The translations under genes and the position numbers were made by a program. From positions 62,001 through 126,000 of the IMG/VR virus record IMGVR_UViG_3300042391_000634: a DNA stretch of 64,000 nucleotides; one strand, written 5' to 3'. Positions 1 to 64,000 of this stretch are shown one piece after another. A model generated the notes under the pieces. It was not told where the DNA came from, did not search any database, and saw only the letters and a list, made by a program, of their open reading frames with translations. How positions within the stretch are numbered: position 1 is the first letter of the stretch; each line of letters begins with the position of its first letter.

Positions 1-181
1 CTGAAGTATTTGTTAGTTTATATTGACCACTTTCAAAAGAGTTAGTTATGTTATAATTTTTAGTAGATGAGTTGGTAATTACAGATGGTAATTCTGTTTT
101 AACAATTCGTTGCTCCTTAATGATTCTTTTAACCATTAACTTCAACTGAGACTCCTTAATTCTTATTACTTTTTTGGACAT
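1..181 (-). CDS. Partial CDS running off the left end; probable virion/head-internal protein
   Basis: Not in the ORF track. ATG at 181 reads MSKKVIRIKESQLKLMVKRIIKEQ..., open to position 1. TATTTATA motif lies 11 nt upstream. Confidence 0.8.
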   Translation of the reverse strand, partial: MSKKVIRIKESQLKLMVKRIIKEQRIVKTELPSVITNSSTKNYNITNSFESGQYKLTNTS

Positions 182-192
182 AAAACTTTATA

Positions 193-226
193 TATAAATA
201 CTATTGTTTTTATAATGGTATTTATA
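193..226. promoter_or_regulatory. Divergent pair of putative late-promoter motifs TATTTATA
   Basis: TATTTATA on the minus strand at 193-200 and on the plus strand at 219-226, each pointing at a start codon. The same motif precedes terminase, portal, protease and scaffold genes. Confidence 0.65.
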
Positions 227-240
227 ATAAAAGAAAGACT

Positions 241-1083
241 ATGTTACTAAAATTAGGATCTGAAGGAGAAGACGTTAAAAAACTCCAAATTAAGTTAGGG
301 GTTGACCCAATAGGTAAGTTCGGACCAAAGACTGAATCTGCAGTAAAATCATTTCAAACAAAACATGGAATAACGCCCGACGGTATTGTGGGTGACGGAA
401 CGTGGTCTAAAATGTTCACAGAAGGGACAGTAAGTGCACCTACGGTAATTACAGAACCAGCACCAATTAAGAGTGTGGGTGGTTTAAAATTAGAGGGATT
501 AAGGGGTCATATACCTGATGCGGTAATTGCTCAAATTCCCGATACGGCGGCCAAATTTGAAATCAATACCCCATTAAGACTTGCACATTTCTTGGCTCAA
601 TGTGGTCACGAAAGTGGTGGATTTAGACTTACAAAAGAAAATTTAAATTATTCGGCAAAAGGATTAAACGGGACATTTAAAAAGTATTTCCCAACACTTG
701 AGTCAGCAACACCTTACGAAAGAAAACCAGAAAAGATTGCAAATAAGGTATATGGTGGAAGAATGGGAAATGGTCCTGAATCTTCAGGAGACGGTGCTAA
801 ATTCTGTGGTCGTGGTTATATTCAATTAACAGGTAAAGACAACTACACTGCATTTGGTAAGTCAATCAATGAAGATATGTCGGCCAATCCCGATAAAGTG
901 GCATCATCTTATGCTTTATTATCGGCGGCTTGGTTCTTTAATAAGAACGGATTACATAAAATGGCCGATGGTGGGGCAACTGATGCGGTTGTAACATCTA
1001 TCACCAAACGAGTTAATGGTGGAACAATTGGTTTACCTGACCGTATTAAACACTTTAAAGAATACTATTCATTGTTATCATAA
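241..1083 (+). CDS. Endolysin: N-terminal peptidoglycan-binding domain plus GH19 chitinase/lysozyme-like domain
   Basis: LKLGSEGEDVKKLQ...FQTKHGITPDGIVG (PG_binding_1). LAHFLAQCGHESGGF, GRGYIQLTGKDNY and ITKRVNGG are GH19 phage lysin motifs. Confidence 0.92.
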   Translation: MLLKLGSEGEDVKKLQIKLGVDPIGKFGPKTESAVKSFQTKHGITPDGIVGDGTWSKMFTEGTVSAPTVITEPAPIKSVGGLKLEGLRGHIPDAVIAQIPDTAAKFEINTPLRLAHFLAQCGHESGGFRLTKENLNYSAKGLNGTFKKYFPTLESATPYERKPEKIANKVYGGRMGNGPESSGDGAKFCGRGYIQLTGKDNYTAFGKSINEDMSANPDKVASSYALLSAAWFFNKNGLHKMADGGATDAVVTSITKRVNGGTIGLPDRIKHFKEYYSLLS

Positions 1084-1110
1084 AAAAAGGGACCATTACG
1101 GTCCCTTTTT
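1084..1110. terminator. Bidirectional rho-independent terminator
   Basis: A-run, GGGACC-attac-GGTCCC, T-run, between convergent genes. Confidence 0.85.
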
Positions 1111-1113
1111 CAT

Positions 1114-2772
1114 TTAGTATGTTTCTCTTATATCTACATCCGTTTCAGGATTAAAATCTGTAATTCTTTGTGTATCATTATCCTCATCATCATTTTTTGG
1201 GTGCATTTTACTACTTAATTCATCCCATTTTTTTGCACCAATAAAATGACCTTTACCTAATTCATTTTCATCATTAACGGGATATACACAATAAAGTGTC
1301 GTATTATCAATATCACCGTTATTTTTTACATATGATTCAACCAAATAATCTTTACCTTGGTCGTCAACATAAAGTAATGTGTTATTTTCATTATATGGAG
1401 GTTCAAATGTGATACCATCATGAATAACCCAATTGTTTTTACCAAAATGATATAAACCAAAACTTTTTTTATTCACTTTACTGTTAAGTAATTGAATTAG
1501 AGGATTATCAATACTGGATCTGGCAACAATGAATTCCTCTCTCATCAAATGTTGATAGATAATACCAACACCCAAATCGGACATATTTTGGTTTACAATT
1601 CTACCATTTTCGTCTAATCTTGAACCTAAAGATTTTATATGTTTATTTAATAAATTAAACTCACTACCAATCATTTTTATAGTTTTCATTAATTCATATG
1701 ATTGGAATTTATCAATAACGTCTCTTGATGTTGTTGTTAAAATATAAAGTTCTCTTAAGTCGAGGTCCATACTTAACCAAGACCTTTCGGTTTTAATTGT
1801 ACCGCCTCTTTCAATATAAGCCTTTTTAATTTCTCTTCTTGCTGCTGCGAATTCGTTTCTTCCTGGTGTTTCAGAAATTCTACTTATTGTGTCTTTATTT
1901 AACAATTCACCTTCATCATATTTAATGTATGTCTCAAATTTCTCTCTATGTTCCGACAACTGAGGATATAATTGAACTACTTGTTCCCATGTTTTTGTAT
2001 TGTCACCATCATTTAATAAACTTGTTACTTTAAATCCAGTATATCTGTTACCTTTATTATCTTGATCATTAACACAATATTGTAATGCTGATAAGTAATA
2101 TTTAAAAACCTCTGAATTTTGATTATCCTTTGGATTTTTTGATTCGTCAATAACAAACCAAAAAGTTCGTTTAGGTCTATAAGAACCCCATAAGTTACCT
2201 CTTGAATCGTTAGTATTTCTACCTGTAACACACCATTGTTGACCTAATCTACCATCTGACCCTTTAAGACTTTCAGTTAATTTTTGTTGATAATAACCGT
2301 ATTTAATTGACTCTCTAGCATCAGATACAAAGTGAACTTTAAAACCTTCCTCATCCACCACCACGTCTCTATCACTTAACCAAAGTTTTTTAGATGCCGC
2401 AACCTTTTCGGGAGAAGAATCTAATTTACCTGCAAATTCATCTTCTTGAGTTGTAAGTGCCTCATCTTTAAATTCATGTAATAAAGATTCAATTTCCTCT
2501 AAAGAATATTGACTAATGTCCATTAATTTTGACGGGTCAAAAGCTGGTAATCCATGATTACCATCATGTCTTAATAAAAAACTGAAAACTGCAGGATTTT
2601 TAGGAGTTAAACCTTTTTGTTTTTCGGAAAATAATGTTAAATCTGTTTCCGCCCTTCTCATTTGTACCGATGTTGGGGTATCCCCAAACCATTTTTTTAA
2701 TAGAAAGTTAAATAATTTCTTATTTTTTACCTCCTCCACTATAACGTCATAGACTAAATCTCGTATGTTCAT
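1114..2772 (-). CDS. Hypothetical protein, 552 aa
   Basis: Long ORF with TATTTATG 4 nt upstream of the ATG. A central WCVTG...WGSY...FWFVID segment has no confident family call. Confidence 0.8.
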   Translation of the reverse strand: MNIRDLVYDVIVEEVKNKKLFNFLLKKWFGDTPTSVQMRRAETDLTLFSEKQKGLTPKNPAVFSFLLRHDGNHGLPAFDPSKLMDISQYSLEEIESLLHEFKDEALTTQEDEFAGKLDSSPEKVAASKKLWLSDRDVVVDEEGFKVHFVSDARESIKYGYYQQKLTESLKGSDGRLGQQWCVTGRNTNDSRGNLWGSYRPKRTFWFVIDESKNPKDNQNSEVFKYYLSALQYCVNDQDNKGNRYTGFKVTSLLNDGDNTKTWEQVVQLYPQLSEHREKFETYIKYDEGELLNKDTISRISETPGRNEFAAARREIKKAYIERGGTIKTERSWLSMDLDLRELYILTTTSRDVIDKFQSYELMKTIKMIGSEFNLLNKHIKSLGSRLDENGRIVNQNMSDLGVGIIYQHLMREEFIVARSSIDNPLIQLLNSKVNKKSFGLYHFGKNNWVIHDGITFEPPYNENNTLLYVDDQGKDYLVESYVKNNGDIDNTTLYCVYPVNDENELGKGHFIGAKKWDELSSKMHPKNDDEDNDTQRITDFNPETDVDIRETY

Positions 2773-2823
2773 ACTACATAAATATATGATAAATACCTTT
2801 TAATTATATAATAGAACTGATTT

Positions 2824-3177
2824 TTATTGGGATATGAACATTTCGGAATTAGTTAATGTTTTTTTTAAGTTAGATACTTTATCCACTAAAGACCTCAATA
2901 ACTCCTCTATCATTAAAATTTCCATTAAAGTATTAACGTTGGTGCTATTAATATCATTAGTTTGACCACCAAATAATGCTAACTTAATAATACCGTCAGT
3001 TTCATTTTTAGATTGTTTCTCTTTTTTTCTTTGGAAATACCTTTTAGAATTTTCCCTTGTACATTCAATACAATAGGGACTATGACCATCCGACTGTTTT
3101 TTGTGCTTGTAAAAATTATCAAGTGGTTTAGGTGTTTTACAACCACAACATCTTTTTTCCTTTTTTTCTTCAGACAT
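2824..3177 (-). CDS. Small protein with a Cys4 zinc-binding N-terminus
   Basis: CCGCKTPKPLDNFYK...YCIEC resembles the N-terminal zinc motif of phage HNH/EndoVII-type proteins. Start moved to MSEEKK (3177) because a promoter lies in the upstream extension. Confidence 0.7.
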   Translation of the reverse strand: MSEEKKEKRCCGCKTPKPLDNFYKHKKQSDGHSPYCIECTRENSKRYFQRKKEKQSKNETDGIIKLALFGGQTNDINSTNVNTLMEILMIEELLRSLVDKVSNLKKTLTNSEMFISQ

Positions 3178-3199
3178 AATTCTATTTTTTATTAAGACA

Positions 3200-3232
3200 C
3201 AAAGGTAATGTATATTAAAAGAAAAACCCAAA
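3200..3232 (-). promoter_or_regulatory. Bacteroidota primary-sigma promoter
   Basis: Minus strand TTTG-N21-TACCTTTG fits the -33/-7 consensus TTTG...TAnnTTTG. Confidence 0.7.
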
Positions 3233-3275
3233 TATCATAAAAAATATTTGGGTATAACTTATATTAAATTATATT

Positions 3276-3641
3276 TTAATAACCACTACCTGTTCCTAAT
3301 CCTAACATACTATTGAACCAATCTAACGCTTTATCGTATAATGGTTTATTTTTATTAATTAAAGATTGCCATAGTTTTTTGTCATTTTCGGGTAACATGT
3401 CCTTACAATCCATCATATGACCTGTTGGTTCACAATTAGGAATAGTTAATTGGTATTTTTTAATTCTATCTGTTAAATCTTTACCTTGAATTTTTTTAGC
3501 GTCTAAGAAAGCTTTCGTACCCGCATTAATTGCCATTTTTTGGTCATCAAGCATTGTTTGTTCTTGTAAATCTTTACTTTCTACGATTTGATTGTCAATA
3601 ATCTTTTTGATTTGGCTTTCTGTGAATATATATTTTTTCAT
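3276..3641 (-). CDS. Hypothetical, probable head-internal protein
   Basis: N-terminus MKKYIFTESQIKKIIDNQIVES shares a motif with several other ORFs in the window. Confidence 0.7.
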   Translation of the reverse strand: MKKYIFTESQIKKIIDNQIVESKDLQEQTMLDDQKMAINAGTKAFLDAKKIQGKDLTDRIKKYQLTIPNCEPTGHMMDCKDMLPENDKKLWQSLINKNKPLYDKALDWFNSMLGLGTGSGY

Positions 3642-3647
3642 AATGTG

Positions 3648-4274
3648 TTACTTTGATTTAAGGTATACTGATAAATATCCAGCTAAACGACTACCTCTCT
3701 CTATTAAAAAATCTTTTTGTGTTTGTGTTAATTTCTTTTTATCTCTATAATCAACACCCATAGTCCCAATACATTTGTCTGTTACAATATCAAATAACCC
3801 AATTACATATGATGAATTAGTCCCCGTTGCCTCTGCTGCCGACTTTAATCCATAAGTTGCAATAGTATCATCTTTAAAATCGGAAATCCACAAATGTTTA
3901 TTTTCCATAATGTAGTTCATTGATCTTGAATATAACGACAAGGGAATGTCCGTGAATAAATGAATTATACTACTAACACCAGGTTTAACGTCCTCATATG
4001 TTATTGAAAACTTTTGAATTGATTTGTTAGTGTGAAGAAAATGACCACCATTGTGAAACTGACTTATCCAAATTCTATCTCCATCTACCATATCTCTTAT
4101 TTCCGATATTTCATCAAAAATAACCAAATTTCTTTCAATGTCATCTTTAACGATGTCTTTTGATAGTGGTTTAGATAATTTAGCTTTTACATACTCAAGT
4201 CCTGCTGGACCAACTAACGCTGTAATAACGGCAACTAAAACCATACCAATCAATTCTATTGTGTGTTGTTCCAT
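3648..4274 (-). CDS. Single-TM protein with a GAF-like C-terminal domain; possible T4 gpT-type holin
   Basis: One N-terminal hydrophobic helix, then RIWISQFHNGG...GTMGVDY in a GAF-like pattern. Late motif upstream. The holin call is inference. Confidence 0.45.
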   Translation of the reverse strand: MEQHTIELIGMVLVAVITALVGPAGLEYVKAKLSKPLSKDIVKDDIERNLVIFDEISEIRDMVDGDRIWISQFHNGGHFLHTNKSIQKFSITYEDVKPGVSSIIHLFTDIPLSLYSRSMNYIMENKHLWISDFKDDTIATYGLKSAAEATGTNSSYVIGLFDIVTDKCIGTMGVDYRDKKKLTQTQKDFLIERGSRLAGYLSVYLKSK

Positions 4275-4504
4275 AGTAATAATTCTATAAATAGTATATT
4301 TTAAAATAAAAAATTGAATTTATTTAAGTTGACTTACTTTAAAACCCAAATTAATTTTTTCCTGACAAATAGACATCCTATTTTTGAGTGTTTTTACAAT
4401 ATATAACTTATTTATTTTTGTTGTCGGGGGACAAAATAAACTTATCTAAATTAATATACGGGAGATTTTACAAACTCCCTTTTTTTATGTATATTAGGTA
4501 AGAT

Positions 4505-5056
4505 ATGAGTAAGATAATTAACTTTTTTGGTGGACCTGGTATAGGTAAATCCACACAAGCATCAGGTTTATTTACCGAGATGAAAAAACACCATATGAGT
4601 GTTGAATATACATATGAGTTCCCAAAAGAAGTTGCGTGGGAAGGAAATGTATCCCAATTAAAAGATCAGTTCTTTATTACCGCAAATCAACATAGAAACA
4701 TTAGTCGTCTTTATGGTAAGGTAGATTATATCATTGTTGATTCACCGATAGTATTGGGTTGTTTCTACGAACAACGATATGGTGAAGGTTATCCCGCATC
4801 ACACTACTCAATGTCAGGTTTAAGTAATTTCCTTTGGAGTTTATTTAAAAGATATGACAACATAAACATATTACTAAAAAGAAATGATGAGACATATGAT
4901 ACAAATGGTAGACTACAGGATTTACAAGAGGCTATTGAAATTGATGATGATATTAAACAAACATTGGATGTTAATCGTATACCTTATAGTGAATTTACTG
5001 TTCATAACGACACTGCTTTGGAGATTTACAAGTATTTAAAAGAAAGCAATTTATGA
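4505..5056 (+). CDS. P-loop NTPase/kinase, NadR-like (AAA_28 type)
   Basis: IINFFGGPGIGKST Walker A and YIIVDSPI Walker B-like. Confidence 0.75.
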   Translation: MSKIINFFGGPGIGKSTQASGLFTEMKKHHMSVEYTYEFPKEVAWEGNVSQLKDQFFITANQHRNISRLYGKVDYIIVDSPIVLGCFYEQRYGEGYPASHYSMSGLSNFLWSLFKRYDNINILLKRNDETYDTNGRLQDLQEAIEIDDDIKQTLDVNRIPYSEFTVHNDTALEIYKYLKESNL

Positions 5057-5688
5057 GAAAAAGTTTATTATTGGTTATTTCTATTTTATTTACAGTCGTA
5101 TTATTTGGACAAGATGTGGTGATATTAAAACATACTAATTACACATCACATTATTCGAAATCAAAGAAATATCCTGTGATGGTTGAGTGGTGGATAACTA
5201 AGGCGAAAATAGGTTGCCCAACCCCATTGGCAAGAAAAGACAATTTTAAACCCGACCCTAAATTACCGTCTGAAACTAATTTATTGGAGGATTATAAAGG
5301 TTCAGGAACCGATAGAGGACATATGATGCCGGCAGCTGAGAATTTGTGTCAAACACCGGCAGTTCAAGACGAATGTTTCTATTTTTCCAATATGGCATCA
5401 CAATATCATTCATTAAATGCTGGAGATTGGAAAAGTGTTGAAATGTTGGAAAGACAAATATCATTACAAAATGATAGTGTTAAAGTATGGTGCGGTAATA
5501 TTGGTGTGGCAAAAAGAATAGGTAGAGTTGCTGTCCCAACAAAATGTTGGAAGGTTATATACGTTGTTAAAACCAAAGAATGGTTATGTTTTTTGTTTGA
5601 TAATAACACATCAAAACCTGACGGTATCAATAACAACAAAGTTGGTAAATCTGATATTGAAAAATTAATAAATTTTAAATTTAAATAA
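5053..5688 (+). CDS. Secreted DNA/RNA non-specific endonuclease (NucA/EndoG family)
   Basis: DRGHMMPAAE catalytic motif, NMASQYHSLNAGDW, and a signal peptide ending VLFG-Q. Confidence 0.9.
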   Translation: MRKSLLLVISILFTVVLFGQDVVILKHTNYTSHYSKSKKYPVMVEWWITKAKIGCPTPLARKDNFKPDPKLPSETNLLEDYKGSGTDRGHMMPAAENLCQTPAVQDECFYFSNMASQYHSLNAGDWKSVEMLERQISLQNDSVKVWCGNIGVAKRIGRVAVPTKCWKVIYVVKTKEWLCFLFDNNTSKPDGINNNKVGKSDIEKLINFKFK

Positions 5689-5897
5689 TGGTTCCTAAAG
5701 AATTAGTAAATTACCAAGATAAATTATATTACATCTACAGAAAACTCAAACCACATCAAGTCAAAGATGGTTATGTTAATGATATTAAAGAGTTGTGGGG
5801 ATGTGATGTCGTGGTTAGGAGTAAACATAACAACGATGATAATCTTTTATTTTTGAGGGAGATAGTGGAACTACAAATTGAGAAAGAGATAATTTAA
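5688..5897 (+). CDS. Hypothetical protein
   Basis: 69-aa ORF translationally coupled to the nuclease gene (TAATG). Confidence 0.7.
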   Translation: MVPKELVNYQDKLYYIYRKLKPHQVKDGYVNDIKELWGCDVVVRSKHNNDDNLLFLREIVELQIEKEII

Positions 5898-6290
5898 TTA
5901 CATATTTTTCTTAATATGTCTAATACATATTTTAGTATATTTTTCTTCATTTCTTCTAGCCTCTCTTTCTAAAGGATTATGTGAATAATAATGAGTTTTT
6001 TCATAATTATTATATCTTGTTCGAGATTGTAAATAATGCGTATATTCATGTATCATAGTTGCAACAATATCATGTATGGTGGTGTTATTTGGTAAATACA
6101 ATGTTATTTTATTTCTCCAAAAACAATAATTTCCATAAATGTCAGAATTTCCAGATTTTCTTTTTCTTTCACTAACATTAAACAAAAGTTTACGTCTTTT
6201 TCTATCGCATAACCCAAAATTATCCTTACACCATTTTAAGGCTTCTTCAGCATAATACACTTTTGACCCTATGTCGATAGTTCTAGCCAT
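5898..6290 (-). CDS. Small HExxH zincin-like metallopeptidase
   Basis: MIHEYTHYLQ plus a downstream PLEREA glutamate. Confidence 0.7.
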   Translation of the reverse strand: MARTIDIGSKVYYAEEALKWCKDNFGLCDRKRRKLLFNVSERKRKSGNSDIYGNYCFWRNKITLYLPNNTTIHDIVATMIHEYTHYLQSRTRYNNYEKTHYYSHNPLEREARRNEEKYTKICIRHIKKNM

Positions 6291-6639
6291 TATCTTGGTC
6301 TTTTTTTATTTTTCTAATTGTTCTTTTAACTGGTTTAACAACCTCATTAACAGAGTCAAAATTTTGAGCGATATCGTTTAGTATGGATGCAAATTCATAA
6401 TTTTCAGATTCTTCATTCTTTTTCCAAAGAACACTAACAAAACTCCTCAATTCATTATCTGTAAGTTTAGCCCTCATTTTAACTGCGTTTTTCATTAACT
6501 TAAGAACCATATATTGAACCCCTAATTTTTTGTCTTGATTTAAAGAGAAGTAATTATTAACTGTCACATTTGATAAAATGGAAGTCGATACAGTCTCCAA
6601 AAATGAAATGAACGACGGATGGTTAATGTTTACATTCAT
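6283..6639 (-). CDS. Hypothetical protein with a UVR-like motif
   Basis: EESENYEFASILND resembles the UvrB/C (UVR) core E.YE.AA.LRD. Confidence 0.6.
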   Translation of the reverse strand: MNVNINHPSFISFLETVSTSILSNVTVNNYFSLNQDKKLGVQYMVLKLMKNAVKMRAKLTDNELRSFVSVLWKKNEESENYEFASILNDIAQNFDSVNEVVKPVKRTIRKIKKDQDNG

Positions 6640-6687
6640 ATGTCTTTTCGTTTTTAATAAATACTTTTATTATTGTTATAAAAATGG

Positions 6688-6720
6688 AAAAGGGGATAAG
6701 TTTTTATAAACTTAACCCCC
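6688..6720 (-). terminator. Rho-independent terminator
   Basis: Minus strand GGGGTTAAGTTT...AAACTTATCCCC followed by TTTT. Confidence 0.7.
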
Positions 6721-6745
6721 TCATATCCAATTTATTAGAAATTAT

Positions 6746-7105
6746 TTATTTCCCCCATTTACCATTCTTTACTAATTGAGCAATAATGGAATAAACCGAT
6801 AAGTCTTGGTAAGTATCATCCACCGCCTCCCCTACGTTGTCCTGAGCCCCTAAAACGACGAGTTGTTTAATCCTTTGAATCTTATCGTTCATTCTGAACC
6901 AAAGTCCCATTTGAGACAATTTACGGTCTTCCTCCTTACTTAAATCCTTACCTAAGGCGATGTTATCGGGACCATAGTTAGACTGTTTTTTACAAAAAGT
7001 CTCATATTGGTCTCTCATTATTTTTTTGAATTCTTTGGTCATTTCAGGGTATTTTTCCTCGATTTCTTTAATGACCGGATTTACTTGTGATTTCTCTTCA
7101 GACAT
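6746..7105 (-). CDS. DUF1599 / nucleotide-modification-associated domain protein
   Basis: FCKKQSNYG...RMNDKIQRI...DTYQDLSVYSII pattern. Confidence 0.75.
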   Translation of the reverse strand: MSEEKSQVNPVIKEIEEKYPEMTKEFKKIMRDQYETFCKKQSNYGPDNIALGKDLSKEEDRKLSQMGLWFRMNDKIQRIKQLVVLGAQDNVGEAVDDTYQDLSVYSIIAQLVKNGKWGK

Positions 7106-7177
7106 AAAATTTCATTTATATTATAATATAATGATTTTCTTTTGTAATACAAAATATTTATATAAAAACATATAGAC

Positions 7178-7423
7178 ATGGCTTCTAAGAAATACCAAGA
7201 AATGCAGGCATCAGGAGAAACTTCAAAAACGTCTCAACCTAAACATAAACAACTTATTAAGATGTTGACTTTCAGAGTTGTACCTGCATATTATAAAGAA
7301 ATTGAAAAAGTGGCTAATCACCAAGATAAAACCGTTTCTAAATTAATTAGAACGTATATTAAAGAAGGAATGAAAAGAGATGGTGAATTAACCGATAAAG
7401 AAGATAAAGAATTTAGTGTTTAA
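7178..7423 (+). CDS. Ribbon-helix-helix DNA-binding protein
   Basis: MLTFRV strand followed by two helices (YYKEIEKVANHQ / TVSKLIRTYIKEGM). Confidence 0.65.
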   Translation: MASKKYQEMQASGETSKTSQPKHKQLIKMLTFRVVPAYYKEIEKVANHQDKTVSKLIRTYIKEGMKRDGELTDKEDKEFSV

Positions 7424-7424
7424 T

Positions 7425-7754
7425 ATGGAAAAACAAATTATTACCGAAAATCAGGTAAAAAATATATTAGATAAAATTTTAATGGAGGATACTTCTAAAG
7501 TTTCTCGTAATGAGTTTAGTAAAGTTCAGTTCAAAATAGAAGAATTACAAAATTCACTTAACGAGACCGTTAAAGAATTAAGAAAATTAGAAGATTCAAT
7601 ACCTTCAGGGTTGCAAATGATTACAAAATCAAGGATTTCAATGATTTCATCTAATTTAAGTAACACACAGAAATTATTATCTATTGTTAAAGATAAAATT
7701 AGAAATTATAAGAGAAATTTATACTCTCAACCTATAGAAGAAAAGAAAAAATGA
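7425..7754 (+). CDS. Coiled-coil hypothetical, probable head-internal protein
   Basis: ATG at 7425 gives MEKQIITENQVKNILDKILMED, the shared N-terminal motif. Confidence 0.7.
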   Translation: MEKQIITENQVKNILDKILMEDTSKVSRNEFSKVQFKIEELQNSLNETVKELRKLEDSIPSGLQMITKSRISMISSNLSNTQKLLSIVKDKIRNYKRNLYSQPIEEKKK

Positions 7755-8086
7755 TAAAATTTAGTGATTTATTGGTAGAATCTGAAAAAATAGGATTTGA
7801 CGAGTTTTCGGCAAAGAGATTAAAGGGTGCAACCAAGATTACTGAAGATTCTAAGAAAAAAGGTGGACCGGCTATGTTAACATACCACCATTTTGTAGTA
7901 AAATTACCGTATTATAAGAAAGCATCCGAAGGTAAGTTCAAATTAGACGAGGCAAAAACAGAATTTAAAGAAAATCTTGATAAATTATGTAAATTGACGG
8001 AAGATGTTAAAATAGACCAAGTAGAATTTCAGAAATTGGTCGGTTTAATTGAGGTTTTGGGTGAATTAATCATAAAACACTCTTAA
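7751..8086 (+). CDS. Hypothetical protein
   Basis: 111-aa ORF overlapping the previous stop (ATGA). Confidence 0.7.
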   Translation: MIKFSDLLVESEKIGFDEFSAKRLKGATKITEDSKKKGGPAMLTYHHFVVKLPYYKKASEGKFKLDEAKTEFKENLDKLCKLTEDVKIDQVEFQKLVGLIEVLGELIIKHS

Positions 8087-8454
8087 AGCAAACCGTCTTT
8101 CTTCTTCATTACTCGTTTTCCCTTTTTTGTTAGAAAAAACATCTCCTCGGTCGTATCATCTTCATATGATTCAACTAAACCCCTATCTTTTAGTTCATAT
8201 AATACACTACCGGCAACGATCTCACGTAAAACAACCTCAAATTCATCGTCATTAAATACACCGAGGAATTCATCGTCTTCGTTTTCCAATTCCCCTAAAA
8301 TAAACTTATCCGTTAGCTTATCTAAAAGGTATTTTTTAGCAAATTCGGTAGATTCAATCTCATAATCCTTAAAAAACTCAGTTTCAATTAAATCACTAAT
8401 AATGTCATTAGTCATCTCTATCACGATTGGTTGGTATATCTTACTCATTATCAT
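8083..8454 (-). CDS. Acidic hypothetical protein, possible winged-helix C-terminus
   Basis: LYELKDRGLVES...FFLTKKGK resembles a wHTH wing. Confidence 0.55.
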   Translation of the reverse strand: MIMSKIYQPIVIEMTNDIISDLIETEFFKDYEIESTEFAKKYLLDKLTDKFILGELENEDDEFLGVFNDDEFEVVLREIVAGSVLYELKDRGLVESYEDDTTEEMFFLTKKGKRVMKKKDGLL

Positions 8455-8560
8455 TAAATTGGTCTATTATAAATAATAATTAAAAAACGCCTAAAAAAGA
8501 AATTTTCATGACTTTTATTTTTCATTTTTTTTTATTATATTAATACAAAATCAATTATAC

Positions 8561-9814
8561 ATGAAAAAAGGAAAAATTTTTGTACAGATAGCATCCTACA
8601 GAGACCCCGAAATGATACCTACCATTGAGGACATGATTAAAAAGGCTAAAAATCCACAAAATTTAACATTTGGTATTTGCTGGCAATATGATAGTAGTGA
8701 ACCTATTACAATGTTTGACGGTATTGAACAATTTAGAGTTAGTAAACATCACTATGGTGAAAGTGAAGGTTTAGGATGGGCAAGACATATTACTAATACA
8801 TTATATGATGATGAAGAATATACATTACAAATTGATTCACATCACAGATTCGTTCAGGATTGGGATGTGATTGTTTTAGAAGATTTTAAACAAGCAAAAA
8901 AATTATCTAAAAAACCTATAATTTCAACATATTGCACACCGTTTAACCCAAAGGAAGATGAAAGTAAATGGAGTCCTACACCTTGTTTAATGTCTCAATA
9001 TGAATTTAGTGGAGATAGATTATTGATGAGTATGCCTTGGTATATTCAAGATTATAAAACAAGAACTAACGTTATTAAAGCAAGAACAATAAGTGGTCAC
9101 TTCTATTTCACTTATGGTAAATTCATTAAAGAAGTTCCGTATGATTCAGATATCTATTTTGGTGGTTACACTGAAGAAACGACATTGAGTGTTCGTGCGT
9201 TTACAAATGGTTATGATTTCTATAGTCCATATCGTATGGTTATGTGGCACGAATATACAAGAAACTACCGTGCCAAACATTGGGACGATCATGGTGTTAA
9301 TAGTGAAACAAAGAAAACAAGTGGCCAACGAGATGTTTACGCTCGTAATAAAACCCGTCAATTATTTGGTACAGAAAACTATGATATTGATATGGGGATA
9401 TATGGTTTAGGAACTGATAGGTCTTTACATGACTATGAAGTTTATGGAGGATTTGATTTTAAAAAATGTGTTATTCAAGATTACACATTGAAGGTTAAAG
9501 AACCACCAAATCCTTCTGATTGGGAAAATCAATTTATAACAAATAAATATGATTTAACGGTAGAATGGGATTTAGAATTCTTTAAGAAATTTGAATTTAC
9601 TAAACCTAAATTTTTAACTTTTGCAATTCACACATCTTCTGGAATAGAATTACATAGAAAAGATTTTACAGTTGAAGAAAATCCACAATATGTTAATTTA
9701 GAAAATAATAAAACTACAGTTAATTTAGAGTGTATTGAGAAACCCGGCAAGATTGTGATGTATTTATTTGATGAAGATAAACAATGGAGCGATAGGTATG
9801 AAAAAACAATCTAA
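8561..9814 (+). CDS. GlcNAc-transferase-like glycosyltransferase (GT60/Gnt1-like GlcNAc family)
   Basis: IFVQIASYRDPE, GLGWARH and LQIDSHHRFVQDWD (DxH), followed by EE..LSVRAFTNGYD. Confidence 0.8.
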   Translation: MKKGKIFVQIASYRDPEMIPTIEDMIKKAKNPQNLTFGICWQYDSSEPITMFDGIEQFRVSKHHYGESEGLGWARHITNTLYDDEEYTLQIDSHHRFVQDWDVIVLEDFKQAKKLSKKPIISTYCTPFNPKEDESKWSPTPCLMSQYEFSGDRLLMSMPWYIQDYKTRTNVIKARTISGHFYFTYGKFIKEVPYDSDIYFGGYTEETTLSVRAFTNGYDFYSPYRMVMWHEYTRNYRAKHWDDHGVNSETKKTSGQRDVYARNKTRQLFGTENYDIDMGIYGLGTDRSLHDYEVYGGFDFKKCVIQDYTLKVKEPPNPSDWENQFITNKYDLTVEWDLEFFKKFEFTKPKFLTFAIHTSSGIELHRKDFTVEENPQYVNLENNKTTVNLECIEKPGKIVMYLFDEDKQWSDRYEKTI

Positions 9815-10992
9815 TGAGAATAGCATTTATAGTAATTGGTAATAGTAGAAGAAGTAACTATCTTAATGGTCACAACTTAAGATATGGTAATGGTGGTGGT
9901 TCAGGAACCGATACAAGTTCAGTATTGGTTGCTGAATACCTTGCAAAACAAGGACACGAAGTTGTCTTTGTTGCAGATAAGTTAGAACCAAAATTAGAGG
10001 AAGAGTATAAAGCAAAAGGTAGAGTTTACATACCAGGGGAAGAATTCTACGGGGTAAAATATACCAACGACAATTTTGATGGAATCGATAACAAAGAGTT
10101 TGATATAGTGGTTAGTATGTTATGGTTCCAAGATTATGATAAATTACCAATTACAGTTACTAAAGGTTTAATTTATTGGTCACATATGCAATGGATTTAT
10201 GGTGTTGACCACATCAAAAATTATGTAAAAAATAATAATCTTTCATTGGGGTTTGTTCATATTTCAGAATGGGAAAAAAAGATGACAGGTGGGTTAACGG
10301 AATCGATTAAAAATAACGAAGTTAATACAAATGTTCAAATTTCATTAATTCCTAATCCTATTATGGATGAAATGATAAATGAAGTCGTTAGTTTAACCCC
10401 AACAAGAAAACCACATAAGTTTATATTTCATGCAGCTTGGGCTCGTGGGGGTAATGTTGCAATTGAAGCTGTTAGAAAATTAGATTATCCTGATACTGAA
10501 TTTCATGCATTTGATTATTTAATGGCAACACATAATCACCAAGATTCATTTTTTAATTTACATAATGGTGTTGATAAGAAAACACTTTTTACTAATATTG
10601 CGGAGAGTGAGTATTTTATTTATCCATTATATACACCATATCAGGATGTACATAAAGACACTTTTTCTTGTGTTGTGGCTGAAGCTATTGCGTTGGGTGC
10701 TATTGTTGTAACATACCCGTTAGGTGCTTTACCTGAAAATTTCGGTGAGTTTTGTCAATGGTTAGATTTTCCTGAAGGTGTAGATGTTGAAAAAATGCAA
10801 AACGAAGCATTAACAAAAGATTTAGAAGGTAAGTTTACTATAACTGATAATATTGTGGAGAAGATAAAATATTTAGAAGAAAATCCACAAATAAAAGAAG
10901 AGTTAAGGAAAAAAGGTAAGGAATCTATCAACTCACGATTTAATGTTAATACAGTCGGCCAAATGTGGACCGATTTAATTAATAAACTATAA
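9814..10992 (+). CDS. GT-B (GT4-like) glycosyltransferase
   Basis: GGSGTDTSSV...LAKQGHEV N-terminus and DTFSCVVAEAIALG...GALPE acceptor-side motif. Confidence 0.8.
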   Translation: MRIAFIVIGNSRRSNYLNGHNLRYGNGGGSGTDTSSVLVAEYLAKQGHEVVFVADKLEPKLEEEYKAKGRVYIPGEEFYGVKYTNDNFDGIDNKEFDIVVSMLWFQDYDKLPITVTKGLIYWSHMQWIYGVDHIKNYVKNNNLSLGFVHISEWEKKMTGGLTESIKNNEVNTNVQISLIPNPIMDEMINEVVSLTPTRKPHKFIFHAAWARGGNVAIEAVRKLDYPDTEFHAFDYLMATHNHQDSFFNLHNGVDKKTLFTNIAESEYFIYPLYTPYQDVHKDTFSCVVAEAIALGAIVVTYPLGALPENFGEFCQWLDFPEGVDVEKMQNEALTKDLEGKFTITDNIVEKIKYLEENPQIKEELRKKGKESINSRFNVNTVGQMWTDLINKL

Positions 10993-10993
10993 T

Positions 10994-11704
10994 ATGAAGG
11001 TACAGGATTTTTTTAAAGAATTGTTTTATATAAATTTAGATTCAAGAACAGATAGAAAAGAACAATTTGAAAGTGAAGTGAGTCAATATGAATTTAATAC
11101 TTTCATAAAAAGATCACCCGCTTGTATCCCAAAAATAGATGATGTTGGTGATGATTATGAATTATTAGGTTATAGAAAACATGGTGCTTGTGGAAGGTCA
11201 CATAAAAATTTAGTACAATATGCGAAAGATAAAAATCTTGAAAATATTTTCGTATTTGAAGATGACGCATCATTTTATAATGATGGTGACACAAGTGCAA
11301 TTGAAATAATTGAAAGTGCTTTGGATACGTTAAATACCATTCCCGATTGGGACTTATTTTATATGGGTGGTATTATTTTTGATGAGAATATAAACAAACC
11401 GTTTGGTAATTTATTAAAGGTAGATAAAATTTTAACAACACACGCTTGGGGAATAAATAAAAAATGTTATGATACTATTTTAAAATATAGACCTGGCGAT
11501 GGTTACACCGAACAATTTGATAGCCCAATTGATGGTAATATTGGTCTTAACACAAATTTAAATAAATTTTTAGCATATCCATTAGCGGTATACCAAAGAC
11601 CAAATATTTTATCAGATTGTGCAATTCGTAGTGATGGTGTTATTTTAAAATCTGACGATGTTAGTCCTTGGATTAGAAATTATAATAAAAATATTAGAAA
11701 ATGA
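10994..11704 (+). CDS. GT25 glycosyltransferase
   Basis: FYINLDSRTDRK, GACGRSH, IFVFEDDA and TTHAWGI motifs. Confidence 0.85.
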   Translation: MKVQDFFKELFYINLDSRTDRKEQFESEVSQYEFNTFIKRSPACIPKIDDVGDDYELLGYRKHGACGRSHKNLVQYAKDKNLENIFVFEDDASFYNDGDTSAIEIIESALDTLNTIPDWDLFYMGGIIFDENINKPFGNLLKVDKILTTHAWGINKKCYDTILKYRPGDGYTEQFDSPIDGNIGLNTNLNKFLAYPLAVYQRPNILSDCAIRSDGVILKSDDVSPWIRNYNKNIRK

Positions 11705-12483
11705 AATTAGGTTTATTTTATCAAACTGGATTTAGATATGTTGCGGCATATAATGCATTAAAACAATTTAGAAAATTTTATCCTGACTCACCTGTGGCAA
11801 TGTATGAAGATAATAGTTTTGTAATGGAACCAATATCTAAAAAATTTAACTGTTCATACAATAGAACAAATTTAAATGGATTTAACGATCCAAACAGTGG
11901 TAGACCAGCATTTAATATTACAACGATTCTTGGTTGGTTTGATAGAGTTTATGATGCTTGTACCACCACTTTAATTGATGTTGATTGGGTAATGAATTTT
12001 GAAGATGATGTTTGGTTTAAAAGAGAAATAAATAGAGAACCATTATATGATTTGTCAGGAATAGGTGGTGTAGGTTGGAATGAAAAATTATATTTATATT
12101 TGGGAACTGAAACAAGGTCAATATATGGATGTGGAGGATCTGTTTTTAATAGACTTAAATTTATTGAGGCTTATAAAAAAATAAAAGATATTAAATGGGA
12201 TGAGGTTGAATTAATAGAAAGGAGACCTCTTGAATGGACGGATAGTGCAATTACATTTTTATTTTTATTTTCTAAATTAAGTGTTGGTCAATGGGAAGAC
12301 GCTCAACAATACAGACACTCAAACATCCCACATATGGGGGATAGATTAGGTTGGCCGGGGACTATGGAGGATTTAGAAAATGAACAGGGGGACATTTCGG
12401 TTATACATTGTTGGAAACCATATTATTACCCAACAAAAGAAGAAATAGATTTAGTTGATTTAGATTTAGAAAAATATAAGTAA
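11701..12483 (+). CDS. Putative GT-A glycosyltransferase
   Basis: VMNFEDDVW DxD-like motif, and position inside the GT cluster. Confidence 0.55.
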   Translation: MKLGLFYQTGFRYVAAYNALKQFRKFYPDSPVAMYEDNSFVMEPISKKFNCSYNRTNLNGFNDPNSGRPAFNITTILGWFDRVYDACTTTLIDVDWVMNFEDDVWFKREINREPLYDLSGIGGVGWNEKLYLYLGTETRSIYGCGGSVFNRLKFIEAYKKIKDIKWDEVELIERRPLEWTDSAITFLFLFSKLSVGQWEDAQQYRHSNIPHMGDRLGWPGTMEDLENEQGDISVIHCWKPYYYPTKEEIDLVDLDLEKYK

Positions 12484-13307
12484 TGCAAAGTAATAATTAC
12501 ATAACAAGTAGATTACAGGGTAGGACTGGAAATATGATGTTTCAAATAGCACATGGGTTTGCTAAGTCATTAGAATATAATAGACAATTTATTGCTCCGT
12601 CACATGAATCTTCTAGTGGACATTTAGAAAAAACATTATTTAGAAAAATAGATTTTAATATAACGCATACACCTTCAGGTGATATATCTAAACATCTATT
12701 TTTACCGTTTCATTATAATGAAATAGAAGAACCATCATTTGATAAACCAACAGTATATGTTGGTTGGTTCCAAAGTGAAAAGTATTTTAAAAAATATACA
12801 GAAGTTATAAAAGATTTATTTTCACCCACATTAGAGTTTATTAATAGAGCTAAAGTAAATTTTCCGTTTTTAGGTAATAGTGTTGTTGGGGCAATAAATG
12901 TAAGGAGGGGAGATTATTTAACACAACCAACTAGACATCCTGTTGTTTCGATTGATTACATAAATGAGGCTTATAAACATTTACCTAAATGTGATTATAT
13001 TTTAGTTTTAAGTGATGATATACCATGGTGTAGAGAAAATATTAAAATAGAAAATGTAATATTTGTTGATAATTATTTAGATTGTGACGGACTATGGTTA
13101 TTATCACTTTGTAATCATTTTATAATAAGTAATTCATCGTTCTCATGGTGGGGAGCTTATTTATCAAATAGTGAAAATAAAAAAGTAATTTCACCAAGTA
13201 CGTGGGTAGGTCCCGATATTGTTGATAATATGGAAGATATTTGGTGTGATAATTGGGTTAAAATACCAACAAAATATAATGAAGGTAAAATAATATTAGA
13301 TATATGA
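12483..13307 (+). CDS. GT11 alpha-1,2-fucosyltransferase-like protein
   Basis: GRTGNMMFQ, INVRRGDY and IISNSSFSWWGAYL are GT11 motifs. Confidence 0.9.
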   Translation: MQSNNYITSRLQGRTGNMMFQIAHGFAKSLEYNRQFIAPSHESSSGHLEKTLFRKIDFNITHTPSGDISKHLFLPFHYNEIEEPSFDKPTVYVGWFQSEKYFKKYTEVIKDLFSPTLEFINRAKVNFPFLGNSVVGAINVRRGDYLTQPTRHPVVSIDYINEAYKHLPKCDYILVLSDDIPWCRENIKIENVIFVDNYLDCDGLWLLSLCNHFIISNSSFSWWGAYLSNSENKKVISPSTWVGPDIVDNMEDIWCDNWVKIPTKYNEGKIILDI

Positions 13308-13858
13308 TAAATGAAAGAGGTTATTGGTTAGAAAAGAACAGTCATGAACACAAATATGATTTACCTCTGAACCAAGAATTAATAAAAATTTTAAAAGAAA
13401 TAAATTGTAAGTCAATCGTTGATTTGGGGTGTGGCCCTGGTTTATACACTAAATCTTTTATTGTAAGTAATTTTGATTGTGAATGTTATGATGGTAATCC
13501 ACATACTCCGAATGAAACGGATAATTTATGTTCAATATTAGATTTATCTGAACCGTTTGATTTAAATAAAAAATTTGATTGTGTATTATCTTTAGAAGTT
13601 GGAGAACATATCCCAAAAGAATATCAAGATATTTTTATTGAAAATTTATTAAGACATTCAAATGGATTAATTATTTTATCGTGGGCCACTATCGGTCAGG
13701 GGGGACATGGTCATGTAAATGAACAACCAAATGATTATATTGAAGGTTTATTAACACCTCACAATTATAAAAGAAATACAGAATATGAAAGTAGATTGAG
13801 GAATAGTGCTCAGTGGTGGTGGTTTAAAAATACCGTTATGGTGTTCCAAAAATATTAA
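13304..13858 (+). CDS. Class I SAM-dependent methyltransferase
   Basis: IVDLGCGPG motif I and FDCVLSLEVGEHI. Confidence 0.88.
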   Translation: MINERGYWLEKNSHEHKYDLPLNQELIKILKEINCKSIVDLGCGPGLYTKSFIVSNFDCECYDGNPHTPNETDNLCSILDLSEPFDLNKKFDCVLSLEVGEHIPKEYQDIFIENLLRHSNGLIILSWATIGQGGHGHVNEQPNDYIEGLLTPHNYKRNTEYESRLRNSAQWWWFKNTVMVFQKY

Positions 13859-13860
13859 AT

Positions 13861-14946
13861 ATGTACGATTACTTAATAGTTGGTGCAGGATTCTACGGAT
13901 CCATTTGTGCACATGAATTAACAAAAAAAGGTTATAAGGTTTGTGTTATTGATAATAGAAACCATATCGGAGGCAATTGCCACACTGAGAACAAAGACGG
14001 TATTAATATACATACTTATGGACCTCACGTATTTCACACATCTAATGAAGAAGTATGGAAATGGATAAATCAATTTGTTGAATTTAATAACTTTACATTA
14101 AGAATTGTTGCAAATTATAAAGGTGAGATTTATGCGTTACCATTTAATATGTGGACATTTAACAAGTTATGGAACGTCGTTACACCTAAAGAAGTGGAAG
14201 ATATAATTAAATCTCAATCAATAGGTATTGATGAACCATCTAATTTAGAAGAACAAGCAATTAAATTGGTTGGTTCGGATATCTATGAAAAATTAATTAA
14301 ACATTACACAGCTAAGCAGTGGAGAAAAGACCCAAAAGAATTACCAAAAGAGATTATCACAAGATTACCAGTTCGTTTAACATACGATAACAATTATTTT
14401 AATGACAAATATCAAGGTATTCCAATTGGTGGATACACACAAATATTTGAAAAATTATTAGATGGTATTGAAGTTAAATTAGGGGTTGATTATTTTAAAG
14501 ATGAATTACCAGAACATAATAAAGTAATTTATACTGGACCAATTGATAAATATTTTAATTACAAGTATGGTGAGTTAGAATATAAAACTACAAGATTTGA
14601 ACATTATATTTTTGGTACGGATAATTATCAAGGTTGTGCCGTTATGAATTATACGGATAGTGAAACAACGCATACGAGAACTATAGAACATAAACATTTT
14701 GAACCTGACGTTAAAACCGAATTAACGTGGGTAACATGGGAATACCCAACACAATATAAAGCAGGAGAAACAGAACCGTATTATCCTGTAAATGACAAAG
14801 AGAATACTGAAATGTATTTGAAATACAAAGAAGAGTCTAATAAGTTAGAGAACATACATTTTGGTGGGAGATTGGCCGAATACAAATATTATGATATGCA
14901 CCAAGTGATATCATCAGCATTAAATTATATAAAGAGTTTTACCTAA
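13861..14946 (+). CDS. glf: UDP-galactopyranose mutase
   Basis: YLIVGAGFYG, HIGGNC, HTYGPHVFH, EPYYP and GRLAEYKYYDMHQ. Confidence 0.97.
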   Translation: MYDYLIVGAGFYGSICAHELTKKGYKVCVIDNRNHIGGNCHTENKDGINIHTYGPHVFHTSNEEVWKWINQFVEFNNFTLRIVANYKGEIYALPFNMWTFNKLWNVVTPKEVEDIIKSQSIGIDEPSNLEEQAIKLVGSDIYEKLIKHYTAKQWRKDPKELPKEIITRLPVRLTYDNNYFNDKYQGIPIGGYTQIFEKLLDGIEVKLGVDYFKDELPEHNKVIYTGPIDKYFNYKYGELEYKTTRFEHYIFGTDNYQGCAVMNYTDSETTHTRTIEHKHFEPDVKTELTWVTWEYPTQYKAGETEPYYPVNDKENTEMYLKYKEESNKLENIHFGGRLAEYKYYDMHQVISSALNYIKSFT

Positions 14947-14995
14947 TATTTATTACTACACCATAAACATATAAACAAAATATAGATGGCCGACG

Positions 14996-15241
14996 GTGAT
15001 AGTAAAAACAGTAAACAAATTAAAAACAAAAGATTCAAGATTGAATTTATACAAAGATACATCTCTAATGTTAGCGATGTTCTTTCTCCCGTTTGGATAC
15101 GACGCTTTATTCAAGTTAATAATGGACATGAGTGGTTCATATTGGGTAGCCGATATCGTTTTCTATTCCATTTCAGGATGTTTTTGGTTATCCTATATAT
15201 TACTTACACGGCACTTAAATAAACAAAAAACCTCCAATTAG
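14996..15241 (+). CDS. Small two-TM membrane protein
   Basis: Two hydrophobic segments (SLMLAMFFLPFGY; VADIVFYSISGCFWLSYILL). GTG start is uncertain. Confidence 0.6.
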   Translation: MIVKTVNKLKTKDSRLNLYKDTSLMLAMFFLPFGYDALFKLIMDMSGSYWVADIVFYSISGCFWLSYILLTRHLNKQKTSN

Positions 15242-15257
15242 GAGGTTTTCTTTTTTT
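15225..15257. terminator. Bidirectional terminator whose loop region carries both convergent stop codons
   Basis: AAAAAACCTCC-aatta-GGAGGTTTT. TAG (+) at 15239-41 and TAA (-) at 15238-40. Confidence 0.75.
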
Positions 15258-15378
15258 CTTCAGGTTTTTTTAATCCTTTTTTTAAATCGTCTTTTTTGAT
15301 TAAATCAGATTTAATTGCTGTTTTATGTTGATCGGAAATTTTCTTTTTTTCCTCATCGGACATTTGTAATATTGCCAT
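15238..15378 (-). CDS. 46-aa Lys-rich protein (not in the ORF track)
   Basis: MAILQMSDEEKKKISDQHKTAIKSDLIKKDDLKKGLKKPEEKKKTS. Starts 2 nt after the upstream stop. Confidence 0.65.
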   Translation of the reverse strand: MAILQMSDEEKKKISDQHKTAIKSDLIKKDDLKKGLKKPEEKKKTS

Positions 15379-15380
15379 AG

Positions 15381-15698
15381 TTATATCGTTTTAGTTTTCA
15401 TTATTTCAATCGAATCATCTTTCTTATGTTTCAACATTTCACATTTTTCATAATCTTCCCTTTCTTCAAATATCCTAATTAACTCATCTACTATTTCAAT
15501 GTAAAGTTGTAAATCATTATCATAAGATAAGATGGTACACGTATTATTATACTCATTTAATATCTCATTGTCAACTGCAACCATAAAATTAGTTACCATT
15601 TCCAATTCATCTTCATCATAGTTGTCATTATGTAAAACTCTTGTTGATTGTAAAAGAAAGTTAATTGACATACTCATATCATTATAAATATCATTCAT
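15381..15698 (-). CDS. Hypothetical protein with a C-terminal UVR-like motif
   Basis: FEEREDYEKCEMLKHKKD. Confidence 0.65.
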   Translation of the reverse strand: MNDIYNDMSMSINFLLQSTRVLHNDNYDEDELEMVTNFMVAVDNEILNEYNNTCTILSYDNDLQLYIEIVDELIRIFEEREDYEKCEMLKHKKDDSIEIMKTKTI

Positions 15699-16066
15699 AT
15701 TTTGTCTTTTAATTTTTTATCTAATATCTTAAAACATTCTATAAACCCTTCAGTTTCAGTCTCATCTCTGGTTGGTTTTGATTCTTGGGTTGGACCAAAA
15801 ACAACACCGTTTTTAAGTGAAACCGAAAATACCCATTGGTTTGGATTATACATTTCGATGGTTAAATACACACCCTCTTTATCAAAAAACTGATAAAGTT
15901 TTTTTGTGTCATATAAACCTAAAGTCGATAGACTAATAATCCCAACATTGGGAAACATGGTATCCTTAAATCTTTGAAATGAGATGGGATACAAATACTC
16001 AATAACATACCAATCCATATGTTTAATTATAAGAAAAATATTTCTATTTTGTATTAATATAAACAA
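15695..16066 (-). CDS. Hypothetical protein
   Basis: ORF coupled to the downstream gene; the true start is probably MDWYV. Confidence 0.65.
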   Translation of the reverse strand: MFILIQNRNIFLIIKHMDWYVIEYLYPISFQRFKDTMFPNVGIISLSTLGLYDTKKLYQFFDKEGVYLTIEMYNPNQWVFSVSLKNGVVFGPTQESKPTRDETETEGFIECFKILDKKLKDKI

Positions 16067-16112
16067 TATTTTTTGATTTTGATTGAAACCATTATAATTA
16101 TGATTATTTACT

Positions 16113-16352
16113 ATGTATATAAGAGAGTTTTATTATAATGACGATAACAGAATGTTATACGTTGAATTTTCCACCGATAATGATGGAGAAGATACCTATA
16201 GGGTATTAGAATTAACCGTAGAGGATGTCATGTATTATTCTCCTAACATCATTCACGAAAGTGATATGTATGATATGGAGGAGAATGATGTGGTTGAGAT
16301 GATTAATCAATATTCAACCGAAAATGATTTACCCGAAGAATCAATTTTGTAA
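16113..16352 (+). CDS. Small acidic hypothetical protein
   Basis: 79-aa ORF with ATG after an AT-rich leader. Confidence 0.7.
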   Translation: MYIREFYYNDDNRMLYVEFSTDNDGEDTYRVLELTVEDVMYYSPNIIHESDMYDMEENDVVEMINQYSTENDLPEESIL

Positions 16353-16364
16353 TATTTATAAAGT

Positions 16365-16736
16365 ATGAGTTTTTTAACTGACGAGAAAAAGGAGATTTTA
16401 GACAAGTTTGTCCTATTTGTGAAGAACGAATTGGAACTTGACTCCGTTCCTACTATTAAGGTTCAAAACAACAGGGATGGTCTAAAAACAACCGCAAACT
16501 ACGATTATACCAAAGAAAACAAGATTATTAAGGTTTGTGCTAAGAACCGAGCACTAGTGGACGTATGTAGAAGTATTGCTCATGAGATGGTTCATCACAA
16601 ACAATTTGAACAAGGTCGTCTAAAAGTCCAGCCACCCGATATAGGTGGTGAGATTGAGGATGAAGCGAACGCAAAGGCTGGCCAATTTATCAAAATGTAT
16701 TCCAAAGAAGACCCAAATATCTACAACGAAGATTAA
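16365..16736 (+). CDS. Small HExxH zincin-like metallopeptidase
   Basis: SIAHEMVHHKQ...EIEDEANA. TATTTATA 4 nt upstream. Confidence 0.7.
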   Translation: MSFLTDEKKEILDKFVLFVKNELELDSVPTIKVQNNRDGLKTTANYDYTKENKIIKVCAKNRALVDVCRSIAHEMVHHKQFEQGRLKVQPPDIGGEIEDEANAKAGQFIKMYSKEDPNIYNED

Positions 16737-16818
16737 AATCTTTATTATTAACCTAAAAAAGGGTATAATTCCCTATGCCAGTATCGTATTCAAAAGTTTT
16801 ATTGGATATTTATAGACT

Positions 16819-18828
16819 ATGAAGTTGGGTTTAACCGAGAAACAATATAATCATTTACTTACCTTAATATCAGAAACAGAATTGGGGGAACAATCAGAAC
16901 CTGAGGCTGGCACATCAAGTACACAGGCTGGAGGTAAAGGTTATCCTGAAGTGGGTAAATGGGAAAGTGGTGTTACAAGAGGACCTGGTAATCAAGTAGG
17001 TGTTACTAAATGGGCCGATGTTGTTGGTTCTAAATTAACAAGGGGTAAAGCTAATCCGTTGAAGGAACAATCTACACCAAATTTAATTCCAATTGGTGAT
17101 AATTACAATAAATTATTTAAAGGTAAAGAAAAACCAACACCTCCAATTCCTGCAATTGAAAAATACCCAAATAATCAACAAATGGATAAAAATGGTAAAA
17201 TTACTTATCCATATGAGAAAAAAAATATGGAGGGTAACTATCTTTATTGGTATTATAAAAGTCCTATAAAATCAATTGCAGATATTAATTTTCAAGATAA
17301 ACTTAATATAAAATACAGACAAGATTTAAATAGTTGGATGATATCTAATATGAATATGACATTAGAAGATTGGGAAAGATATCACGGTAGAAAAAGTAAA
17401 AGTGGTAAAAATGTACCTAAAGGATTTAATCCAGATTTATATGATGAATATCTTTCTAAAGAACAAGACCTAAGAAAAAAAACTTTAGATATGTTAAAAA
17501 AAACCATATCTGGCGACCCAAAAGACAAACAAAAATATGATAATTTAATTAAACAATTAGATAATTTAAAAAAAGAATATAGTAATCCTCAATTTAGTTA
17601 TGGTATAACTAAAGACGAACTAAATCAATATAACCAAAAGAAAAAGTTAATTGACGATTATTATGGTAATATGTTAAAAACTGTTGATGGTGGAAATAAT
17701 TCACAATCTATATTAGAACCAATAAAAAAAGATAACTTATACATTCCTAAAAATATTAACATACCAAATCAAACCGACACACCAAATCAATATAATTTAA
17801 TTAAAAAAGAATGGTCTGAACAACTAAAAACTTTAGATCTTTTATTTGGTAAAGATAATTGGACAAAAGATGTTAGTATTTTGGGTCAAGAATTTGATAG
17901 GATTTGGGATAAGTGGGGGTCAGTAATACAAATCATTGGTAACATTGCAATAATAGCAGTTTCAGGTGGTATTGCGGGGGTGGTTGAAGGTGCGGCCGGT
18001 GCGATTGGATTTACGGTGTCGTCAGGGGCACTTAGAGCAGCATCCCCTTATGTTGCTGATTCTGTATTTAATACGTTAATTGGTACATATGAATCATCAA
18101 GAGGTAAAAATGAAGAAGCATTAATTTCTTTCTTATGTGCAATGGTACCATATGTAACCTATAGTAAAAATATTGGTAAAGTATCCGTTGAAACGGCGGA
18201 AGGGTTATCTAAAAAGATTATATTAAGTAAATTTGATACAAAAGAAAGTATGGATCGATTTATTAAGTCATTAAATCCAGAGGAAAGACATATTTTTAGA
18301 GAAACAATGTCGTTACCTAAAGAAATGATAAAAAGAAATTTTGATTTATCGGTTAAACAAATAGGTAAAACCATAAAAGGTGCGGGATTAAAGGTGACTA
18401 AAGCTGGAATTTCAACTTGGGGTCCGTTATTATTAAAACAACTTAGTGTAGAAGGTGGAATACCAATTTCTGCTGCTATTACAAATGCTCTTTTTAAATT
18501 TATACAAAATAATGAAATGATAAATTTGAGTTCAGATGATTTAATTAAAACTAGACAATATCTTGATGGCAAATTAAAAAATTCGTCACCACCCACCACC
18601 ATGATGGTATCGGATAAAATTGTTGAGGGTGTGGGAAACGGGTTAATTAAAACTTTCTCTGATGTAAAAAACGTAGTAAATGAAATGATATATAATGAAC
18701 CAACAGATGAAGATATTGATTATCTTAATAAGAAATATGGAAAATATGGTTTAAATTTATCAAAATATAAAAAAACTAAAAAAGTAAACCCTATTAGTTC
18801 TTTTAGTGGGTTAAAATTAAACAACTAA
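16819..18828 (+). CDS. Large probable head-internal/ejected protein
   Basis: N-terminal LTEKQY...LISE motif, internal duplication (TRGPGNQ/TRGKANP), and a Gly/Ala-rich hydrophobic hairpin. Late motif 4 nt upstream. Confidence 0.6.
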   Translation: MKLGLTEKQYNHLLTLISETELGEQSEPEAGTSSTQAGGKGYPEVGKWESGVTRGPGNQVGVTKWADVVGSKLTRGKANPLKEQSTPNLIPIGDNYNKLFKGKEKPTPPIPAIEKYPNNQQMDKNGKITYPYEKKNMEGNYLYWYYKSPIKSIADINFQDKLNIKYRQDLNSWMISNMNMTLEDWERYHGRKSKSGKNVPKGFNPDLYDEYLSKEQDLRKKTLDMLKKTISGDPKDKQKYDNLIKQLDNLKKEYSNPQFSYGITKDELNQYNQKKKLIDDYYGNMLKTVDGGNNSQSILEPIKKDNLYIPKNINIPNQTDTPNQYNLIKKEWSEQLKTLDLLFGKDNWTKDVSILGQEFDRIWDKWGSVIQIIGNIAIIAVSGGIAGVVEGAAGAIGFTVSSGALRAASPYVADSVFNTLIGTYESSRGKNEEALISFLCAMVPYVTYSKNIGKVSVETAEGLSKKIILSKFDTKESMDRFIKSLNPEERHIFRETMSLPKEMIKRNFDLSVKQIGKTIKGAGLKVTKAGISTWGPLLLKQLSVEGGIPISAAITNALFKFIQNNEMINLSSDDLIKTRQYLDGKLKNSSPPTTMMVSDKIVEGVGNGLIKTFSDVKNVVNEMIYNEPTDEDIDYLNKKYGKYGLNLSKYKKTKKVNPISSFSGLKLNN

Positions 18829-18860
18829 AATAACTATTTATATAAAATATACAATTGTAA

Positions 18861-20570
18861 ATGATGAAAAAAATATTAATTAATGAGATAAATAGACAGT
18901 TAAAGTTGATGGGTGTTAATAAAATCTTGTCTGAAGGTGTTATAACCAATTGGGCTAGAGATTTTTTTCAAGCGTCTAAAGTTGGTGTTGGGGTTAGTAA
19001 AAGAAACGATCTTATAAAATTATTTGACGAATCTATTAAAGAGGTTCCGATTGGAGGTTTTAAAACTTTTGAGGATTTAGAAAAGAATTTAGATATTTTT
19101 TTTAGAACTGGCAGATCGAACATTGCGGAAAGTGATTATACTAAATTAGCATTAAAAATGCTTGAGAAACTTTCTAAAGAGACTACAAATTATAAACAAA
19201 TATCTGAGATAATGTTTAATGCTTATAGAGGTGTTAATGGAATTGTTGCCGGAACGCCAAGTGGTGATTTAGTTGAAAAGATGATTAGTTTAGCGAAAAC
19301 AGCCGGTAAATCTCCAAATGATTTAAAAGTGTTTAATCAACTATCACAAGACTTAATAAATAGAAAAATTGTTGATCCGTCAATCCCTAATTTAATAAAA
19401 AATATATTTTATAACGCAATAATTCCAAATGACGTTATAAAAACAATGGATGGGTTTGTTACATATTTAAAAGGTTTACCTGGTATAAAACAAATATATG
19501 AAATAAACGCAAAAAAAGAAATGGACCGACTTGGTATGCAATCAACGTTTGACCAAATTGAATCAATTTTAAGACAATTTGATGACTCTCTTATTGGTAA
19601 TAGTGATATTACGTTTGATGAGGTATCAGCAAGAAATACATTATCAAAACTATCTGAAAAAGTTTCTTATGGTAAAAAGGATATATTAAGAATGCTTTGG
19701 TTAGATGTTAAAAAAAGATTACCTCAAACCACAATAACACAACTTGAAGATGCAAATGGTGTATTAAATTATAATAATCTTAATGAATGGTTTACATATT
19801 TTGAAAAGGCAGCAGGGGTTGAGGGAATAAAAAAACCTAACGAATATATTGGTAGACTAACGGCATTAATTAGAATATTTAACGATCCGGTACATTACAA
19901 AGATGTAAAAACATTTGGTAAAATAAAATTAGCGTCAGAAAGACTTATTAATGAATATTTTAAGGGGTCTGCTAGATTAAAAGATGAAATTGCACAAATT
20001 GAGAAGGTAATGGGTAAGAAGGGAAAATTAGGTTATAATATTGGTGAGAGATTAGTTGCATATGTTTTTTATTATCCACTTGTTGGAGCTTTTCTACAAA
20101 CAATAGGTGATTACCTTGAAAACACCGGATCGGTAACAAATGATGGTAAAGGATATAATATACCATTGCTTGGTGTGGTAGGAAAAGATTGGAGCGCTTT
20201 ACATGGAGAGACATGGAATACACCAGGAAAAAGAACAGGGTCTAATCTTGAAGGATTATGGAACTCATTTGCAACAAACTCAAAACAATTTATAAATCCA
20301 TTAAGTGCGAGTTTTCAACAAATAAGTGTTATATCACCAGCACTTGCTGACTTTATTAATAGATTTGCAACAAACAAAGCTGGAGATAATATAGATCTTA
20401 ACGAATTGAATAAAACTAAAAAAGCTATTATTGTAGAACAAACAGATACTTTACAAACAATACAAATTGAAGGTGGAAATGATTCAGAGATTAAAAAATT
20501 TATAGATACTGTAGGTATGGAACCATTGAATAAAACAAATGAAATTTTTAAAATAGATACGACACAATAA
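18861..20570 (+). CDS. Large probable head-internal/ejected protein
   Basis: MKKILINE...KILSE N-terminus, one hydrophobic segment (LVAYVFYYPLVGAFL), late motif upstream. Confidence 0.6.
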   Translation: MMKKILINEINRQLKLMGVNKILSEGVITNWARDFFQASKVGVGVSKRNDLIKLFDESIKEVPIGGFKTFEDLEKNLDIFFRTGRSNIAESDYTKLALKMLEKLSKETTNYKQISEIMFNAYRGVNGIVAGTPSGDLVEKMISLAKTAGKSPNDLKVFNQLSQDLINRKIVDPSIPNLIKNIFYNAIIPNDVIKTMDGFVTYLKGLPGIKQIYEINAKKEMDRLGMQSTFDQIESILRQFDDSLIGNSDITFDEVSARNTLSKLSEKVSYGKKDILRMLWLDVKKRLPQTTITQLEDANGVLNYNNLNEWFTYFEKAAGVEGIKKPNEYIGRLTALIRIFNDPVHYKDVKTFGKIKLASERLINEYFKGSARLKDEIAQIEKVMGKKGKLGYNIGERLVAYVFYYPLVGAFLQTIGDYLENTGSVTNDGKGYNIPLLGVVGKDWSALHGETWNTPGKRTGSNLEGLWNSFATNSKQFINPLSASFQQISVISPALADFINRFATNKAGDNIDLNELNKTKKAIIVEQTDTLQTIQIEGGNDSEIKKFIDTVGMEPLNKTNEIFKIDTTQ

Positions 20571-20579
20571 ATTTAACTA

Positions 20580-21680
20580 ATGGCAAAGAATACAGGAGAA
20601 GAAAGAAGAATATTTTTATTTAAAAATTTTGGTAAATTACTCAAAGTTAATTACAAAAATAAACCAACTAGTTTTGTGGATTTAAATTTAGGAGAAGAAG
20701 CTCCGAAAGGTGCTGGTTGGAATAAATTTATTGAAATGTATTTTAGTGATGAAAATGGAGTATTAACTTTTTTTAAAGATGCAAAAAAACTTTACGGTAC
20801 ATACAACAGTAAAAACCAAACAACTTTACAAAGTATAGTACCAAAAGTTAATTTACAACAGAACGACCCAACCAATATGTTTATTTTTTATGCTTGCGAT
20901 TTAGATTGGGCTAAAGATATTGGATATTGTAATGGAGGAAATAGTTCAACTTTACAGGATTATACCGGTTTTTATAAAATTGAGGGTAATGAACATGTTA
21001 GTGGTGCTGTTATTAATTACGATGAAACTAAACCTGATATTTTAGATGTGACGTTTCCAGATTTGGCGGATGCAAACTTTGGAAATTCCGCAATATTTCA
21101 AAAATATTCTAAAATTGAATTAAGAAAGGTTAATGATTTAAAATTTGACATATATTCACAAGATAAACAAATCAAATTTTCAGAGGTTATATTTAATGCA
21201 AATAAAAAAGAATTTACCTTTAAAATTGCACAAGTCTTTACGGGTAAAGGAGTAAAAGTGGAAGAATCGACACCCACTTCAGATACAGATACAACAGTAG
21301 ATAAGAAAAAAGATACAACATTACCTGTAGAAAAGAAAAAAGATGAAATACCGGTGGTTAGAACCAACACATTACGTTTCAACAATGAAAAGAAAACGTA
21401 TGTGGCAACAAAAAAATGTGACGATTTTCCTTTCACTTTAGGTTGTTCTAATAAATTAATCGGTGATTTAAATGCTGCACTTTTTAATGGAGATAGAATG
21501 AATGATGTTTATAATGATGAATTACAGAATGATTTAGATAATAGTGGTAATTTTGGTATAAATTCTAATATGGAAATTACAAAGAAAATATACGGTGATG
21601 TAATGGATAGATTACGAAAAAGAGGTGTAATAAAAGAAATGGTAAAAAAAGTTTTAAAAGAGTATATTATTAAGAAATAA
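20580..21680 (+). CDS. Hypothetical, probable virion protein
   Basis: Co-transcribed with the two previous genes. C-terminal VIKEMVKKVLKEY motif. Confidence 0.6.
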   Translation: MAKNTGEERRIFLFKNFGKLLKVNYKNKPTSFVDLNLGEEAPKGAGWNKFIEMYFSDENGVLTFFKDAKKLYGTYNSKNQTTLQSIVPKVNLQQNDPTNMFIFYACDLDWAKDIGYCNGGNSSTLQDYTGFYKIEGNEHVSGAVINYDETKPDILDVTFPDLADANFGNSAIFQKYSKIELRKVNDLKFDIYSQDKQIKFSEVIFNANKKEFTFKIAQVFTGKGVKVEESTPTSDTDTTVDKKKDTTLPVEKKKDEIPVVRTNTLRFNNEKKTYVATKKCDDFPFTLGCSNKLIGDLNAALFNGDRMNDVYNDELQNDLDNSGNFGINSNMEITKKIYGDVMDRLRKRGVIKEMVKKVLKEYIIKK

Positions 21681-21690
21681 AGAGTATTTA

Positions 21691-21790
21691 TTTATCAGAG
21701 TTTGGCGGTTTGGTCGCCGTTAAATGATAAACTCTAAAACGAAAAGGAGGTATTCTAAATCTCGACAAAGGGTCTTCGGACCTTTTGTTG
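21691..21790 (+). ncRNA. Candidate small structured RNA ending in a UUCG-capped terminator hairpin
   Basis: AGAGTTT/AAACTCT and GGCG/CGCC stems, then CAAAGGGTC-TTCG-GACCTTTTG. It could be only a structured 3' UTR. Confidence 0.4.
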
Positions 21791-21829
21791 TTTAATGGAC
21801 TTTTTAAAATTATTTATATATATTTTAAT

Positions 21830-23581
21830 ATGAACTTTATAAATTTTGATACAATATACGTTAATGGTTCTTCATTAACTGCAGGTGGTGGTTTATCCGA
21901 TTTTGGGGTTAAACAAGAATATAAAAAACAACATGGGGTTGAGTGGGTTAATGAAAAAGACGTAACATATCCAAAATATATTGCAGACCATTTTGGGGTT
22001 AAATTGGTTCATGATGCGTTTTCAGGTTCTGGAGCACCAAGATTGGTTAGAAGAACATACGAACATATACAAAAAATTGGTTTAGATAATGCAAGAAAAA
22101 CATTGTTTTTATTTGAAATAACGGACCCACCTCACAGAGTTGATTTATATGTGGAAAAGGTAAATGATTACGTTATAACCAATGTAAGATATGATGATGA
22201 TAGAAATATTGGTTCAATATCATCCATACAAATGCAAGACGTTTTAACAAAGGACGGCATAAAATATGACCACGATTACTTTAAAGGTCAAATATCGGAT
22301 GAAGTTAAAGATTACTTATCAAAATATCACAATCCTATAACATACTTTAATAAGTTTGTCGGTGAACTTGTTGGTTTATTTAGTTTTTTAGAAGAAAATA
22401 ATATTGAATATTTTTATTGGTTTGATAATGATTCACTACAAATGCCGTTTAAAGATTTTTATGTTGATTATGATAAAAGAAGAAACTTAAAATTTGGTGG
22501 GTTTAACTGTGTTAACCAATTCTGCACATTCCAAAATATGAGAATATGTGACGAATTAAACGGTGCAAGTGGTGATATGCATCCTGGTTATTTTGGTAAC
22601 AAAAACTTTGCGGAAAAGGTCATTAAAATGATTGAGGGTAAATTAAAACCGACCTTATATGTATTTGGGGATTCCCATACTCAAACATTTGAAAATCATT
22701 TTAAATCGGATTTATCATGGGCTAAACAATATGTAAATCATTTGGGTGAAACACCAAAAAATTATCCTGATTTAATTGCCGAACATTATAATATTGATGT
22801 TGTAAATTATGGTATGGGAGGATGTTCTAATTATACAATATTTGAGTCATTCATAAACAATCATAAAAATATAAAACCAAAAGATTTGGTTGTATTTGGT
22901 TGGACATCAATTAGTAGATTTAGAGTTGCTAATAACGTTAATGACCTTGTCGACATTATTCCGTTTACACCACATCCAAAACAAAATGACGATGTTGAAA
23001 AGAAAACTACGGAACAAATAGCCTACAATAAAGAAACACATTCAGTTTGGTGGACCGAAATTGAAAATTTTGTAAAGATTATTAATCATACATTAAAAAA
23101 TAATAAAGTATTACATTGGACATGGGTTAAACCAGAAAACATTTTACCAACAAGAATATGGTCTCAAGAAAGTATTGATTTAAAACATTCATATATCTTC
23201 AATAATTGGAACGAGTCAGAACCAAAAGTTCAAGAATTAATGAGAAAAAATTGTGATTATTTAGTTAATCTTACTGAAAATATAGATTTAAATGAATTAA
23301 AAACATTTGCGGAAAATGATAAAAGAATAATTTTTTATAACATTGAATTATGTAATGAGGAAAAAAGACAATTTGTTTTTCATAATTTTAAAATAAAACA
23401 TTACCAATCAAGAAACTTTAAAAAAGATTGTTATCAACATTTCATTCCATATAAAAAATATCAAAGCATACTTGAAGAAACCAATGGTGCCGTTGATGAT
23501 CTACACATTGGTAGATTTGGACACGTAGAACTATCGAAAGATTTAATTAAAGAATTTGAAATGAAAAAACCCATCAATTAG
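21830..23581 (+). CDS. Tandem SGNH/GDSL-like domain protein
   Basis: Block I motifs NGSSLTAG and FGDSHTQ, and block V DMHP and DLHI. Start at MNFINF (21830), 11 nt after TATTTATA. Confidence 0.65.
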   Translation: MNFINFDTIYVNGSSLTAGGGLSDFGVKQEYKKQHGVEWVNEKDVTYPKYIADHFGVKLVHDAFSGSGAPRLVRRTYEHIQKIGLDNARKTLFLFEITDPPHRVDLYVEKVNDYVITNVRYDDDRNIGSISSIQMQDVLTKDGIKYDHDYFKGQISDEVKDYLSKYHNPITYFNKFVGELVGLFSFLEENNIEYFYWFDNDSLQMPFKDFYVDYDKRRNLKFGGFNCVNQFCTFQNMRICDELNGASGDMHPGYFGNKNFAEKVIKMIEGKLKPTLYVFGDSHTQTFENHFKSDLSWAKQYVNHLGETPKNYPDLIAEHYNIDVVNYGMGGCSNYTIFESFINNHKNIKPKDLVVFGWTSISRFRVANNVNDLVDIIPFTPHPKQNDDVEKKTTEQIAYNKETHSVWWTEIENFVKIINHTLKNNKVLHWTWVKPENILPTRIWSQESIDLKHSYIFNNWNESEPKVQELMRKNCDYLVNLTENIDLNELKTFAENDKRIIFYNIELCNEEKRQFVFHNFKIKHYQSRNFKKDCYQHFIPYKKYQSILEETNGAVDDLHIGRFGHVELSKDLIKEFEMKKPIN

Positions 23582-24239
23582 ATGGGTTTTTATTTATTCT
23601 ACCTAATTTCCATCCTGTTGGTATTATCCCCATCATTTTTATTTTTTTATTTTTAATACCATTATTAATCCATTGAGAACCATATTGTGAATTTGATTCG
23701 CCAATACCTTGTCCTTTTTTTGATGATTTTATTTTCTCAATTGTTTCAGGTTTATGTTTTTTACCTTCCCAAGAATAATATTCTTGTATTGGTTTCATTT
23801 CACCCATTTGATATCTTTTTTTATTTGATTCAGATATTTGTGTAGAACGTTTTTTTCGATATTCTTCATCTGTTTTTAATCTTTCACTATGTTTTAACCC
23901 AGCAGCTTGGGAACATTTAAATTGATGTTTTTGATTGTTAAACCCACCTGAACCACCAGGTTTCATATTATAACAATTAACATCGTAAACATATTCTTCG
24001 GTGACAATTTCCTTTTCTCTTTGAATTAAAATTTCTCTATTTTTACACCATTCAATTATTTCAATTTTAAAATTTTCTTCACCATATTTTCTAATCGCAT
24101 ATCTTAAACTTTTACCACTACCTAAATAACCATCTTTTAAATTACTTGTTGAATGCATACCAATATAAAACTTATTGTTAAGTAAATTGGTTGTTTTATA
24201 AATGAAGTGGTATTTTTTTAACTTAATTGAGTTCGACAT
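23574..24239 (-). mobile_element. Free-standing GIY-YIG homing endonuclease (Seg-like) with NUMOD3-like repeats
   Basis: FIYKTTNLLNNKFYIG...YLGSG...E...YN and WEGKKHKPETIEKI. Lies immediately downstream of the tmRNA. Confidence 0.9.
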
Positions 24240-24262
24240 ACTAATAAATATGTCGAAAACTC
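24229..24262 (-). promoter_or_regulatory. Hairpin sequestering the endonuclease start codon, with a late-like promoter in its arm/loop
   Basis: Minus strand GAG-TT-TTCGACATA tttattag TATGTCGAA-CTC. ATG is in the 3' arm and TATTTATT overlaps the loop. Confidence 0.6.
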
Positions 24263-24274
24263 AAAAAAGTCGAG

Positions 24275-24679
24275 GGTGGAGACGAGGGGAGTCGAACCCC
24301 TGTCCGATCCGCCGTACCATAAATGGACTACACGTTTATTCAATTAGTTCACAATTGACAAATATTTGGTTCCTATTTTGACATCGTAACCAATAACTGT
24401 GTCGAGTTCACTTTAAGGTAGCCCTCTGAACGAGACCTTTGACACATTTTAAGTGGTATCATCACTGTGGGGACTTCTGTTCCTAGGTTATATGTCCTTC
24501 GACCCGAGTGTAGTTTCGCCTTAGGCTACTGCTACAGTAGAAGTTGCGATTAAACCGCAAGCTTCCATGTTTGTATAAACGTTGTCGTTTAAATTTTACC
24601 ACCATAGATTTAAGTCATAGATGACATCTGACTACGTGCCCATTTACCATACCAACGCCCGTCAATTCCAGGCGTCCCC
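24275..24679 (-). ncRNA. ssrA: tmRNA
   Basis: 5' GGGGACGCCTGGAATTGAC pairs with 3' GGTTCGACTCCCCTCGTCTCCACC, including the G3.U70 alanine identity pair. Internal tag ORF AAC GAC AAC...GTA GCC TAA at 24589-24521. Confidence 0.95.
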
Positions 24680-24688
24680 ATTTATAAT

Positions 24689-24720
24689 CAAATATAGATA
24701 AAAAAGGGTTAAAAAACTAA
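24689..24720 (-). promoter_or_regulatory. Bacteroidota-type promoter for the tmRNA
   Basis: TTAG-N20-TATATTTG, 9 nt upstream of the mature 5' end. Confidence 0.6.
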
Positions 24721-24755
24721 TTTTAACCCTGAATAACATATATGTTAGAAAAAAA

Positions 24756-24953
24756 TTACTTAGTAGTAGTTTTCTTAGCTTTTGGAGCTTTGTCAGTTAC
24801 TTTTTTAACTTTAGCTTTAACTTCAGCCACTTTCTCTTTAACAACTGCAACTTCAGCAACAACCTCAGTTTCTAATTGTTGTAATTCAACCGCTTTTTCA
24901 GCCATTGTTCCAGCACCTAAAATTTTCTTAATTAAATCAATAATTTTTTTCAT
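24756..24953 (-). CDS. 65-aa protein with a Lys/Ala-rich basic tail
   Basis: ...VKAKVKKVTDKAPKAKKTTTK. TATTTATA 14 nt upstream. Confidence 0.7.
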   Translation of the reverse strand: MKKIIDLIKKILGAGTMAEKAVELQQLETEVVAEVAVVKEKVAEVKAKVKKVTDKAPKAKKTTTK

Positions 24954-24996
24954 AAATTTTCTTTTTATATAAATATATCAAAAAACGACTAAATTG

Positions 24997-25677
24997 TCAA
25001 GAGGTCAATGGGAGAGATTTTTCATATAACGCCTCAAAAAACAACTTGTTCTTTTCCCATTTTTTATTGGTCATACCTACAGATTTATGGGTAACCCCAA
25101 ATCTTGTTGTTAAACCAATCTTAACCCCATCCAAAAAGTTTTCAACACAGAAGGAAATATCGTAGAAATGAAACCCTTCAAACTGTTCGTTAAATTCCTT
25201 CTTTATACGTCCTTTATGAACCGCAAAGAATAAACCATCCACTATTACCACATCCTTAAGAACGTCGTTAAATACCCCCTTAGAATAGTGATTTACATGT
25301 CTTTTACCCTCATGAAGATGACCAACCACACCAAACATATTCTCACGGTTTTGCCACCACATTCCACTTGTTAATTTATCGGTTCCAGCAATACCGATAA
25401 TTCCATATTCAGGATGTTTATCAAATAACTTAACAATCTTTGGTGTCATGTTTGGTGTTTCCAAAATAAGGTCATCATGCATGAAAACAATGATGTCATT
25501 AACACTTTCTTTTAACCCTTTGTTATAGACTTGTGTTAATGACATTTCACCGTCATTTTCATAAACAAGTATTTCTGTTTTGGGATGTGAAAACATACGT
25601 TCAACATGTTTAACATATTCATCATCAATTTTTCTTGTGGATATCACCACACTTATTGGTTCATTATTCTTCGACAT
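24997..25677 (-). CDS. GT2-like glycosyltransferase
   Basis: YNKGLKESVNDIIVFMHDDL and FHFYDISFC. Start set at MSKNN. Confidence 0.8.
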   Translation of the reverse strand: MSKNNEPISVVISTRKIDDEYVKHVERMFSHPKTEILVYENDGEMSLTQVYNKGLKESVNDIIVFMHDDLILETPNMTPKIVKLFDKHPEYGIIGIAGTDKLTSGMWWQNRENMFGVVGHLHEGKRHVNHYSKGVFNDVLKDVVIVDGLFFAVHKGRIKKEFNEQFEGFHFYDISFCVENFLDGVKIGLTTRFGVTHKSVGMTNKKWEKNKLFFEALYEKSLPLTS

Positions 25678-26413
25678 AAAGTACTTGTATTTTACCGTTG
25701 ATTTCAATTAAGTCAACAACGATCGGTTTATTAATTGGTCTATAATTGGCTGTACATATTGAGGCATTTACAAATAAAGTTTTTTTACCATATTCAATAC
25801 CGTAACCTTCATGAATATGACCAAATACGTTTACCAATGGATTAATTAAACCAATTCTATTTATCAAACATTCACATCCAACATTTGTATTTGGTTGTCT
25901 CCAATTGTTTACTAAATCTCTATACCCGTTTGGTGGACCGTGTGTAATTAACACATCGGTGTCTTCAGGAATCATATTCCATTTTTCCTGTAATTCAATT
26001 CCTAATCTTGGTAAATTAAATGCCCAATCGTAAAATTCTGGTTGCCAAGGACTACCGTAAAATTTAATAGGTCTTGAGAACTCAGGAGTTTCAATTGTTA
26101 TAAAACTATCTTCTAAATAAGTCACATCGGACTGTGATAAATTCTCAGGGGACATTAAATGATGTAACCAATCGTAATCACCTTTATGATGTGGTTGATT
26201 AACCTTTTCAAAACAAAAATCATGATTACCTGATATAAATATTTTTTCGTCCCATCCACCTAAGTTTTGGAACCAATGAATAAAATCAGTAACGTCTTTT
26301 TCGCCACCTTTGTTTGAGATGTCGCCTGCATGAATTAACACATCACCTTTTGGTAAAGGATGTTCCATCTGATGATGAAGGCTGTGGGTGTCGGATATTA
26401 ATACTAATCTCAT
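25664..26413 (-). CDS. Metallophosphoesterase (calcineurin-like, MPPED2-type)
   Basis: ISDTH, HAGD, SGNHD, ITHGPP and FGHIHE. Start at MRLVL, directly after TATATTTG. Confidence 0.92.
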   Translation of the reverse strand: MRLVLISDTHSLHHQMEHPLPKGDVLIHAGDISNKGGEKDVTDFIHWFQNLGGWDEKIFISGNHDFCFEKVNQPHHKGDYDWLHHLMSPENLSQSDVTYLEDSFITIETPEFSRPIKFYGSPWQPEFYDWAFNLPRLGIELQEKWNMIPEDTDVLITHGPPNGYRDLVNNWRQPNTNVGCECLINRIGLINPLVNVFGHIHEGYGIEYGKKTLFVNASICTANYRPINKPIVVDLIEINGKIQVLYVEE

Positions 26414-26447
26414 AAAACAAATATACAAATTATTTTCGAATATGCAT

Positions 26448-26474
26448 AAAAAAAGTCAGAATTTCTTCTGACTT
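26448..26474 (-). terminator. Terminator closing the large ncRNA
   Basis: Minus strand AAGTCAGA-agaaat-TCTGACTT followed by a T-run. Confidence 0.8.
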
Positions 26475-27400
26475 AATAGGGCCTTAGGTTTTCATAGAGA
26501 ACAAGGTCATTTACCACCACTTTGTTTTTCTAAACAAAGAAAATAAAACTCTGAGAATACAAGTTTTAACAACCGACTTAGGAACATTATTTGTTTCTTT
26601 CCTTTTCCACGAACTTTTGATTCGTACCGATCAATGACGGTCAATTAGATTAACCAATCCTAAAGTCATCAGATACTCTTTTATTACTTATTACTCAACA
26701 AATCTGCCGACCTGTTTCAACCTTGCGGGTTTAGAGAACTTTCTTAAAAATCATATTGGGATTGAGTCCCTTTATGGCCGTGAACCTCTCACGACTAAGT
26801 AGTCACCTGTCTCCAATGACTGACGAACACTTTTTCAGTTTAATTATGATTTTTATATCGTAATAAAAATTTAGTTTCCGAATTAGGAAAGTAGTGGTTC
26901 GTCACCTAGCCAAGTTATCTTTTGAACAACTCGATACTAAACTACTCTCTGAAGTGTCCCCACCTCCATATTTTTGGTTTCCTTCGAAATTAAACCCTTG
27001 GTAGGATTTAGTCAAGGACACTAACAGCACCACCTGTTTTTTGTCATACCTTCCATCTTACGACGCTACGGTTTTAAGACCACCATTGTATTGAATCACG
27101 CAATTGTATAATCGGATAACTATACTTCTCACAAACTAATTCTATGGATTATTCTTATTGGTGTTCCCACCTCAACCAAACAACTCGGATTGCTTGGTCA
27201 TCTAACCATTTCGCTACGGAGTTACCCTCACTACTTCAGGTCAAATGATATTCCACTTGTCTACTCGAGATCCATTACTGAATCCGCAACTTACCCCAAC
27301 CAAGGGTTTGTCACTTTATCCCACTTTCATGGTTTATTTTATTGACTATAGACGGCCAATATTTTTATTCAAAGAACTTTATCTTTTGGGTTATTCACCC
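26448..27400 (-). ncRNA. Large (~900-950 nt) structured non-coding RNA, GOLLD-like candidate
   Basis: No credible ORF, GC above flanks, many hairpins (AACC-CGCAA-GGTT, GGGA-CTCAA-TCCC, GAGTTGTTC-AAAA-GATAACTT), own promoter and terminator, next to tRNAs. Family identity rests on size, context and recollection only. Confidence 0.65.
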
Positions 27401-27440
27401 TTCTTTTACAAAGATAAGAAATGTTTTCTAATATTCCAAA
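27368..27440 (-). promoter_or_regulatory. Bacteroidota promoter plus boxA-like antiterminator
   Basis: TTTG(27440-37)-N20-TATCTTTG(27416-09), then AGTTCTTTGAA at 27378-68. Confidence 0.75.
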
Positions 27441-27656
27441 TTATTTAGAAACTTTTTTAGATTTTTTTTCTTTTTTAATTTCATATGATCCACCCATGTC
27501 ATGACCAACTTCCACATTCTCTTTTGGAGATGGGGATGCTACACCTCTCCACTCTGATTTTGTTGTGTATTTCCATGTTGTACCAGCCATTTGATAAGCT
27601 TGTTTTTCGTCAACTCTGATGATATTTCCAGTTTTAGTATTTTTTAAACACTTCAT
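27441..27656 (-). CDS. Hypothetical protein
   Basis: 71-aa ORF MKCLKNTKTGNIIRV with TTTG-N19-TATATTAT upstream. Confidence 0.75.
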   Translation of the reverse strand: MKCLKNTKTGNIIRVDEKQAYQMAGTTWKYTTKSEWRGVASPSPKENVEVGHDMGGSYEIKKEKKSKKVSK

Positions 27657-27704
27657 ATTTTTTGTTTTTAATAATATAGGAAATTTTTGTTAAAAAACAA
27701 AATA

Positions 27705-27817
27705 ATCAATAGGAACAGTTCCTTCACTTCTGTCTTGTATCTCCGTAGCAGTCAGCACTATTGATATTTGATGGATGAAAAACATCTATTCTTCTTGCGG
27801 ACTTCCATCGGAGTCCC
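27705..27817 (-). ncRNA. Candidate structured intergenic RNA
   Basis: ATCAATAG/CTATTGAT (27705-12/27758-65) and GGACT/AGTCC stems in a GC-enriched gap. Confidence 0.35.
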
Positions 27818-27822
27818 ATATC

Positions 27823-28050
27823 TTACAAAAACTTATTTCGGTTTATTCTTGTCTCTTCAGCCTCTTTATACCAACGAATCCAAGTTAATGAAACATCAAC
27901 GGGGGCAAGTATCCAAGCCATTACTAAAACCATGATAGTATCTAATTCTGGTGAACCACCTGTTGGGTCGTTAGAATATCTTTTGTCTAAATTTTTAAAC
28001 AATTGATACAAACAATAAATAACACAAATAACATAATAACCTATAAACAT
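27823..28050 (-). CDS. Small two-TM membrane protein
   Basis: Two hydrophobic stretches separated by a DPTGGSPE linker. Confidence 0.7.
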   Translation of the reverse strand: MFIGYYVICVIYCLYQLFKNLDKRYSNDPTGGSPELDTIMVLVMAWILAPVDVSLTWIRWYKEAEETRINRNKFL

Positions 28051-28063
28051 AACTTTTAATTTT

Positions 28064-28414
28064 TTATTTCCAAAATAACGATATAATAATAATTGTGAAA
28101 GCCAACAGTAATTGAACTGATGTTTTCATTGTGAACAGTTGACCAAAATGATATGGATATAAAAATGATGCAATAAAAATACCTGTTACAAAAAATATAA
28201 ATCTATTACTCCACATTTCACCATTAAACGCCTTTACACCATAATGAGATGCTTTAATCCACAAGAATGTACATCCAACAGCAATTAAATAGGGCCACGG
28301 GGTCTTAATCCAATTTTCCATTTTAAATTGCCAATACATTATATACCAATGACCAACTGATCCTAATAGGAAAAGTGATATTGATGTAAGCAAATTAAAA
28401 ATTTGTGGTTTCAT
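28064..28414 (-). CDS. Four-TM small membrane protein (SMR/DMT-like size)
   Basis: 116 aa from MKPQIF with four hydrophobic helices. The upstream ORF extension overlaps tRNA-Glu and was discarded. Confidence 0.7.
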   Translation of the reverse strand: MKPQIFNLLTSISLFLLGSVGHWYIMYWQFKMENWIKTPWPYLIAVGCTFLWIKASHYGVKAFNGEMWSNRFIFFVTGIFIASFLYPYHFGQLFTMKTSVQLLLAFTIIIISLFWK

Positions 28415-28452
28415 GATAATAATATACGAAAAATATTCCAATAAACAAAATG

Positions 28453-28524
28453 TATTCTCGACGGGATTCGAACCCGTATTACCTCCGTGAAAGGGAGGTG
28501 ACCTAACCCTTAGTCGACAAGAAC
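28453..28524 (-). tRNA. tRNA-Glu(TTC)
   Basis: Cloverleaf; CCTCC-CT TTC AC-GGAGG anticodon arm; GGTTCGAATCC T arm; CCA not encoded. Confidence 0.93.
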
Positions 28525-28766
28525 AAATAATCACTCAAATGGGTATTTGTTATAATATCACAATTGTTGCGCTATACTCTGGTTAATTACTCCGTCTGTA
28601 TCCAACAGCTTTATGTTGGCTTATAATTGGCTACTTTATTATAACTCACATTTTTATTTGTGATTAAAAATCCTCGTCTTTCCGAGGTGCCAAACAACCT
28701 TAGTCTCAATCTACTCTTCCGATTGTTAATCGTGTAGTGGATCCTCCCCATTAGACTTTTGGTTCG

Positions 28767-28853
28767 CGGAAGCGCAGGGATTCAAACCCCGGTTACAGTT
28801 TCCCGTAAAGCAGTTTTCAAGACTGCCGCATTCGATCGCTCTGCCACGCTTCC
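28767..28853 (-). tRNA. tRNA-Ser(TGA)
   Basis: GGAAGCG/CGCTTCC acceptor, GCAGT-CT TGA AA-ACTGC, long variable arm, T loop TTTGAAT. Confidence 0.92.
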
Positions 28854-28856
28854 ATT

Positions 28857-29045
28857 GACACCTTTATTTATCCAACTCACAGGTGTCTTAGCTGTCCCCT
28901 TTCGGGTTAGGAATAGACCATTGGGTTACTATATTTACCCCTTATAGTAGACGGTCAATCTAAATAGAACCTTGTCCTATCATCAGTTCCATATGGTCGT
29001 CAAACCACTTCTCTTCATATTGGACATACTATTCGGTGACTAACC
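28857..29045 (-). ncRNA. Candidate structured RNA between tRNA-CAT and tRNA-Ser
   Basis: GGTTAG/CTAACC and GAATAG/CTATTC close a ~140-nt multibranch; extra CCC-GAAA-GGG and GACACCT/AGGTGTC hairpins. Confidence 0.45.
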
Positions 29046-29053
29046 GAACCGTG

Positions 29054-29126
29054 TGGACCCGGAGGGGTATGATCCCCCGACCTCGACATTATGAGTGTCT
29101 TGCTCTACCAGCTGAGCTACAAGTCC
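29054..29126 (-). tRNA. tRNA with CAT anticodon (Ile2 or elongator Met)
   Basis: GGACTTG/CGGGTCC acceptor (G1-C72, so not initiator), GACA-CT CAT AA-TGTC, atypical T loop ATCATAC. Confidence 0.88.
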
Positions 29127-29129
29127 TAT

Positions 29130-29516
29130 TAGTCTTTTCCTTACCTCTTAATAATCACATTGCCATCCCGGTGTTACTGCCGGGTGCTTACCACTTGCGT
29201 GGAGTGATTATCACATTAATGTTTGATTCCAATCCAACTTAAATTGCACCATCCGATTCATTGATCTGGTTGACAAAGTCCTCGATTGGATTAGTCTCAA
29301 AAAGTTACAGGTTTTTTGTACCATCTATGTACATCATGACCGAAGTTTGGTTGGATTTACATCACGTCTCAGCAAACTTTACTCGGTGGTTACATTTTCG
29401 TATTGGGGTAATTATTCCCGACTTATAGTAACTCTACCCTCACCGCCCTACCTCGCGAGTCAGACGGATCTTTTGGGATTCATAGACAGTGGGGTTACAC
29501 CACCGTCGTCACCTGT
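29130..29516 (-). ncRNA. Candidate ~385-nt structured RNA between tRNA-Thr and tRNA-CAT
   Basis: ACAGGT/ACCTGT closes a 210-nt domain with GACGGTGG/CCACTGTC and AAGTTTG/CAAACTT stems. A 3' three-way junction has ATAATCAC/GTGATTAT, CCAC-GCAA-GTGG and CCCGG/CCGGG. Confidence 0.55.
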
Positions 29517-29518
29517 TG

Positions 29519-29590
29519 AGCCTCCACTCGGAATCGAACCAAGTTATCATGATTACAAGTCATGTGCATCGCCATCAATGCTTTAGAGGC
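29519..29590 (-). tRNA. tRNA-Thr(TGT)
   Basis: GCCTCTA/TGGAGGC acceptor, CATGA-CT TGT AA-TCATG, GGTTCGATTCC. Confidence 0.93.
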
Positions 29591-29606
29591 TTATTTTATA
29601 TCAATA

Positions 29607-29659
29607 TGTCAAAGAACCACTTATTTCACAAAGATAATTAATAAATTCGGATATACAAA
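29607..29659 (-). promoter_or_regulatory. Bacteroidota promoter plus boxA-like element heading the tRNA operon
   Basis: TTTG(29659-56)-N19-TATCTTTG(29636-29), then GGTTCTTTGACA at 29618-07. Confidence 0.75.
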
Positions 29660-29678
29660 ATTATTTTTAATCTTTTAC

Positions 29679-29708
29679 AAAAAACCCTCACTTTTTAGGG
29701 TGAGGGTT
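29679..29708 (-). terminator. Terminator after the PhyH gene
   Basis: AACCCTCAC/GTGAGGGTT stem with a T-run on the minus strand. Confidence 0.8.
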
Positions 29709-29728
29709 ACTAATATACCAATATATCA

Positions 29729-30511
29729 CTATTCTCCCCAATGTTTATCTCTAAGTTCATAGATATCAATTGGTTCACGTTTCATATGACTTCCTTGATT
29801 GTAAAAAGCACCTTTTTTCAAGAAACCACCTAAAAAGTTTCTTCTCATTCTGTTTGAGTTGTTAGCTTCCGACCCGTGTACACAATGTGAGTGTAATAAA
29901 ACCACTTGTCCTTTTTTTAGGATTCCTTCTATTTTACGGAAATCATGTCCTTCAGGCATGATACAAGGTTTACCTCTTTCATTTCTCCAAAAAGATGGGT
30001 TAGTTTTTGCTCTTTCTTCGTCAATCTCAATAGGTAACGTTTGTAATCTATGTGAACCCTCGTAGTTCCAAACTGACCCATTACCGTCGTCGTGATTGTC
30101 TAACGCTAATGCTGTATTAATAATTTCATTGTGTTTACAACCCGTGTAAAAGGCGTTTTGGTGCATATCTCTACCTAATTGTCCCGGTGGTTTAAAGTAT
30201 GCCCAACTTTGCATCCCAACAATTTCACCTTCCATTAAAAACTGACAAGCCTCAATTAATTTAGGATGAACATATAGTTTTGCAAGTTTATCGGATAATT
30301 TATGTGGATATGCAAATGGATCCCATTCACCCCACTCCTTACCATCGTCTGTTAACGTTCCTTTTCTCTCCTGACGTAAACGTTCAAGTTCGTCATTGAT
30401 TTCATCACATTCTTCTTCGGTTAAGAGTTCTAATGCTGTAAATCCTCGGTATCTCCAATCAAATGTCATTTGTTGAATTTCCAATTCTGTGAGATGTTTA
30501 AAATTTCCCAT
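29729..30511 (-). CDS. PhyH-family 2-oxoglutarate/Fe(II) dioxygenase
   Basis: YFKPPG...MHQN, ALALD...NG, GQVVLLHSHCVHGS..N.SNRMRR. Confidence 0.85.
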   Translation of the reverse strand: MGNFKHLTELEIQQMTFDWRYRGFTALELLTEEECDEINDELERLRQERKGTLTDDGKEWGEWDPFAYPHKLSDKLAKLYVHPKLIEACQFLMEGEIVGMQSWAYFKPPGQLGRDMHQNAFYTGCKHNEIINTALALDNHDDGNGSVWNYEGSHRLQTLPIEIDEERAKTNPSFWRNERGKPCIMPEGHDFRKIEGILKKGQVVLLHSHCVHGSEANNSNRMRRNFLGGFLKKGAFYNQGSHMKREPIDIYELRDKHWGE

Positions 30512-30623
30512 AATAATTTATTTAATATTATAATATAGGTTATTTTTTTATGAAAACAAAATTTTTTCAATAAAATAACTCATGAGTTTCATCAGTAGAC
30601 CAATTTATTAGTATTTATAGACA

Positions 30624-30654
30624 GACAAAAAATAAACGTATCTCTCTCAAGATA
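30624..30654 (+). repeat. Direct repeat copy 1
   Basis: GACAAAAAATAAACGTATCTCTCTCAAGATA; 28/31 identical to 44591-44621. Lies just after TATTTATA (30612-19). Confidence 0.85.
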
Positions 30655-30706
30655 TTATGTATTATATTAATATGTAGTTCTGAGAGAATTTTAAACTTGG
30701 AACAGT

Positions 30707-31354
30707 ATGGAAAAATTAAGAACATTAACAAACAACATTGGTGAAAAAATCTTTTTAGGTTTTTTATACTTTGCAATAACATGGGTAATATTAGCCGTCA
30801 TATTCGGTATATCCATGACATACTTGGAATTAGCAGGTAAAACGGAAACAACAAGAAACATAGTAAATTGGATTGATTGGAGAATTGATGGCACGTTTAA
30901 AAACTTACCTGAAAACATGTGGTATAATGCTGAAGACCATATTTGGGTTGAAAGTGTTACCAATGAGGTTAAGATGGGTAAATTGGCTGGAAATAGAAAT
31001 TTAGCTTTCGGTGTAAAAAATACATTGGAAGAATTCTTACAGGAAAAGGGTTATGATTTAACACCTTCAGCCCCATACAAATTAAAAGTTCAAATAATCT
31101 ATTTGGATGTTCTAACTACAAAAAAGAACATTTCTGTTTTTCATAAAAATGAAGAAGAAGTTGTCATTCGTATGAAAGGAACTTTATATAAGGATGGTAA
31201 AAAAGAAAAGGAAATAATGGTTGAAGAGTCATCTTCAGAAATATCAATGTCAACATTAATTGTAGATGAGGGTGGGAAATTTAATCAAACATCTTTAAGT
31301 AATGCTTTAAAAAAATCGGCGGATAAATTAATAACCAAATTATTTGATAAATAA
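30707..31354 (+). CDS. TM-anchored exported protein, partial paralog of the CsgG-like gene at 40979
   Basis: N-terminal TM. C-terminal KFNQTSLSNALKK parallels KFNQSTISIATKK in 40979..41698. Confidence 0.55.
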   Translation: MEKLRTLTNNIGEKIFLGFLYFAITWVILAVIFGISMTYLELAGKTETTRNIVNWIDWRIDGTFKNLPENMWYNAEDHIWVESVTNEVKMGKLAGNRNLAFGVKNTLEEFLQEKGYDLTPSAPYKLKVQIIYLDVLTTKKNISVFHKNEEEVVIRMKGTLYKDGKKEKEIMVEESSSEISMSTLIVDEGGKFNQTSLSNALKKSADKLITKLFDK

Positions 31355-31356
31355 TC

Positions 31357-33006
31357 ATGAAAAAACTATTAACGCTACTTGGAATACTAGTAATATCCAT
31401 AGCAACAAATGCACAATTAACGGTTAATCAATCAGTAACACCAACAACAGGATTAAAGGTTGGTGATACAGTTTCGGTAAAATACACAGTTGCAAGAGGT
31501 ACAACCACACCTCGTTATTTTTGGTTAAGATATCAATTTAACAATAAGGCACTTGCATATGTTTCAACAACGTTCTCACAAGGAACGTCGGTTCAAACAT
31601 TCTACACAGGTTGGTCGTCTTATAAGTTTACCTCAAGTGCCGCAAATAGTATTACAGCTAAAGATTTATATTCACAATATCTAATATCTCCATGGGGTTA
31701 TGCAACTAATGCAGATTGGAATGTTGGTCAATTAACAGTTCAAAGAACAGACGCTTCAATCAATGGAGATGTTGCAACTCAAAAATATGTAATTAAAGAT
31801 TTGGGAGCATATACCGACATCCACAAATTAGACTTATCATATTCAATTGACGCAACAAGTGCATACATTACACCAATTACGACTGACCCAGGTACAATGT
31901 CTTTAACAAATGTCGTGGGTAATACGTCTCAGTTCAAACTAAGAGTTTTATTCCCAACAGGATATGATATTACATCACATACGGTTGCTTTATTCCCAAT
32001 AAAAACAGATGGAACAATTGATTTTAATGTAACCCCTATTGCAACTAAAGTATTGGATGCAAGTGGTGAGGCGACATTTACAACAGAAGTTAAAGTGGGT
32101 GATAGTTTGGCGGTGTGGATGTATGGAGCAACAGGAAAAACTTTTATGAATAACATTATAACAGTATCGGATGCATATAAAGCATTTTTAGGTATTTCAC
32201 AAACGGATATTGCGGGTGTAAAAACTTATTTTACAAGACCACAATTACAAAAAAATATAGGACAAATTACAAAGAGTAAAGGTGTATTTAGTGAAAGTGA
32301 TTCATATTATATGTTTGCTTATGTAATGGGTATTGCTAATGTAAAAGATAGTGCATGGATTCCATTGAGTACAAATAGTGGTTTATTCAAATGGTATAGT
32401 GGTTTATTAAATCAAAGTTGGTTAGATGGTATACCTACTTACAAAACAAAAGTAACATCATCAAATCAATCGGTAGATATGGTATACGCATGGGGTGGTG
32501 ATTTGGATTGGTCTCATTCATCTGACCCCGATGTAATTGCATCTAGAATTGCCGCAGGAACTTACGCAAATTCAATTAATCCAAACGAACAAACTATAAA
32601 AACATTTTCAGTTCAATCAATGGCATACACACCTGTAATTGAAAAGGCAACATTAGGATTAGTTTCAACAATTTCTAACGGTAAAGTTGTTTTAACAGGA
32701 ACATTAACAAAAGACGGATTGGCGGGTTTAGAGGTAATCTTACAATATGACAATTCAAAATTAACATTTGAAAATATATCATTTGACGCTGGTCCAAATG
32801 TAACTAACTTCTCAACAAACGGAGATGGTAGATTAACATTCGGTTCTATGGATCAAATGAAAACAGGTAGAATTAAAATAGGAACACCTTACAAATTAAC
32901 TTTTACACCAAAAGAAACCATAACAAATACTGCAGGTTTATTCTATACAGTTTTAGCTGACGCGGTTGATGGAAACGGAAACAAGATTAATTTGATTGTT
33001 GAATAA
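31357..33006 (+). CDS. Secreted beta-rich protein with a dockerin-like segment and C-terminal cohesin-like domain
   Basis: Signal peptide ATNA-Q. ITVSDAYKAF and W.GDLDWSHS match paralog 33010. LAGLEVILQYDNSKLTF is a cohesin-like strand pattern. Confidence 0.55.
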   Translation: MKKLLTLLGILVISIATNAQLTVNQSVTPTTGLKVGDTVSVKYTVARGTTTPRYFWLRYQFNNKALAYVSTTFSQGTSVQTFYTGWSSYKFTSSAANSITAKDLYSQYLISPWGYATNADWNVGQLTVQRTDASINGDVATQKYVIKDLGAYTDIHKLDLSYSIDATSAYITPITTDPGTMSLTNVVGNTSQFKLRVLFPTGYDITSHTVALFPIKTDGTIDFNVTPIATKVLDASGEATFTTEVKVGDSLAVWMYGATGKTFMNNIITVSDAYKAFLGISQTDIAGVKTYFTRPQLQKNIGQITKSKGVFSESDSYYMFAYVMGIANVKDSAWIPLSTNSGLFKWYSGLLNQSWLDGIPTYKTKVTSSNQSVDMVYAWGGDLDWSHSSDPDVIASRIAAGTYANSINPNEQTIKTFSVQSMAYTPVIEKATLGLVSTISNGKVVLTGTLTKDGLAGLEVILQYDNSKLTFENISFDAGPNVTNFSTNGDGRLTFGSMDQMKTGRIKIGTPYKLTFTPKETITNTAGLFYTVLADAVDGNGNKINLIVE

Positions 33007-33009
33007 TTT

Positions 33010-35619
33010 ATGAAGAAACTATTAGTAGTATTATTTTTATTTATATCATTTTTAGGGTTTGGTCAGTCAGTAACGGCCCCAGACCCTAAATCATTTACTG
33101 TGAATACCACAGGACAAGACGCTAGTGGATTTTCATTAAGTGGATTTAGTGCAACATCTACTTTATTAGCTTCAATCAGTTTAGTTAATCCACCATCGGG
33201 AACTACATTCTATCTTAACACAACAACAGGTTTAATTGCCGCAAGTGGATTTACTTTAAGTGGTAATAAAACACGTTTAGTGGTAACTGGAACGATGGCA
33301 AGTATTAATACCGCATTAGCATCTCTAAAAATAAATACAGGAACAATAATAGGAGACATAAATATTTCAGTAGCAACAACTGTCAATCCCGTTGGGTTTT
33401 ATTATAATGGAGTAAACGGACATTTTTACAAACCGGTAACTACTGGTACAACATATACAAACGCAAGATCATCATCACTATTAACAACATTCAAAGGACA
33501 GACGGGTTATTTACTAACACTAACATCATCATCGGAAGATTTATTTATTCAAGCTAATGTACCACAATCAAATATATGGTTTGCGGCAACGGATGAAGTA
33601 ACTGATGGAACTTGGGTAATTGATGCGGGTCCTGAAAAGGGGACTGTGATGAAAACATCCAACGGACCAACTGCCGGAAACCGACCAGGTGTATATAATA
33701 ATTGGGCAAATGGTGAACCAAACGGATATAATCATAGTGAGGATTATGCGGTAACAAAATGGAATGGTAACCAATGGAATGATTTATCAAACAATTGGAG
33801 TAACCCATATGTAATTGAATATGGAACTTGGTCTAATCCCGATGATGCTACATTTACAGAATTTTATACCAATTCAGTAACACATTCAAACGGAGAAACT
33901 ATAAAAGCATTATTTGGATTTAAGTTTAATACTTCAATAGATAAAACAAAATTCTTAGCACAGATATTCAAAAGAAACGACACATATTCAAATTGGGCGG
34001 CGGCGGATGGTTATAAATCATTGAGTGGTTTGGGTAAAGTATTTCTTTCAAACCAAATAGATACTTCAAAGATTTATACAACTGGCATTCCATTAACAGC
34101 AGGAACATCCGATATGCAACAATTTAATGAATCGGATATTGGTAAGATATATAGAATAACAATAACAGGTACAACAGGTGGAGCAATATGGGGAACTGAT
34201 ATCTATACAAGTGATTCATATATTTCAGCTGCAGCGGTACATGCTGGTGTAATATCAAACGGACAAACAAAAGAAGTTTATATTAAAGTAGTGCAAGGAT
34301 TAAATGAATATATCGGATCAACTCGTAATGGAGTATCAACATCTGGTTATGGTGGTTGGGGGTTAAGTTATCAATTCGTATCAGCACCGGCATCATATAA
34401 AGCAACTATATCACCAGGAGGTGTTGAATGGTCTTATACAAATCCAAATGCAAGTTGGTTAAATGGTAATAGTAGATTGTTAATTGACATGAGACAAGTT
34501 GGAAGTATAGATCCAACTAAAATATCAAATGTAAAAATATTAGATGCATATGATGGACCGGTTACATACACATCTCATGATGCTAATGGTTGGGCAATAT
34601 ACACAGTTCCATCTCCATTAACAAAGGTAACTGACGGAACTTCGGCGTATAATCAATATATTAGAAATATGAATGGTTCAAATACCGAATATGCATTTGC
34701 ATGTGGTATTGGACTTACTCAACAAGGTGCGTTCAAACAACACAAAATGGAATTACAAGAATATGATAGTACACAATTAAAAACTTTATATAATAGTATT
34801 GTAACAGTATCAGATGTGTATTTGGCGTTTAAGGAATTGGCAAATGGCGGTATATTCGGAAATCAAAGTGGTAATGAATTTGGGTATGGTATTCAATATA
34901 AAAACGCAGATGTAAATGACGATGGTTTATTTAATGAAGCGGATTGTTTCAAATTATTACAAAACTTAACAGGTGTTCAAGATTTAGTTAGTAGTTACAC
35001 CTTAGATAATACAATACGTTTAATACCTGATTCAATTTATAATAAAATTGGTAAATCTACTTGGAAATCGTTTCAAAATTTTTCAGGAAAAACTTATAAT
35101 TTTAGTTTATTAGATAATGTAATAAGTTATAACTACGATTTGGCTGTTAGTTGGAAAGGTGACGTAAACTTATCTCATTCAGCAACTCCCCCGTCAAATA
35201 ATATTACAACGATGACAGTTAGAACATCAATGAGTACACCAATATCAACTGACATCAACGCATCTATTATGACCGAAGTAATTGGTGATAGTGTTTATGC
35301 TTACATCACATTTGACCCATTACAACAAAACGTGGTAGGAACTCAATTTCAATTAAACTATGATAATTCGGTCTTAAATTTTAAAGGAATACAATTTACC
35401 ACAAAAGGTTCACCTACCAACTATGCAACCAACAAGGGTAATTACATTAATTTAGGTTCGTTGGTAAGTGATGGTAGTACAAGTTTGGATAACACAACAA
35501 CATATAAGATTTCATTTTCGGCAAATACAAAATTGGATAACATATTGGGTTTAATTTCAATAGGTTCAACGGATGCGGTTAATAAAGATGGAAAATCATT
35601 AAAAATAAAAATAAATTAA
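33010..35619 (+). CDS. Secreted multidomain adhesin-like protein: C-type lectin, LCCL, dockerin-like and cohesin-like domains
   Basis: Signal LGFG-Q. NGHFY...YLLTLTS...W...NNWANGEPN...WNDL (CLECT); IWGTDIYTSDSYISAAAVHAGV...STRNGV (LCCL); NADVNDDGLFNEADC (dockerin/EF-loop); VGTQFQLNYDNSVL (cohesin-like). Confidence 0.7.
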   Translation: MKKLLVVLFLFISFLGFGQSVTAPDPKSFTVNTTGQDASGFSLSGFSATSTLLASISLVNPPSGTTFYLNTTTGLIAASGFTLSGNKTRLVVTGTMASINTALASLKINTGTIIGDINISVATTVNPVGFYYNGVNGHFYKPVTTGTTYTNARSSSLLTTFKGQTGYLLTLTSSSEDLFIQANVPQSNIWFAATDEVTDGTWVIDAGPEKGTVMKTSNGPTAGNRPGVYNNWANGEPNGYNHSEDYAVTKWNGNQWNDLSNNWSNPYVIEYGTWSNPDDATFTEFYTNSVTHSNGETIKALFGFKFNTSIDKTKFLAQIFKRNDTYSNWAAADGYKSLSGLGKVFLSNQIDTSKIYTTGIPLTAGTSDMQQFNESDIGKIYRITITGTTGGAIWGTDIYTSDSYISAAAVHAGVISNGQTKEVYIKVVQGLNEYIGSTRNGVSTSGYGGWGLSYQFVSAPASYKATISPGGVEWSYTNPNASWLNGNSRLLIDMRQVGSIDPTKISNVKILDAYDGPVTYTSHDANGWAIYTVPSPLTKVTDGTSAYNQYIRNMNGSNTEYAFACGIGLTQQGAFKQHKMELQEYDSTQLKTLYNSIVTVSDVYLAFKELANGGIFGNQSGNEFGYGIQYKNADVNDDGLFNEADCFKLLQNLTGVQDLVSSYTLDNTIRLIPDSIYNKIGKSTWKSFQNFSGKTYNFSLLDNVISYNYDLAVSWKGDVNLSHSATPPSNNITTMTVRTSMSTPISTDINASIMTEVIGDSVYAYITFDPLQQNVVGTQFQLNYDNSVLNFKGIQFTTKGSPTNYATNKGNYINLGSLVSDGSTSLDNTTTYKISFSANTKLDNILGLISIGSTDAVNKDGKSLKIKIN

Positions 35620-35624
35620 AAATT

Positions 35625-35906
35625 ATGGAATTTAATTTTGGATATGATGAAATGAAAAATTTTATCATTAAAAGTGGAAAATATAAAATTGTAAATGTTA
35701 AGTGTTTTAATCAAGTTCCTGGTAACTGGTATAATGGTTTCCGATATACGGAAGAAGAAGTATATGTAGAAGTGGCTTATCTAATAGATGATATTGAAAC
35801 TGAAAAATGGTTATTTAATGATGGATATAAACGAAAAGATATTCTGCAGGGGAGGATTGAATTAGCTTTTCACACAGAGATGAAAAATAAACTATTAAAT
35901 TTATAA
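35625..35906 (+). CDS. Hypothetical protein
   Basis: 93-aa ORF within the operon, no signal peptide. Confidence 0.7.
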   Translation: MEFNFGYDEMKNFIIKSGKYKIVNVKCFNQVPGNWYNGFRYTEEEVYVEVAYLIDDIETEKWLFNDGYKRKDILQGRIELAFHTEMKNKLLNL

Positions 35907-35911
35907 TATAA

Positions 35912-36799
35912 GTGAAAAAAATATTATTAATTATATCATTAGTTTTAATTGGTTTTGTTGCAAACGCACAAACGCCTGATACATTACAACTATCAGCAAA
36001 AGAATTATTTGGAGAAAGTGGTGATTGGAATAACTTAGGTATATTAGAGTCGTATATTGATTTTTCAAAAGATGTTCTTTCATCCTCAAATTTATCAGTA
36101 GGTGTAATTGGAAAACAAGTATCTACTACCTTAAATTTAGGATATAGTAAATCATCTAAAAATGGTAAATGGGGTCACTCATTCGCATCATCAATAAATC
36201 CTATATGGAATTATTATGGAGTAGGATATGGGTTCAGTAGAAATACGAATACAAGAACTACTACATTACAATCATTTTATTCAACCGATTTTGATTTTCA
36301 AAAAGATATTTCTCTATCATTTATTGATGTATTCAGAACTAAAAAGTTTGGAACATTTGGTTATAGTGTGATTGCGTCAAAATCGTTTTGGGGAAGTTAT
36401 CAAGGTCAATGGGAAGGAAAATATATAGTAGATGAAAATGGTGATTTTAAAGATTTAATATATCCACAAATGCCATCATCAAGTCAAATTAGTTATAGAG
36501 GTATGGCAATGTATACGTATACATTCAAAACAAAGAGAGTAAACATCTCACCACAAATATTTGCAATGAGTGATATCTACAAAGTATTCAAAGATGGGAC
36601 TGAATCGGATTTAGCATATGTGGATGATTTCAATTTGGACTTATATTATGGCACATCTATTGATTGGAAAATAACTAAAAAATTTGTATTGAATACTAAT
36701 GTTAGATATAACACAACTTGGGATAAATTAAGTGAATCGGTTGGGTATAAAAAGAGTAATCCAATTCTATTTATGATAGGAACAAACTTTCAATTTTAA
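35912..36799 (+). CDS. Putative outer-membrane beta-barrel protein
   Basis: Signal VANA-Q, alternating amphipathic strands, C-terminal FMIGTNFQF ending in Phe (BAM-type signal). Confidence 0.7.
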   Translation: MKKILLIISLVLIGFVANAQTPDTLQLSAKELFGESGDWNNLGILESYIDFSKDVLSSSNLSVGVIGKQVSTTLNLGYSKSSKNGKWGHSFASSINPIWNYYGVGYGFSRNTNTRTTTLQSFYSTDFDFQKDISLSFIDVFRTKKFGTFGYSVIASKSFWGSYQGQWEGKYIVDENGDFKDLIYPQMPSSSQISYRGMAMYTYTFKTKRVNISPQIFAMSDIYKVFKDGTESDLAYVDDFNLDLYYGTSIDWKITKKFVLNTNVRYNTTWDKLSESVGYKKSNPILFMIGTNFQF

Positions 36800-36802
36800 A
36801 AT

Positions 36803-37156
36803 ATGAAACGTATTAAAATTATATTATTGTGTTGTTTGGTTTTTATATTATCATGTAAAAAAACGATTCCGTTTACACCTGTGTCACCGACAAATGTGGA
36901 ATTTTTCTCCTTATCTGAAAATAAGGTAAAAAACGGGGATGTTATTAATATTAATTTAACTACAGTAGGAACATATACTTTAACAATGATTGACACGGTT
37001 CAAAACCAAGTAGTATCAAGGGAAAGATTTACTGGTAAAGTAGGATTAAACTCTCTTAAAATATTTACTAATACCTTACCGACAAAAAACCTAAGTGTCG
37101 TATTAAAGGATCAAAATAATAATCAAATAGGTAAAACAAGAATAATTATAAATTAA
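36803..37156 (+). CDS. Lipoprotein with a small Ig/T9SS-CTD-like domain
   Basis: Lipobox ILSC-KK; GTYTLTMID...GLNSLKIFTNTLP...KIIIN-like end. Confidence 0.6.
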   Translation: MKRIKIILLCCLVFILSCKKTIPFTPVSPTNVEFFSLSENKVKNGDVININLTTVGTYTLTMIDTVQNQVVSRERFTGKVGLNSLKIFTNTLPTKNLSVVLKDQNNNQIGKTRIIIN

Positions 37157-37168
37157 AAAAGACAAAAA

Positions 37169-37537
37169 ATGAAAAAAGTATCTCTCGTACTCTTTGGATT
37201 AATCTTCCTTGTTGGTTGTAGAAAAGTAGACATACCAATGCAACCACAAGTGATTAGCGACAACCTTAAAATCTCAAGTTCAGTGGGATTAAAATTAGAA
37301 ACTTCATTTATAACAAATGAAGTTGCGATGAACATAAAAAGTGATGTTGCACAAACCGTAACCGTTAAGATTTTTGATATTTCCAACAGAGTGGTATCAA
37401 AATCAACAAGTGAGGTTAAGGTTGGTGATAACATTTTAAGGGTGTATACATCCGCTTTACCGTCTTCATCATATAGGATTGCATTATATGATGTTGCGGG
37501 TAATATGTTAGGAATTACTGATTTTAATAAAATTTAA
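37169..37537 (+). CDS. Lipoprotein with a T9SS-CTD-like domain (paralog of the previous gene)
   Basis: Lipobox LVGC-RK; VTVKIFDISNRVV...GDNILRVYTSALPSSSYRIAL resembles the Por secretion C-terminal sorting domain. Confidence 0.6.
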   Translation: MKKVSLVLFGLIFLVGCRKVDIPMQPQVISDNLKISSSVGLKLETSFITNEVAMNIKSDVAQTVTVKIFDISNRVVSKSTSEVKVGDNILRVYTSALPSSSYRIALYDVAGNMLGITDFNKI

Positions 37538-37569
37538 GATAATTATATAAAGACAAAAAACACAAAATT

Positions 37570-37884
37570 ATGGCAGAAGAACAAGAAAAATCAGAAAGTA
37601 CCGGTGGTTCAATTAAGAACATAATTATCGGTTTAGTAAGCACTATCACATTAGGTGTGGGTGGTTGGTTTACAACAAAATTAACAGGTGGTGACGAAAA
37701 AGAGGCTCCCGTTCAACAAGCGGCACCTGTAATCAACATTACCAATTCACAAACTCAACAAGCGAGTGGTGGTAAAACTGTAATCATTAACAAAGGTGGA
37801 GACGGTAGTGCTAAACCTGTACCAGCACCAAAACCTAAGAAAAAAGAAGGTGATGAGTTTAAAGAAGAGGCACCTAAGTGGTAA
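37570..37884 (+). CDS. Single-TM protein with a Pro/Lys-rich tail
   Basis: IIIGLVSTITLGVGGWF TM; tail KPVPAPKPKKK. Confidence 0.7.
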   Translation: MAEEQEKSESTGGSIKNIIIGLVSTITLGVGGWFTTKLTGGDEKEAPVQQAAPVINITNSQTQQASGGKTVIINKGGDGSAKPVPAPKPKKKEGDEFKEEAPKW

Positions 37885-37909
37885 TTTAACATAAAAAAAT
37901 TTATATAAA

Positions 37910-38530
37910 ATGGCAGACAAACAACCACCAAGTGGTTTTAAGGATTTATTAAGTAATATGATGGCCAGACGATGGTACATCACAGCATTGGTATTGGGTG
38001 GATTTATGTTAATTATAGGGGGTATGTTCTTCGCTATATTAAGTAAATCGGAAATAGCAGGAGAATGGAAAGAACTTTTATTATTGTTATTGGGTGCGTT
38101 CATCGGTAGTTATGGTAAAATCATTGACTATTGGTTTAGTGATACTGATAAGGATAAGATGTTAGTTCAGAAAATGGATGAGGAGGATGGTACAACATTA
38201 AGTAATACTGCGGATTTACCTGTAACTCCACCAAATAATACTCCATTAATACCTGATGCGTTTGTACAAGCAGCAAAAAATGCACATGAAATCAATTTAA
38301 TAGAAGCCAACAAACCAAAAGAAGAAATTAAAGTTGAATCACCAAAACCAACACCGAGAACTGGTGTTGAAGTAGATGAAGATGGTGATGGAACTATGGA
38401 TGGTATTGATTTTGACGGTGACGGAAAAATTGACATATATTTCGCACACAGACAATGTGAACACGTATGGGGTGATTTAGATGGTGATGGTACTGAAGAG
38501 TGTTTAAAATGTGGTAAAATAAAAGATTAA
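37910..38530 (+). CDS. Two-TM protein with DxDGDG Ca-binding loops and a Cys/His C-terminus
   Basis: Two TMs; DEDGDG, DFDGDG, DLDGDG; CEH...CLKCG. Confidence 0.7.
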   Translation: MADKQPPSGFKDLLSNMMARRWYITALVLGGFMLIIGGMFFAILSKSEIAGEWKELLLLLLGAFIGSYGKIIDYWFSDTDKDKMLVQKMDEEDGTTLSNTADLPVTPPNNTPLIPDAFVQAAKNAHEINLIEANKPKEEIKVESPKPTPRTGVEVDEDGDGTMDGIDFDGDGKIDIYFAHRQCEHVWGDLDGDGTEECLKCGKIKD

Positions 38531-38586
38531 AATGTAGAAATACATACGGAAGGATAAAATAAACAAAAGACAAAAAATAAAAAACT

Positions 38587-38835
38587 ATGACATTTAAACA
38601 ATGGGTTATTGAACTTTTCAAAGATGAAAGAGGTTCTATTTCAGTTAAACCAGTTATTGCATTTATAGGAGCATTATTCCTATGTGTTACTATGGTTTTA
38701 AATTCGTTCTCTCACGCGGATTTTGCTCCATCACCTGAATTGGTGAATGCGGTGATGTTAATCACGGGAATCGGAATGGGTGCAGATACTTTGGATAAAT
38801 TCTCTCACAAAAAGAAAGAAGAAACAGAAGGTTAA
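38587..38835 (+). CDS. Small two-TM protein, holin-like
   Basis: 82 aa, two TMs, charged C-terminus KKKEETEG. Function is inference. Confidence 0.5.
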   Translation: MTFKQWVIELFKDERGSISVKPVIAFIGALFLCVTMVLNSFSHADFAPSPELVNAVMLITGIGMGADTLDKFSHKKKEETEG

Positions 38836-38841
38836 TACGAA

Positions 38842-38866
38842 AGGGAGTTAAAAACTCCCTTTTTTT
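38842..38866 (+). terminator. Rho-independent terminator
   Basis: AGGGAGTT-aaa-AACTCCCT then TTTTTT, followed by TATTTATA at 38870. Confidence 0.85.
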
Positions 38867-38887
38867 ATGTATTTATATTAAAAGAAT

Positions 38888-39961
38888 ATGATAAAAGAAC
38901 AAATTCCTACAGGTTGGCAAGGTGGTTTTCCCTCTGAAAATCAAAATCAAATGCTATATCCTACTACAGATTTAACTTCATTACCTATGTTAGGTAATAT
39001 GGATAACATTAATTTACTACAAAGACAATGGGGTGTTAAATGGCCAATGTTTAGTTGGAATACCCTAAATGGGGAAAAAGACCCAAAACGTTGTTATGTA
39101 CAATTTGCTCCTTATATTTCAAGAATAGGATATACCAATGAAGGTAGAATTTATTCCATAATCTGTCCTCAACAAGGGATGTGGATTGGAGATGAGATTT
39201 GTATCAATGTGGAAGTAACAGTTACGGGACAAAGAGGATGGGTTAATGAAGACACAAAGGAAATTGCTGCGGATATGATGGTTGAGGGAAAAATTTGGTT
39301 AACACCAGGTGAAAATCAAGGTGGTCTATTAAGAGCAATTTGGCCATTATTAAAATACAGTTCTCGTAAGTATCCTATCAACAAAGAAAATGCTATTCGT
39401 GTTTTAACACATCTACCAGGAAATCCTAAAGAACCTATATTTCAACTCGGAAAGGGTTTATCACCAAGATTTAAGAATCCTGATTTTGCCATAAAGGAAG
39501 AAGCATATAGTACAGGACATATCAATGTAGAAATAGGAGGAATGGTAACAACAAGTGATCACAAATTAGATAAGTTTAATCAATACTTTTTAAATCTTTT
39601 TAACTTAGGTACGGGTAATATGTTACAAAAGGGTAATGTATTATCGTGGAATTTATTTTTTGATTCACCTGAATTAGTTTCAGTTCCTGAATGGCAAAAT
39701 CACGCTGACTATTGGCGTACTTCCATAGGTGCACATCACGGTTCACCAGGTGGTGAGGGAACAAGTCCAAGATATTTTGATGGAACCTATTTTGATACCA
39801 AAAATTTCGCCATTAAAGAGGTCATAAAAGATATTTTAGAACACGTTGTAAAAAACTCCACATTGAGAAAGGGTTTAATATTACTTGTAGAATATTGTCC
39901 TAAAACAATATTTGATATATTCTTAAAGAAAGGTGATCAATCTAAAACAAAAACACAATAA
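38888..39961 (+). CDS. Hypothetical protein, 357 aa
   Basis: Long ORF after a late motif; no recognised family. Confidence 0.8.
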   Translation: MIKEQIPTGWQGGFPSENQNQMLYPTTDLTSLPMLGNMDNINLLQRQWGVKWPMFSWNTLNGEKDPKRCYVQFAPYISRIGYTNEGRIYSIICPQQGMWIGDEICINVEVTVTGQRGWVNEDTKEIAADMMVEGKIWLTPGENQGGLLRAIWPLLKYSSRKYPINKENAIRVLTHLPGNPKEPIFQLGKGLSPRFKNPDFAIKEEAYSTGHINVEIGGMVTTSDHKLDKFNQYFLNLFNLGTGNMLQKGNVLSWNLFFDSPELVSVPEWQNHADYWRTSIGAHHGSPGGEGTSPRYFDGTYFDTKNFAIKEVIKDILEHVVKNSTLRKGLILLVEYCPKTIFDIFLKKGDQSKTKTQ

Positions 39962-39964
39962 ACT

Positions 39965-40201
39965 ATGGAAGAAGAATTAATTGGGTCAATTAAATTATTT
40001 GCAGGGGGCTACGCTCCTCAAGGATATGTAGAATGCAACGGACAATTATTAAACATAAGGGAAAATGAGGCGTTATATGTATTACTGCAAGATAGATACG
40101 GAGCAACACCAAATTTATTTGCAGTACCTAAAATGGAACCACCTATGGATGGTATGAAATACATAATAGCCACTCGTGGTATATGGCCAGCAAGACAGTA
40201 A
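39965..40201 (+). CDS. Stand-alone phage tail-collar domain protein
   Basis: IGSIKLFAGGYAPQGYVECNGQLL...ALYVLL...YG. Confidence 0.85.
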   Translation: MEEELIGSIKLFAGGYAPQGYVECNGQLLNIRENEALYVLLQDRYGATPNLFAVPKMEPPMDGMKYIIATRGIWPARQ

Positions 40202-40225
40202 TATTATAACAAAAACAAATACACA

Positions 40226-40969
40226 ATGACAAAAAACGAAATACTATACAATGTCGGTTTAACCGAGAAAGTATATTCAGAACAAAAAGACATTGATTTT
40301 AAAGCACAAAGATTAAAATTAATTAAATGGATTGACGATAAAAAAACAGATACACAAGGATTTGTTGCCACAAAGGATAAATCTATCTATATCGTTTGGA
40401 GAGGAAGTTCTTCTAAAAAGGATTTCCAAAACGACGCATCAATTGATAAAGTTCCATTTGTTCAAGATGGTGAAAAAGTTCACATTGGATTTAAATCATC
40501 TTGGGACGCTGTTAAAGACGAAACTTATAAATCATTTGAAAAAGCATTATCCACATTAGGTGGAGAAGGCGAAGTTGATAATATTATTGTTTGTGGACAC
40601 AGTTTGGGTGCTGCAGTTTCTACCTTGTGTGCGTATGAGATATATTCAATTTATAAATCAAATAAGATTATATGTTGTACTATCGGTAGTCCAAGAGTTG
40701 GTAATAAAGTATTCAAACAAAACTTTGATAAATCATCAATTGAATCATTGAGAATCGTTCATAATAACGACGTGGTAACACATTCTCCATATATTGGATA
40801 CTATCACGTCAATCAGATGTTACGTATCGATAGTGAGGGTAATATTAAGAAGTTCATGATTGATTGGGAACGTGCTTGGAATTATTTTAAATCTATGGTA
40901 ACGGGTAAGAACATTAAAGACCACATGACCGATGGATATATCAGTTCATTAAATAAATGGAATCCCTAA
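40226..40969 (+). CDS. Class 3 lipase (alpha/beta hydrolase)
   Basis: IYIVWRGS, VHIGF, CGHSLGAA nucleophile elbow, IGSPRVGN, NDVV, DH. Confidence 0.92.
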   Translation: MTKNEILYNVGLTEKVYSEQKDIDFKAQRLKLIKWIDDKKTDTQGFVATKDKSIYIVWRGSSSKKDFQNDASIDKVPFVQDGEKVHIGFKSSWDAVKDETYKSFEKALSTLGGEGEVDNIIVCGHSLGAAVSTLCAYEIYSIYKSNKIICCTIGSPRVGNKVFKQNFDKSSIESLRIVHNNDVVTHSPYIGYYHVNQMLRIDSEGNIKKFMIDWERAWNYFKSMVTGKNIKDHMTDGYISSLNKWNP

Positions 40970-40978
40970 AAAAAATAT

Positions 40979-41698
40979 ATGAAAAAATTATTAATATTAT
41001 TAAGCGTTTGTTTAGTAGGTCTTGTTGCAAATAGTCAAACAATAGGTTCAACAAAAACCGAACAATATAAAGCAGATTTTGAAAAGAAAAGAGACATAAG
41101 TGCGTACATGGACTACGATGGTCCTCAAATACCCATCCAAATACTAAAGGCGGGTATTTCTGATGAGATGTACGAGATGTATCCTGAATTAAAAGAAAAA
41201 CGTGTTGGTTTGGGTGTTGCTAACATTTCAATGGAATACCTTGAAAACTTAAACAGATTCAAATTTACCGAGGATAAGACAGAAATTAAGAATAGGATGG
41301 TAAAACAATTTCAAGCATCTGCGGCAGGTATTTCCGAGAATAAATTAGATGGACGTGGTAAAATCAATTTGGCGAAGTATTTTGTTACGATTGAGTGTTA
41401 TGACTACTCGGTGTCAGAAGATGAAACTATCAACCTAAAAGACGGTATTAAAGACAATATGGTGACTCGTATAGGTCTTCAGGTTAGATTTACTGACGCT
41501 GAGACAGGTGTCTTGTTTGGTGGGTCAGGTTTAGGTGAGGCAACAACAAAAAGAGAACTAACTCTTTTATCCGATGCAACAGTTGACCCAATTAAATTTA
41601 ATCAATCAACAATTAGTATTGCAACGAAGAAAGCTTTAGACATTGCATGCGCTAATATCCTTGATAGAATGATTAAAAAAGGTATATTCACGAAATAA
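40979..41698 (+). CDS. Secreted CsgG/HfaB-like protein
   Basis: Signal VANS-Q; GLGVANI...NRFKFTE...AKYFVTIECYDYS...IGLQVRFTDAETG follows the CsgG-family layout. Confidence 0.55.
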   Translation: MKKLLILLSVCLVGLVANSQTIGSTKTEQYKADFEKKRDISAYMDYDGPQIPIQILKAGISDEMYEMYPELKEKRVGLGVANISMEYLENLNRFKFTEDKTEIKNRMVKQFQASAAGISENKLDGRGKINLAKYFVTIECYDYSVSEDETINLKDGIKDNMVTRIGLQVRFTDAETGVLFGGSGLGEATTKRELTLLSDATVDPIKFNQSTISIATKKALDIACANILDRMIKKGIFTK

Positions 41699-41931
41699 TG
41701 AAATACGAAGTAGTGGACGTTCCACAAAATAATCCTTGCGAAAATTGTACACCATGTATGAGATTAAAATTAATGGAAATGGGGTTTATACATGGGCAAG
41801 AAATTGAAATAAGTGAAAAGAAACTTGGGCTTTATTTAGTAAATATTATATCCGATGGAGGACAGATAGATTCGACTGTAGCACTCAGACAAGAAGAATT
41901 AGATAGAATATGTTTAAAAGGGGTTTTATAA
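41698..41931 (+). CDS. FeoA (SH3-like) domain protein
   Basis: RLKLMEMGFIHGQEIEI...VALRQEE. Confidence 0.75.
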   Translation: MKYEVVDVPQNNPCENCTPCMRLKLMEMGFIHGQEIEISEKKLGLYLVNIISDGGQIDSTVALRQEELDRICLKGVL

Positions 41932-41941
41932 CCCCTTTTTT
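41916..41941 (+). terminator. Rho-independent terminator
   Basis: AAAAGGGGTT-ttat-AACCCCTTTTT, followed by TATTTATA at 41944. Confidence 0.8.
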
Positions 41942-41955
41942 AATATTTATATTAT

Positions 41956-42135
41956 ATGAAAAAGTTTAAGAGAGTTCACGACGATAAAGTTTTCTTTGGT
42001 GTGTGCAGTGGTTTAAGTCACCGTACCAATGTTGACCCATTAGTTTGGAGGTTGTTGTTCTTTTTTTTAATATTTTCACCAGTCCCAATAATAACCGGTT
42101 ATTTACTAACCACAATTTTAACTGAAACAGTATGA
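41956..42135 (+). CDS. PspC-domain membrane protein, 59 aa (not in the ORF track)
   Basis: MKKFKRVHDDKVFFGVCSGLSHRTNVDPLVWRLLFFFL... has the PspC GVC.GL...DP..R signature. Confidence 0.8.
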   Translation: MKKFKRVHDDKVFFGVCSGLSHRTNVDPLVWRLLFFFLIFSPVPIITGYLLTTILTETV

Positions 42136-42977
42136 AAAAGGTTTTATTAGTTACAGGATTAACAATATTGTTAATTTTAATCTGTGCAATAATGTTGAAG
42201 GCTCAAGTATCAACTTGGAGACAAACTGGTGGAAGTGTTCCGGCATCATCACAAACATCACAATCAACTCAAACAAGAGTTCAACCATCTATACCACAAC
42301 AACAAAATGTGAGTAGTTGGAGAAATAATCAACCGCAACAACCTAATCCAGACCCACGTGGTAGAGTACGTGTTCAAAATTGGAATAGAAATAATCAATT
42401 TGGTTACTATTGGGGTAATTGGGGATGGTATCAACCAATGCCTTACATTTGGTATGATGATTTTGGATGGAGACAAAGAAGTATAATTCATATCTATGAA
42501 AATGGAAAAAGAGATACAATCCCATCAAAACCTGTATTGTTTTCAGTTGGACTTGGTCATACTACTAATAAACAGGCAAATTGGTGGGGAATGATCGGTA
42601 GAGATAAATTATATTTTATTTTAGATTATGTAATGACTTATGATATTGACCATAACCAATACTATCCATATGGTAAAATTAATAATGTAGATTTTCCACT
42701 CGATCCAAATGATTTTATAAAAGAAGGAACATTATATTTTGGTATGGGTAAAAAAGTTAATGGATTTGGTATTCATACTATGATAGGATTTGGTAACGAA
42801 GTAATTAGATATCAAGGTAAAGATGACTTGGGAGGTATTTCATTTCCAAAATCAAAATCAAATTTTACAACATTTAAAATTGGATTAATAAAAGAATTTA
42901 AAATTATTACAATAAAATTAGATGCTGACCCAATAAGAGGATATACACAAATAGGAATAGGCTTGAATAACAAATAA
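42132..42977 (+). CDS. Secreted protein: low-complexity Q/N/P/W N-terminus plus probable OM beta-barrel
   Basis: Signal MLKA-Q; amphipathic strands ending YTQIGIGLNNK. Confidence 0.6.
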   Translation: MKKVLLVTGLTILLILICAIMLKAQVSTWRQTGGSVPASSQTSQSTQTRVQPSIPQQQNVSSWRNNQPQQPNPDPRGRVRVQNWNRNNQFGYYWGNWGWYQPMPYIWYDDFGWRQRSIIHIYENGKRDTIPSKPVLFSVGLGHTTNKQANWWGMIGRDKLYFILDYVMTYDIDHNQYYPYGKINNVDFPLDPNDFIKEGTLYFGMGKKVNGFGIHTMIGFGNEVIRYQGKDDLGGISFPKSKSNFTTFKIGLIKEFKIITIKLDADPIRGYTQIGIGLNNK

Positions 42978-44557
42978 TGAAGAAATATATTATCTCTCTC
43001 CTAATATTATTTTTTTGTGGTGAGTCGTTTGGTCAAACCATAACACAAACATATATCGATCCGTGTGATCAAAAGGTATATGTGGTTATTATTCCATTCG
43101 GACAAAATCAAACTATTGCAGTTATTAGAGGTAAATCTAAAATTGTAACATTATCGGATATCAGTAGTGGTGCATTTCAAACATGGGTCAATAGTGTATT
43201 TGCAACTCCATGTCCACAAAACGAAACAATTAGATTAGCACAAGAAGCCGCTGCGAGGGCGGCTGCGGATGCTGCGGCAAGGGCTGCTGCTGATGCTGCG
43301 GCAAAAGCTGCGGCGGATGCTGCCGCAAAGGCCGCGTCAGATGCTGCGGCAAAAGCTGCTGCGGATGCTGCAGCATCAAGTGCATCATCTGCGGCAAGTA
43401 ATTCGGCATCTACCGCAGCTTCATCGGCAGCAAGTTCAGCGGCAAGTTCTGCCGCGAGTGGTGCCGCTGGTGGAGCTGCAAGTTCTGCTGCGGCAAGTGC
43501 ATCAACACCACCACCAATAACAGCACCACCTCCACCTGCTGCGGCACCTCCACCAGCAAGTAGTTCATCATCACCACCTCCTGCAAGTGGTGGTAGTTCA
43601 TCATCGAGTAGTGGTGGAAGTTCTTCTTCATCGGAAACTAAAACAGAAACTAAAACTGAAGCAAAAACAGAAAGTAAAACTGAGGAAACTAAAACAGAAA
43701 GTAAAACAGAAGAAAAGAAAACAGAAAGTAAAACAGAAGAAAAGAAAGAAGAATCAAAAACTGAAGAAAAGAAAGAAGAATCAAAAAAGGAAGAAACTAA
43801 AAAAGAGGAGGAGAAGAAAGAAGAAAGTAAAAAAGAAGAAGAGAAAAAGAAAGAGGAAGAGAAAAAGAAAAAAGAGGAAGAAAAGAAAAAACAAGCAATA
43901 ACAAATCCATTACTTTTATCTTCTGATTTAACAACAGCACAAACGGTGGATAATAGATATTTGGTGCAAATTTCTATGGGTGTAAGTAAATCATCTATGG
44001 CTGGCGATGAAAGCTTTAGTGGGGGATTGACAATTAATAGTGATTTAAGTTCAATTGTAACAACTGGTGGATACACTAAAATGGCAATGACAGAAGATGG
44101 TAATTTAGATGCCATACATTCGTATGGAACCGCGTTCGCATATCTTGCAGGAAATTACATGAATTTATTAGGTTATACTTGGATTAAACCAACACCTAAA
44201 AAAGGAACATTTGGTTATAATGTTGGTGTTATTAATTTATTTCTTAAAAACGATAAGGGTGGTTTTGATTATAATATGGCATCGTCAGCAATTGCATTTT
44301 GGACTAAACCATATGTTTATTCTAAAAAACTAACAGTATCACCACAGGTGTTCACAATGTTCTCACCTATCTCTTGGAATAGTGTTACAGGAGTATCGAC
44401 GGTTAACAGACATATGGGATTTTTATTAGGTAGTTCTTTTGATTATAAATTAACCAAAAGATTTGGATTTAGTTTTAACTACAAAATGAGTGGTAACACA
44501 AAACCTGGTTCTCCGTTCTTAAGTAATTTCTTGATAGGTAGTAGAATGATGTTGTAA
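42977..44557 (+). CDS. Secreted protein: long Ala/Ser/Pro/Lys-Glu linker plus probable OM beta-barrel
   Basis: Signal ESFG-Q; (AAADAAAK)n, PPPA and (ESKTEEKK)n tracts; C-terminal alternating strands ending FLIGSRMML. Confidence 0.65.
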   Translation: MKKYIISLLILFFCGESFGQTITQTYIDPCDQKVYVVIIPFGQNQTIAVIRGKSKIVTLSDISSGAFQTWVNSVFATPCPQNETIRLAQEAAARAAADAAARAAADAAAKAAADAAAKAASDAAAKAAADAAASSASSAASNSASTAASSAASSAASSAASGAAGGAASSAAASASTPPPITAPPPPAAAPPPASSSSSPPPASGGSSSSSSGGSSSSSETKTETKTEAKTESKTEETKTESKTEEKKTESKTEEKKEESKTEEKKEESKKEETKKEEEKKEESKKEEEKKKEEEKKKKEEEKKKQAITNPLLLSSDLTTAQTVDNRYLVQISMGVSKSSMAGDESFSGGLTINSDLSSIVTTGGYTKMAMTEDGNLDAIHSYGTAFAYLAGNYMNLLGYTWIKPTPKKGTFGYNVGVINLFLKNDKGGFDYNMASSAIAFWTKPYVYSKKLTVSPQVFTMFSPISWNSVTGVSTVNRHMGFLLGSSFDYKLTKRFGFSFNYKMSGNTKPGSPFLSNFLIGSRMML

Positions 44558-44590
44558 AAAAAATCCCCGAAGTAGAAACCTCGAGGATGT

Positions 44591-44621
44591 GACAAAAAAT
44601 AAATGTATCTCTCTCCTGATA
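44591..44621 (+). repeat. Direct repeat copy 2
   Basis: GACAAAAAATAAATGTATCTCTCTCCTGATA; 28/31 identical to 30624-30654. Confidence 0.85.
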
Positions 44622-44645
44622 CTTTACTAATATATTAATTAGATT

Positions 44646-44981
44646 TCAAGAAGTCAATTCTTTATGTAAATTTAATACTTGACCACACATTTCATAATCT
44701 TCATTTTCTTCAAAAAAAGGTAATATATCTCTTTTTAAAACAATTGTTTCATTACGATGAAATTCAAATTCAGTGTTCCAATCTGCATTTTTAAATTTAG
44801 CGGAAATCTTTAAGACTAAAGATTTTTCTTTAGTGTTTTTAAACTCCTCAAAAATTTCAATTATTGATTTATAAATTTCTTCTTTATTTGGGCCATAAAA
44901 ATCTTTCCAATCTCTATACAAACCATTAATAATCAATTCTTTGTAAGGTTTTTTGTTTGATTTTTGAGCATTTTTTTCCAT
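44646..44981 (-). CDS. Hypothetical protein with a C-terminal UVR-like motif
   Basis: FFEENEDYEMCGQVLNL. Confidence 0.6.
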   Translation of the reverse strand: MEKNAQKSNKKPYKELIINGLYRDWKDFYGPNKEEIYKSIIEIFEEFKNTKEKSLVLKISAKFKNADWNTEFEFHRNETIVLKRDILPFFEENEDYEMCGQVLNLHKELTS

Positions 44982-45035
44982 TGGGTAAGTTTTAGTTTAG
45001 ATTATAAAGTTAGTAAATATTATTAATAAAAAAAA

Positions 45036-45515
45036 TTATTTTTTACTACGGTCCCATTTAGCCTTTCTTAACTCAGGGGATATTAAATGACTCTCATCTA
45101 TTGTATGTTCAATTTTAACGTTTATACAGGTTTGGGGTAAACTACAATTTTTTAAATAATTGTTAATATATCCCATCATATTAGCACTACCAATAGGGTT
45201 TGCCGAATGAATATAAACCTGGGGTAAAGGTATTTTTTCATTCATACTTTCAGCAACCAAATACCTACAACAATCCATACCAGTTTTTTCTTCTATGTTG
45301 TTATAATCCAACATATAATTATTTTTTACATTTGTATAATATTCTATCATGGCACCTTCACCTAAATCATGATCTAAAGATATTACATCAAAATTACCTA
45401 AACTATGTAATTTAATTGCAGCCACAAATTCATCGTAATTACGGGCAATAACCCAATCCTCAGCATTAGGGGTTCTAACGTCATCGAGATATAATCTCTT
45501 TTTTTCAATTTTCAT
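45036..45515 (-). CDS. Cyclic-phosphate-processing receiver-like domain protein
   Basis: LYLDDVRTP, SLDHDLG, TGMDC..YL and HSANPIG; adjacent to the RNA ligase. Confidence 0.75.
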   Translation of the reverse strand: MKIEKKRLYLDDVRTPNAEDWVIARNYDEFVAAIKLHSLGNFDVISLDHDLGEGAMIEYYTNVKNNYMLDYNNIEEKTGMDCCRYLVAESMNEKIPLPQVYIHSANPIGSANMMGYINNYLKNCSLPQTCINVKIEHTIDESHLISPELRKAKWDRSKK

Positions 45516-46575
45516 CTTTCTTAAAAGGTTTTTCGTATTTAGGTTTCATTATTCTCCATATAATATGTTCATATGGTTTTCCGTCCCACATGGCAAACAT
45601 AATTGGTCTATAATAAGATTCTACATCACATTTTTCTAAATGTAATGCAAAGTCTTTTTTTGATGGTGTAACTTCTTTATCGTTATATTTTCCATATTTA
45701 AAATAGTCCACAACCTTACCACAATGATTTGATATATTATACATACCATATTCAAAAGAACTTACTTGTTGTTTAACCCATTTATAAAATTCATCGGGAA
45801 CCCTATCTAAAAATTCATCCATAGGTTTTCCTTCTTTCATTAATTCCCAAATATCTTTTGATGAAAAATTTGTTAAAATTTTGTGAAGACGTTTATATTC
45901 TTCTCCTTTGATTTTCATACGAAAACCATTCTTAAATTTAATTACATATCCCTCTCTATCTTTACTAATTTCTTCTTTAAGTAAGTCGTATCCTTCACCC
46001 CATGTTTTATATGTTGTTACAACCTCAAAGCCCGAGTCTTGTGTCCAAAATAAACTACTATCAGGTATTTCTTCACCTGTTTCAGTATGAATCGCACCAA
46101 GAACAACTAATTTTTCTTCACCTTTATAATCAACAACAATTCTATTTTCAGGATAAATAATTTCAAATAAATATGTATTGTCTTTTCTCCATGCACTGAT
46201 GTCATGTCTATCAAGAATTTCTTTTCCTTTAATTGATTGTGGTGATGTGAAGGATCCGCGTGTAGCCATTATCCATTCATTTTCATAATTAAAAAGAATA
46301 CCTAAAGATCCATCCATCTTTTCATAGACAACGTAATTTTCATTAGGAATATCTTCTGGTTTATGTTCTTCGTAATTAAAAAATTTCTTAAATGGTCTTG
46401 CAACAATATCACCTTTTGAATTGGTAACTAATCCACGGCATTGTAAAGTAATATCATCCCACAATCTTTCGTATTGAACTTTAGGAGAATAATTCCATAT
46501 AGTCAAATCTTTAGTAGGATGTGTTTGTTTATGTAACAAACCATCATTATGATATTTCTCTAAAATTTCTAACAT
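45505..46575 (-). CDS. T4 Rnl1-type RNA ligase
   Basis: YEKMDGSLG (motif I), FEII (III), EGYVIKF (IV), KIK (V). Start at MLEIL, coupled to the upstream stop. Confidence 0.9.
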   Translation of the reverse strand: MLEILEKYHNDGLLHKQTHPTKDLTIWNYSPKVQYERLWDDITLQCRGLVTNSKGDIVARPFKKFFNYEEHKPEDIPNENYVVYEKMDGSLGILFNYENEWIMATRGSFTSPQSIKGKEILDRHDISAWRKDNTYLFEIIYPENRIVVDYKGEEKLVVLGAIHTETGEEIPDSSLFWTQDSGFEVVTTYKTWGEGYDLLKEEISKDREGYVIKFKNGFRMKIKGEEYKRLHKILTNFSSKDIWELMKEGKPMDEFLDRVPDEFYKWVKQQVSSFEYGMYNISNHCGKVVDYFKYGKYNDKEVTPSKKDFALHLEKCDVESYYRPIMFAMWDGKPYEHIIWRIMKPKYEKPFKKDEN

Positions 46576-46817
46576 TAGTTTATTATTTTGTGGAATCCGA
46601 TGTTGTATGTATATTTTAACCAATTAAAGGACAAATATATCCCACATATTTTGTTTTTCCAAATTGATACATGAGAATCTGGTTGACATGTTTCAAAATA
46701 AAAATAAACAAAAGGTAATGGATATAATGACCATTGGTTTCTAAGTAAGTTAGCGTGAAATTTCATCTTTGGTTTTGGATTTATGGACTCAATAAAAGAA
46801 ACAATAAATTGACTCAT
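46575..46817 (-). CDS. Hypothetical protein
   Basis: 80-aa aromatic-rich ORF filling the gap between kinase and ligase with abutting ends. Confidence 0.6.
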   Translation of the reverse strand: MSQFIVSFIESINPKPKMKFHANLLRNQWSLYPLPFVYFYFETCQPDSHVSIWKNKICGIYLSFNWLKYTYNIGFHKIIN

Positions 46818-47246
46818 CTATAACTTTATTTCAAACCTATTCTTCATTTGTTGGAGTTTATTTTCAGGCACTCCGTGAATATTTTGATTTCCGTGTCTAT
46901 TTTCAACAATTACCGTATGAACTCTATAATTGTATCTTTCTGCCATTTTAAAATATTCATCCATTTCCCATTCTTGGGTAAATGTGTTTGCCACAACAAT
47001 ACGTGCAATTTCTTGTCTCATTCTTTCTGAACATCTAAATTGACAATAATTATGAGCTTCTTTTATTTTGGAACCATCAAAAATATAATCACCATTATCA
47101 TCCACAAAAAAATCATCAGCTGATAAAACTTCTTGCGGATTATTATTTGGTTGTTGTAAAATGATATTAGCTAATGTTGATTTCCCTGAACCGGAAACAC
47201 CCCTTAAAAGTATTAAGTCACCTTTTATTTCGTTTACATTATCCAT
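46818..47246 (-). CDS. P-loop polynucleotide kinase-like protein (AAA_33)
   Basis: LLRGVSGSGKST, LSADDFF, VANTF, NIHGVP. Confidence 0.85.
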   Translation of the reverse strand: MDNVNEIKGDLILLRGVSGSGKSTLANIILQQPNNNPQEVLSADDFFVDDNGDYIFDGSKIKEAHNYCQFRCSERMRQEIARIVVANTFTQEWEMDEYFKMAERYNYRVHTVIVENRHGNQNIHGVPENKLQQMKNRFEIKL

Positions 47247-47302
47247 AGATAAAAATTTAAATTAAAAAATAGGGGGTAGATATTTCACAACCCCCTAATT
47301 CC

Positions 47303-47515
47303 TTATTTTACAGCTTCAAGAGATACTGGTTTTTCAGCGTCTTCTTTTACCACTTCAGCTTCCACTGTTGGAATTTGAGCTGTTGTAGAATCTGTTACAC
47401 CAACTGATGCAGAATCTACTGTTGAGTCAGTTGTTTGAGTTGCGGTTGACCCTGAACCACATGCTGTTAGTGTAAGTGCTACACCAAGAGCCAAGATAAA
47501 TGTTACTTTTTTCAT
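47303..47515 (-). CDS. Small lipoprotein with a disordered Thr/Asp-rich tail
   Basis: Lipobox LTAC-GSG; own TTTG-N19-TATATTTA promoter. Confidence 0.75.
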   Translation of the reverse strand: MKKVTFILALGVALTLTACGSGSTATQTTDSTVDSASVGVTDSTTAQIPTVEAEVVKEDAEKPVSLEAVK

Positions 47516-47559
47516 ATATAGTAAATATATGAAAGTTTAACGATAAAACAAAATTCAAT

Positions 47560-47670
47560 AAAAAAACCCCAACGAGATGTCGGGGTTTAAGGTCTTTCGG
47601 TGGGTTCAACCCCACTTAATTTAAGAAACGAAAAGGTTATCGACAAAGAGAACCTACAGAGATATAAATA
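47560..47670 (-). ncRNA. Candidate ~100-nt small RNA: late motif, two hairpins, terminator
   Basis: TATTTATA (47670-63), GTGGG/CCCAC hairpin, AAACCCC/GGGGTTT terminator with T-run. It could be only the clpC 3' UTR. Confidence 0.4.
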
Positions 47671-47704
47671 TATATAATTTTACTAAAAAGTAAACTATTT
47701 ATGA

Positions 47705-49717
47705 TTATTTTTTAGAAATTAATAATTTTTCGTCTTTATATTTCAAAATGTATTGTTCATTTTCTAAAATATTACCTTTTAATATTTCTTCACTTAAAAA
47801 ATCTTCACAAAGATTTTGTATAATACGTTTTAGTGGACGAGCACCATACTCTTCTTGTGAATTTAATTCGTAAATTCTATTAGTAACTGTTTTATCAAAA
47901 TTAATTTTATAATTTTTATCGGTTAATCTTTTATTTAATCTACCAACTTCAATATTAATAATTTTCTTTAATGTTTCATCATTTAAAGAGTTAAATAAAA
48001 TAACATCATCAACACGATTTAAAAACTCTGGATTGAATTGTTGTTTTAGTGCTTTTTGAATCATTGTTTTTCTAACCTCATATTGTTGTTCTTCACTTGA
48101 TGATGTTTTAAACCCAACACCCCCACCTAATTCAGATACTTTCTTAGCACCAACATTTGATGTCATGATAATAATCGTATTTGTGAAATTAATTTTTCTA
48201 CCGAATGAATCTGTTAAATGACCTTCATCTAAAATTTGAAGTAGAATATTAAAAACATCTTTATGAGCCTTCTCAATTTCATCGAATAAAATCACAGAGA
48301 ATGGGTTATTTTTAACTTTCTCAGTCAACTGACCTCCTTCATCATAACCAACATAACCAGGAGGAGAACCGATTAATTTTGATACATTATGTTTTTCCAT
48401 ATACTCACTCATATCCACACGAATAATTTTATCGGAGTCACCAAATAAAACCTCAGCAATTGATTTTGCTAAAAATGTTTTACCAACTCCCGTTGACCCT
48501 ATGAATATAAATGAACCAATTGGTTTATTCGTTTCTTTAATACCAACACGATTTCTTCTAATTGATTTTGAGATTGTTTTAATTGCCTCATCTTGACCTA
48601 TTACTTTTGCTGATAATATATCCTCAAGTTGTAATAACTTTTTAGTCTCTTTAGTATCGAGTTTAGTAATTGGAACTCCTGTCATATCTGTAACAATGTT
48701 ATATACATCATCTAAAGTAACTGGAGTTTTATTATCCTTTTGTTTGTTTGACCATTTTAATTTTTCATCGTCTAACTTAGTTGTTACTTTTTTCTCCTCA
48801 TCACGTAGTTTTGCCGCTTGTTCGTAATTTTGACTTTTAACAACTTGAACTTTTCTTTCTTTAATATTGTCAATTTCTTTTTTTAATTTTTCAATCGACT
48901 CAGGAATTTTAGATGAAACTCTTTTTTCGGAACCCAATTCATCTAATACATCGATTGCTTTATCTGGAAATTGTCTATCTGTAATGTAACGACCTGAAAG
49001 TTTAACAATTGTTTCTAATACACCTTCCTCATAACTTACTTTATGAAAGTCTTGATATGATGTGGTTAAGTTTTTAAGAATTTCTAAAGTTTCTTCTTCT
49101 GTTGGTTCATTCAATATTATTTTTTGAAAACGACGAACTAAAGCTGCATCTTTTTCAATATGTTTTTTAAACTCGTCAAAAGTTGTTGCTCCAATACATT
49201 GTAATTCCCCTCTTGCTAATGCTGGTTTTAAAATATTGGCGGCGTCCATGGCACCACTTGCATTACCAGCACCAACCATAGTATGTAATTCATCAATGAA
49301 GATGATTACATTAGGTGCCTCTTGTAATTCATTAATGATTGCTTTAATTCTCTCTTCAAATTGACCACGATACTTTGTGCCGGCAACTAATGAGGTTAAA
49401 TCTAACGACATAATACGTTTGTCAATAAGATTGGGAGGACAATCACCTTTGTAAATCATTAACGCTAATTTTTCAACTAACGCAGATTTACCAACTCCCG
49501 CTTCTCCAACAATAACGGCGTTGTTTTTCTTTTTACGAGAAAGAATTTGTGCAATTCTTTTTACCTCCTTGTCTCTACCGACAACGGGATCAATTTTACC
49601 TTCTTCGGCCATCTTAATAAGATCACGAGAGAAGTTATCTAAAATTGGTGTGTTAGAACCCTTTCTAACTTTTTTTGGGTTTGTGGTTGGACCATCTTCA
49701 AAAAAATCTACTGACAT
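47705..49717 (-). CDS. clpC: ClpC-type Hsp100 AAA+ chaperone lacking the N-terminal domain
   Basis: Two AAA modules (GEAGVGKS, GSTGVGKT), short UVR M-domain NYEQAAKLRD, VGF ClpP-docking loop; only ~22 aa precede LDNFSRDL. Confidence 0.9.
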   Translation of the reverse strand: MSVDFFEDGPTTNPKKVRKGSNTPILDNFSRDLIKMAEEGKIDPVVGRDKEVKRIAQILSRKKKNNAVIVGEAGVGKSALVEKLALMIYKGDCPPNLIDKRIMSLDLTSLVAGTKYRGQFEERIKAIINELQEAPNVIIFIDELHTMVGAGNASGAMDAANILKPALARGELQCIGATTFDEFKKHIEKDAALVRRFQKIILNEPTEEETLEILKNLTTSYQDFHKVSYEEGVLETIVKLSGRYITDRQFPDKAIDVLDELGSEKRVSSKIPESIEKLKKEIDNIKERKVQVVKSQNYEQAAKLRDEEKKVTTKLDDEKLKWSNKQKDNKTPVTLDDVYNIVTDMTGVPITKLDTKETKKLLQLEDILSAKVIGQDEAIKTISKSIRRNRVGIKETNKPIGSFIFIGSTGVGKTFLAKSIAEVLFGDSDKIIRVDMSEYMEKHNVSKLIGSPPGYVGYDEGGQLTEKVKNNPFSVILFDEIEKAHKDVFNILLQILDEGHLTDSFGRKINFTNTIIIMTSNVGAKKVSELGGGVGFKTSSSEEQQYEVRKTMIQKALKQQFNPEFLNRVDDVILFNSLNDETLKKIINIEVGRLNKRLTDKNYKINFDKTVTNRIYELNSQEEYGARPLKRIIQNLCEDFLSEEILKGNILENEQYILKYKDEKLLISKK

Positions 49718-49739
49718 ATGTTATAAGTTTAATTCAATA

Positions 49740-49771
49740 CAAACATAACACAAATAATACTAAAAAACAAA
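49740..49771 (-). promoter_or_regulatory. Bacteroidota promoter for clpC
   Basis: TTTG-N20-TATGTTTG. Confidence 0.7.
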
Positions 49772-49776
49772 CGTGA

Positions 49777-49818
49777 GACAAATTGTCAAAAAGTTTTTAA
49801 TTATTATGACAAGTTGTC
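49777..49818. promoter_or_regulatory. Two GACAA-N-TTGTC palindromes, candidate operator
   Basis: 49777-87 and 49808-18, 31 bp apart, between divergent clpC and hsp20. Confidence 0.5.
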
Positions 49819-49873
49819 CAAATGTATTCGTTGGCAAATTTTTTGTTTATATGAAGGTATAAAACAATATAAT

Positions 49874-50230
49874 ATGATAACATTATTTAAAGACCCATTT
49901 TTTAGAGGATTGGATACGAAGGGATTTCTATCTACTCCTGAAACTAACATCGAAAAAGATGAATTAGGATACACGGTATCCATAAGTGTACCTGGATTAA
50001 CAAAGGACAACTTAAAAATTTTAACCAAAGAAGGTGTATTAAAAATTACCTATCAAAAAGAAGAGAGTGATAATACACATCATTTTATTGGAAGTTTTGT
50101 GAAATCCTATAATATTCCAGAAGATGTTAAAGAAAAAGATATCGAAGGAAAAGTTGAAAATGGAGTTCTAACTCTCTCATTACCAATTGATAAGAAGAAA
50201 AGTTTGGAGAGATTGATTTCATTAAATTAA
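49874..50230 (+). CDS. Small heat-shock protein (Hsp20)
   Basis: SVPGLTKDNLKI, FVKSYNIPEDV, GKVENGVLTLSLP. Start at MITLF. Confidence 0.93.
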   Translation: MITLFKDPFFRGLDTKGFLSTPETNIEKDELGYTVSISVPGLTKDNLKILTKEGVLKITYQKEESDNTHHFIGSFVKSYNIPEDVKEKDIEGKVENGVLTLSLPIDKKKSLERLISLN

Positions 50231-50235
50231 ATTTT

Positions 50236-50268
50236 TTTGTTTTAAATTTTTTTTTATGGATATATTTG
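50236..50268 (+). promoter_or_regulatory. Bacteroidota promoter for the first KTSC gene
   Basis: TTTG-N21-TATATTTG(CG). Confidence 0.7.
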
Positions 50269-50297
50269 CGTAGATTTATAATATAAAAATTAACACC

Positions 50298-50549
50298 ATG
50301 TCAGTAAAAAAAGAAAAAATCAACGGAAAAATGATTGAGGTTTCAATCAAGTCAACAAGTGTAAACAAAGCAACTTACGACGCTTTAAAAGAAAACTTGA
50401 GAGTATCTTTCGTAAATGGTAGCATTTATGAATACCAAGGAGTTCCATCTACAACTTTTACAAAGTTTAGATTGGCTAAGTCGCAAGGTAAGTTCTTAAA
50501 CGAGAGTATCGTTAAGACTTACAAATACAAAAAAGTTAGAACTATCTAA
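50298..50549 (+). CDS. KTSC domain protein
   Basis: STSVNKATYD...LRVSFVNGSIYEYQGVP...AKSQGKFLNE. Confidence 0.9.
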   Translation: MSVKKEKINGKMIEVSIKSTSVNKATYDALKENLRVSFVNGSIYEYQGVPSTTFTKFRLAKSQGKFLNESIVKTYKYKKVRTI

Positions 50550-50557
50550 TTAAACTT

Positions 50558-50586
50558 AAACCCCTCTAAATGAGGGGTTTATTTTT
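50558..50586 (+). terminator. Terminator between the KTSC paralogs
   Basis: AAACCCCTC-taaat-GAGGGGTTT then ATTTTT. Confidence 0.75.
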
Positions 50587-50623
50587 TGGTATTTATTATC
50601 TATAATATAAAAAACATTATAAT

Positions 50624-50869
50624 ATGGGTATAACATCAGAAAACATTGACGGAAAACTTATTACCGTTATCATCCAATCATCCAATCTTAAAGAGTCTAC
50701 TTACAATACAGAAACTGAAGATTTAACCGTTATATTCAATAACGGAAGTATTTATGAATATAATAAAGTTCCTTGGCAGAAGTTTACCAAATTTAGGTTA
50801 GCGGAATCACAAGGAAAATATTTTAACGAGAATATCGCTAAAAGTCATAATTACACAAAAAAAGGATGA
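50624..50869 (+). CDS. KTSC domain protein (paralog)
   Basis: SSNLKESTYN...LTVIFNNGSIYEYNKVP...AESQGKYFNE. Confidence 0.9.
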   Translation: MGITSENIDGKLITVIIQSSNLKESTYNTETEDLTVIFNNGSIYEYNKVPWQKFTKFRLAESQGKYFNENIAKSHNYTKKG

Positions 50870-51618
50870 GTTTATTTGAAGAACTTATTGAGGACAAAAA
50901 GAAAGACAAACAAATTGTAAAATCTTTCGAAACAAAAGAAACTTTATCTAACCAAATATTTGGGGAAGAAAAAGGTCATTTTGTTATGCGTGACGAAATT
51001 AGAAAAAGATTATTAGAAATTTCAAATGATTTTATTGAGAGTTTGGGTGTTGAATTTTTTATTCACGATGTAGTTCTCACTGGATCTTTAGCGAACTATA
51101 ATTGGTCACAATACTCTGATGTTGATTTACATATCCTTATTGACTTTGAAGAATCCAAATATGAAATGGATATTTTAAAAGAGTTTTTTGATGCAAAGAA
51201 AAACGTGTGGAATGAAAAACATGACATTATAATAAAGGGATATGATGTTGAAATTTATGTTCAGGATGTAAATGAACCACATATTTCATCTGGAGTTTAT
51301 TCAATATTACATAACAAGTGGGAAATTGAACCTAAAAAAGAAACACCAAATATTGACGATAGAAAAATATTAGAGAAGGGAGAAGACTTTGCAAAAAGAA
51401 TAGACCATCTAATTAAAACTCCAAAAGACGTAACAATTGACCATCTTGAAAATCTTAGAAAGAAGATAAAAGAGTTTAGACAGAGTGGTCTCGAATCCGG
51501 TGGAGAATACTCCTATGAAAACCTAACGTTTAAATTATTAAGAAGAAACGGATATATTCAAAAACTTTTAAAGCTAAAAACACAACTAATAGATAAGAAA
51601 TTGTCTATAACACAATAA
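50866..51618 (+). CDS. Pol-beta-superfamily nucleotidyltransferase
   Basis: LTGSLANYNWSQYSDVDLHI and a third acidic residue in YDVEIYVQD. Confidence 0.85.
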   Translation: MSLFEELIEDKKKDKQIVKSFETKETLSNQIFGEEKGHFVMRDEIRKRLLEISNDFIESLGVEFFIHDVVLTGSLANYNWSQYSDVDLHILIDFEESKYEMDILKEFFDAKKNVWNEKHDIIIKGYDVEIYVQDVNEPHISSGVYSILHNKWEIEPKKETPNIDDRKILEKGEDFAKRIDHLIKTPKDVTIDHLENLRKKIKEFRQSGLESGGEYSYENLTFKLLRRNGYIQKLLKLKTQLIDKKLSITQ

Positions 51619-51690
51619 CTATACCTATTTTTTTCTATATATCTATGTATTTATAGGATAAGAATAAGTATATCTTAACAATTTTATAAA

Positions 51691-52677
51691 ATGGCAGAAT
51701 TAAAACCACTAGGAAGTGAAAAATTAAACGGGGACGACAAATTAAAAAGAATCCTTGAGTTAACATACTTCAACAGTAACAAAAATAACAGTCGTTCTTC
51801 GAGTAAACCCGAATTAGTGAAAGAATCTAAAAACGGGGGTGTATATGGTGTCGTTAAAGAAAAAGACGGTTACTATGTAAAGAGAGGATTAAATGAATCA
51901 TCACTCGATTATATCGGTGGGATGTTCATGAAGAACAAGAATAAGTTCTCTTCGTATGCCGAAGCGTTCAAACGACTTGATTTGTTGAAAGGACAAGAGG
52001 AATTACAGGAAGCAACAAAATATGTGTTGAAGCAAAACAAACCTCAACAAGAGGCACCAATTGCTGAACCATCTATGGATTTACCTCCATCACCTGCAGC
52101 TGATGCATCAGGTGACGTTCCTCCCCCACCTGTAGATGGTGGTGCTCCAATGGATACACCTCCTGTTGAAGGTGGTGAAGATGAGGATGGTGGTAAGAGG
52201 TCATCTTATATGGCTGAAGCTCAAAAATATGCTGGTAAATTAGGTCAAGAATTGAGAGATTTACATGATAGAATGGAAAGTGATGATATTAAGTATATTT
52301 TAAACATGGTTATTTCTGCGGTTGATTTAGATAAATTATCTGACGAAGATATTGAGGATATTGCAACTAAATTTGAAAGAGAGGAAGAAGAAGGTGGAAT
52401 GGGTTCAGAAGAACCAACAGGTGAAGAACCTTCACCATCACCTGAAGAGGCCCCTTCAGATATGAACGAATACGATTCAATGTCAGCATTAGATGAGTTT
52501 GTTAATACTCCAATGGATACTAACGAACCATCAGATGTTCAAGATATTGATTTATCAAAATATGCAATTAAAGAAGAAGGAATGGACGATGAAGAAGTTC
52601 AAGAATTAGACTTAGATGAAATGAAAAGTGAAATTAATAACGCAATAGGGTCAACGTTAAGCAAATATTTTAAATAA
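51691..52677 (+). CDS. Acidic/Pro-rich probable head-assembly or internal protein
   Basis: Late motif upstream, in the structural region, with many I/L-x-E sites. Confidence 0.65.
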   Translation: MAELKPLGSEKLNGDDKLKRILELTYFNSNKNNSRSSSKPELVKESKNGGVYGVVKEKDGYYVKRGLNESSLDYIGGMFMKNKNKFSSYAEAFKRLDLLKGQEELQEATKYVLKQNKPQQEAPIAEPSMDLPPSPAADASGDVPPPPVDGGAPMDTPPVEGGEDEDGGKRSSYMAEAQKYAGKLGQELRDLHDRMESDDIKYILNMVISAVDLDKLSDEDIEDIATKFEREEEEGGMGSEEPTGEEPSPSPEEAPSDMNEYDSMSALDEFVNTPMDTNEPSDVQDIDLSKYAIKEEGMDDEEVQELDLDEMKSEINNAIGSTLSKYFK

Positions 52678-52680
52678 AAA

Positions 52681-53082
52681 ATGCATCTAATATATGTCAA
52701 TGAAATTGGGTCAGATTACAAAGGTCAAAAACAATACGAATTCGTATTCAGTGAGACCACTGAAATTGATATGGGTGATTGGTTCGTTATACCTGCTTCG
52801 GCTAACCAACGATCTAAATCGCCTGACATCGAATATGTTGATGTAGTTGGTTTATTGAAAGATACAGATTTACAATTAGAACTTATTCAGAACTCCGATT
52901 ATTTCGGAGTTATTGATGCTGTAGATGGTGTAATTTCGTTGGCTTGGGAAAAGTTTGATTTTGATAATACAGAAGAAAGACTAACATTTAAGTTTGCGGA
53001 ACCAATTGAAAACGTAACAAAAAAATTAAAATCAAGAGGATTTATCCTCTTAAAAGAAGAAATAAAATTCAAGGAATCATGA
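52681..53082 (+). CDS. Hypothetical protein
   Basis: 133-aa ORF in the late operon. Confidence 0.75.
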   Translation: MHLIYVNEIGSDYKGQKQYEFVFSETTEIDMGDWFVIPASANQRSKSPDIEYVDVVGLLKDTDLQLELIQNSDYFGVIDAVDGVISLAWEKFDFDNTEERLTFKFAEPIENVTKKLKSRGFILLKEEIKFKES

Positions 53083-54314
53083 AAAGAACAGAATTAATCG
53101 GAAAACTTTTAAAGGAAGGATTTTCTGAAAAGACATTAGTTAATTTTAGCGATAACCAATTAAAACAATTGGCTTCGAGAGTATTAGGTGAGGGGGAAAC
53201 AGATGAGGACATCATGGTTTCTAAAAATGATCCTGAATTACAGAAAAAAGTTGCCGATGCTAAACAAGGTGGTAAAACCATTGAGACATACGAGGAGTTA
53301 AAAGGTAAACAATCTAAAATTGACAAAAACAAGAATGGTAAAATAGATTCTGATGATTTTGCAATTTTAAATAAAGAGAAGAAAGGTGAGGTTAAAGAAA
53401 CTGAGGACTGTTGTTCAAAATGTGGTGAAAAGACTTGTAAATGTGAAAGTGTAAATGAGGTTGATATGGGTTTAACTATTAAAGGTTCAAAATCAAGTAG
53501 TTCATCTGTATTTGGTGGATCACCTAAAAAACCAAGTTCTCCTAAAAAGAAATCTACCCCTAAGAAAAAGGAAGAAGGTGAAACTGAAGAGGGAGAAGTG
53601 GATGAATCATTAAACGGTCTTATGCTTGGTGTAATTAAAGATAAATTAAGTAAAGATTTAGGTAGAGAACCTGAGAATCACGAAATTGATAAAGCACATG
53701 AAGATTTTGTCAACAGTTGGAAAAAAGACAATGAATCTAAAGAAAAAAAGAAAAAAGGATTCGCAGTAGGGAAACAACCTTCACCAAACTTTAACGGTCA
53801 TAAAAAGAAAGAAGAAGAAAAAGAGGGTGATTATCACAATGAAAGAAGTGAAAAAGCATTAGAGAAATCTAAAGAAGATTTCCCACAACTTAAAAATATT
53901 AAAAAATGTGATGATTGTGGAAAGGTTGAATCTAAATGTAAGTGTAAAAAAGAAGATGTTAAAGAAATAAAAAATTGGGTTAAAGGTTTGGTAGAGAACA
54001 AAGAATTTCATAGCTTTACGTCTAAAAACGAAATTATGGAACTTATTCAAACTAAACTAACTGAATCAAATACAATGGTTCAACACGGACCTAAAGTTAA
54101 AAAAGGACACAACGGTATTCCTGAGTTTATGTCATATGATGCTATTGTAAGTGCGGAACCAAAAACTGCACCATCAAAACCAGCACCATCAACTAAACCT
54201 GGTACAAGACCTACACCAACAAGAAGAGAAGACCCAAGAAAAACTCCTTTTCAACCTGGACCTGGACCAAACCCTAAACCAAAGGCTAAGATAGCTGAGG
54301 AGAAAAAAAAGTAA
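53079..54314 (+). CDS. Charged low-complexity protein with an EF-hand-like loop; probable prohead core/internal protein
   Basis: DKNKNGKIDSDDF; two CxxC...CxC motifs; Pro-rich C-terminus. Confidence 0.6.
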   Translation: MKRTELIGKLLKEGFSEKTLVNFSDNQLKQLASRVLGEGETDEDIMVSKNDPELQKKVADAKQGGKTIETYEELKGKQSKIDKNKNGKIDSDDFAILNKEKKGEVKETEDCCSKCGEKTCKCESVNEVDMGLTIKGSKSSSSSVFGGSPKKPSSPKKKSTPKKKEEGETEEGEVDESLNGLMLGVIKDKLSKDLGREPENHEIDKAHEDFVNSWKKDNESKEKKKKGFAVGKQPSPNFNGHKKKEEEKEGDYHNERSEKALEKSKEDFPQLKNIKKCDDCGKVESKCKCKKEDVKEIKNWVKGLVENKEFHSFTSKNEIMELIQTKLTESNTMVQHGPKVKKGHNGIPEFMSYDAIVSAEPKTAPSKPAPSTKPGTRPTPTRREDPRKTPFQPGPGPNPKPKAKIAEEKKK

Positions 54315-54320
54315 TCTAAA

Positions 54321-55715
54321 ATGCAATTTTCTAAGAAAAAACTGTTATCTTTAATTAAAGAAAATTTGAACGAAATGCCGATGGATTTTGATAGTCAGGA
54401 TAGACCTGACCAAGGGGTGCAAGATAAATTAGCGGCGGGGGAAACTCCACTGAAAAAAATACCTTTCCCAAAAACTGGAAATGAACCTAATAACAATTTC
54501 CAAGAACTTTTAGCTTCAGAAAGATATAAGCAAGTTGTTGATAAGATGAGACAATATACTGGTGCAAATACCCCTATGAGAGGTATGGAAGGATTGACTC
54601 CATTGATGCAACAAATGATGAGTGCTCATAATCAAATTTTATCATTTGAACAAAATCATAGAAGAGAATTAGAACAATTGGCGGTTGAATTAGTTATTAA
54701 GGAATTAGGTGTTCCTGAAGGTTCAGTTCAATATGATGCAAGAATTATTGGTATGGGTGAATTTAACCCTGAAGATTTTGGTCATGACCAAGAAGAAGAA
54801 GGTGGTGAAGAAGGTGGTGAAGAAGAAATGAATTTTGGTAATGAAATTGAAATTGTTAATGATTTAGAGGAACTTGATTTGGAGAAAGCAAAAAGAAGAT
54901 TTATAAATACAATTATACAAGGTGCTTCTAAAAGAGGTCATTACATGTATCATTATGTTGAAGATAGGGTTAGACAAATTGTTGGTAACGATAATATTAT
55001 AGGTTTATATGGTATAATGATGTCAGTAAATGATGCATTATATTGGCAACTACCTGATGATACCATGAAATCAATGGGACAATCTGGTTCGGTTGCTGGT
55101 AGAGAAGATGTAGACAGACAAACAGACCCACCAACAATTAAAGCAAGAGCGGTAAACTTTCCAGTTTTAATTCACGAATTAATTAAAGGAACATTAGAGT
55201 TGGTTGCGTTACAAGGTAGAAAAAGAGATGAGGAAGGTAATGAAGAAGATTTTACTGATGTTGAAGAAAGTGAAGATACATTAGAAAAGGAAATGTGGGA
55301 TTTACGTTTAGGACCAGCAATTTGGGATAGAATTAGATCTAAATTTCCTGAAGATGTGTTAACCGATGAAACTAAAGGAATTATTCAATTAATGGTATTC
55401 CAACATATATTCAAAAAACCAGCAAAGGAATTCTTAGTGTTCATGAAAGAAATAGTTTCCAATTCAGAAAATGGAAATCGTTTAATGGAGACTTTAGTTC
55501 GTGCAATTGAAGAAGATATTAACAATTATGAATACGAAGAAACAATGTCAGAATTTGATGAAGATTTAACAAATATTTCTGACGAAACAGATAACGACGA
55601 ATTAAAGAATTTTATATCAGGAATACCTGGTATTAGTTTATCTAATGATAATGACGAAGAGGATGACGACGATGACCTCTTTAAAGAGTTAGGTTTAGAT
55701 AGACCTACGAAATAA
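54321..55715 (+). CDS. Hypothetical acidic virion-associated protein
   Basis: 464 aa, N-terminal LLSLIKENLNE motif, directly upstream of terminase. Confidence 0.65.
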   Translation: MQFSKKKLLSLIKENLNEMPMDFDSQDRPDQGVQDKLAAGETPLKKIPFPKTGNEPNNNFQELLASERYKQVVDKMRQYTGANTPMRGMEGLTPLMQQMMSAHNQILSFEQNHRRELEQLAVELVIKELGVPEGSVQYDARIIGMGEFNPEDFGHDQEEEGGEEGGEEEMNFGNEIEIVNDLEELDLEKAKRRFINTIIQGASKRGHYMYHYVEDRVRQIVGNDNIIGLYGIMMSVNDALYWQLPDDTMKSMGQSGSVAGREDVDRQTDPPTIKARAVNFPVLIHELIKGTLELVALQGRKRDEEGNEEDFTDVEESEDTLEKEMWDLRLGPAIWDRIRSKFPEDVLTDETKGIIQLMVFQHIFKKPAKEFLVFMKEIVSNSENGNRLMETLVRAIEEDINNYEYEETMSEFDEDLTNISDETDNDELKNFISGIPGISLSNDNDEEDDDDDLFKELGLDRPTK

Positions 55716-55718
55716 TAC

Positions 55719-55748
55719 AAAGGTGGTTTACTTAAACCACCTTTTTTT
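55719..55748 (+). terminator. Terminator before the terminase promoter
   Basis: AAAGGTGGTTTA-ct-TAAACCACCTTT TTTT. Confidence 0.85.
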
Positions 55749-55762
55749 GTATTTATACATAT

Positions 55763-57538
55763 ATGAATACCAGAGCAGAACAATTAATGGAGTATGCTAA
55801 GATTATTAAAGATACCCCATACGCCCTTAGAACATACCTTCAAACATTTGATAATACACAGAAGAAGTATGTTCCAATGGATTTGTTTGAGGACCAAATT
55901 CAATTAATTAAGGATTACGAAGACTACAACGAAAACATCACAAGAAAGTATAGACAGGCCGGCGTTACAACAGTAACAGCTGCATGGTTATCAAAAAAAT
56001 TACAATTAGCAAAACCCGATAATCCTGAGAGAGTTCTACTTATTGCGAACAAACGTGATACTGCGGTGGAGATGGCTAATAAGGTTAGACATTTCTTAGA
56101 ACAATGGCCTGATTGGTTAAATGTTGGGTTCTCACCTGATAAAAACTCAGAGAGTAGATTTAGATTAAATAACGGTTGTGAGGTTAAGGCGGTTGCAACA
56201 TCGGCGGATGCCCTTCGTGGTTATACACCTACCATACTTGTATTTGATGAGGCTGCATATATTGAAGCGGGAGATGATTTTTGGGCTGCATCTATGGCGT
56301 CCCTATCAACGGGTGGTAAGATTATTCTTATTTCCACACCAAATGGTTATGACGCTATCTATTACGGTGTTTACGACCAAGCATTACGTGGAATCAATGA
56401 TTTCCATATAACAGATTTAAGGTGGTTTAAAGACCCTCGTTATACTAAAGATTTACGTTGGATTAAATGTCAAGATATCTGTCACTACATGTTGAATAGA
56501 GAACAGTATAACGACGATGAGGTTGTTTTATATGACTTTGACATGAAAGAATATCTAAAACTTTTAGAGGACGGTTATAAACCGTTTTCATCTTGGTTTG
56601 AGTCAATGTCTAAGAAATTTAAATACGATAGACGTAAGATTGCTCAAGAATTGGAATGTGATTTCTTAGGTTCAGGAGATGGTGTTATCCCTGGTGATAT
56701 TCAAGAGAATATTGCTAAGAACATGATTAGAGAACCTATTGAGAAATACATGCAGGCCACTTTTTGGCAATGGAAAGAACCAATTATCGGTCATCGTTAT
56801 ATTATGGGTGTGGATGTGAGTAGAGGAGATAGTGAAGATTTTTCAGCAATATCAATTATCGATTTTGACGATAGAGAACAAGTTGCAGAATATATCGGTA
56901 AGATACCTCCCGATGACTTAGCTGCGGTTGCATATAAATGGGCTATCTTATATGGTAACGCATTTATCGTAACGGATATTACAGGTGGAATGGGAGTTGC
57001 CACATCAAGAAAATTGACTGAGTTAAATTATAAAAACGTTTATATTGAGGGAATTAATACGCAAAATATTTGGGACTATAATGCTAAGGCGATGGAGAAA
57101 ATACCAGGTCTTAACTTTAATAACAAAAGAACTCAAATTGTTGCTGCGTTTGAAGAACAACTTAGAAAGGGGTTTATTGTTAGATCTGCAAGATTATTAA
57201 ATGAACTTAATACGTTTGTTTATATGAATGGTAGACCTGACCATATGAAAGGAACACATGATGATGCCATTATGGGTATGTCAATGGCATTATATGCTGC
57301 CGATGTATCATTTAATTTATTACAAAAGAATGAAAACGCAAACAAAGCAATGTTAGATTCTTGGACTATGACTGAAAGATCATATGAGACAAGTAAATCA
57401 TTCTATTCATATGGTACTGCATTTGATCAGATAGGGTCGATGGGAACAGATAACAATAGTTTATATTATCAAGATAACTCAAACGTAAGTAAACAAGCAT
57501 ATCAAGAGAATTCATGGTTATTCGGTAAGCGTAAATAA
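55763..57538 (+). CDS. terL: Terminase large subunit (T4 gp17-like)
   Basis: KYRQAGVTT Walker A, LVFDEAAYI Walker B, ISTPNG, QELEC.FLGS, MGVDVSRG and HDDAIMG nuclease motifs. Confidence 0.97.
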   Translation: MNTRAEQLMEYAKIIKDTPYALRTYLQTFDNTQKKYVPMDLFEDQIQLIKDYEDYNENITRKYRQAGVTTVTAAWLSKKLQLAKPDNPERVLLIANKRDTAVEMANKVRHFLEQWPDWLNVGFSPDKNSESRFRLNNGCEVKAVATSADALRGYTPTILVFDEAAYIEAGDDFWAASMASLSTGGKIILISTPNGYDAIYYGVYDQALRGINDFHITDLRWFKDPRYTKDLRWIKCQDICHYMLNREQYNDDEVVLYDFDMKEYLKLLEDGYKPFSSWFESMSKKFKYDRRKIAQELECDFLGSGDGVIPGDIQENIAKNMIREPIEKYMQATFWQWKEPIIGHRYIMGVDVSRGDSEDFSAISIIDFDDREQVAEYIGKIPPDDLAAVAYKWAILYGNAFIVTDITGGMGVATSRKLTELNYKNVYIEGINTQNIWDYNAKAMEKIPGLNFNNKRTQIVAAFEEQLRKGFIVRSARLLNELNTFVYMNGRPDHMKGTHDDAIMGMSMALYAADVSFNLLQKNENANKAMLDSWTMTERSYETSKSFYSYGTAFDQIGSMGTDNNSLYYQDNSNVSKQAYQENSWLFGKRK

Positions 57539-57592
57539 TCTTTAGTTTTTCATAATTTTAGTTTATATTGTAAAGAAAAGTATTTATATATA

Positions 57593-59422
57593 ATGGCAAA
57601 CCAAAATTTAACTGTATTTCAGAAATTAACAAAGATGTTTGGTTATCCGGGAAAACCTCAGGTAACACAAGCGCCTTCATTTAATTTTAATAAAGACGAA
57701 TTATTAAAGACAGACAGTAAAGAAGAATATGAGAAAGCAATGTTACAGGCTCAACAGAGTCAGTATGTTGCAGACAAATGGACTAAATTAGATCAGTCTC
57801 TTTATAATCAATCGGTTTATTATGAACCAAATAGATTGGCGGCATATTACGATTATGAGGCAATGGAGTTTACTCCAGAGGTTTCGGCGGCATTAGACAT
57901 ATACTCGGAGGAGTCCACCACAATGTCAGAAAAGGGTCAAATTTTAACAATATTTTCTGATTCGGATAGAATTAAAGAAATATTAGAGGACCTGTTTAAC
58001 AATAGATTAGATGTTAATACAAACTTACAAATGTGGACTAGAGGTGTTTGTAAGTATGGTGATAATTTTGTTTATTTAAAATTAGACCCTGAAAAGGGTA
58101 TTGTTGGATGTCAACAATTACCGAATATTGAAATAGAAAGACTAGAAGGTGCTGCAGCTAAAGGAACAACTCAAAATAGAGACACAAAGATTCCATCAAG
58201 AGAATTAAGGTTTCAATGGAAAAATAAAGACTTGGAATTTCAAGCATGGGAAATTGCTCATTTTAGATTATTAGGTGATGATAGAAAACTTCCTTATGGA
58301 ACTTCTATGTTGGATAAGATTAGAAGAATTTGGAAACAACTTTTACTTGCTGAGGATGCAATGTTAATTTACAGAACATCGAGAGCACCTGAAAGACGTG
58401 TATTCAAAGTATTCGTTGGTAATATGGACGATAAGGATATTGAATCTTACGTTCAACGTGTTGCTAACAAATTTAAAAGAGACCAAATTTCAGATCCTCG
58501 TAATGGTCAAGTTGATATGAGGTATAATCAGATGGCGGTTGACCAGGATTATTTTATTCCTGTTCGTGACCCATCACAAACTAGCCCAATTGAAACATTA
58601 CCTGGAGCACAAAACTTAGGTGAGATTGCTGATATTGAATATATTCAAAAGAAAATGTTAGCGGCGTTACGTATACCTAAAGCTTTCTTAGGATTTGAAG
58701 AAGTTGTTGGTGATGGTAAGAGTTTAGCATTAATGGATATTCGTTTTGCCAGAACTATTAACAGAATACAAAAATCATTAATACAGGAATTAAATAAAAT
58801 TGCTCTAATTCAATTATACCTTTTAGGTATGGAAGATGAGTTAAATAATTTCTCATTATCATTAACTAATCCGTCGGCACAATCTGATTTATTACGTCTT
58901 GAACAATGGAAAGAAAAGATTACACTTTACAAAGATGCAACATCAGACCAATCACAAGTTGGTATCTTACCTGTATCACATACATGGGCTAAGAAGAACA
59001 TTCTTGGATTTAGTGATTCTGAGGTTATGTTAGATTTACAACAACAACGTTTAGAACGTGCATTAGGATTTGAATTAACGAATACTCAGAATGTTATTAA
59101 ACGTTCAGGTGTGTTTGATGAAGTGGATGCTAAGTATGGTATTCCTGAAGAGGATAGAGAAAAAGCAATGGAAGCTGCAGGTGCAGAAGCCGGTGGAGAT
59201 ATGGGTGGCGGAATGGATATGGGTGGAGGATCACCAGCGGCACCAGCACCAACAGGTGGAGGTGAAGAACCTTTAAGTGAGTCTACCAAATCAAAGAAAT
59301 CAAAAATATTAGGTATGTTGGGTGAAGAAAAGGAAGATTTTAATGTTCTATTTGATATGGAAAGAGCACAACAGAATATTTATGAGATAGAGACTAAAAT
59401 AAATGATATTTTAAACGATTAA
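57593..59422 (+). CDS. gp20: Portal protein (T4 gp20-like)
   Basis: AEDAMLIYRTSRAPERRVFKVFVGN, QDYFIPVR, ETLPGAQNLGEIADIEY...ALRIPK. Confidence 0.96.
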   Translation: MANQNLTVFQKLTKMFGYPGKPQVTQAPSFNFNKDELLKTDSKEEYEKAMLQAQQSQYVADKWTKLDQSLYNQSVYYEPNRLAAYYDYEAMEFTPEVSAALDIYSEESTTMSEKGQILTIFSDSDRIKEILEDLFNNRLDVNTNLQMWTRGVCKYGDNFVYLKLDPEKGIVGCQQLPNIEIERLEGAAAKGTTQNRDTKIPSRELRFQWKNKDLEFQAWEIAHFRLLGDDRKLPYGTSMLDKIRRIWKQLLLAEDAMLIYRTSRAPERRVFKVFVGNMDDKDIESYVQRVANKFKRDQISDPRNGQVDMRYNQMAVDQDYFIPVRDPSQTSPIETLPGAQNLGEIADIEYIQKKMLAALRIPKAFLGFEEVVGDGKSLALMDIRFARTINRIQKSLIQELNKIALIQLYLLGMEDELNNFSLSLTNPSAQSDLLRLEQWKEKITLYKDATSDQSQVGILPVSHTWAKKNILGFSDSEVMLDLQQQRLERALGFELTNTQNVIKRSGVFDEVDAKYGIPEEDREKAMEAAGAEAGGDMGGGMDMGGGSPAAPAPTGGGEEPLSESTKSKKSKILGMLGEEKEDFNVLFDMERAQQNIYEIETKINDILND

Positions 59423-59424
59423 AA

Positions 59425-60162
59425 ATGAATAAATTCGGGGTTATAAAAACCAAACTTTTAAATAAATTAACTGAATCTTACGCTAAAGAAAATAAAGCTG
59501 AGATAAAGAATATTTTAACAACAATTAAAGAAAACAAAGATTTTAAAGAAATGTATTTGTTTTACGAAGAAATTGAAAACAAATACATTGACGATAAAGA
59601 AACTGCAAAGTTATACGTTGAGGGTGTCATTGGTATTTTAAAACAACAAATGGATGACTTAACTATCTTTTGCACGTCATTAAATAAAATGATAAATGTA
59701 GAACAAATTAATGAAAATGAAATATACAATTCATTAGATATTTTAATTGAAAAAGATAGTTTATCAAATATTGAAAAGAAAGTTAAAGCTAAAAAGAAAT
59801 TAGTAGAACATTTAACAACTAAAAAGGAAATTAAAGAATCTAAAGATTCGACGTTAGTTCCGAATGAAAATTTATTAAACGCAGTATTAACAAATAACTT
59901 TAATGCACTTTATTCTAACACATTGTCAGAAACAGAGAAAGGAGAATTAAAAAACATCCTTTCAATTCCTTATGATGAGATTGTTGATAAAACAGGTGAA
60001 TTAAAAGAATCAATCATTAATCAAGTATCAACACTTTTAAGTGAATCAAACGACACGGATTTATCCATTAAATTAAAGGCGGTAAAGGATGAGGTAACTC
60101 AGATGTATCCGTCACGATATAACTACTACAGATTAAACGAATTAAAAAATGGACTTAACTAA
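59425..60162 (+). CDS. Hypothetical protein downstream of portal
   Basis: 245-aa helical ORF 2 nt after the portal stop. Confidence 0.8.
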   Translation: MNKFGVIKTKLLNKLTESYAKENKAEIKNILTTIKENKDFKEMYLFYEEIENKYIDDKETAKLYVEGVIGILKQQMDDLTIFCTSLNKMINVEQINENEIYNSLDILIEKDSLSNIEKKVKAKKKLVEHLTTKKEIKESKDSTLVPNENLLNAVLTNNFNALYSNTLSETEKGELKNILSIPYDEIVDKTGELKESIINQVSTLLSESNDTDLSIKLKAVKDEVTQMYPSRYNYYRLNELKNGLN

Positions 60163-60346
60163 GTCCATTTCTTTTTTGTTCTATATAAATAGCTTTTAAT
60201 TTTTCGGTTCTTTTTTTAACAGAAGGTTTTACAAACTGTTGTCTTGCCCTTAATTTTTGAACTTGCTTTGTTTTTTGAACTTTTTGTTTATAGGTTCTTA
60301 ACGCTGTCTCAATACTTTTTTCTTTAGATAAATCAATAATAATCAT
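60155..60346 (-). CDS. rpsU: Phage-encoded ribosomal protein bS21
   Basis: SIETALRTYKQKVQKT...LRARQQFVKPSVKKR...KAIY matches the bS21 pattern, including the Bacteroidota-type KAxY C-terminus. Confidence 0.93.
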   Translation of the reverse strand: MIIIDLSKEKSIETALRTYKQKVQKTKQVQKLRARQQFVKPSVKKRTEKLKAIYIEQKRNGLS

Positions 60347-60448
60347 ATATAATAAATATACTACAAATATATGAAAATATTTTTGGTATTCCCGTTTATT
60401 TTACTTATTTTTTACTAACACCATAAAATAAAATAATATGAAATATTA

Positions 60449-60874
60449 ATGAAAACAGGTAAGTATATCTCATTAGGGATTTACAATGATGTAAAAATCG
60501 GTTATGGCACCGTAGATTTTAAAAATCTTAAAACCATATATCTTAAATTAAATTCTTGGGTTCAACCAGAAAACGAAACAGATGATTTTATTAATACGAT
60601 TAATAAATCAAGAAGAAAAATAAAAGAAATAATATATAACCTTAAAAATTCTAATTTTAAACAACAATCTATTGTTGATTTGGACATTAGAACAAAGAGT
60701 ATAAAATTAGAAAAAAGGTCTTTTATGAATTTGGAAATAACATTATATGTTGATAAACAGTTCGATGTTAAATCTAAAGATGTTAAAAATAATATAAAAG
60801 AAATCTTATCTCGTGTTATTGAGGAGGGTCTTTCTGATGAAAAACTATTTAATTTCTACAAATCTAAAAAATAA
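60449..60874 (+). CDS. Hypothetical protein
   Basis: 141-aa ORF between bS21 and the prohead protease. Confidence 0.8.
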   Translation: MKTGKYISLGIYNDVKIGYGTVDFKNLKTIYLKLNSWVQPENETDDFINTINKSRRKIKEIIYNLKNSNFKQQSIVDLDIRTKSIKLEKRSFMNLEITLYVDKQFDVKSKDVKNNIKEILSRVIEEGLSDEKLFNFYKSKK

Positions 60875-60912
60875 TAGGGTTATCGATGTATTTATAGTAA
60901 TAAAATCTATAA

Positions 60913-61596
60913 ATGAAGATATTAGGACCAAGAGAACTGGGAACAGGAATTTTAATAGAATACGACGCAGGACACGTATCTCCAGAAGAGAATAGGAAAA
61001 TTATACAGGAAATGAAGGGTGTGGACTTCTCTGAAGACATAATCCTCTATGCTGTTTTACAAAAATTCGATACTCCGAATAAGAACGGAAGGATATATCC
61101 TGAAATGTTACTTAAGAGAGAAAACGAAAAGTATCAATCACTAATTAAAAAGGGTGGAGCATTAAATGAATTAAATCACCCTTCATCTTCACTAATCGAT
61201 TTAGATCGAGTATCACATTCAATTTTAGAAACTTATTGGGATGGTAAAATCCTAATGGGTAAAATTAAGTTATTCACTTCTCCAGGTTGGAAGAAGATGG
61301 GTATCGTTTCAACTAAAGGAGACCAAGCCGCAATGTTATTAATGAACGGAGCAACTTTGGGAATCTCTTCACGTGGTGTAGGATCACTTAAACAAGTTAA
61401 AGGTGAAAACATTGTACAAGATGATTTCGAATTAGTTTGTTTTGACTTAGTATCATCACCATCAACTCCAGGTGCTTATATTTTTAAAGATCCATCAGAA
61501 AGAGACCAATATCAAGAGTCGGAAATTAAAAAACCAACACTTGACAGTAGAATGTCTAAACTTATGGGCAATTTAGATACATTTCTATCTAAATAA
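60913..61596 (+). CDS. gp21: Prohead core protease (T4 gp21-like)
   Basis: NKNGRIYP, ELNHP, DRVSH, GISSRGVGS, FDLVSSPSTPGA. Confidence 0.96.
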   Translation: MKILGPRELGTGILIEYDAGHVSPEENRKIIQEMKGVDFSEDIILYAVLQKFDTPNKNGRIYPEMLLKRENEKYQSLIKKGGALNELNHPSSSLIDLDRVSHSILETYWDGKILMGKIKLFTSPGWKKMGIVSTKGDQAAMLLMNGATLGISSRGVGSLKQVKGENIVQDDFELVCFDLVSSPSTPGAYIFKDPSERDQYQESEIKKPTLDSRMSKLMGNLDTFLSK

Positions 61597-61685
61597 TAAA
61601 CTTTTTAGGGGCAGGAATATTAAAAAACACGATTTTTTATAAAATCGTAGTATTTATAAGGTAATAAAAACAATTAATTTTCACA

Positions 61686-62948
61686 ATGAGCGAAAAATCA
61701 ATTTTAGAACAAGCGTTACTTCAAGTACAAAATCTTGAAGAGGCCGTAAAGCAAAATGCAAAGGGTATACTTGCTTCAACCATGAAACAAGAACTGAATG
61801 ACTTGCTTAAAGAATCATTGGAAGAAGAGGAAGAAGATGAAGTTATGGAACAACCAGAAACTGAAACTGATCCTGAAGGAGAGGAAGAACAAGATGTAAC
61901 AGCTGACGACGAGTCTGCAGATGATGAATCTGAAGATGATGTTGATACAGATGTTGATACAGATACAAACCTCGATAATTTAGATTCAACAGATGACGTT
62001 GATTCGGATGTTGATGCTGACGTTGACATGGATACCGATATGGAATCTATGAGTGACGAAGGTTCAATGGATGATGAAGATGTTATGGATATGACTGGCG
62101 CTTCAGATGATGAAGTTCTTAAAGTATTCAAGGCTATGAAACCAGAAGATGGTATTGTAGTTAAAAAAGACGGTAACAATGTAGAATTCGGTGACGGAGA
62201 AGATGAATACATCATCAAATTAGATGGTGGAGATTCTGGTCTTGATGCTGGTATGGACATGGGAACTGATGTTGATTCTGAAATGGATTCTGAAATGGAT
62301 TCTGAAATGGATTCTGACGTTGATACTGATATGGATACAGATATGGACACAGATGTTGATGCTGATACTGATGTTGACGCTGAAACAGATGAGGAAACAA
62401 TCTATGAAATAGAATTAGACGAGGAAGACGAAATTGAAGAACCTAAAAAAGTTGAAGCTACTGAAGCTGCTCGCACAAAATCAAACCCTCATGGAAACAA
62501 GAATGGTATGAATCGTGCTGGCTTACCAAGTAAAAAAACTTATAAGGCCGGTTCATCAATCAACGAAGAAGTTGAAACATTGAAAAAACAAAATGCTGAA
62601 TATAAAAAGGCGTTAGTGTTATTCAAAGATAAATTAAATGAAGTTGCTGTGTTTAACGCAAACTTAGCTTACGCTACACGTTTGTTCACTGAACATTCAA
62701 CTACAAAACAGGAGAAATTGAATATATTAAAGAGATTTGATACAGTTTCTACTATGAATGAAGCTAAGTCTTTATTCTCAACAATCAAAACTGAATTAGG
62801 TTCAAAAACTACGGTTACCGAATCAGTTGCGAAAAAAATCTCTAACACTCCATCAACATCTTCTTCTACAGAGGTATTATCTGAGTCAAAAGCTTATGAA
62901 AATCCTCAATTCAGTAGAATTAAAGAAATGATGAGAAAAATAAAATAA
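61686..62948 (+). CDS. Prohead scaffolding/core protein (gp22-like) with acidic repeats
   Basis: Position between protease and MCP, highly acidic middle, coiled-coil C-terminus. Confidence 0.8.
   Translation: MSEKSILEQALLQVQNLEEAVKQNAKGILASTMKQELNDLLKESLEEEEEDEVMEQPETETDPEGEEEQDVTADDESADDESEDDVDTDVDTDTNLDNLDSTDDVDSDVDADVDMDTDMESMSDEGSMDDEDVMDMTGASDDEVLKVFKAMKPEDGIVVKKDGNNVEFGDGEDEYIIKLDGGDSGLDAGMDMGTDVDSEMDSEMDSEMDSDVDTDMDTDMDTDVDADTDVDAETDEETIYEIELDEEDEIEEPKKVEATEAARTKSNPHGNKNGMNRAGLPSKKTYKAGSSINEEVETLKKQNAEYKKALVLFKDKLNEVAVFNANLAYATRLFTEHSTTKQEKLNILKRFDTVSTMNEAKSLFSTIKTELGSKTTVTESVAKKISNTPSTSSSTEVLSESKAYENPQFSRIKEMMRKIK
62274..62317 (+). repeat. Perfect 12-bp tandem repeat (GATTCTGAAATG x3.7) encoding DSEM
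   Basis: Read directly; embedded in degenerate DVD/DTDM repeats. Confidence 0.9.
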
Positions 62949-62970
62949 AAAATTAAAACCAATATTAAAA

Positions 62971-64000
62971 ATGGGAGCATTATTAGAAAGCGGTATGGTT
63001 GGTAACATAGGTCTTAAGCACCTACGTGTTATCAAAGAAGATACCATCAAAAAATGGGACGAACTAGGATTCTTAGAAGGTCTAGAAGGTCACCAAAAAG
63101 ATAACATCGCGCAATTGTATGAAAACCAAGCGTCTTACTTAATCAACGAAGCGGCAGTAGCTGATGCGTCTGGTTCTTTCGAGACTGTAGTTTTCCCTAT
63201 CATTCGTCGTGTGTTCTCTAAATTATTAGCTAACGACATCGTGTCTGTTCAAGCTATGAACTTACCAATCGGTAAATTATTCTTCTTCATTCCTAAAATT
63301 CAGGAAAGAACTGGAACAGACCATTACTCACCTTATGGTGGAGCAAATAACGATTTAGGTTTACCTACAAATCCAACATCAGGATACCCTACAACTGCGA
63401 AAAGTCTTTACGATCGTTTTTACGAAGGATCTGACGCTAATGACCAAGGTCTTTTTGATTACTCAAAAGGTAAATATGCGGTAACAAGTTTAGTTGTTAA
63501 CGGTTTTACAACTTTTGCAAATGGTGTTGTAACTACAAGTTCATCTGCTTTAACAAGTGCAACTTGTGTAAACAAATCATATGTAATCATCGAGGTTACA
63601 GGATTTACATCGGCAGGTGCTGGTAAATTAAAAGGTGCTAACGGTAATGAAATGGATTCTGAAGAATTCTTAGCTTCATTACAAGTTACTACTACTGACG
63701 CAGGTTTGTTAGCTCACTTAGGTGTTACTGATTCAACTGCATTACCAATCAATATCGTAACTCAGAAATACGGTAAAGGTATTGTTGAATATGGTGCAAA
63801 AGCAGGTTCTGCTCAAGCTCAATATTATGATGTTTGTGATGCTGACGGTAAAATCTATATTCAAGTTGATCTTGAATCATATAGTGCAACTGCAGGTTTC
63901 ACTCCATTCACTTTAACCGGTTCAACTACACTTGCTACCTCTGAATTAGTTTCAACATTCCGTTTGTATGAGTCTTTAGAATTTGAAGAGCAAATTGGTG
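62971..64000 (+). CDS. gp23: Major capsid protein (T4 gp23-like), truncated by the window end
   Basis: Not in the track. MGALLESG...KKWDELGFLEGL...LYENQASYLINEAA...FPIIRRVFSKLLANDIVSVQAMNLPIGKLFF. Confidence 0.95.
   Translation, partial: MGALLESGMVGNIGLKHLRVIKEDTIKKWDELGFLEGLEGHQKDNIAQLYENQASYLINEAAVADASGSFETVVFPIIRRVFSKLLANDIVSVQAMNLPIGKLFFFIPKIQERTGTDHYSPYGGANNDLGLPTNPTSGYPTTAKSLYDRFYEGSDANDQGLFDYSKGKYAVTSLVVNGFTTFANGVVTTSSSALTSATCVNKSYVIIEVTGFTSAGAGKLKGANGNEMDSEEFLASLQVTTTDAGLLAHLGVTDSTALPINIVTQKYGKGIVEYGAKAGSAQAQYYDVCDADGKIYIQVDLESYSATAGFTPFTLTGSTTLATSELVSTFRLYESLEFEEQIG

What the first reader, a model, noticed from the sequence alone, without database searches (positions are those of the whole stretch)
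29130..29516. Elaborate ~385-nt structured spacer between tRNA-Thr and tRNA-CAT
Seen: far longer and more paired than a normal tRNA spacer. It has a 210-nt domain closed by ACAGGT/ACCTGT with at least four internal stems, and a compact three-way junction with a GCAA tetraloop in the tRNA sense. I could not match RNase P, group I intron or known small-ribozyme cores. Inference: one or two unclassified ncRNAs released by tRNA processing.
Basis: partly seen in the sequence, partly recalled or inferred. Interest (0 to 1): 0.6.

Follow-up and report, generated by a model that had tools for sequence, protein, structure and literature searches.

The report
New structured RNAs inside phage tRNA array
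The long "spacer" between two tRNA genes of a 336-kb freshwater phage is three separate, conserved, folded RNA genes of unknown function that occupy tRNA-like slots in the tRNA arrays of many related phages and match no described RNA family.

Summary
On the minus strand, 391 nt (29517-29127) separate tRNA-Thr(UGU) from tRNA-Met(CAU) in a complete 335,630-bp phage genome.

The stretch is three independent modules, not one spacer:
- M1: 29517-29305, 213 nt here and 174-192 nt in most relatives.
- M2: 29304-29219.
- M3: 29218-29127.

Relatives carry a tRNA-Asn exactly between M2 and M3. Each module also occurs alone, 0-6 nt from tRNAs on both sides.

Compensatory base changes support all three folds:
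- M1: 89 distinct sequences, 21 of 36 pairs compensatory.
- M3: 23 sequences, 8 of 20 pairs.
- M2: 24 sequences, 5 of 25 pairs.

Folding energy of the single sequence is not above chance, and the GCAA tetraloop is not conserved.

Nothing in Rfam 15, GenBank phages or phage T4's tRNA-cluster RNAs matches. The modules are not coding, not tRNA-like, and not part of the GOLLD RNA 2.3 kb downstream.

Most likely they are stable small RNAs cut out by RNase Z and RNase P, or started at a Bacteroidota-type promoter. The closest analogue is T4 rnaC/rnaD. Expression, processing and function are untested.

The parts
29629..29659 (-). Promoter-like site of Bacteroidota type (TTTG, 19 nt, TATCTTTG), about 32 nt upstream of tRNA-Thr. 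It follows the terminator of the PhyH-like gene at 29708-29683.
   Evidence: Pattern TTTG-N18-21-TAnnTTTG gives 7 matches in the window against 3.4 expected; two of them lie just upstream of tRNA-Thr and of GOLLD. Terminator. In relatives the same -7 motif lies 3-5 nt before M1 when no tRNA precedes it. The consensus itself is recalled from the literature.
29518..29590 (-). tRNA-Thr(UGU) with no encoded CCA (N73-C, then M1). Its 3' processing would create the 5' end of M1.
   Evidence: ARAGORN and Rfam tRNA; junction sequence.
29305..29517 (-). Module M1, a multi-arm structured RNA. Helices: P1 29516-29511/29312-29307; P2 hairpin 29506-29486; tentative Px 29484-29481/29338-29335; P3 29477-29475/29439-29437 enclosing hairpin P3a; P4 29432-29428/29393-29389 enclosing P4a 29419-29417/29407-29405; P5 29387-29382/29344-29339; P6 29333-29329/29321-29317. 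Junction strands are nearly invariant.
   Evidence: 89 distinct homologues: 98.5% of cells paired; 21 of 36 pairs with compensatory change against 7.8 +/- 1.2 in shuffles (0/500); slid controls 3-9. An independent MAFFT alignment of 35 sequences gives 14 of 36. P3a covariation. Px. Coordinates.
29339..29387 (-). Expanded form of the variable arm P5 of M1. It is about 35 nt longer than in most homologues and explains why M1 is 213 nt here.
   Evidence: Alignments A1 and A4. Only 8 of 89 variants are 213 nt; the rest are 174-192 nt.
29219..29304 (-). Module M2, an irregular hairpin of about 85 nt with conserved internal loops.
   Evidence: 24 distinct sequences: 99.3% of cells paired; 5 of 25 pairs compensatory; covariation score above all 500 shuffles; slid controls 0-1. 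Occurs without M1 between tRNAs: Met<2>M2<3>Asp, Thr<3>M2<6>Asp, and directly after tRNA-Thr in L032.
29127..29218 (-). Module M3, a three-way junction: a 10-bp closing helix, a variable hairpin (GCAA loop in this window), and a conserved hairpin whose loop ends in the invariant GUAACA. A single-stranded 3' tail follows.
   Evidence: 23 distinct sequences: 99.8% of cells paired; 8 of 20 pairs compensatory against 4.5 +/- 1.1 (0/500). Found in 12 further contigs with other array orders, 1-6 nt from tRNAs on both sides.
29127..29150 (-). Purine-rich 3' tail of M3 (core AAGAGGTAAGGAAAAGACTAA). It runs straight into the next tRNA, so RNase P cleavage would define its 3' end.
   Evidence: The 21-nt core AAGAGGTAAGGAAAAGACTAA is identical in 14 of 15 M3 copies collected without using it as the search pattern; L316 reads TAGGG for TAAGG. 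M3<0>Met and M3<0>Leu(tag) junctions.
29053..29126 (-). tRNA-Met(CAU). Its 5' maturation would release the 3' end of M3.
   Evidence: ARAGORN and Rfam.

Best explanation
The 'spacer' is three separate non-coding RNA genes, M1, M2 and M3. They sit in the slots of a phage tRNA array exactly as tRNA genes do.

The array is transcribed on the minus strand from a Bacteroidota-type promoter upstream of tRNA-Thr. The enzymes that mature the tRNAs also cut out the modules. RNase Z cuts after the discriminator of the CCA-less upstream tRNA and gives the module its 5' end. RNase P cuts at the 5' end of the downstream tRNA and gives the module its 3' end.

In phages where M1 is first in the unit, the same 5' end is made by transcription initiation instead.

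In this phage no tRNA lies between the modules. The primary product would therefore be one 391-nt M1-M2-M3 RNA, possibly cut again at the A/U-rich linkers.

The products are folded, stable small RNAs that act in trans during infection. They most likely bind a protein or another RNA of the tRNA or translation apparatus through their invariant junction and loop nucleotides. The basis for that guess is that they travel with tRNAs, a tmRNA and a GOLLD RNA.

Shown: the modules exist, are independent, are conserved with compensatory changes, and abut tRNAs. Inferred: transcription, the processing enzymes, stability. Speculative: the target.
For: Modularity:
- tRNA-Asn(GTT) sits exactly between M2 and M3 in L003, L010, L087 and L099.
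- M1 occurs alone as Thr<0>M1<3-5>Asp, Leu<2>M1<8>Tyr and tmRNA<1>M1<11>Glu.
- M2 occurs alone as Met<2>M2<3>Asp.
- M3 occurs alone as Gly<1>M3<2>Ala and Val<1>M3<3>Tyr.

Structure under selection:
- M1: 21 of 36 pairs compensatory in 89 sequences; 14 of 36 on an unfitted alignment.
- M3: 8 of 20 pairs.
- M2: 5 of 25 pairs.
- Slid-partner controls collapse to 18-48% pairing.

Defined ends:
- M1 begins AAC-A-R-GUG one base after N73-C of Thr, Met, Glu, Leu or tmRNA genes, or 3-5 nt after a TAnnTTTG -7 motif.
- In five variants M1 stands alone as tmRNA, terminator hairpin, M1, U-run, protein gene.
- The tRNAs lack encoded CCA.

Selection independent of tRNAs: this complete genome keeps only 4 tRNAs and a tmRNA yet keeps every module. 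Relatives carry 18-23 tRNAs in the fetched loci.

Precedent: the T4 record annotates tRNA-Arg, 1 nt, rnaD (119 nt), 6 nt, rnaC (139 nt) as small stable RNAs in its tRNA cluster.
Against:
- Folding energy of the single sequence is not better than shuffles.
- All homologues come from one environmental phage lineage and its neighbours, so relatedness inflates some covariation counts. The A8 alignment is fitted to the model.
- Nothing in the sequence identifies a target or partner.
- For 37 of 88 M1 variants ARAGORN finds no tRNA directly upstream. Some are promoter-proximal; others follow an odd tRNA-like gene that ARAGORN misses.
Confidence: 0.7

Rival explanations
1. The modules are cis-acting parts of the tRNA precursor. 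They would be folded spacers that help or order RNase P/Z cleavage, or protect the precursor, and would be discarded afterwards.
For: They lie between tRNAs with no gaps. The invariant tail of M3 is always the 5' leader of the next tRNA.
Against: Most tRNAs in the same arrays are separated by only 1-10 nt and need no such element. The same module precedes or follows different tRNAs. M1 also stands alone with its own promoter-like motif and a U-run, away from any downstream tRNA. The strong sequence conservation of loops and junctions exceeds what a passive spacer needs.
Confidence: 0.12
2. M1, or another module, is a new catalytic RNA. It could be a self-cleaving ribozyme that cuts at its own 5' end and so frees the upstream tRNA, or a small RNA that takes part in tRNA processing.
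For: M1 starts at a fixed nucleotide directly after the upstream tRNA. It has a complex multi-helix junction with nearly invariant junction strands, as ribozymes and riboswitches do.
Against: No known ribozyme, RNase P or intron model scores even at E <= 10. When M1 follows a promoter it has the same 5' end without any upstream RNA to cut. A 2',3'-cyclic phosphate would block CCA addition to the tRNA.
Confidence: 0.06
3. The modules are cis-regulatory elements, such as a riboswitch or attenuator, controlling downstream genes.
For: In five variants the 3' strand of M1's P1 is followed by a U-run and then a protein gene.
Against: In the large majority of contexts the next gene is another RNA: M2 in 43 of 88, a tRNA in 12 of 88. 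There is no separate expression platform. M2 and M3 are always followed by tRNAs.
Confidence: 0.04
4. The stretch is decayed tRNA genes or a DNA-level mobile element (MITE-like or intron remnant) with no RNA function.
For: This phage has lost most tRNAs of its relatives. tRNA-Asn is precisely present or absent between M2 and M3. A GIY-YIG endonuclease-like gene lies near the array.
Against: ARAGORN and the Rfam tRNA model find nothing tRNA-like. Substitutions are compensatory at the RNA level. Each module is single-copy per genome and always on the tRNA strand.
Confidence: 0.03
5. The stretch is the variable 5' domain of the GOLLD RNA, with tRNAs in the GOLLD linker.
For: A GOLLD 3' domain lies downstream on the same strand at 26949-26548 (290 bits). 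The literature notes tRNAs in GOLLD linkers (10.1101/2024.12.08.627333, read).
Against: The GOLLD 5' domain is directly upstream of the 3' domain. Window 27137-27350 matches the stretch between a tRNA and the GOLLD 3' domain of an unrelated 635-kb phage, and that phage has no M1. GOLLD has its own promoter-like site at 27440-27409. Three tRNAs and three small ORFs lie in between.
Confidence: 0.02
6. The stretch encodes a small protein.
For: A 97-codon stop-free frame exists on the opposite strand in this window.
Against: That frame overlaps tRNA-Thr antisense. Across 89 M1 variants the longest stop-free stretch has a median of 38 codons, lies in inconsistent frames, and module lengths differ by non-multiples of three.
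Confidence: 0.01

Closest known systems
Phage T4 rnaC and rnaD (species 1 and species 2 small stable RNAs in the tRNA gene cluster)
   Same: Non-tRNA RNAs of 119 and 139 nt encoded on the tRNA strand, 1 and 6 nt from the neighbouring RNA gene. The T4 cluster also holds a GIY-YIG endonuclease gene. Here a GIY-YIG-like gene lies about 5 kb downstream, next to the tmRNA. Function is still unknown in both cases. From my own knowledge, the T4 RNAs are matured from the tRNA precursor.
   Different: No sequence similarity by nhmmer: no hit for M1 or M2, and for M3 only a chance-level hit (E = 0.078, on the strand opposite rnaC). T4 rnaC carries a T-arm-like GGTTCGAAT hairpin, which M1-M3 lack. M1 is larger and multi-armed. 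The host phylum and phage lineage differ.
GOLLD (RF02032) and ROOL large structured phage RNAs found near tRNA islands
   Same: Phage-encoded, elaborately folded, of unknown function, and next to tRNA islands (10.1101/2024.12.08.627333). A GOLLD RNA is in the same array region here and in relatives.
   Different: No match to either model. M1-M3 are 85-213 nt rather than 580-800 nt. They are separate units bounded by tRNAs. M1 is absent from another GOLLD-bearing huge phage.
Bacterial sRNAs derived from tRNA-operon spacers (E. coli 3'ETS-leuZ and ITS-derived fragments); recalled from the literature, not tested here
   Same: Functional RNA excised from the transcribed spacer of a tRNA operon as a by-product of tRNA maturation.
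   Different: Those are short, little-structured base-pairing sponges released by RNase E. The modules here are highly structured, are conserved as cassettes that move between array positions, and sometimes have their own promoter.

Membership tests
Phage tRNA-cluster small stable RNAs (T4 rnaC/rnaD type) | Non-tRNA RNA gene inside a phage tRNA cluster, on the same strand, abutting tRNA genes | tested here: met
   Gaps of 0-6 nt to tRNAs or tmRNA in many arrays. T4 layout.
Phage tRNA-cluster small stable RNAs (T4 rnaC/rnaD type) | Sequence or structure homology to rnaC or rnaD | tested here: not met
   nhmmer of the M1, M2 and M3 profiles against the T4 cluster: no hit for M1 or M2; for M3 only E = 0.078, on the strand opposite rnaC, and E = 1.2.
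Phage tRNA-cluster small stable RNAs (T4 rnaC/rnaD type) | Accumulates as a discrete stable RNA matured from the tRNA precursor | not testable with these tools
GOLLD RNA (RF02032) | Match to the covariance model, or contiguity with the GOLLD 5' domain | tested here: not met
   The GOLLD hit is at 26548-26949 only. The 5' domain maps to about 26950-27400. M1 is absent from the GOLLD-bearing LR745206.
tRNA / tRNA-like (RF00005, ARAGORN) | Cloverleaf with a T-arm, detected by the tRNA models | tested here: not met
   No tRNA call or sub-threshold Rfam tRNA hit within 29127-29517.
Known ribozymes, RNase P RNA, group I/II introns, riboswitches (Rfam 15) | Match to any of 4227 covariance models | tested here: not met
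   No hit at E <= 10 inside the spacer. None at gathering score in 13 related loci.
Self-cleaving ribozyme (any class) | Site-specific self-scission | not testable with these tools
   Needs in vitro transcription.
Protein-coding small ORF | Conserved open frame with codon-wise substitution | tested here: not met
   Median longest stop-free stretch 38 codons, inconsistent frames, indels not in threes.

The most novel reading that the evidence does not exclude
M1 is a new class of functional RNA with a specific biochemical activity. It could be a ribozyme or a tight binder or decoy that lets huge phages of Bacteroidota take over or protect tRNA and translation functions, for example by blocking a host tRNA-targeting defence nuclease or processing the array itself. 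On this reading M2 and M3 are further members of a hidden repertoire of 'non-tRNA cassettes' in phage tRNA arrays. The ~30-nt motif shared by M1 and a differently built element in sister phages (TAGAGTTAC..AAG..GGAGTAATTACCC) would be the active or binding site.
Probability: 0.12. Interest if true: 0.85.

Novelty: new variant of a known kind. Interest (0 to 1): 0.6.

Why it matters
Phage tRNA arrays are usually read as lists of tRNAs with meaningless spacers. Here the 'spacers' are conserved, independently shuffled RNA genes, and a phage keeps them even after losing most of its tRNAs. M1 has about 40 base pairs, 21 of them with compensatory changes, and invariant junction strands. That gives it the hallmarks of RNAs with specific biochemical functions.

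Together with GOLLD and tmRNA in the same region, the modules point to a larger RNA toolkit in huge phages than is annotated. They also give the 50-year-old puzzle of T4 rnaC/rnaD new, structurally richer relatives-by-analogy to test.

In practical terms, three new covariance models could be added to annotation pipelines for viral metagenomes.

Tried and rejected
- Folding energy against shuffles: not significant on either strand, so it cannot support the claim.
- Rfam at gathering score and at E <= 10: nothing in the spacer.
- BLAST of the spacer against 50,697 GenBank phage records: no match. The 3.3-kb region matched only tRNAs and a GOLLD 5' piece.
It was replaced by longer patterns.
- Scan of one genome per prokaryote species: a single 2.3-kb contig of a Methylococcaceae metagenome bin. 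I take it for a mis-binned phage fragment, not host evidence.
- Search for tertiary pairs by column statistics: swamped by phylogenetic signal. Only one extra helix, Px, survived a stack filter, and I keep it as tentative.
- Homology to T4 rnaC/rnaD: none.
- Part of GOLLD: rejected.
- Coding: rejected.
- Anticodon-loop mimicry of tRNA-Thr by the P2 loop of M1: rejected by eye, because the UGU is not conserved in alignment A4.
- Literature searches found no description of such modules. The T4 genome review (PMC150520) is not held.

Full report
**Setting.** The window is bases 62001-126000 of a 335,630-bp IMG/VR virus record rated 100% complete. It has about 30% G+C. It encodes a large terminase at 55763-57538 and a portal protein at 57593-59422.

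On the minus strand the RNA genes lie in this order:
- tRNA-Thr(UGU), 29590-29518
- the stretch in question
- tRNA-Met(CAU), 29126-29053
- tRNA-Ser(UGA), 28853-28766
- tRNA-Glu(UUC), 28524-28452
- a GOLLD RNA, 26949-26548, 290 bits
- a tmRNA, 24679-24275

These four tRNAs and the tmRNA are the only ones in the whole genome.

**Observation.** The stretch between tRNA-Thr and tRNA-Met is 29517-29127, 391 nt. That fold is no more stable than shuffled sequence: z = -0.47 on the minus strand and -1.0 on the plus strand. A single sequence therefore proves nothing, and the case rests on relatives.

**Relatives.**
- The PhyH-like dioxygenase gene just upstream retrieved 80 related loci. About a dozen carry the same region.
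- DNA patterns taken from conserved pieces then found 48 viral contigs, 83 metagenome contigs and one 2.3-kb contig of a metagenome bin.
- Later patterns found further contigs holding M2 or M3 only.
- In all there are at least 89 distinct M1 sequences, about 48 M2 and 23 or more M3.

**The spacer is three modules.** An alignment of the Thr-to-next-tRNA intervals and feature maps show three units:
- M1, 29517-29305
- M2, 29304-29219
- M3, 29218-29127

The evidence that they are separate:
- In L003, L010, L087 and L099 a tRNA-Asn(GTT) sits exactly between M2 and M3, with gaps of -2 and 0 nt.
- M1 occurs alone between tRNA-Thr and tRNA-Asp (L005, L026, L258), between tRNA-Leu and tRNA-Tyr (L216), and between tmRNA and tRNA-Glu (L268).
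- M2 occurs alone as Met<2>M2<3>Asp (L387, L391), as Thr<3>M2<6>Asp (L378), and directly after tRNA-Thr in L032.
- M3 occurs in a dozen arrays with quite different gene orders, as Gly<1>M3<2>Ala, Val<1>M3<3>Tyr and Glu<4-6>M3<3>Gln.
- In L101, M3 lies 1.7 kb from M2.
- All copies lie on the tRNA strand, and each module is single-copy in this genome.

**Structure of M1.**
- RNAalifold on 17 and on 35 MAFFT-aligned sequences gives the same fold.
- On the 35-sequence alignment, 98.6% of cells pair. 14 of 36 pairs have changes on both sides, against 5.8 +/- 1.1 in shuffles (0 of 500). Slid-partner controls give 32-48% pairing and 2-4 such pairs.
- With a covariance model, 89 distinct sequences were aligned. 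This gives 98.5% paired and 21 of 36 pairs compensatory, against 7.8 +/- 1.2 in shuffles (0 of 500) and 3-9 in slid controls. This alignment is fitted to the model, so it leans towards the fold.
- The fold is a closing helix P1 with five arms, two of which contain inner hairpins (P3a; P4a).
- A further four-pair helix between two junction strands (Px) has three invariant pairs and one that covaries: A-U 51, G-U 18, G-C 15, U-G 3, U-A 1. I keep it as tentative.
- Arm P5 varies in length. The 213-nt form in this window is shared by only 8 of 89 variants.
- The junction strands are nearly invariant. That pattern is typical of RNAs with a defined tertiary fold.

**Structure of M2 and M3.**
- M2, 24 distinct sequences: 99.3% paired; 5 of 25 pairs compensatory; cells changed and covariation score above all 500 shuffles; slid controls 0-1. 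Its sequence is very conserved, so its fold is the least tested of the three.
- M3 was weakly supported within the close clade. With the wider set of 23 distinct sequences it gives 99.8% paired and 8 of 20 pairs compensatory, against 4.5 +/- 1.1 (0 of 500), with slid controls at 1-2.
- M3 is a three-way junction with three parts. There is a 10-bp closing helix. There is a second hairpin whose loop always ends in GUAACA.
- A purine-rich single-stranded tail of about 22 nt runs straight into the next tRNA. Its 21-nt core is identical in 14 of the 15 copies found without using it as the query. The later copies were selected by that tail, so they say nothing about its conservation.

**Ends and transcription.**
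- Whatever RNA gene precedes M1, the junction is the same: discriminator, C, then AAC-A-R-GUG. The preceding genes include several unrelated tRNA-Thr, a tRNA-Met with a C1/A72 mismatch, Glu, Leu, an odd tRNA-like gene and tmRNA.
- The tRNAs here do not encode CCA. By established knowledge such precursors are cut by RNase Z after the discriminator. That cut would create the M1 5' end.
- Where no tRNA precedes, M1 lies 3-5 nt after TATCTTTG or TATATTTG.
- That motif, with TTTG about 19 nt upstream, is the -7/-33 promoter consensus of Bacteroidota (TAnnTTTG and TTTG). The consensus is from my knowledge of the literature.
- The full pattern occurs 7 times in the window against 3.4 expected. Two copies lie just upstream of tRNA-Thr (29659-29629) and of GOLLD (27440-27409).
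- M1 therefore has the same 5' end whether it is made by initiation or by tRNA 3' processing.
- In five variants M1 stands alone: tmRNA, terminator hairpin, M1, a run of 7-9 U, then a protein gene.
- The 3' ends of M2 and M3 coincide with the 5' ends of tRNAs, which is where RNase P cuts.
- In this phage nothing separates the three modules. The expected product is one 391-nt RNA unless another nuclease cuts the A/U-rich linkers.
- All of this section is inference from sequence.

**Exclusions.**
- No Rfam 15 family matches the spacer even at E <= 10. None matches the homologous regions of 13 loci.
- The spacer has no BLAST match in 50,697 GenBank phage records.
- It is not coding and not tRNA-like.
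- It is not part of GOLLD. Window 27137-27350 matches the stretch that, in the unrelated 635-kb phage LR745206, lies between a tRNA and its GOLLD 3' domain. The GOLLD 5' domain is therefore next to the 3' domain.
- That phage has no M1. Neither do three further relatives, one of them a complete 202-kb genome.
- Between tRNA-Glu and GOLLD there are three small ORFs.

**Closest known.** The T4 record annotates two small stable RNAs of unknown function in its tRNA cluster, rnaD (119 nt) and rnaC (139 nt). They lie 1 and 6 nt from the neighbouring RNA genes, and the cluster also contains a GIY-YIG endonuclease gene. Here a GIY-YIG-like ORF lies next to the tmRNA. The layout is the same, but the sequences are unrelated. 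The modules work like T4 rnaC/rnaD in genomic logic without being members of those families. GOLLD and ROOL share the phage and tRNA-island setting but are much larger and unrelated. I found no paper describing such modules.

**Function.** This is the weak part.

Arguments for a trans-acting role:
- invariant loops and junctions
- independent inheritance of each module
- retention in a phage that kept only four tRNAs, while relatives carry 18-23 in the fetched loci
- a stand-alone M1 gene in some phages

A protein or RNA partner in the tRNA or translation field is my best guess because of the company the modules keep. A purely cis role, catalysis, or regulation cannot be excluded and are listed as rivals.

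One further hint. A differently built element of about 170 nt lies between tRNA-Asp and tRNA-Arg or tRNA-Gly in sister phages. It shares only a 30-nt motif with M1: the P4/P4a region, TAGAGTTAC..AAG..GGAGTAATTACCC. That motif may be a functional site.

**Verdict.** These are new RNA families in a known genomic niche, and their function is open.

Noticed in passing
window 26548-26949 (-), probably extending to about 27403: GOLLD RNA (RF02032, 290 bits). It has a promoter-like TTTG-N20-TATCTTTG at 27440-27409 and a terminator-like hairpin at 26474-26453, which suggests a transcript of about 930 nt. The 5' domain (27137-27350) is 75% identical to the region upstream of the GOLLD 3' domain in the 635-kb phage LR745206.
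   Followed up: partly
window 28854-29052 (-): The 199-nt tRNA-Met to tRNA-Ser spacer is another conserved module ('M4'). 14 distinct homologues of 191-198 nt give an RNAalifold fold with 41 pairs, 5 of them with compensatory changes.
   Followed up: partly
window 28525-28765 (-): The 241-nt tRNA-Ser to tRNA-Glu spacer holds two separately conserved pieces (positions 1-94 and 99-240). They occur in different combinations in relatives. Structure not analysed.
   Followed up: no
window 24275-24679 (-) and 23574-24239 (-): Phage-encoded tmRNA (tag ATSTVAVA) directly followed by a GIY-YIG (SegE-like) endonuclease-like ORF. This echoes segB inside the T4 tRNA cluster.
   Followed up: no
window 27441-28410 (-): Three small ORFs lie between tRNA-Glu and GOLLD: about 115 aa and 75 aa, both hydrophobic, and 71 aa, basic. 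The 156-aa ORF listed by the tool overlaps tRNA-Glu and probably starts later.
   Followed up: no
whole genome G000; window 29629-29659 and 27409-27440: Many genes are preceded by TTTG..TAnnTTTG, the promoter type of Bacteroidota. This points to a host in that phylum. The only prokaryote-genome hit, a 2.3-kb contig in a Methylococcaceae bin (L284), is probably a mis-binned phage fragment.
   Followed up: partly
L371/L369 (G001), L373, L375, L378, L380: Sister phages carry an element of about 170 nt between tRNA-Asp and tRNA-Arg or tRNA-Gly. It is closed by GUUGUUUC/GAAACAAC and shares only the ~30-nt P4/P4a motif with M1. The covariance model scores it 19.9 bits.
   Followed up: partly
L274, L313, L328, L329, L349, L318, L312, L282, L289: about 75 nt directly upstream of M1: A tRNA-like gene with a normal T-arm (AAGGTTCGATTCCTT) but an unusual body precedes M1 and is missed by ARAGORN. 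It accounts for part of the 37 M1 copies with no tRNA called upstream.
   Followed up: no
window 29219/29218 versus L003, L010, L087, L099: tRNA-Asn(GTT) is present or absent to the nucleotide between M2 and M3. Only two flanking bases differ between the two states, as if tRNA genes and modules are exchanged as cassettes. This genome keeps 4 tRNAs while relatives have 18-23 in the fetched loci.
   Followed up: partly
window 29127-29150 (-): The invariant M3 tail holds two Shine-Dalgarno-like purine blocks (AGAGG, AAGGA). This is odd for a presumed Bacteroidota host, where SD pairing is little used. No partner sequence was found.
   Followed up: no
window 29729-30511 (-) and 47705-49717 (-): A PhyH-family dioxygenase gene directly upstream of the array is 80-100% identical in 80 related contigs, most of which lack the array at that place. 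An FtsH-like ATP-dependent protease is also encoded.
   Followed up: no

What the first reader, a model, noticed from the sequence alone, without database searches (positions are those of the whole stretch)
30624..44621. 31-bp repeat brackets the envelope block and could act as a trans-antisense switch
Seen: copy 1 (30624-54) is in the leader just after the late motif. Copy 2 (44591-621) is 28/31 identical, and both are followed by TATATTAAT 8-9 nt later. A third 15/16 match (TATCTCTCTCCTAATA, 42991-43006) covers codons 5-10 of the last gene. Copy 2 lies between the stop of the minus-strand RNA-repair operon and its terminator hairpin (~44557-589), so that transcript's 3' end is complementary to both plus-strand sites. 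Inference: an early 3'-UTR-derived sRNA that silences the late envelope module, or a recombination scar from acquiring the block.
Basis: partly seen in the sequence, partly recalled or inferred. Interest (0 to 1): 0.6.

Follow-up and report, generated by a model that had tools for sequence, protein, structure and literature searches.

The report
Conserved antisense RNA pair in a lake phage
A 31-base sequence at the start of a late "envelope protein" message of a giant lake phage recurs, in complementary form, in the tail of a neighbouring early RNA-repair message; the two copies have changed together in many related phages, which suggests that one RNA pairs with the other to control it.

Summary
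Copy 1 (30624-30654) and copy 2 (44591-44621) are 28/31 identical and are the only two copies in the 335-kb phage genome. Both are conserved at the same places in dozens of related lake phages that encode bS21 and probably infect Bacteroidota.

Copy 1 begins at the predicted 5' end of an unusually long, structured leader. The phage's other late genes are almost leaderless. Copy 2 belongs to the minus-strand operon (kinase, Rnl1-type ligase, cREC, p111). It lies between the p111 stop codon and an intrinsic terminator whose stem keeps pairing through compensatory changes.

The copy-2 hairpin is kept through G·U pairs that exist only in minus-strand RNA. The two copies share lineage-specific changes: an insertion, a deletion and a full variant. 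Weaker copies of the same sequence sit on the start regions of two other block genes (42977 and 37169), built with very rare CTC leucine codons.

Best reading, about 50% likely: the 3' end of the operon transcript is a trans-acting antisense RNA aimed at the block's messages. No transcript data could be obtained, so the RNA itself, its sign of action and its timing are inferred. I found no support for a recombination scar, a mobile cassette or a structural "switch".

The parts
30612..30619 (+). Late promoter-like motif TATTTATA upstream of the block
   Evidence: It is the most enriched gene-oriented 8-mer in upstream regions (65 of 414, 8.8-fold). It normally lies 3-22 nt before the ATG. Here it lies 87 nt before it.
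30624..30654 (+). Copy 1 (c1): the first about 31 nt of the predicted late mRNA. An A-rich single-stranded 5' tail is followed by hairpin SL1 (arms 30638-30642 and 30651-30655, CU-rich loop 30643-30650).
   Evidence: The first about 29 nt are nearly invariant in 12 type-A leaders, while the rest of the leader varies.
30624..30706 (+). Long structured 5' leader of gene 30707-31354. It includes SL3 (30677-30684 pairing with 30696-30703), which ends 3 nt before the AUG.
   Evidence: In SL3, 96 of 96 cells are paired and 2 pairs show compensatory changes. Among the late genes this leader is the outlier in length.
30707..44557 (+). Block of about 18 plus-strand genes for secreted, lipoprotein or membrane proteins, in three late units: 30707-38835, 38888-41931 and 41956-44557.
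   Evidence: ORFs. Pfam finds LCCL, C-type lectin, weak cohesin-like, Lipase_3, Collar, FeoA and PspC domains. Internal terminators lie at 38839-38863 and 41916-41939. Late motifs precede 38888 and 41956.
37161..37186 (+). c4: a partial copy over the start codon and codons 1-6 of lipoprotein gene 37169-37537
   Evidence: Second-best of 414 start regions for pairing with anti-c2 (-25.8 kcal/mol). Both of its Leu codons are CTC, which makes up 1.4% of Leu codons. It is kept only in the close relatives G001 and G003.
42977..43006 (+). c3: a partial copy over the start codon to codon 10 of the last block gene (core 42991-43006)
   Evidence: Best of 414 start regions (-27.0 kcal/mol; median -9.4, sd 3.0). 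It uses the rare codons CTC and CTA. It is present in 22 of 26 lineages whose c2 loop has CTCTCC and in 0 of 7 with other loops.
44555..44588 (-). Intrinsic terminator of the minus-strand operon: stem-loop 44563-44588 followed by a T-run
   Evidence: In 22 relatives, 5 of 7 stem pairs show compensatory changes. The T-run follows the stem only on the minus strand.
44591..44622 (-). Copy 2 (c2), read as minus-strand RNA ('anti-c2'): hairpin SL1 (44605-44622, purine-rich loop AGGAGAGA), then a U-rich linker (44591-44604) that runs up to the terminator
   Evidence: Conserved in all 38 distinct intergenic sequences. The hairpin is more stable as minus-strand RNA in 29 of 31 sequences. One stem pair is U·G in 14 of 22 sequences.
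44646..47246 (-). Minus-strand RNA-repair-type operon whose 3' UTR carries c2: AAA_33 kinase (46818-47246), an 80-aa ORF, an Rnl1-type RNA ligase (45505-46623), cREC_REC (45036-45515) and p111 (44646-44981)
   Evidence: Pfam and PHROGs. Bacteroidota-type promoter-like sites end at 46632 and 49740 on the minus strand. The p111 model has pLDDT 87 and no significant PDB match.

Best explanation
The two copies are the two halves of an RNA-RNA pairing system. This is inferred from sequence, not shown by transcript data.

The minus-strand operon (kinase, Rnl1 ligase, cREC, p111) ends in a 3' UTR built like a base-pairing small RNA. It has a hairpin with the purine-rich loop AGGAGAGA, then a U-rich single-stranded linker, then an intrinsic terminator. 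This 3' end may act as part of the full mRNA or as a processed fragment of about 65-75 nt.

It is complementary to the first about 31 nt of the late mRNA of the envelope-protein block: its A-rich 5' tail and the CU-rich loop of its first hairpin. It is less extensively complementary to the start regions of genes 42977 and 37169.

Pairing probably begins loop-to-loop or tail-to-linker and grows into a duplex of 25-30 bp. That duplex would block translation or mark the late message for cleavage by a double-strand RNase. Expression of the envelope-acting proteins would then be held down while the operon transcript is abundant.

The reverse direction is equally allowed by the data: the late leader could remove the operon mRNA.

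Shown: anatomy, conservation, strand of the hairpin, shared changes in the two copies. Inferred: existence of the RNA species, timing, sign of the effect.
For: 1. The repeat is unique to these two sites and is far beyond chance.

2. Similarity starts at the predicted transcript start. In leaderless late genes the ATG lies 3-4 nt after TATTTATA, and the repeat starts 4 nt after the motif.

3. This is the only late gene with a long leader. The leader is structured and conserved.

4. Copy 2 is kept in all 38 distinct sequences, always next to the terminator on the operon side. This holds even where an extra gene separates it from the block.

5. Its hairpin is kept by G·U pairs that exist only in minus-strand RNA (29 of 31 sequences). 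The ATG inside copy 2 is not conserved, so it is not a plus-strand ORF.

6. The copies share lineage-specific changes. G007 has the same CAA insertion and the same shortened loop in both. L044/L163 both have five A's. L098/L150 both carry a full variant, with cognate duplex energy -35.5 against -9 to -18 kcal/mol for non-cognate pairs. G005 has GTACC in both. Yet stable differences between the copies persist (C/T at position 14, TATC/TACC), which argues against recent gene conversion.

7. The stems differ between the copies while the loops and tails match.

8. Of 414 start regions, the two best partners of anti-c2 are both in the block. Both use CTC codons (1.4% of Leu codons). Presence of c3 tracks the c2 loop type.

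9. Three distant relatives whose first-gene leader lacks c1 also lack c2.
Against: There is no transcript evidence at all.

The tests of shared change are not corrected for phylogeny and rest on perhaps 4-6 independent events.

In two lineages complementarity is down to 10-14 contiguous nt (type B leaders and G004).

The window's own pair has a C·A mismatch at position 14.

The local hairpin of copy 1 shows no strand preference.

Blocking the leader's 5' part does not change the predicted accessibility of the AUG, so the way pairing would alter expression is unknown.

A-rich starts followed by CU-rich signal-peptide codons could partly explain c3 and c4 through common ancestry of gene starts.

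The 'early' label of the operon rests only on consensus promoter matches.
Confidence: 0.5

Rival explanations
1. The two elements have a common origin but independent cis functions. Copy 2 is a 3'-end stabiliser or terminator helper of the operon mRNA. Copy 1 is a 5' stabiliser or translation leader. They stay alike through occasional gene conversion or shared sequence preferences, without pairing with each other.
For: Each copy forms its own hairpin with its own compensating stem. Both sit at transcript ends, where protective structures are common. Copies c1 to c4 all resemble an A-rich start region followed by signal-peptide codons, which suggests duplicated gene starts. Complementarity is reduced in type B and G004 lineages.
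Against: The primary sequence of the single-stranded tail and loop, which is not needed for a hairpin, is the most conserved part and is the same in both copies. Changes shared by both copies in several lineages coexist with stable differences between the copies, which is hard to obtain from conversion alone. Rare-codon use at c3 and c4, and the tracking of c3 with the c2 loop type, point to a trans partner.
Confidence: 0.22
2. Both copies are double-stranded DNA operators for one phage DNA-binding protein. It would repress the late promoter at +1 to +31 and act as a roadblock, or form a loop, at the far end of the block.
For: The direct repeats sit exactly at a promoter's start site and at a boundary between convergent transcription units. 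The GTATC-N8-GATAC dyad looks like an operator.
Against: The substitutions keep G·U pairing on only one strand, which is an RNA signature. The sites change together between lineages, which would require the protein's specificity to change each time. The dyad arms differ between the copies while the non-dyad tail is shared. No DNA-binding domain was found next to either copy.
Confidence: 0.1
3. The repeats are a recombination scar, or recombination sites, that bracket an acquired or excisable 14-kb cassette.
For: The direct repeats flank a block whose G+C content is slightly higher (0.31-0.36 against about 0.29). The left flank varies: G003 lacks the PhyH gene.
Against: The block is syntenic in every close relative examined. 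Copy 2 stays with the operon's terminator, not with the block. The deletion-junction pattern gave 0 hits in viral and metagenome contigs, against 11 metagenome contigs with the intact c1 junction. Pfam finds no recombinase in or beside the block. Strong purifying selection and RNA-type covariation are not expected of a scar.
Confidence: 0.04

Closest known systems
3'UTR-derived base-pairing small RNAs of bacteria (for example CpxQ, SroC; from my own knowledge). 5'- and 3'-UTR-derived ncRNA candidates are also reported in Pseudomonas phages (PMC10914365).
   Same: The regulatory sequence lies just upstream of the intrinsic terminator of an mRNA. The layout is hairpin, U-rich linker, terminator. 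Targets are 5' UTRs or the first codons of envelope-protein mRNAs.
   Different: This one is encoded by a lytic jumbo phage, and its predicted targets are the phage's own late genes. Complementarity is much longer (25-31 nt) than a typical seed of 7-12 nt. No RNA species or chaperone has been shown.
P4 CI RNA and P1/P7 c4 RNA: phage antisense RNAs that act in trans on repeated target sites (from my own knowledge)
   Same: A phage-encoded antisense RNA recognises several short repeated sequences elsewhere in the same genome to hold back a set of phage genes.
   Different: Those RNAs are processed from the same transcript as their targets and control lysogenic immunity. Here the regulator would come from an oppositely oriented operon in a phage with an early/late lytic programme.
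IS10 RNA-OUT/RNA-IN and CopA/CopT-type antisense pairs (from my own knowledge)
   Same: A hairpin loop on one RNA meets the extreme 5' end or a loop of the target. A long duplex then forms and blocks translation or recruits RNase III.
   Different: Those pairs are cis-encoded on overlapping DNA. Here the partners are 14 kb apart, and their complementarity is kept by shared changes.
bS21-encoding Bacteroidetes phages of freshwater lakes (PMC9723584)
   Same: The genome belongs to this group. It is about 335 kb, carries a bS21 gene at window 60185-60331, is held by lake metagenome runs, and its nearest cultured relative by RNA ligase is Tenacibaculum phage pT24.
   Different: In the parts of that paper I read (abstract, outline, section 13), neither the repeat, the long leader, nor the leaderless late promoters are described.

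Membership tests
3'UTR-derived / terminator-proximal base-pairing sRNA | The regulatory sequence lies between a stop codon and the mRNA's own intrinsic terminator | tested here: met
   c2 lies at 44591-44622, between the stop codon at 44646-44648 and the terminator at 44555-44588. The terminator shows covariation.
3'UTR-derived / terminator-proximal base-pairing sRNA | A discrete, stable RNA species is detectable | not testable with these tools
The RNA runs hold only 0.05-0.07 of the sampled words.
3'UTR-derived / terminator-proximal base-pairing sRNA | A conserved seed is complementary to target mRNAs at the 5' UTR or start region | tested here: met
   c1 lies at the mRNA 5' end. c3 and c4 rank first and second of 414 start regions.
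3'UTR-derived / terminator-proximal base-pairing sRNA | Regulator and target show compensatory changes | tested here: inconclusive
   Several lineages share changes in both copies. The events are few, and no phylogenetic correction was made.
3'UTR-derived / terminator-proximal base-pairing sRNA | Dependence on an RNA chaperone (Hfq or ProQ) | not tested
   The adjacent protein p111 has a confident model but no significant fold match.
Mobile cassette bounded by recombination sites | Presence/absence polymorphism at the repeat boundaries, or hybrid junctions | tested here: not met
   0 deletion junctions against 11 intact junctions. The block is present in all close relatives.
Mobile cassette bounded by recombination sites | An associated recombinase | tested here: not met
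   No integrase, recombinase or transposase domain was found in or beside the block.
Any curated RNA family (Rfam 15) | A match to a covariance model over the leader or c2 | tested here: not met
   No hit at E<=1 over 30600-30710 or 44550-44650.
Riboswitch-like structural switch in the leader | Two mutually exclusive conserved folds that change accessibility of the start site | tested here: not met
   The alternative CU:GA helix is 87% paired but shows no covariation. Blocking nt 1-25 leaves AUG accessibility unchanged in most relatives.

The most novel reading that the evidence does not exclude
A lytic jumbo phage times or doses a whole module of envelope-directed proteins after transcription. 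The 3' end of an early RNA-repair operon would serve as a multi-target antisense RNA against the 5' end and the start regions of late messages. That regulator would have arisen by capturing a copy of a target gene's start in inverted orientation, in the way plant microRNA genes arise from their targets.
Probability: 0.3. Interest if true: 0.75.

Novelty: new variant of a known kind. Interest (0 to 1): 0.6.

Why it matters
Control of phage gene expression after transcription by the phage's own small RNAs is barely explored, and nothing is known for phages of Bacteroidota. In those hosts translation starts without Shine-Dalgarno pairing, and these phages even supply their own ribosomal protein bS21. 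A conserved pair of RNAs that have changed together gives a concrete, testable case. It links an early operon to a late module of secreted, lipoprotein and membrane proteins (including a lipase and a PspC-domain protein). It also comes with natural 'compensatory mutants' in dozens of metagenomic relatives. The finding shows as well that late genes in this phage group are essentially leaderless, which makes the one long leader stand out.

Tried and rejected
- **Read evidence.** The last gene was searched only as 42977-43096 or 43841-44554.
- **Rfam.** Nothing matched either copy.
- **uORF reading.** The ATG inside the repeat is C/T-variable in c1 and absent in several c2 variants, so this reading is rejected.
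- **Structural switch of the leader.** Not supported.
- **Host-type or late promoter directly upstream of anti-c2.** I found only chance-level AT-rich matches. In several relatives the p111 stop codon abuts the hairpin. I therefore treat anti-c2 as a 3' UTR and not as a gene with its own promoter.
- **p111 as a nucleic-acid-binding partner.** The model is confident, but the best PDB hits have E>=0.056 and TM<=0.41, so no conclusion is possible.
- **Deletion junction or empty site.** None found. Distant relatives place cREC and the ligase in another context without p111 or c2. This is a rearrangement, not an empty site.
- **TATATTAAT tail.** It is conserved only among the closest relatives, so it is not part of the core element.
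- **Phage databases.** The block proteins have no PHROG and no match in cultured phages.
Full report
**Context.** The window is bases 62001-126000 of a 335,630-bp IMG/VR virus record with about 30% G+C. The genome encodes ribosomal protein bS21 at window 60185-60331 on the minus strand. Its DNA is held by many lake-water metagenome runs. Its Rnl1-type ligase is closest, among cultured phages, to that of Tenacibaculum phage pT24. It therefore belongs to the bS21-encoding phages of freshwater lakes that are predicted to infect Bacteroidetes (PMC9723584).

The 25-nt core occurs exactly at 30624-30648 and 44591-44615, apart from one C/T position, and no shuffle gave a match. Over 31 nt the copies differ at 3 positions. 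No third copy exists in the genome even at 8 mismatches. Copy 2 lies between the stop codon of minus-strand gene 44646-44981 and a hairpin (44563-44588) followed by a T-run on the minus strand only.

**What copy 1 is.** TATTTATA is the dominant upstream motif that is oriented with genes (65 of 414 upstream regions, 8.8-fold enriched).
- In almost every case it lies 3-22 nt before the ATG, often only 3-4 nt. Late messages here are therefore leaderless or nearly so.
- Gene 30707 is the exception, with 87 nt between motif and ATG.
- The repeat begins 4 nt after the motif. That is where transcripts must start if the leaderless genes begin at their AUG.
- Copy 1 is thus the extreme 5' end of a long leader.

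The leader is conserved in the closest of 210 IMG/VR relatives of the first gene.
- Its first about 29 nt are almost invariant, while the remainder varies.
- A hairpin ending 3 nt before the AUG (30677-30703) is paired in 96 of 96 cells and shows two compensatory pairs.

**What copy 2 is.** I collected 38 distinct sequences of this intergenic region, anchored on the cREC gene.
- All keep the terminator, with 5 of 7 stem pairs showing compensatory changes.
- After 2-5 nt comes the repeat, folded as a small hairpin.
- Where an extra small gene is inserted after the block's last gene, the terminator and copy 2 stay on the operon side.
- The hairpin is more stable as minus-strand RNA in 29 of 31 sequences, by 3.4 kcal/mol on average.
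- One stem pair is U·G in 14 sequences, U-A in 5 and C-G in 3. On the plus strand these would be C·A mismatches.
- The ATG inside copy 2 is not conserved.

Copy 2 is therefore an element of the minus-strand RNA: a hairpin with loop AGGAGAGA, a U-rich linker and a terminator, at the end of an operon. That operon encodes an AAA_33 kinase, an 80-aa ORF, an Rnl1-type ligase, a cREC_REC protein and p111.

**The copies belong together.** For 12 genomes with both copies, the predicted duplex between leader and operon 3' end is -26 to -41 kcal/mol. Several lineages changed both copies in the same way:
- G007 has the same CAA insertion and the same shortened loop in both.
- L044/L163 both have five A's instead of six.
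- L098/L150 share a full variant (cognate -35.5 against -9 to -18 kcal/mol for non-cognate pairs).
- G005 has GTACC in both. G002 has the same shifted stem in both.

Fixed differences between the copies persist across lineages (C/T at position 14, TATC/TACC, different 3' arms), so recent gene conversion is unlikely. Three distant relatives whose first-gene leader lacks copy 1 also lack copy 2.

**More targets.** I scored the minus-strand RNA (reverse complement of 44591-44625) against the start regions of all 414 ORFs.
- Gene 42977 comes first (-27.0 kcal/mol) and gene 37169 second (-25.8). The median is -9.4 and the sd 3.0. Both genes are in the block.
- The CU tract in both is written with CTC leucine codons, which make up 1.4% of Leu codons in this genome.
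- The site on gene 42977 is present in 22 of 26 lineages whose copy-2 loop has CTCTCC and in none of 7 with another loop (Fisher 8e-5, not corrected for phylogeny).
- The site on gene 37169 is kept only in close relatives.

**Mechanism.** The best-supported reading is a trans-acting antisense RNA carried by the operon's 3' end. It would pair with the 5' end of the first late unit and with two start regions in the block. Bacteroidota-type promoter matches lie before the ligase (ending at 46632) and before the ClpB-like gene (ending at 49740). Against the late motif before the block, these suggest an early-versus-late relation, but they are consensus matches only. I could not show the RNA, its processing or its effect. 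A refolding switch of the leader is not supported.

**Rivals.**
- A recombination scar or cassette is disfavoured by synteny, by the absence of a recombinase and by the junction counts (0 deletion junctions against 11 intact).
- A shared DNA operator is disfavoured by the one-strand G·U pattern and by the changes the two copies share.
- Independent cis elements of common origin remain the main rival.

**Limits.** I worked beside those places afterwards and sent none of their letters to any search tool. All statistics that use relatives ignore shared descent.

Noticed in passing
window 47562-47664 (-), late motif at about 47665-47672: A late promoter motif is followed by about 100 nt without an ORF and then a strong intrinsic terminator. 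The stretch is 88-92% identical in G002, G004 and G005, whose proteins are only 50-80% identical. It is probably a conserved late non-coding RNA gene. It has no Rfam match.
   Followed up: partly
whole genome (G000); examples at window 16819, 38888, 41956, 57593: TATTTATA lies 3-7 nt before the ATG of about 30 genes and within 22 nt of most others. Late mRNAs of this phage group therefore appear to be leaderless. This is notable because the phage also encodes bS21.
   Followed up: partly
window 60185-60331 (-): A ribosomal protein bS21 gene (Pfam PF01165, 44 bits) places the genome among the published bS21 lake phages.
   Followed up: yes
window 44646-44981 (-): The 111-aa protein p111 is always encoded directly upstream of copy 2. 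It is absent from relatives that lack copy 2. Its model is confident (pLDDT 87) but has no significant match to any solved fold. The weak top hits are PD-(D/E)XK-type nucleases.
   Followed up: partly
window 43220-43900: The last block gene has long low-complexity runs (Ala-rich, Ser-rich, Pro-rich, Lys/Glu-rich repeats) between its signal peptide and a conserved C-terminal domain.
   Followed up: no
window 29054-29126 (-) and 29519-29590 (-): Two tRNA genes lie just left of the block. A Bacteroidota-type promoter match ends at 29629 on the minus strand.
   Followed up: no
L146, L169, L171, L180, L183, L193; also G012 and G013 (L202, L203): Some relatives carry an extra small minus-strand ORF between the block's last gene and the terminator. 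G001 carries an extra gene of about 730 bp before the last block gene. G002, G004 and G005 lack the three genes 38888-40969 (a 357-aa protein, the Collar-domain protein and the lipase).
   Followed up: partly
window 29729-30511 (-): The PhyH-family dioxygenase gene left of copy 1 is absent in G003, while copy 1 and the block remain. The left flank is therefore variable, and copy 1 belongs to the block.
   Followed up: partly

Follow-up and report, generated by a model that had tools for sequence, protein, structure and literature searches.

Phage-encoded proteins that carry host-type signals and are exported to the host envelope have been described as single small proteins, among them the exclusion proteins Llp of T5, Imm and Sp of T4, and Lom and Bor of lambda. 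In bacterial envelope systems, LptE partners LptD and PelC partners PelB, CsgG is the channel of E. coli curli, and type Va autotransporters combine a signal peptide, an N-domain, a long linker and a C-terminal 12-stranded barrel. The locus described here may plausibly serve the same purpose as the exclusion proteins and the secreted proteins of P. gingivalis prophages, namely altered surface binding; it differs from the exclusion proteins in holding a core of at least nine genes, with secretion-type folds and large lectin proteins. In P. gingivalis, prophages encode scattered secreted proteins of unknown function that follow the Q-rule (PMC10367356), the glutamine after the signal-peptide cleavage site that is typical of Bacteroidetes (PMC5837995).

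The locus lies in a window of 64 kb, the whole stretch of DNA that was analysed, which matches a 335-kb IMG/VR contig at 100% and whose TerL, portal and protease genes place it in a phage; the host is probably a Flavobacterium-like bacterium. The habitat of this large source phage is freshwater. The module (30707-44557) comprises 18 ORFs, all on the plus strand, separated by tiny gaps or overlapping, with strand switches at both ends. The three co-oriented units of the original prediction are retained, whereas its count of about 20 genes is lowered to 18. The features are as follows.

30612-30619, plus strand: TATTTATA, promoter-like or gene-start motif heading unit 1 (g1-g10), 87 nt before g1
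30707-31354, plus strand: g1, predicted inner-membrane anchor (TM segment, residues 15-33) and YajG (Lipoprotein_16)-like periplasmic domain
31357-33006, plus strand: g2, secreted, 549 aa; C-terminal ~290 aa paralogous to g3, including a cohesin-like sandwich
33010-35619, plus strand: g3, secreted, 869 aa; C-type lectin, LCCL, dockerin-like loop and C-terminal cohesin-like domain
35625-35906, plus strand: g4, small cytoplasmic ORF without signal, accessory, in only ~9 loci
35912-36799, plus strand: g5, predicted outer-membrane beta-barrel, GTG start, ending FQF; barrel-only paralogue of the g18 C-terminus
36803-37156, plus strand: g6, small lipoprotein, CTD/DUF3244-like beta-sandwich
37169-37537, plus strand: g7, small lipoprotein, paralogue of g6
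37570-37884, plus strand: g8, bitopic inner-membrane protein (TM residues 18-36), Pro/Ala/Lys-rich tail and terminal Trp; core
37910-38530, plus strand: g9, inner-membrane protein; invariant second hydrophobic/juxtamembrane segment, C-terminal His/Cys zinc-ribbon-like motif
38587-38835, plus strand: g10, 82 aa, two TM segments and charged C-terminus; holin-like in features only
38839-38877, plus strand: hairpin and TATTTATA (terminator 38839-38863, motif 38870-38877), boundary of units 1 and 2
38888-39961, plus strand: g11, cytoplasmic protein of 357 aa, accessory
39965-40201, plus strand: g12, phage tail collar domain protein of 78 aa (Pfam Collar 6e-14), accessory
40226-40969, plus strand: g13, class 3 lipase without signal peptide, accessory
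40979-41698, plus strand: g14, secreted, CsgG superfamily; best conserved of the core genes
41698-41931, plus strand: g15, FeoA-domain protein (Pfam FeoA 4e-6), accessory, 19 loci
41916-41951, plus strand: hairpin and TATTTATA (terminator 41916-41939, motif 41944-41951), boundary of units 2 and 3
41956-42135, plus strand: g16, PspC-domain membrane protein of 59 aa (Pfam PspC 1.9e-14), accessory, 13 loci
42132-42977, plus strand: g17, secreted; Q/P/W/R-rich N-terminal region, beta-rich C-terminal domain; presence variable
42977-44557, plus strand: g18, signal peptide, ~70-aa two-Cys N-domain, ~230-aa linker, predicted C-terminal 12-stranded barrel; core
44563-44588, minus strand: hairpin at the convergent end of the module, terminator for the opposite-strand genes

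Export signals, called by heuristics, are present on 13 of the 18 products, in line with the expectation that most would carry signal peptides, lipoboxes or TM helices: six are of the signal-peptidase-I type (g2, g3, g5, g14, g17, g18), two are lipoboxes (g6, g7) and five are TM anchors (g1, g8, g9, g10, g16). All six signal-peptidase-I-type signals are cut before Gln, a residue that is invariant in homologue alignments and fits the Bacteroidetes Q-rule. Eight of the ~10 signal-peptide ORFs of the 64-kb window fall in this 14-kb module.

The anticipated synteny among related phages was borne out, the core order g1-g2-g3-g6-g7-g8-g9-g14-g18 being kept in ~80 IMG/VR phage contigs and persisting down to 41-55% identity. 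The cultured Flavobacterium phage immuto, with a portal identity of only 36%, has a minimal core (g1, a cohesin protein, g8, g14 and g18), and so does a contig binned as Sediminibacterium. In immuto, gp015 consists of a signal peptide, a Cohesin domain (5.9e-9) and a T9SS type A CTD (2.4e-8), both above Pfam cutoffs, and the protein is accordingly predicted to reach the cell surface; such a sorting domain on a cohesin protein speaks for surface display. The Microcystis phage whose portal matches best has no such module, an absence that suggests a function specific to the host envelope. Lytic phages of large and jumbo size retain the core of at least nine genes.

The claim that each unit is headed by TATTTATA holds, with one copy at 30612, one at 38870, where 10 nt separate it from g11, and one at 41944, at 4 nt from the start of g16; position 33038 marks a fourth, embedded in the sequence that encodes the g3 signal peptide. 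The total of 25 copies in the window is not significantly above the 16.4 expected, but their placement is significant, with ~19 of the 25 preceding an ORF start by 4-35 nt, among them the copies ahead of TerL, portal, prohead protease and a putative capsid gene. Against a background rate of 2.3% per 120 nt, the exact motif is present in the 120 nt ahead of g1 in 23 of 63 distinct relatives, and likewise before g11 (8/13), g14 (13/59), g16 (8/9, in each case 4 nt before the gene) and g17 (7/26), whereas it was never found in relatives before g2, g3, g5, g6, g8-g10, g13 or g18. Late timing of the module is something that we infer solely from the motif common to module and head genes; because the motif can lie only 4-5 nt from start codons, a promoter role, and late timing with it, should be read conditionally. 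In metatranscriptome contigs only 5-13% of the sampled words were present.

The most conserved component, g14 (median identity 84% across loci; 295 representatives in a profile search), had been called CsgG-like, and this assignment is upheld at the level of the family and the fold. While g14 itself falls below every Pfam threshold, 13 of 34 diverse family members match Pfam CsgG (best 1.9e-17) and six match LpoB. The AF2 model (pLDDT 83), which has a charged hairpin tip, finds CsgG as its best PDB match by Foldseek (4uv3/4uv2, E 3e-7, prob 1.0), followed by GNA1162, PelC, FlgT and LptE, and an Atlas comparison agrees. Unlike CsgG, however, g14 has a signal-peptidase-I signal and no lipobox, is encoded by a lytic phage and reaches a TM-score of only ~0.5, and the curli partners CsgE, CsgF, CsgA and CsgB are absent; an oligomer or membrane pore of g14 is putative. 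The arrangement is also like that of PelC/PelB and LptE/LptD in that g14 adjoins a barrel gene, g18, which directly follows or overlaps it in many relatives and in immuto. The case for g1 as a TM-anchored CsgG paralogue is weaker than proposed: g1 matches YajG (Pfam Lipoprotein_16, 24.8 bits against a cutoff of 25, with 13 of 16 family members matching), and its link to g14 amounts to two short motifs (hhalign 30%). Judged from sequence, a small TM protein and a YajG-like domain are fused in g1, since its first ~76 aa form a separate ORF directly upstream of g14 in 18 loci; where that split ORF is present and the main g1 was recovered, the latter is short and of the signal-peptide type in all but one. 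This fusion joins a g14-side gene to the first gene and thus ties together the two ends of the module.

Two of the three barrels that had been considered probable, g5 and g18, are backed by models, Foldseek and profile alignment, while g17 is not. The g5 model, all-beta and of moderate confidence (pLDDT 64), matches NanC, EspP, NalP and FapF (E ~1e-7, TM 0.5-0.57) and, in the Atlas, an autotransporter beta-domain (TM 0.64-0.66), and g5 aligns with the g18 C-terminus (hhalign 96%, E 2.6e-9), so that both are predicted to be homologous 12-stranded barrels of the autotransporter/FapF/NanC type. The architecture of g18, which is kept in 17 homologues, resembles that of type Va autotransporters, although its "passenger" is a 70-aa knob with a low-complexity linker rich in Ala, Ser, Pro, KTE and EK; the barrels of NalP, EspP, EstA and FapF match the g5 model, but neither g18 nor g5 has an Autotransporter or FapF HMM match. 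In g17, Q25 is invariant and some members end in F; it is possibly a small outer-membrane barrel, with weak Atlas OMP_b-brl leads of only 0.87-0.88.

The two large secreted proteins, g2 (whose signal peptide has a Q-rule site) and g3, are indeed paralogous (blastp E 2.5e-15 over ~300 C-terminal residues), and g3 does contain the predicted C-type lectin and LCCL domains (Lectin_C 2.6e-5, above cutoff; LCCL 2e-14), with PDB matches to the cochlin LCCL and to C-type lectins. As for the claimed cohesin-like and dockerin-like segments, the former are borderline in both (Pfam Cohesin 24.2 bits in g3 and 23.6 in g2, cutoff 24.1; a profile match of g2 to a scaffoldin cohesin at E 0.029), while the latter reduce to one calcium loop in g3, seen by eye, with no dockerin HMM match in g2 or g3. 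The cohesin-like C-termini thus recall cohesin-dockerin scaffolds, but the duplicated dockerin and the cellulosomal enzymes are absent here. In relatives the N-terminal half of g3 is modular, with size classes of ~870, ~760 and ~640 aa, the 760-aa class lacking residues 355-462 (LCCL) and the 640-aa class having another N-terminus; a variable N-terminus with a conserved C-terminus is the pattern of a C-terminally anchored adhesin.

The paralogues g6 and g7 (E 1.5e-11) are lipoproteins as predicted, with a lipobox Cys invariant in 28 homologues, whereas their T9SS-CTD-like sandwich stays below threshold: DUF3244 matches 14 and Por_Secre_tail 10 of the 28, every one sub-threshold (for g7, DUF3244 8e-4, Por_Secre_tail 0.023 and TIGR04183 0.005). 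The immuto cohesin protein has an above-cutoff CTD, but no CTD in the window reaches threshold, and g6 and g7, despite their CTD-like fold, are lipoproteins, unlike T9SS cargo. Among the inner-membrane proteins, g8 has homologues in immuto (gp016, E 1e-7) and in two MAG contigs (L102, L103), and 14 diverged homologues of g9 share an identical stretch at residues 52-94, with H180, C183, H185, C198 and C201 invariant. Pfam confirms the expected PspC, FeoA and lipase genes (g16, g15 and g13; Lipase_3 2.6e-28, PHROG esterase/lipase 3e-12). The collar domain of g12, which also has weak PHROG tail-fibre matches, had been overlooked in the original prediction, and g11 has no signal, family match or PDB match; g11-g13 occur together in a minority of loci and elsewhere in other contigs. 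Missing from most relatives, the lipase, the collar protein, g11, g4, FeoA and PspC are, on gene content, accessory insertions and not machine parts.

We favour a reading in which the module would be transcribed from the same short motif as the head genes and its products exported by host Sec, using Q-rule signal peptides and lipoboxes. The inner membrane would hold g1, g8 and g9. The two CsgG/LptE-fold proteins (g14, g1) and the two lipoproteins (g6, g7) would reside in the periplasm or against the periplasmic side of the outer membrane, and the outer membrane itself would take up the 12-stranded barrels, g18 and g5, perhaps joined by g17. The g14 protein may pair with the g18 barrel in the manner of LptE-LptD and PelC-PelB, and together with inner-membrane partners the two would form an envelope-spanning platform that exports or anchors the large modular g2 and g3 on the infected-cell surface. 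Such a complex would alter what that surface binds, either by masking receptors, which would keep superinfecting phage or progeny from being wasted on debris and infected cells, or by sticking the infected cell to its neighbours. It would not be the self-contained system first proposed, as host Sec, signal peptidases, Lol, BAM and probably T9SS would be needed. As a whole we regard this reading as evenly poised.

The purpose first proposed, a coat on the cell that would serve exclusion, defence against grazers or adhesion, is hypothetical, and a competing role in lysis or egress is raised by the endolysin gene, which directly abuts the module in 13 of 94 loci. Ten loci have a co-oriented GH19 endolysin homologue ahead of g1, at a distance of 75-470 nt, and in two loci it follows g18 after 339 nt. 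In an extended lysis region, g8, g9 and g10 would act in the inner membrane as holin, antiholin or spanin-like components, and g6, g7, g14 and g18 would make up the outer-membrane portion of a spanin equivalent with which the phage breaches that membrane in Bacteroidota; the lipase would assist, while the secreted proteins would tune lysis timing, as the periplasmic proteins RI and Sp do in T4. As in holin-endolysin-spanin cassettes, small TM proteins are present, g10 and a 99-aa protein of 28 loci being holin-like in size and topology; small lipoprotein genes stand beside a bitopic inner-membrane gene, an arrangement like that of spanin pairs; the linker of g18 could bridge the periplasm; and some loci have a lipase without signal peptide. 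We nonetheless consider this unlikely, given that the endolysin copy of the window (241-1083) is 30 kb from the module and the one annotated in immuto ~6 kb away, with unrelated genes between, and that most of the coding capacity goes to barrels and to secreted lectin/cohesin proteins, whose ~1,400 modular residues serve no purpose in lysis from within. Matches to holin and spanin families stay at noise level (g10 matches holin_phiLC3 at E 0.14), and g9, with its zinc-ribbon-like C-terminus and two hydrophobic segments, is unlike the T4 holin T.

The variable content of the locus bears on another explanation, a loose island of independent exported morons (for exclusion, defence or nutrient uptake) that gather at one permissive, co-expressed site and form no common structure. 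The module slots of relatives hold further lipoproteins and large signal-peptide proteins, and cargo differs in the g10-g14 and g14-g18 slots, which also receive glycosyltransferase-like and phosphoesterase-like genes and g11-g13; g5 and g10 (each in about half of relatives) and g17 are variably present, and the Q-rule secreted proteins of P. gingivalis prophages provide a precedent (PMC10367356). Against this stand the conserved core order, the five-gene core of the distant immuto, the overlap of g14 and g18 in many relatives, the g1 fusion, and the paralogous pairs g2/g3, g6/g7 and g5/g18 that are kept together, making independent morons quite improbable. That g2, g3 and g12 would be virion tail-fibre or decoration proteins, with neighbours aiding assembly, is very improbable: although lectin domains in jumbo phages are usually interpreted as virion adhesins (PMC7824862), g12 has its collar domain, the head genes have the same motif and g3 is modular like a receptor-binding protein, the conserved Q-rule signal peptides of g2, g3 and neighbours imply removal from the cytoplasm, where virions assemble (cleavable signals having rightly been held against tail fibres), g3 varies at the N-terminus, the opposite of tail fibres, PHROG structural matches are absent, the immuto cohesin protein has a T9SS secretion tag, and g12 is part of an accessory insertion.

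The evidence supports a real and conserved module that sends its products to both membranes, to the periplasm and probably to the cell surface. Its sequence suggests that the phage may equip the infected cell with a phage-made complex at the outer membrane and surface, and we infer that large Bacteroidota phages with hosts of the Flavobacterium type carry a conserved envelope module.

The co-oriented phage genes at 30707-44557 (hereafter the module, ORFs g1-g18) may encode an envelope platform that exports or anchors two large products, g2 and g3, on the infected cell surface and changes what this surface binds, a reading to which we give about an even chance of being correct. The module is conserved, carries host-type export signals and shares a short motif, TATTTATA, between its transcription units and the phage head genes, and the folds among its products are those of a CsgG/LptE-like periplasmic protein, 12-stranded outer-membrane (OM) barrels, small lipoproteins and secreted proteins with lectin, LCCL and cohesin domains. 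The phage nature of the 64-kb window is evident from genes for a large terminase, portal, prohead protease, Lon-like protease, RNA ligase and glycosyltransferases, accompanied by a tmRNA, four tRNAs and a GOLLD RNA, and since a 335,630-bp IMG/VR contig matches the window at 100%, it belongs to a jumbo phage. The portal is of a distant T4 type, with best matches in Microcystis phage Mel-JY01 (41%) and the cultured Flavobacterium phage vB_FspM_immuto (36%; hereafter immuto), and megablast of 30-45 kb against GenBank phages gave no match. The module is absent from the Microcystis phage with the closest portal, and therefore follows host envelope type and not phage lineage. The surroundings of the module in the window include the following features:

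241-1083, + strand, endolysin, GH19-type with an N-terminal peptidoglycan-binding domain (PDB 9eoi, 2.4e-32)
8561-14946, + strand, glycosyltransferase-like gene run (PHROG 24687 at 1e-86; PHROG 2170) and neighbours, possibly an island for surface-glycan modification in the same phage
24274-24679, - strand, tmRNA, predicted tag ATSTVAVA
26548-26949, - strand, GOLLD RNA (290 bits), clustered with the tmRNA and tRNAs just upstream of the module
28452-29590, - strand, tRNAs Glu, Ser, Met and Thr, the whole RNA cluster spanning 24274-29590
45505-49717, - strand, RNA ligase (PHROG 562, 5e-72) and Lon-like ATP-dependent protease (PHROG 4871, 4e-243), flanking a 70-aa lipoprotein-like ORF
47303-47515, - strand, this 70-aa ORF (LTLTAC), just downstream of the module

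Where about 20 co-oriented genes had been predicted, the one-strand block is indeed present and holds 18 ORFs on the + strand, spaced by 0-56 nt or overlapping, with opposite-strand genes bounding it on both sides. Relatives were collected as 79 IMG/VR loci with g3 as query and 19 with g11 as query. Across these, compared by tblastn and ORF blastp, the module genes co-occur, and nearly all loci keep one core order on one strand, g1-g2-g3-(g4)-(g5)-g6-g7-g8-g9-(g10)-(small g1-like ORF)-g14-(g15, g16)-(g17)-g18, with median identities from 84% (g14) down to 45% (g6). Genes g4, g11-g13, g15 and g16 are found in a minority of loci, with g11-g13 placed elsewhere in other contigs, and are accessory insertions outside the machine. 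The lipase, FeoA and PspC genes named in the original prediction are present (Pfam Lipase_3 in g13, FeoA in g15, PspC in g16), while their part in the machine did not hold up. Pfam also identifies a tail collar domain in g12; PHROGs gave nearly nothing for the 18 ORFs, matching only g12 (tail-fibre-like) and g13 (esterase), and NCBIfam nothing significant.

The division into three units, each headed by TATTTATA, was upheld. Three copies of the motif precede g1, g11 and g16, at distances of 87, 10 and 4 nt respectively, and a fourth lies within the signal-peptide coding region of g3. With 25 copies observed vs 16.4 expected, the window is not exceptionally rich in the motif; what is unusual is where the copies lie, with approximately 19 of the 25 situated 4-35 nt upstream of ORF starts, including those of TerL (5 nt), the portal (4 nt), the protease (16 nt) and a putative capsid gene (27 nt); examples across the window are the copies at 16353, 16807, 55750, 57581, 60889 and 61651. 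Exact copies are seen again in related contigs ahead of g1 (23/63), g11 (8/13), g14 (13/59), g16 (8/9) and g17 (7/26), against a background of 2.3% per 120 nt, and is never found upstream of g2, g3, g5, g6, g8-g10, g13 or g18; an apparent signal before g7 has its source in conserved Tyr-Leu-Tyr codons in g6. Placement and recurrence together therefore indicate that the units g1-g10, g11-g15 and g16-g18 are real. Several copies are immediately preceded by a GC-rich hairpin and T-run, and the closeness of the motif to start codons implies mRNAs that are leaderless or almost so. TATTTATA and the T4 late box, TATAAATA, are reverse complements of each other and hence different boxes, and we infer late expression of the module solely because the head genes also carry TATTTATA. 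Freshwater metatranscriptome contigs contain 5-13% of the sampled words of 38500-44500, which is not proof of transcription.

Most of the module's genes had been expected to carry signal peptides, lipoboxes or TM helices, and this was confirmed for 6 + 2 + 5 of the 18 ORFs by a screen of hydrophobicity and charge, read together with family alignments. Signal-peptidase-I-type signals were found in g2, g3, g5, g14, g17 and g18, lipoboxes in g6 and g7, and TM anchors in g1, g8, g9, g10 and g16, such that eight of roughly ten signal-peptide ORFs in the window fall within these 14 kb. In all six signal-peptidase-I-type signals, predicted cleavage (at the slash) exposes a Gln that is invariant across the family alignments (ATNA/Q, GFG/Q, ANA/Q, ANS/Q, LKA/Q, SFG/Q). 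Gln following signal-peptidase cleavage is the Bacteroidetes Q-rule (PMC5837995), and the pattern supports, at the level of sequence, genuine export and a Bacteroidota host. A Q-rule signal peptide also heads a 211-aa ORF at 5053-5688 (+ strand), which may share the module's function although it is 25 kb off in the window; its homologue lies ~0.5 kb or less downstream of g18 in two related contigs (L014, L019).

The TM-anchored products include g8, which is bitopic in the inner membrane and has a Pro/Lys-rich tail. In g9 (37910-38530), residues 52-94, a second hydrophobic segment plus acidic stretch of 43 residues, do not vary (100% identity) across 14 homologues whose identity elsewhere is 62-84%, and the C-terminus carries an invariant, zinc-ribbon-like H-x2-C-x-H...C-x2-C; such constraint suggests a tightly held partner interaction. 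A T4 T-type holin was considered for g9 and dropped, given its two hydrophobic segments and zinc-ribbon-like C-terminus, and g10 resembles a holin in size and topology only, with a weak holin_phiLC3 match (E 0.14). A lysis or egress role may be an added function of the module, and a lysis-linked apparatus in place of the platform is unlikely. In 13/94 loci a co-oriented endolysin homologue directly adjoins the module (ten have it 75-470 nt ahead of g1, two have it 339 nt beyond g18), and the small TM proteins, g10 among them, are holin-like, but the endolysin of this window lies 30 kb from the module and that of immuto is separate too, no module ORF beyond the weak g10 matches holin or spanin families, and large modular lectin/cohesin proteins have no obvious part in lysis from within.

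On its own, g14 matched nothing in Pfam, NCBIfam (E<=0.1), PHROG or PDB sequences, and sequence-profile searches of the PDB with the g14, g1 and g5/g18 families returned no CsgG, YajG or barrel match; the CsgG identity of g14 emerged only via fold comparison and transitive Pfam matches. The family is large (about 6,400 protein clusters), and a profile search of 1.8 billion representatives yielded 295 relatives; 13/34 diverse full-length members match Pfam CsgG PF03783 (best 1.9e-17) and 6/34 match LpoB. An AlphaFold (AF2) model built on the family alignment (pLDDT 83) has long strands at 134-152, 156-173 and 179-194 with a charged tip at 143-160. In a Foldseek comparison with the PDB, CsgG chains take all of the first 21 places (E down to 3e-7, prob 1.0, TM 0.38-0.51), followed by GNA1162, PelC, FlgT and LptE. 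Its ESM Atlas structural neighbours are CsgG clusters, and its best viral fold match in BFVD is one uncultured-phage protein named CsgG. The CsgG likeness originally predicted is thereby retained for the fold, whereas the defining features of the CsgG curli channel, a lipobox Cys and CsgE/F/A/B partners, are both absent: phage g14 homologues conserve no lipobox Cys, having instead a signal-peptidase-I-type signal ending in Gln, with a GC consensus only in distant bacterial homologues, and none of the 18 ORFs matches the csgE, csgF, csgA or csgB families. The nonameric 36-stranded two-hairpin barrel is a feature of CsgG, and g14, judged on its model, is a CsgG-superfamily protein for which a membrane pore is a candidate role only. 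The gene contexts of two distant bacterial CsgG-like homologues added no information.

The TM-anchored CsgG paralog once seen in g1 was not recovered, since hhalign gave 30% over 28 columns, with two short motifs in common, and a YajG-like assignment fits better; the periplasmic domain of g1 matches Pfam Lipoprotein_16 (YajG) just under cutoff, as do 13/16 homologues. In this phage g1 is TM-anchored. In 18 other loci its first ~76 residues (30707-30940) stand alone as a ~75-aa TM ORF immediately ahead of g14 (for example L022:14946-15170 and L054:15205-15435), and in all but one split locus where it was recovered the main g1 is short with a Q-rule signal peptide. In this phage the small TM ORF is fused to a YajG-like domain, and the fusion connects one end of the module with the other. 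Other exported cargo occupies the g10-g14 and g14-g18 intervals in relatives, including several lipoproteins, two signal-peptide proteins (826 and 1,007 aa) and, in 28 loci, a TM protein of 99 aa (examples are L029:15837-18860, L089:13602-16082 and L014:17878-19080). A loose island of independent exported proteins would suit such changeable slots but, with g1 fused and the core order kept, is a distinctly improbable account. The N-terminus of the 1,007-aa cargo resembles, by eye, a TonB-dependent/SusC-type receptor.

The platform proposed for g2 and g3 would also include OM barrels. Of the three probable beta-barrels in the original prediction, g5 and the g18 C-terminus are supported, and g17, with a beta-rich C-terminal domain, has weak OMP leads. 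The g5 protein is homologous to the C-terminal 215 residues of g18 (hhalign 96%, E 2.6e-9), and its model, of moderate confidence (pLDDT 64), is an all-beta barrel whose fold matches NanC, the autotransporter beta-domains of EspP, NalP, EstA and BrkA, and the amyloid transporter FapF (TM 0.44-0.57), the Atlas giving autotransporter beta-domains at TM 0.64-0.66. In 17 homologues, g18 has the same architecture of a signal peptide, a 70-aa two-Cys domain, a ~230-aa Ala/Ser/Pro/KTE/EK-rich linker and the barrel. This fits type Va autotransporters and FapF, in which an exported N-terminal part and linker precede a C-terminal 12-stranded OM barrel, although neither g5 nor g18 matches an autotransporter or FapF family HMM. 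A PorP/SprF partner role for g5 was tried and found no HMM support at E<=0.1-1.

The paralogy of g2 and g3 stands, with homology over the C-terminal ~290 residues (E 2.5e-15), as do the C-type lectin and LCCL (2e-14) domains of g3. The cohesin assignment is borderline (Pfam Cohesin 24.2 bits in g3 and 23.6 in g2, cutoff 24.1; g2/g3 profile against a PDB scaffoldin cohesin, E 0.029; against immuto gp015, hhalign 38%), and that of dockerin failed, neither protein having a Pfam dockerin match or the duplicated Ca-binding loop-helix; a single dockerin-like Ca loop, DVNDDGxFNExD, is found in g3 homologues only and is lost in g2. Type B T9SS domains at the g2/g3 C-termini were rejected for want of HMM support at E<=0.1-1. 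Among relatives, g3 falls into size classes of about 870, 760 and 640 aa, which differ by the LCCL insert or the entire N-terminal part; all retain the C-terminal 400 residues. Lectin domains of jumbo phages have been interpreted as virion adhesins (PMC7824862), a role that is very improbable here, as a variable N-terminus on a conserved C-terminus looks like the pattern of a C-terminally anchored adhesin, unlike a tail fibre.

Display of g2 and g3 on the cell would probably bring in T9SS, to which further products of the module have been compared. The two T9SS-CTD-like lipoproteins predicted, g6 and g7, are paralogous and have an invariant lipobox Cys, with CTD likeness remaining sub-threshold: family members consistently but sub-threshold match DUF3244 (14/28) and the T9SS sorting domain (10/28), and no protein in the window matches a T9SS CTD (PF18962/TIGR04183) above cutoff, g7 alone scoring 15.4-16.7 bits vs cutoffs of 27 and 23. 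T9SS type A cargo combines a signal-peptidase-I signal with a CTD, whereas g7 is a lipoprotein with a sub-threshold CTD match.

Another example of the module has been found in immuto, which infects Flavobacterium sp. LMO8 from the Baltic Sea. Among 50,697 GenBank phages searched by tblastn, g14 (54-55%) and the g3 lectin domain are found only in the four immuto records, where a reduced module comprises the following genes:

gp013, signal peptide and Lectin_C (3e-15)
gp014, signal peptide
gp015, signal peptide, Cohesin (5.9e-9, 36.7 bits) and T9SS type A sorting domain (2.4e-8, 34.6 bits), both above cutoff
gp016, g8 homologue
gp017, g14 homologue
gp018, g18 homologue, overlapping gp017
gp019, g1-like, signal peptide

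Nothing else points as strongly to cell-surface display as the T9SS tag borne by this cohesin protein of immuto. Directly upstream of this reduced module, at 6936-7514 of NC_055915, lies a secreted non-specific endonuclease (signal peptide and Endonuclease_NS, 1e-25). A Sediminibacterium-binned contig carries g1, a g3-like gene, g8, g14 and g18, and of four bacterial-MAG contigs that carry g14, three fall in Bacteroidota bins.

In the proposed mechanism, g14 would pair with the g18 barrel in the manner of LptE-LptD or PelC-PelB, which fits the adjacency or overlap of both genes in many relatives, and g1, g8 and g9 would join this pair to the inner membrane. With host Sec, Lol, BAM and probably T9SS, the platform would export g2 and g3 to the infected cell's exterior or anchor them there, and the altered binding could mask receptors, countering superinfection or progeny loss, or could promote adhesion. 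More specifically, and tentatively, we suggest as a possibility somewhat short of probable that large and jumbo lytic phages of freshwater Bacteroidota combine a CsgG-fold ring, an autotransporter/FapF-like barrel and inner-membrane partners, and with the host T9SS install modular lectin/cohesin adhesins late in infection.

Envelope-exported phage proteins have so far been mostly single small exclusion or moron proteins, such as Llp of T5, Imm and Sp of T4, and Lom and Bor of lambda. A conserved multi-gene phage envelope module of this kind was not found described in the literature searched; Q-rule secreted proteins of unassigned function have been noted in P. gingivalis prophages (PMC10367356). 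The module borrows folds of curli, autotransporter, cellulosome and T9SS cargo, and belongs to none of these by its defining features. Here, a highly abundant freshwater phage group conserves a core of at least nine genes (14 kb in this phage), whose products include secretion-system folds and large lectin proteins, and the cultured representative, immuto on LMO8, makes the question open to direct testing. If a surface complex forms, infected Bacteroidota cells would carry a virus-specified surface, bearing on superinfection, progeny loss to debris, aggregation and grazing in lakes, and would offer a handle on phage use of the Q-rule Sec pathway and T9SS. If true, a virus-built surface structure would reset what a dying cell binds, be it other phages, neighbouring hosts or grazers.
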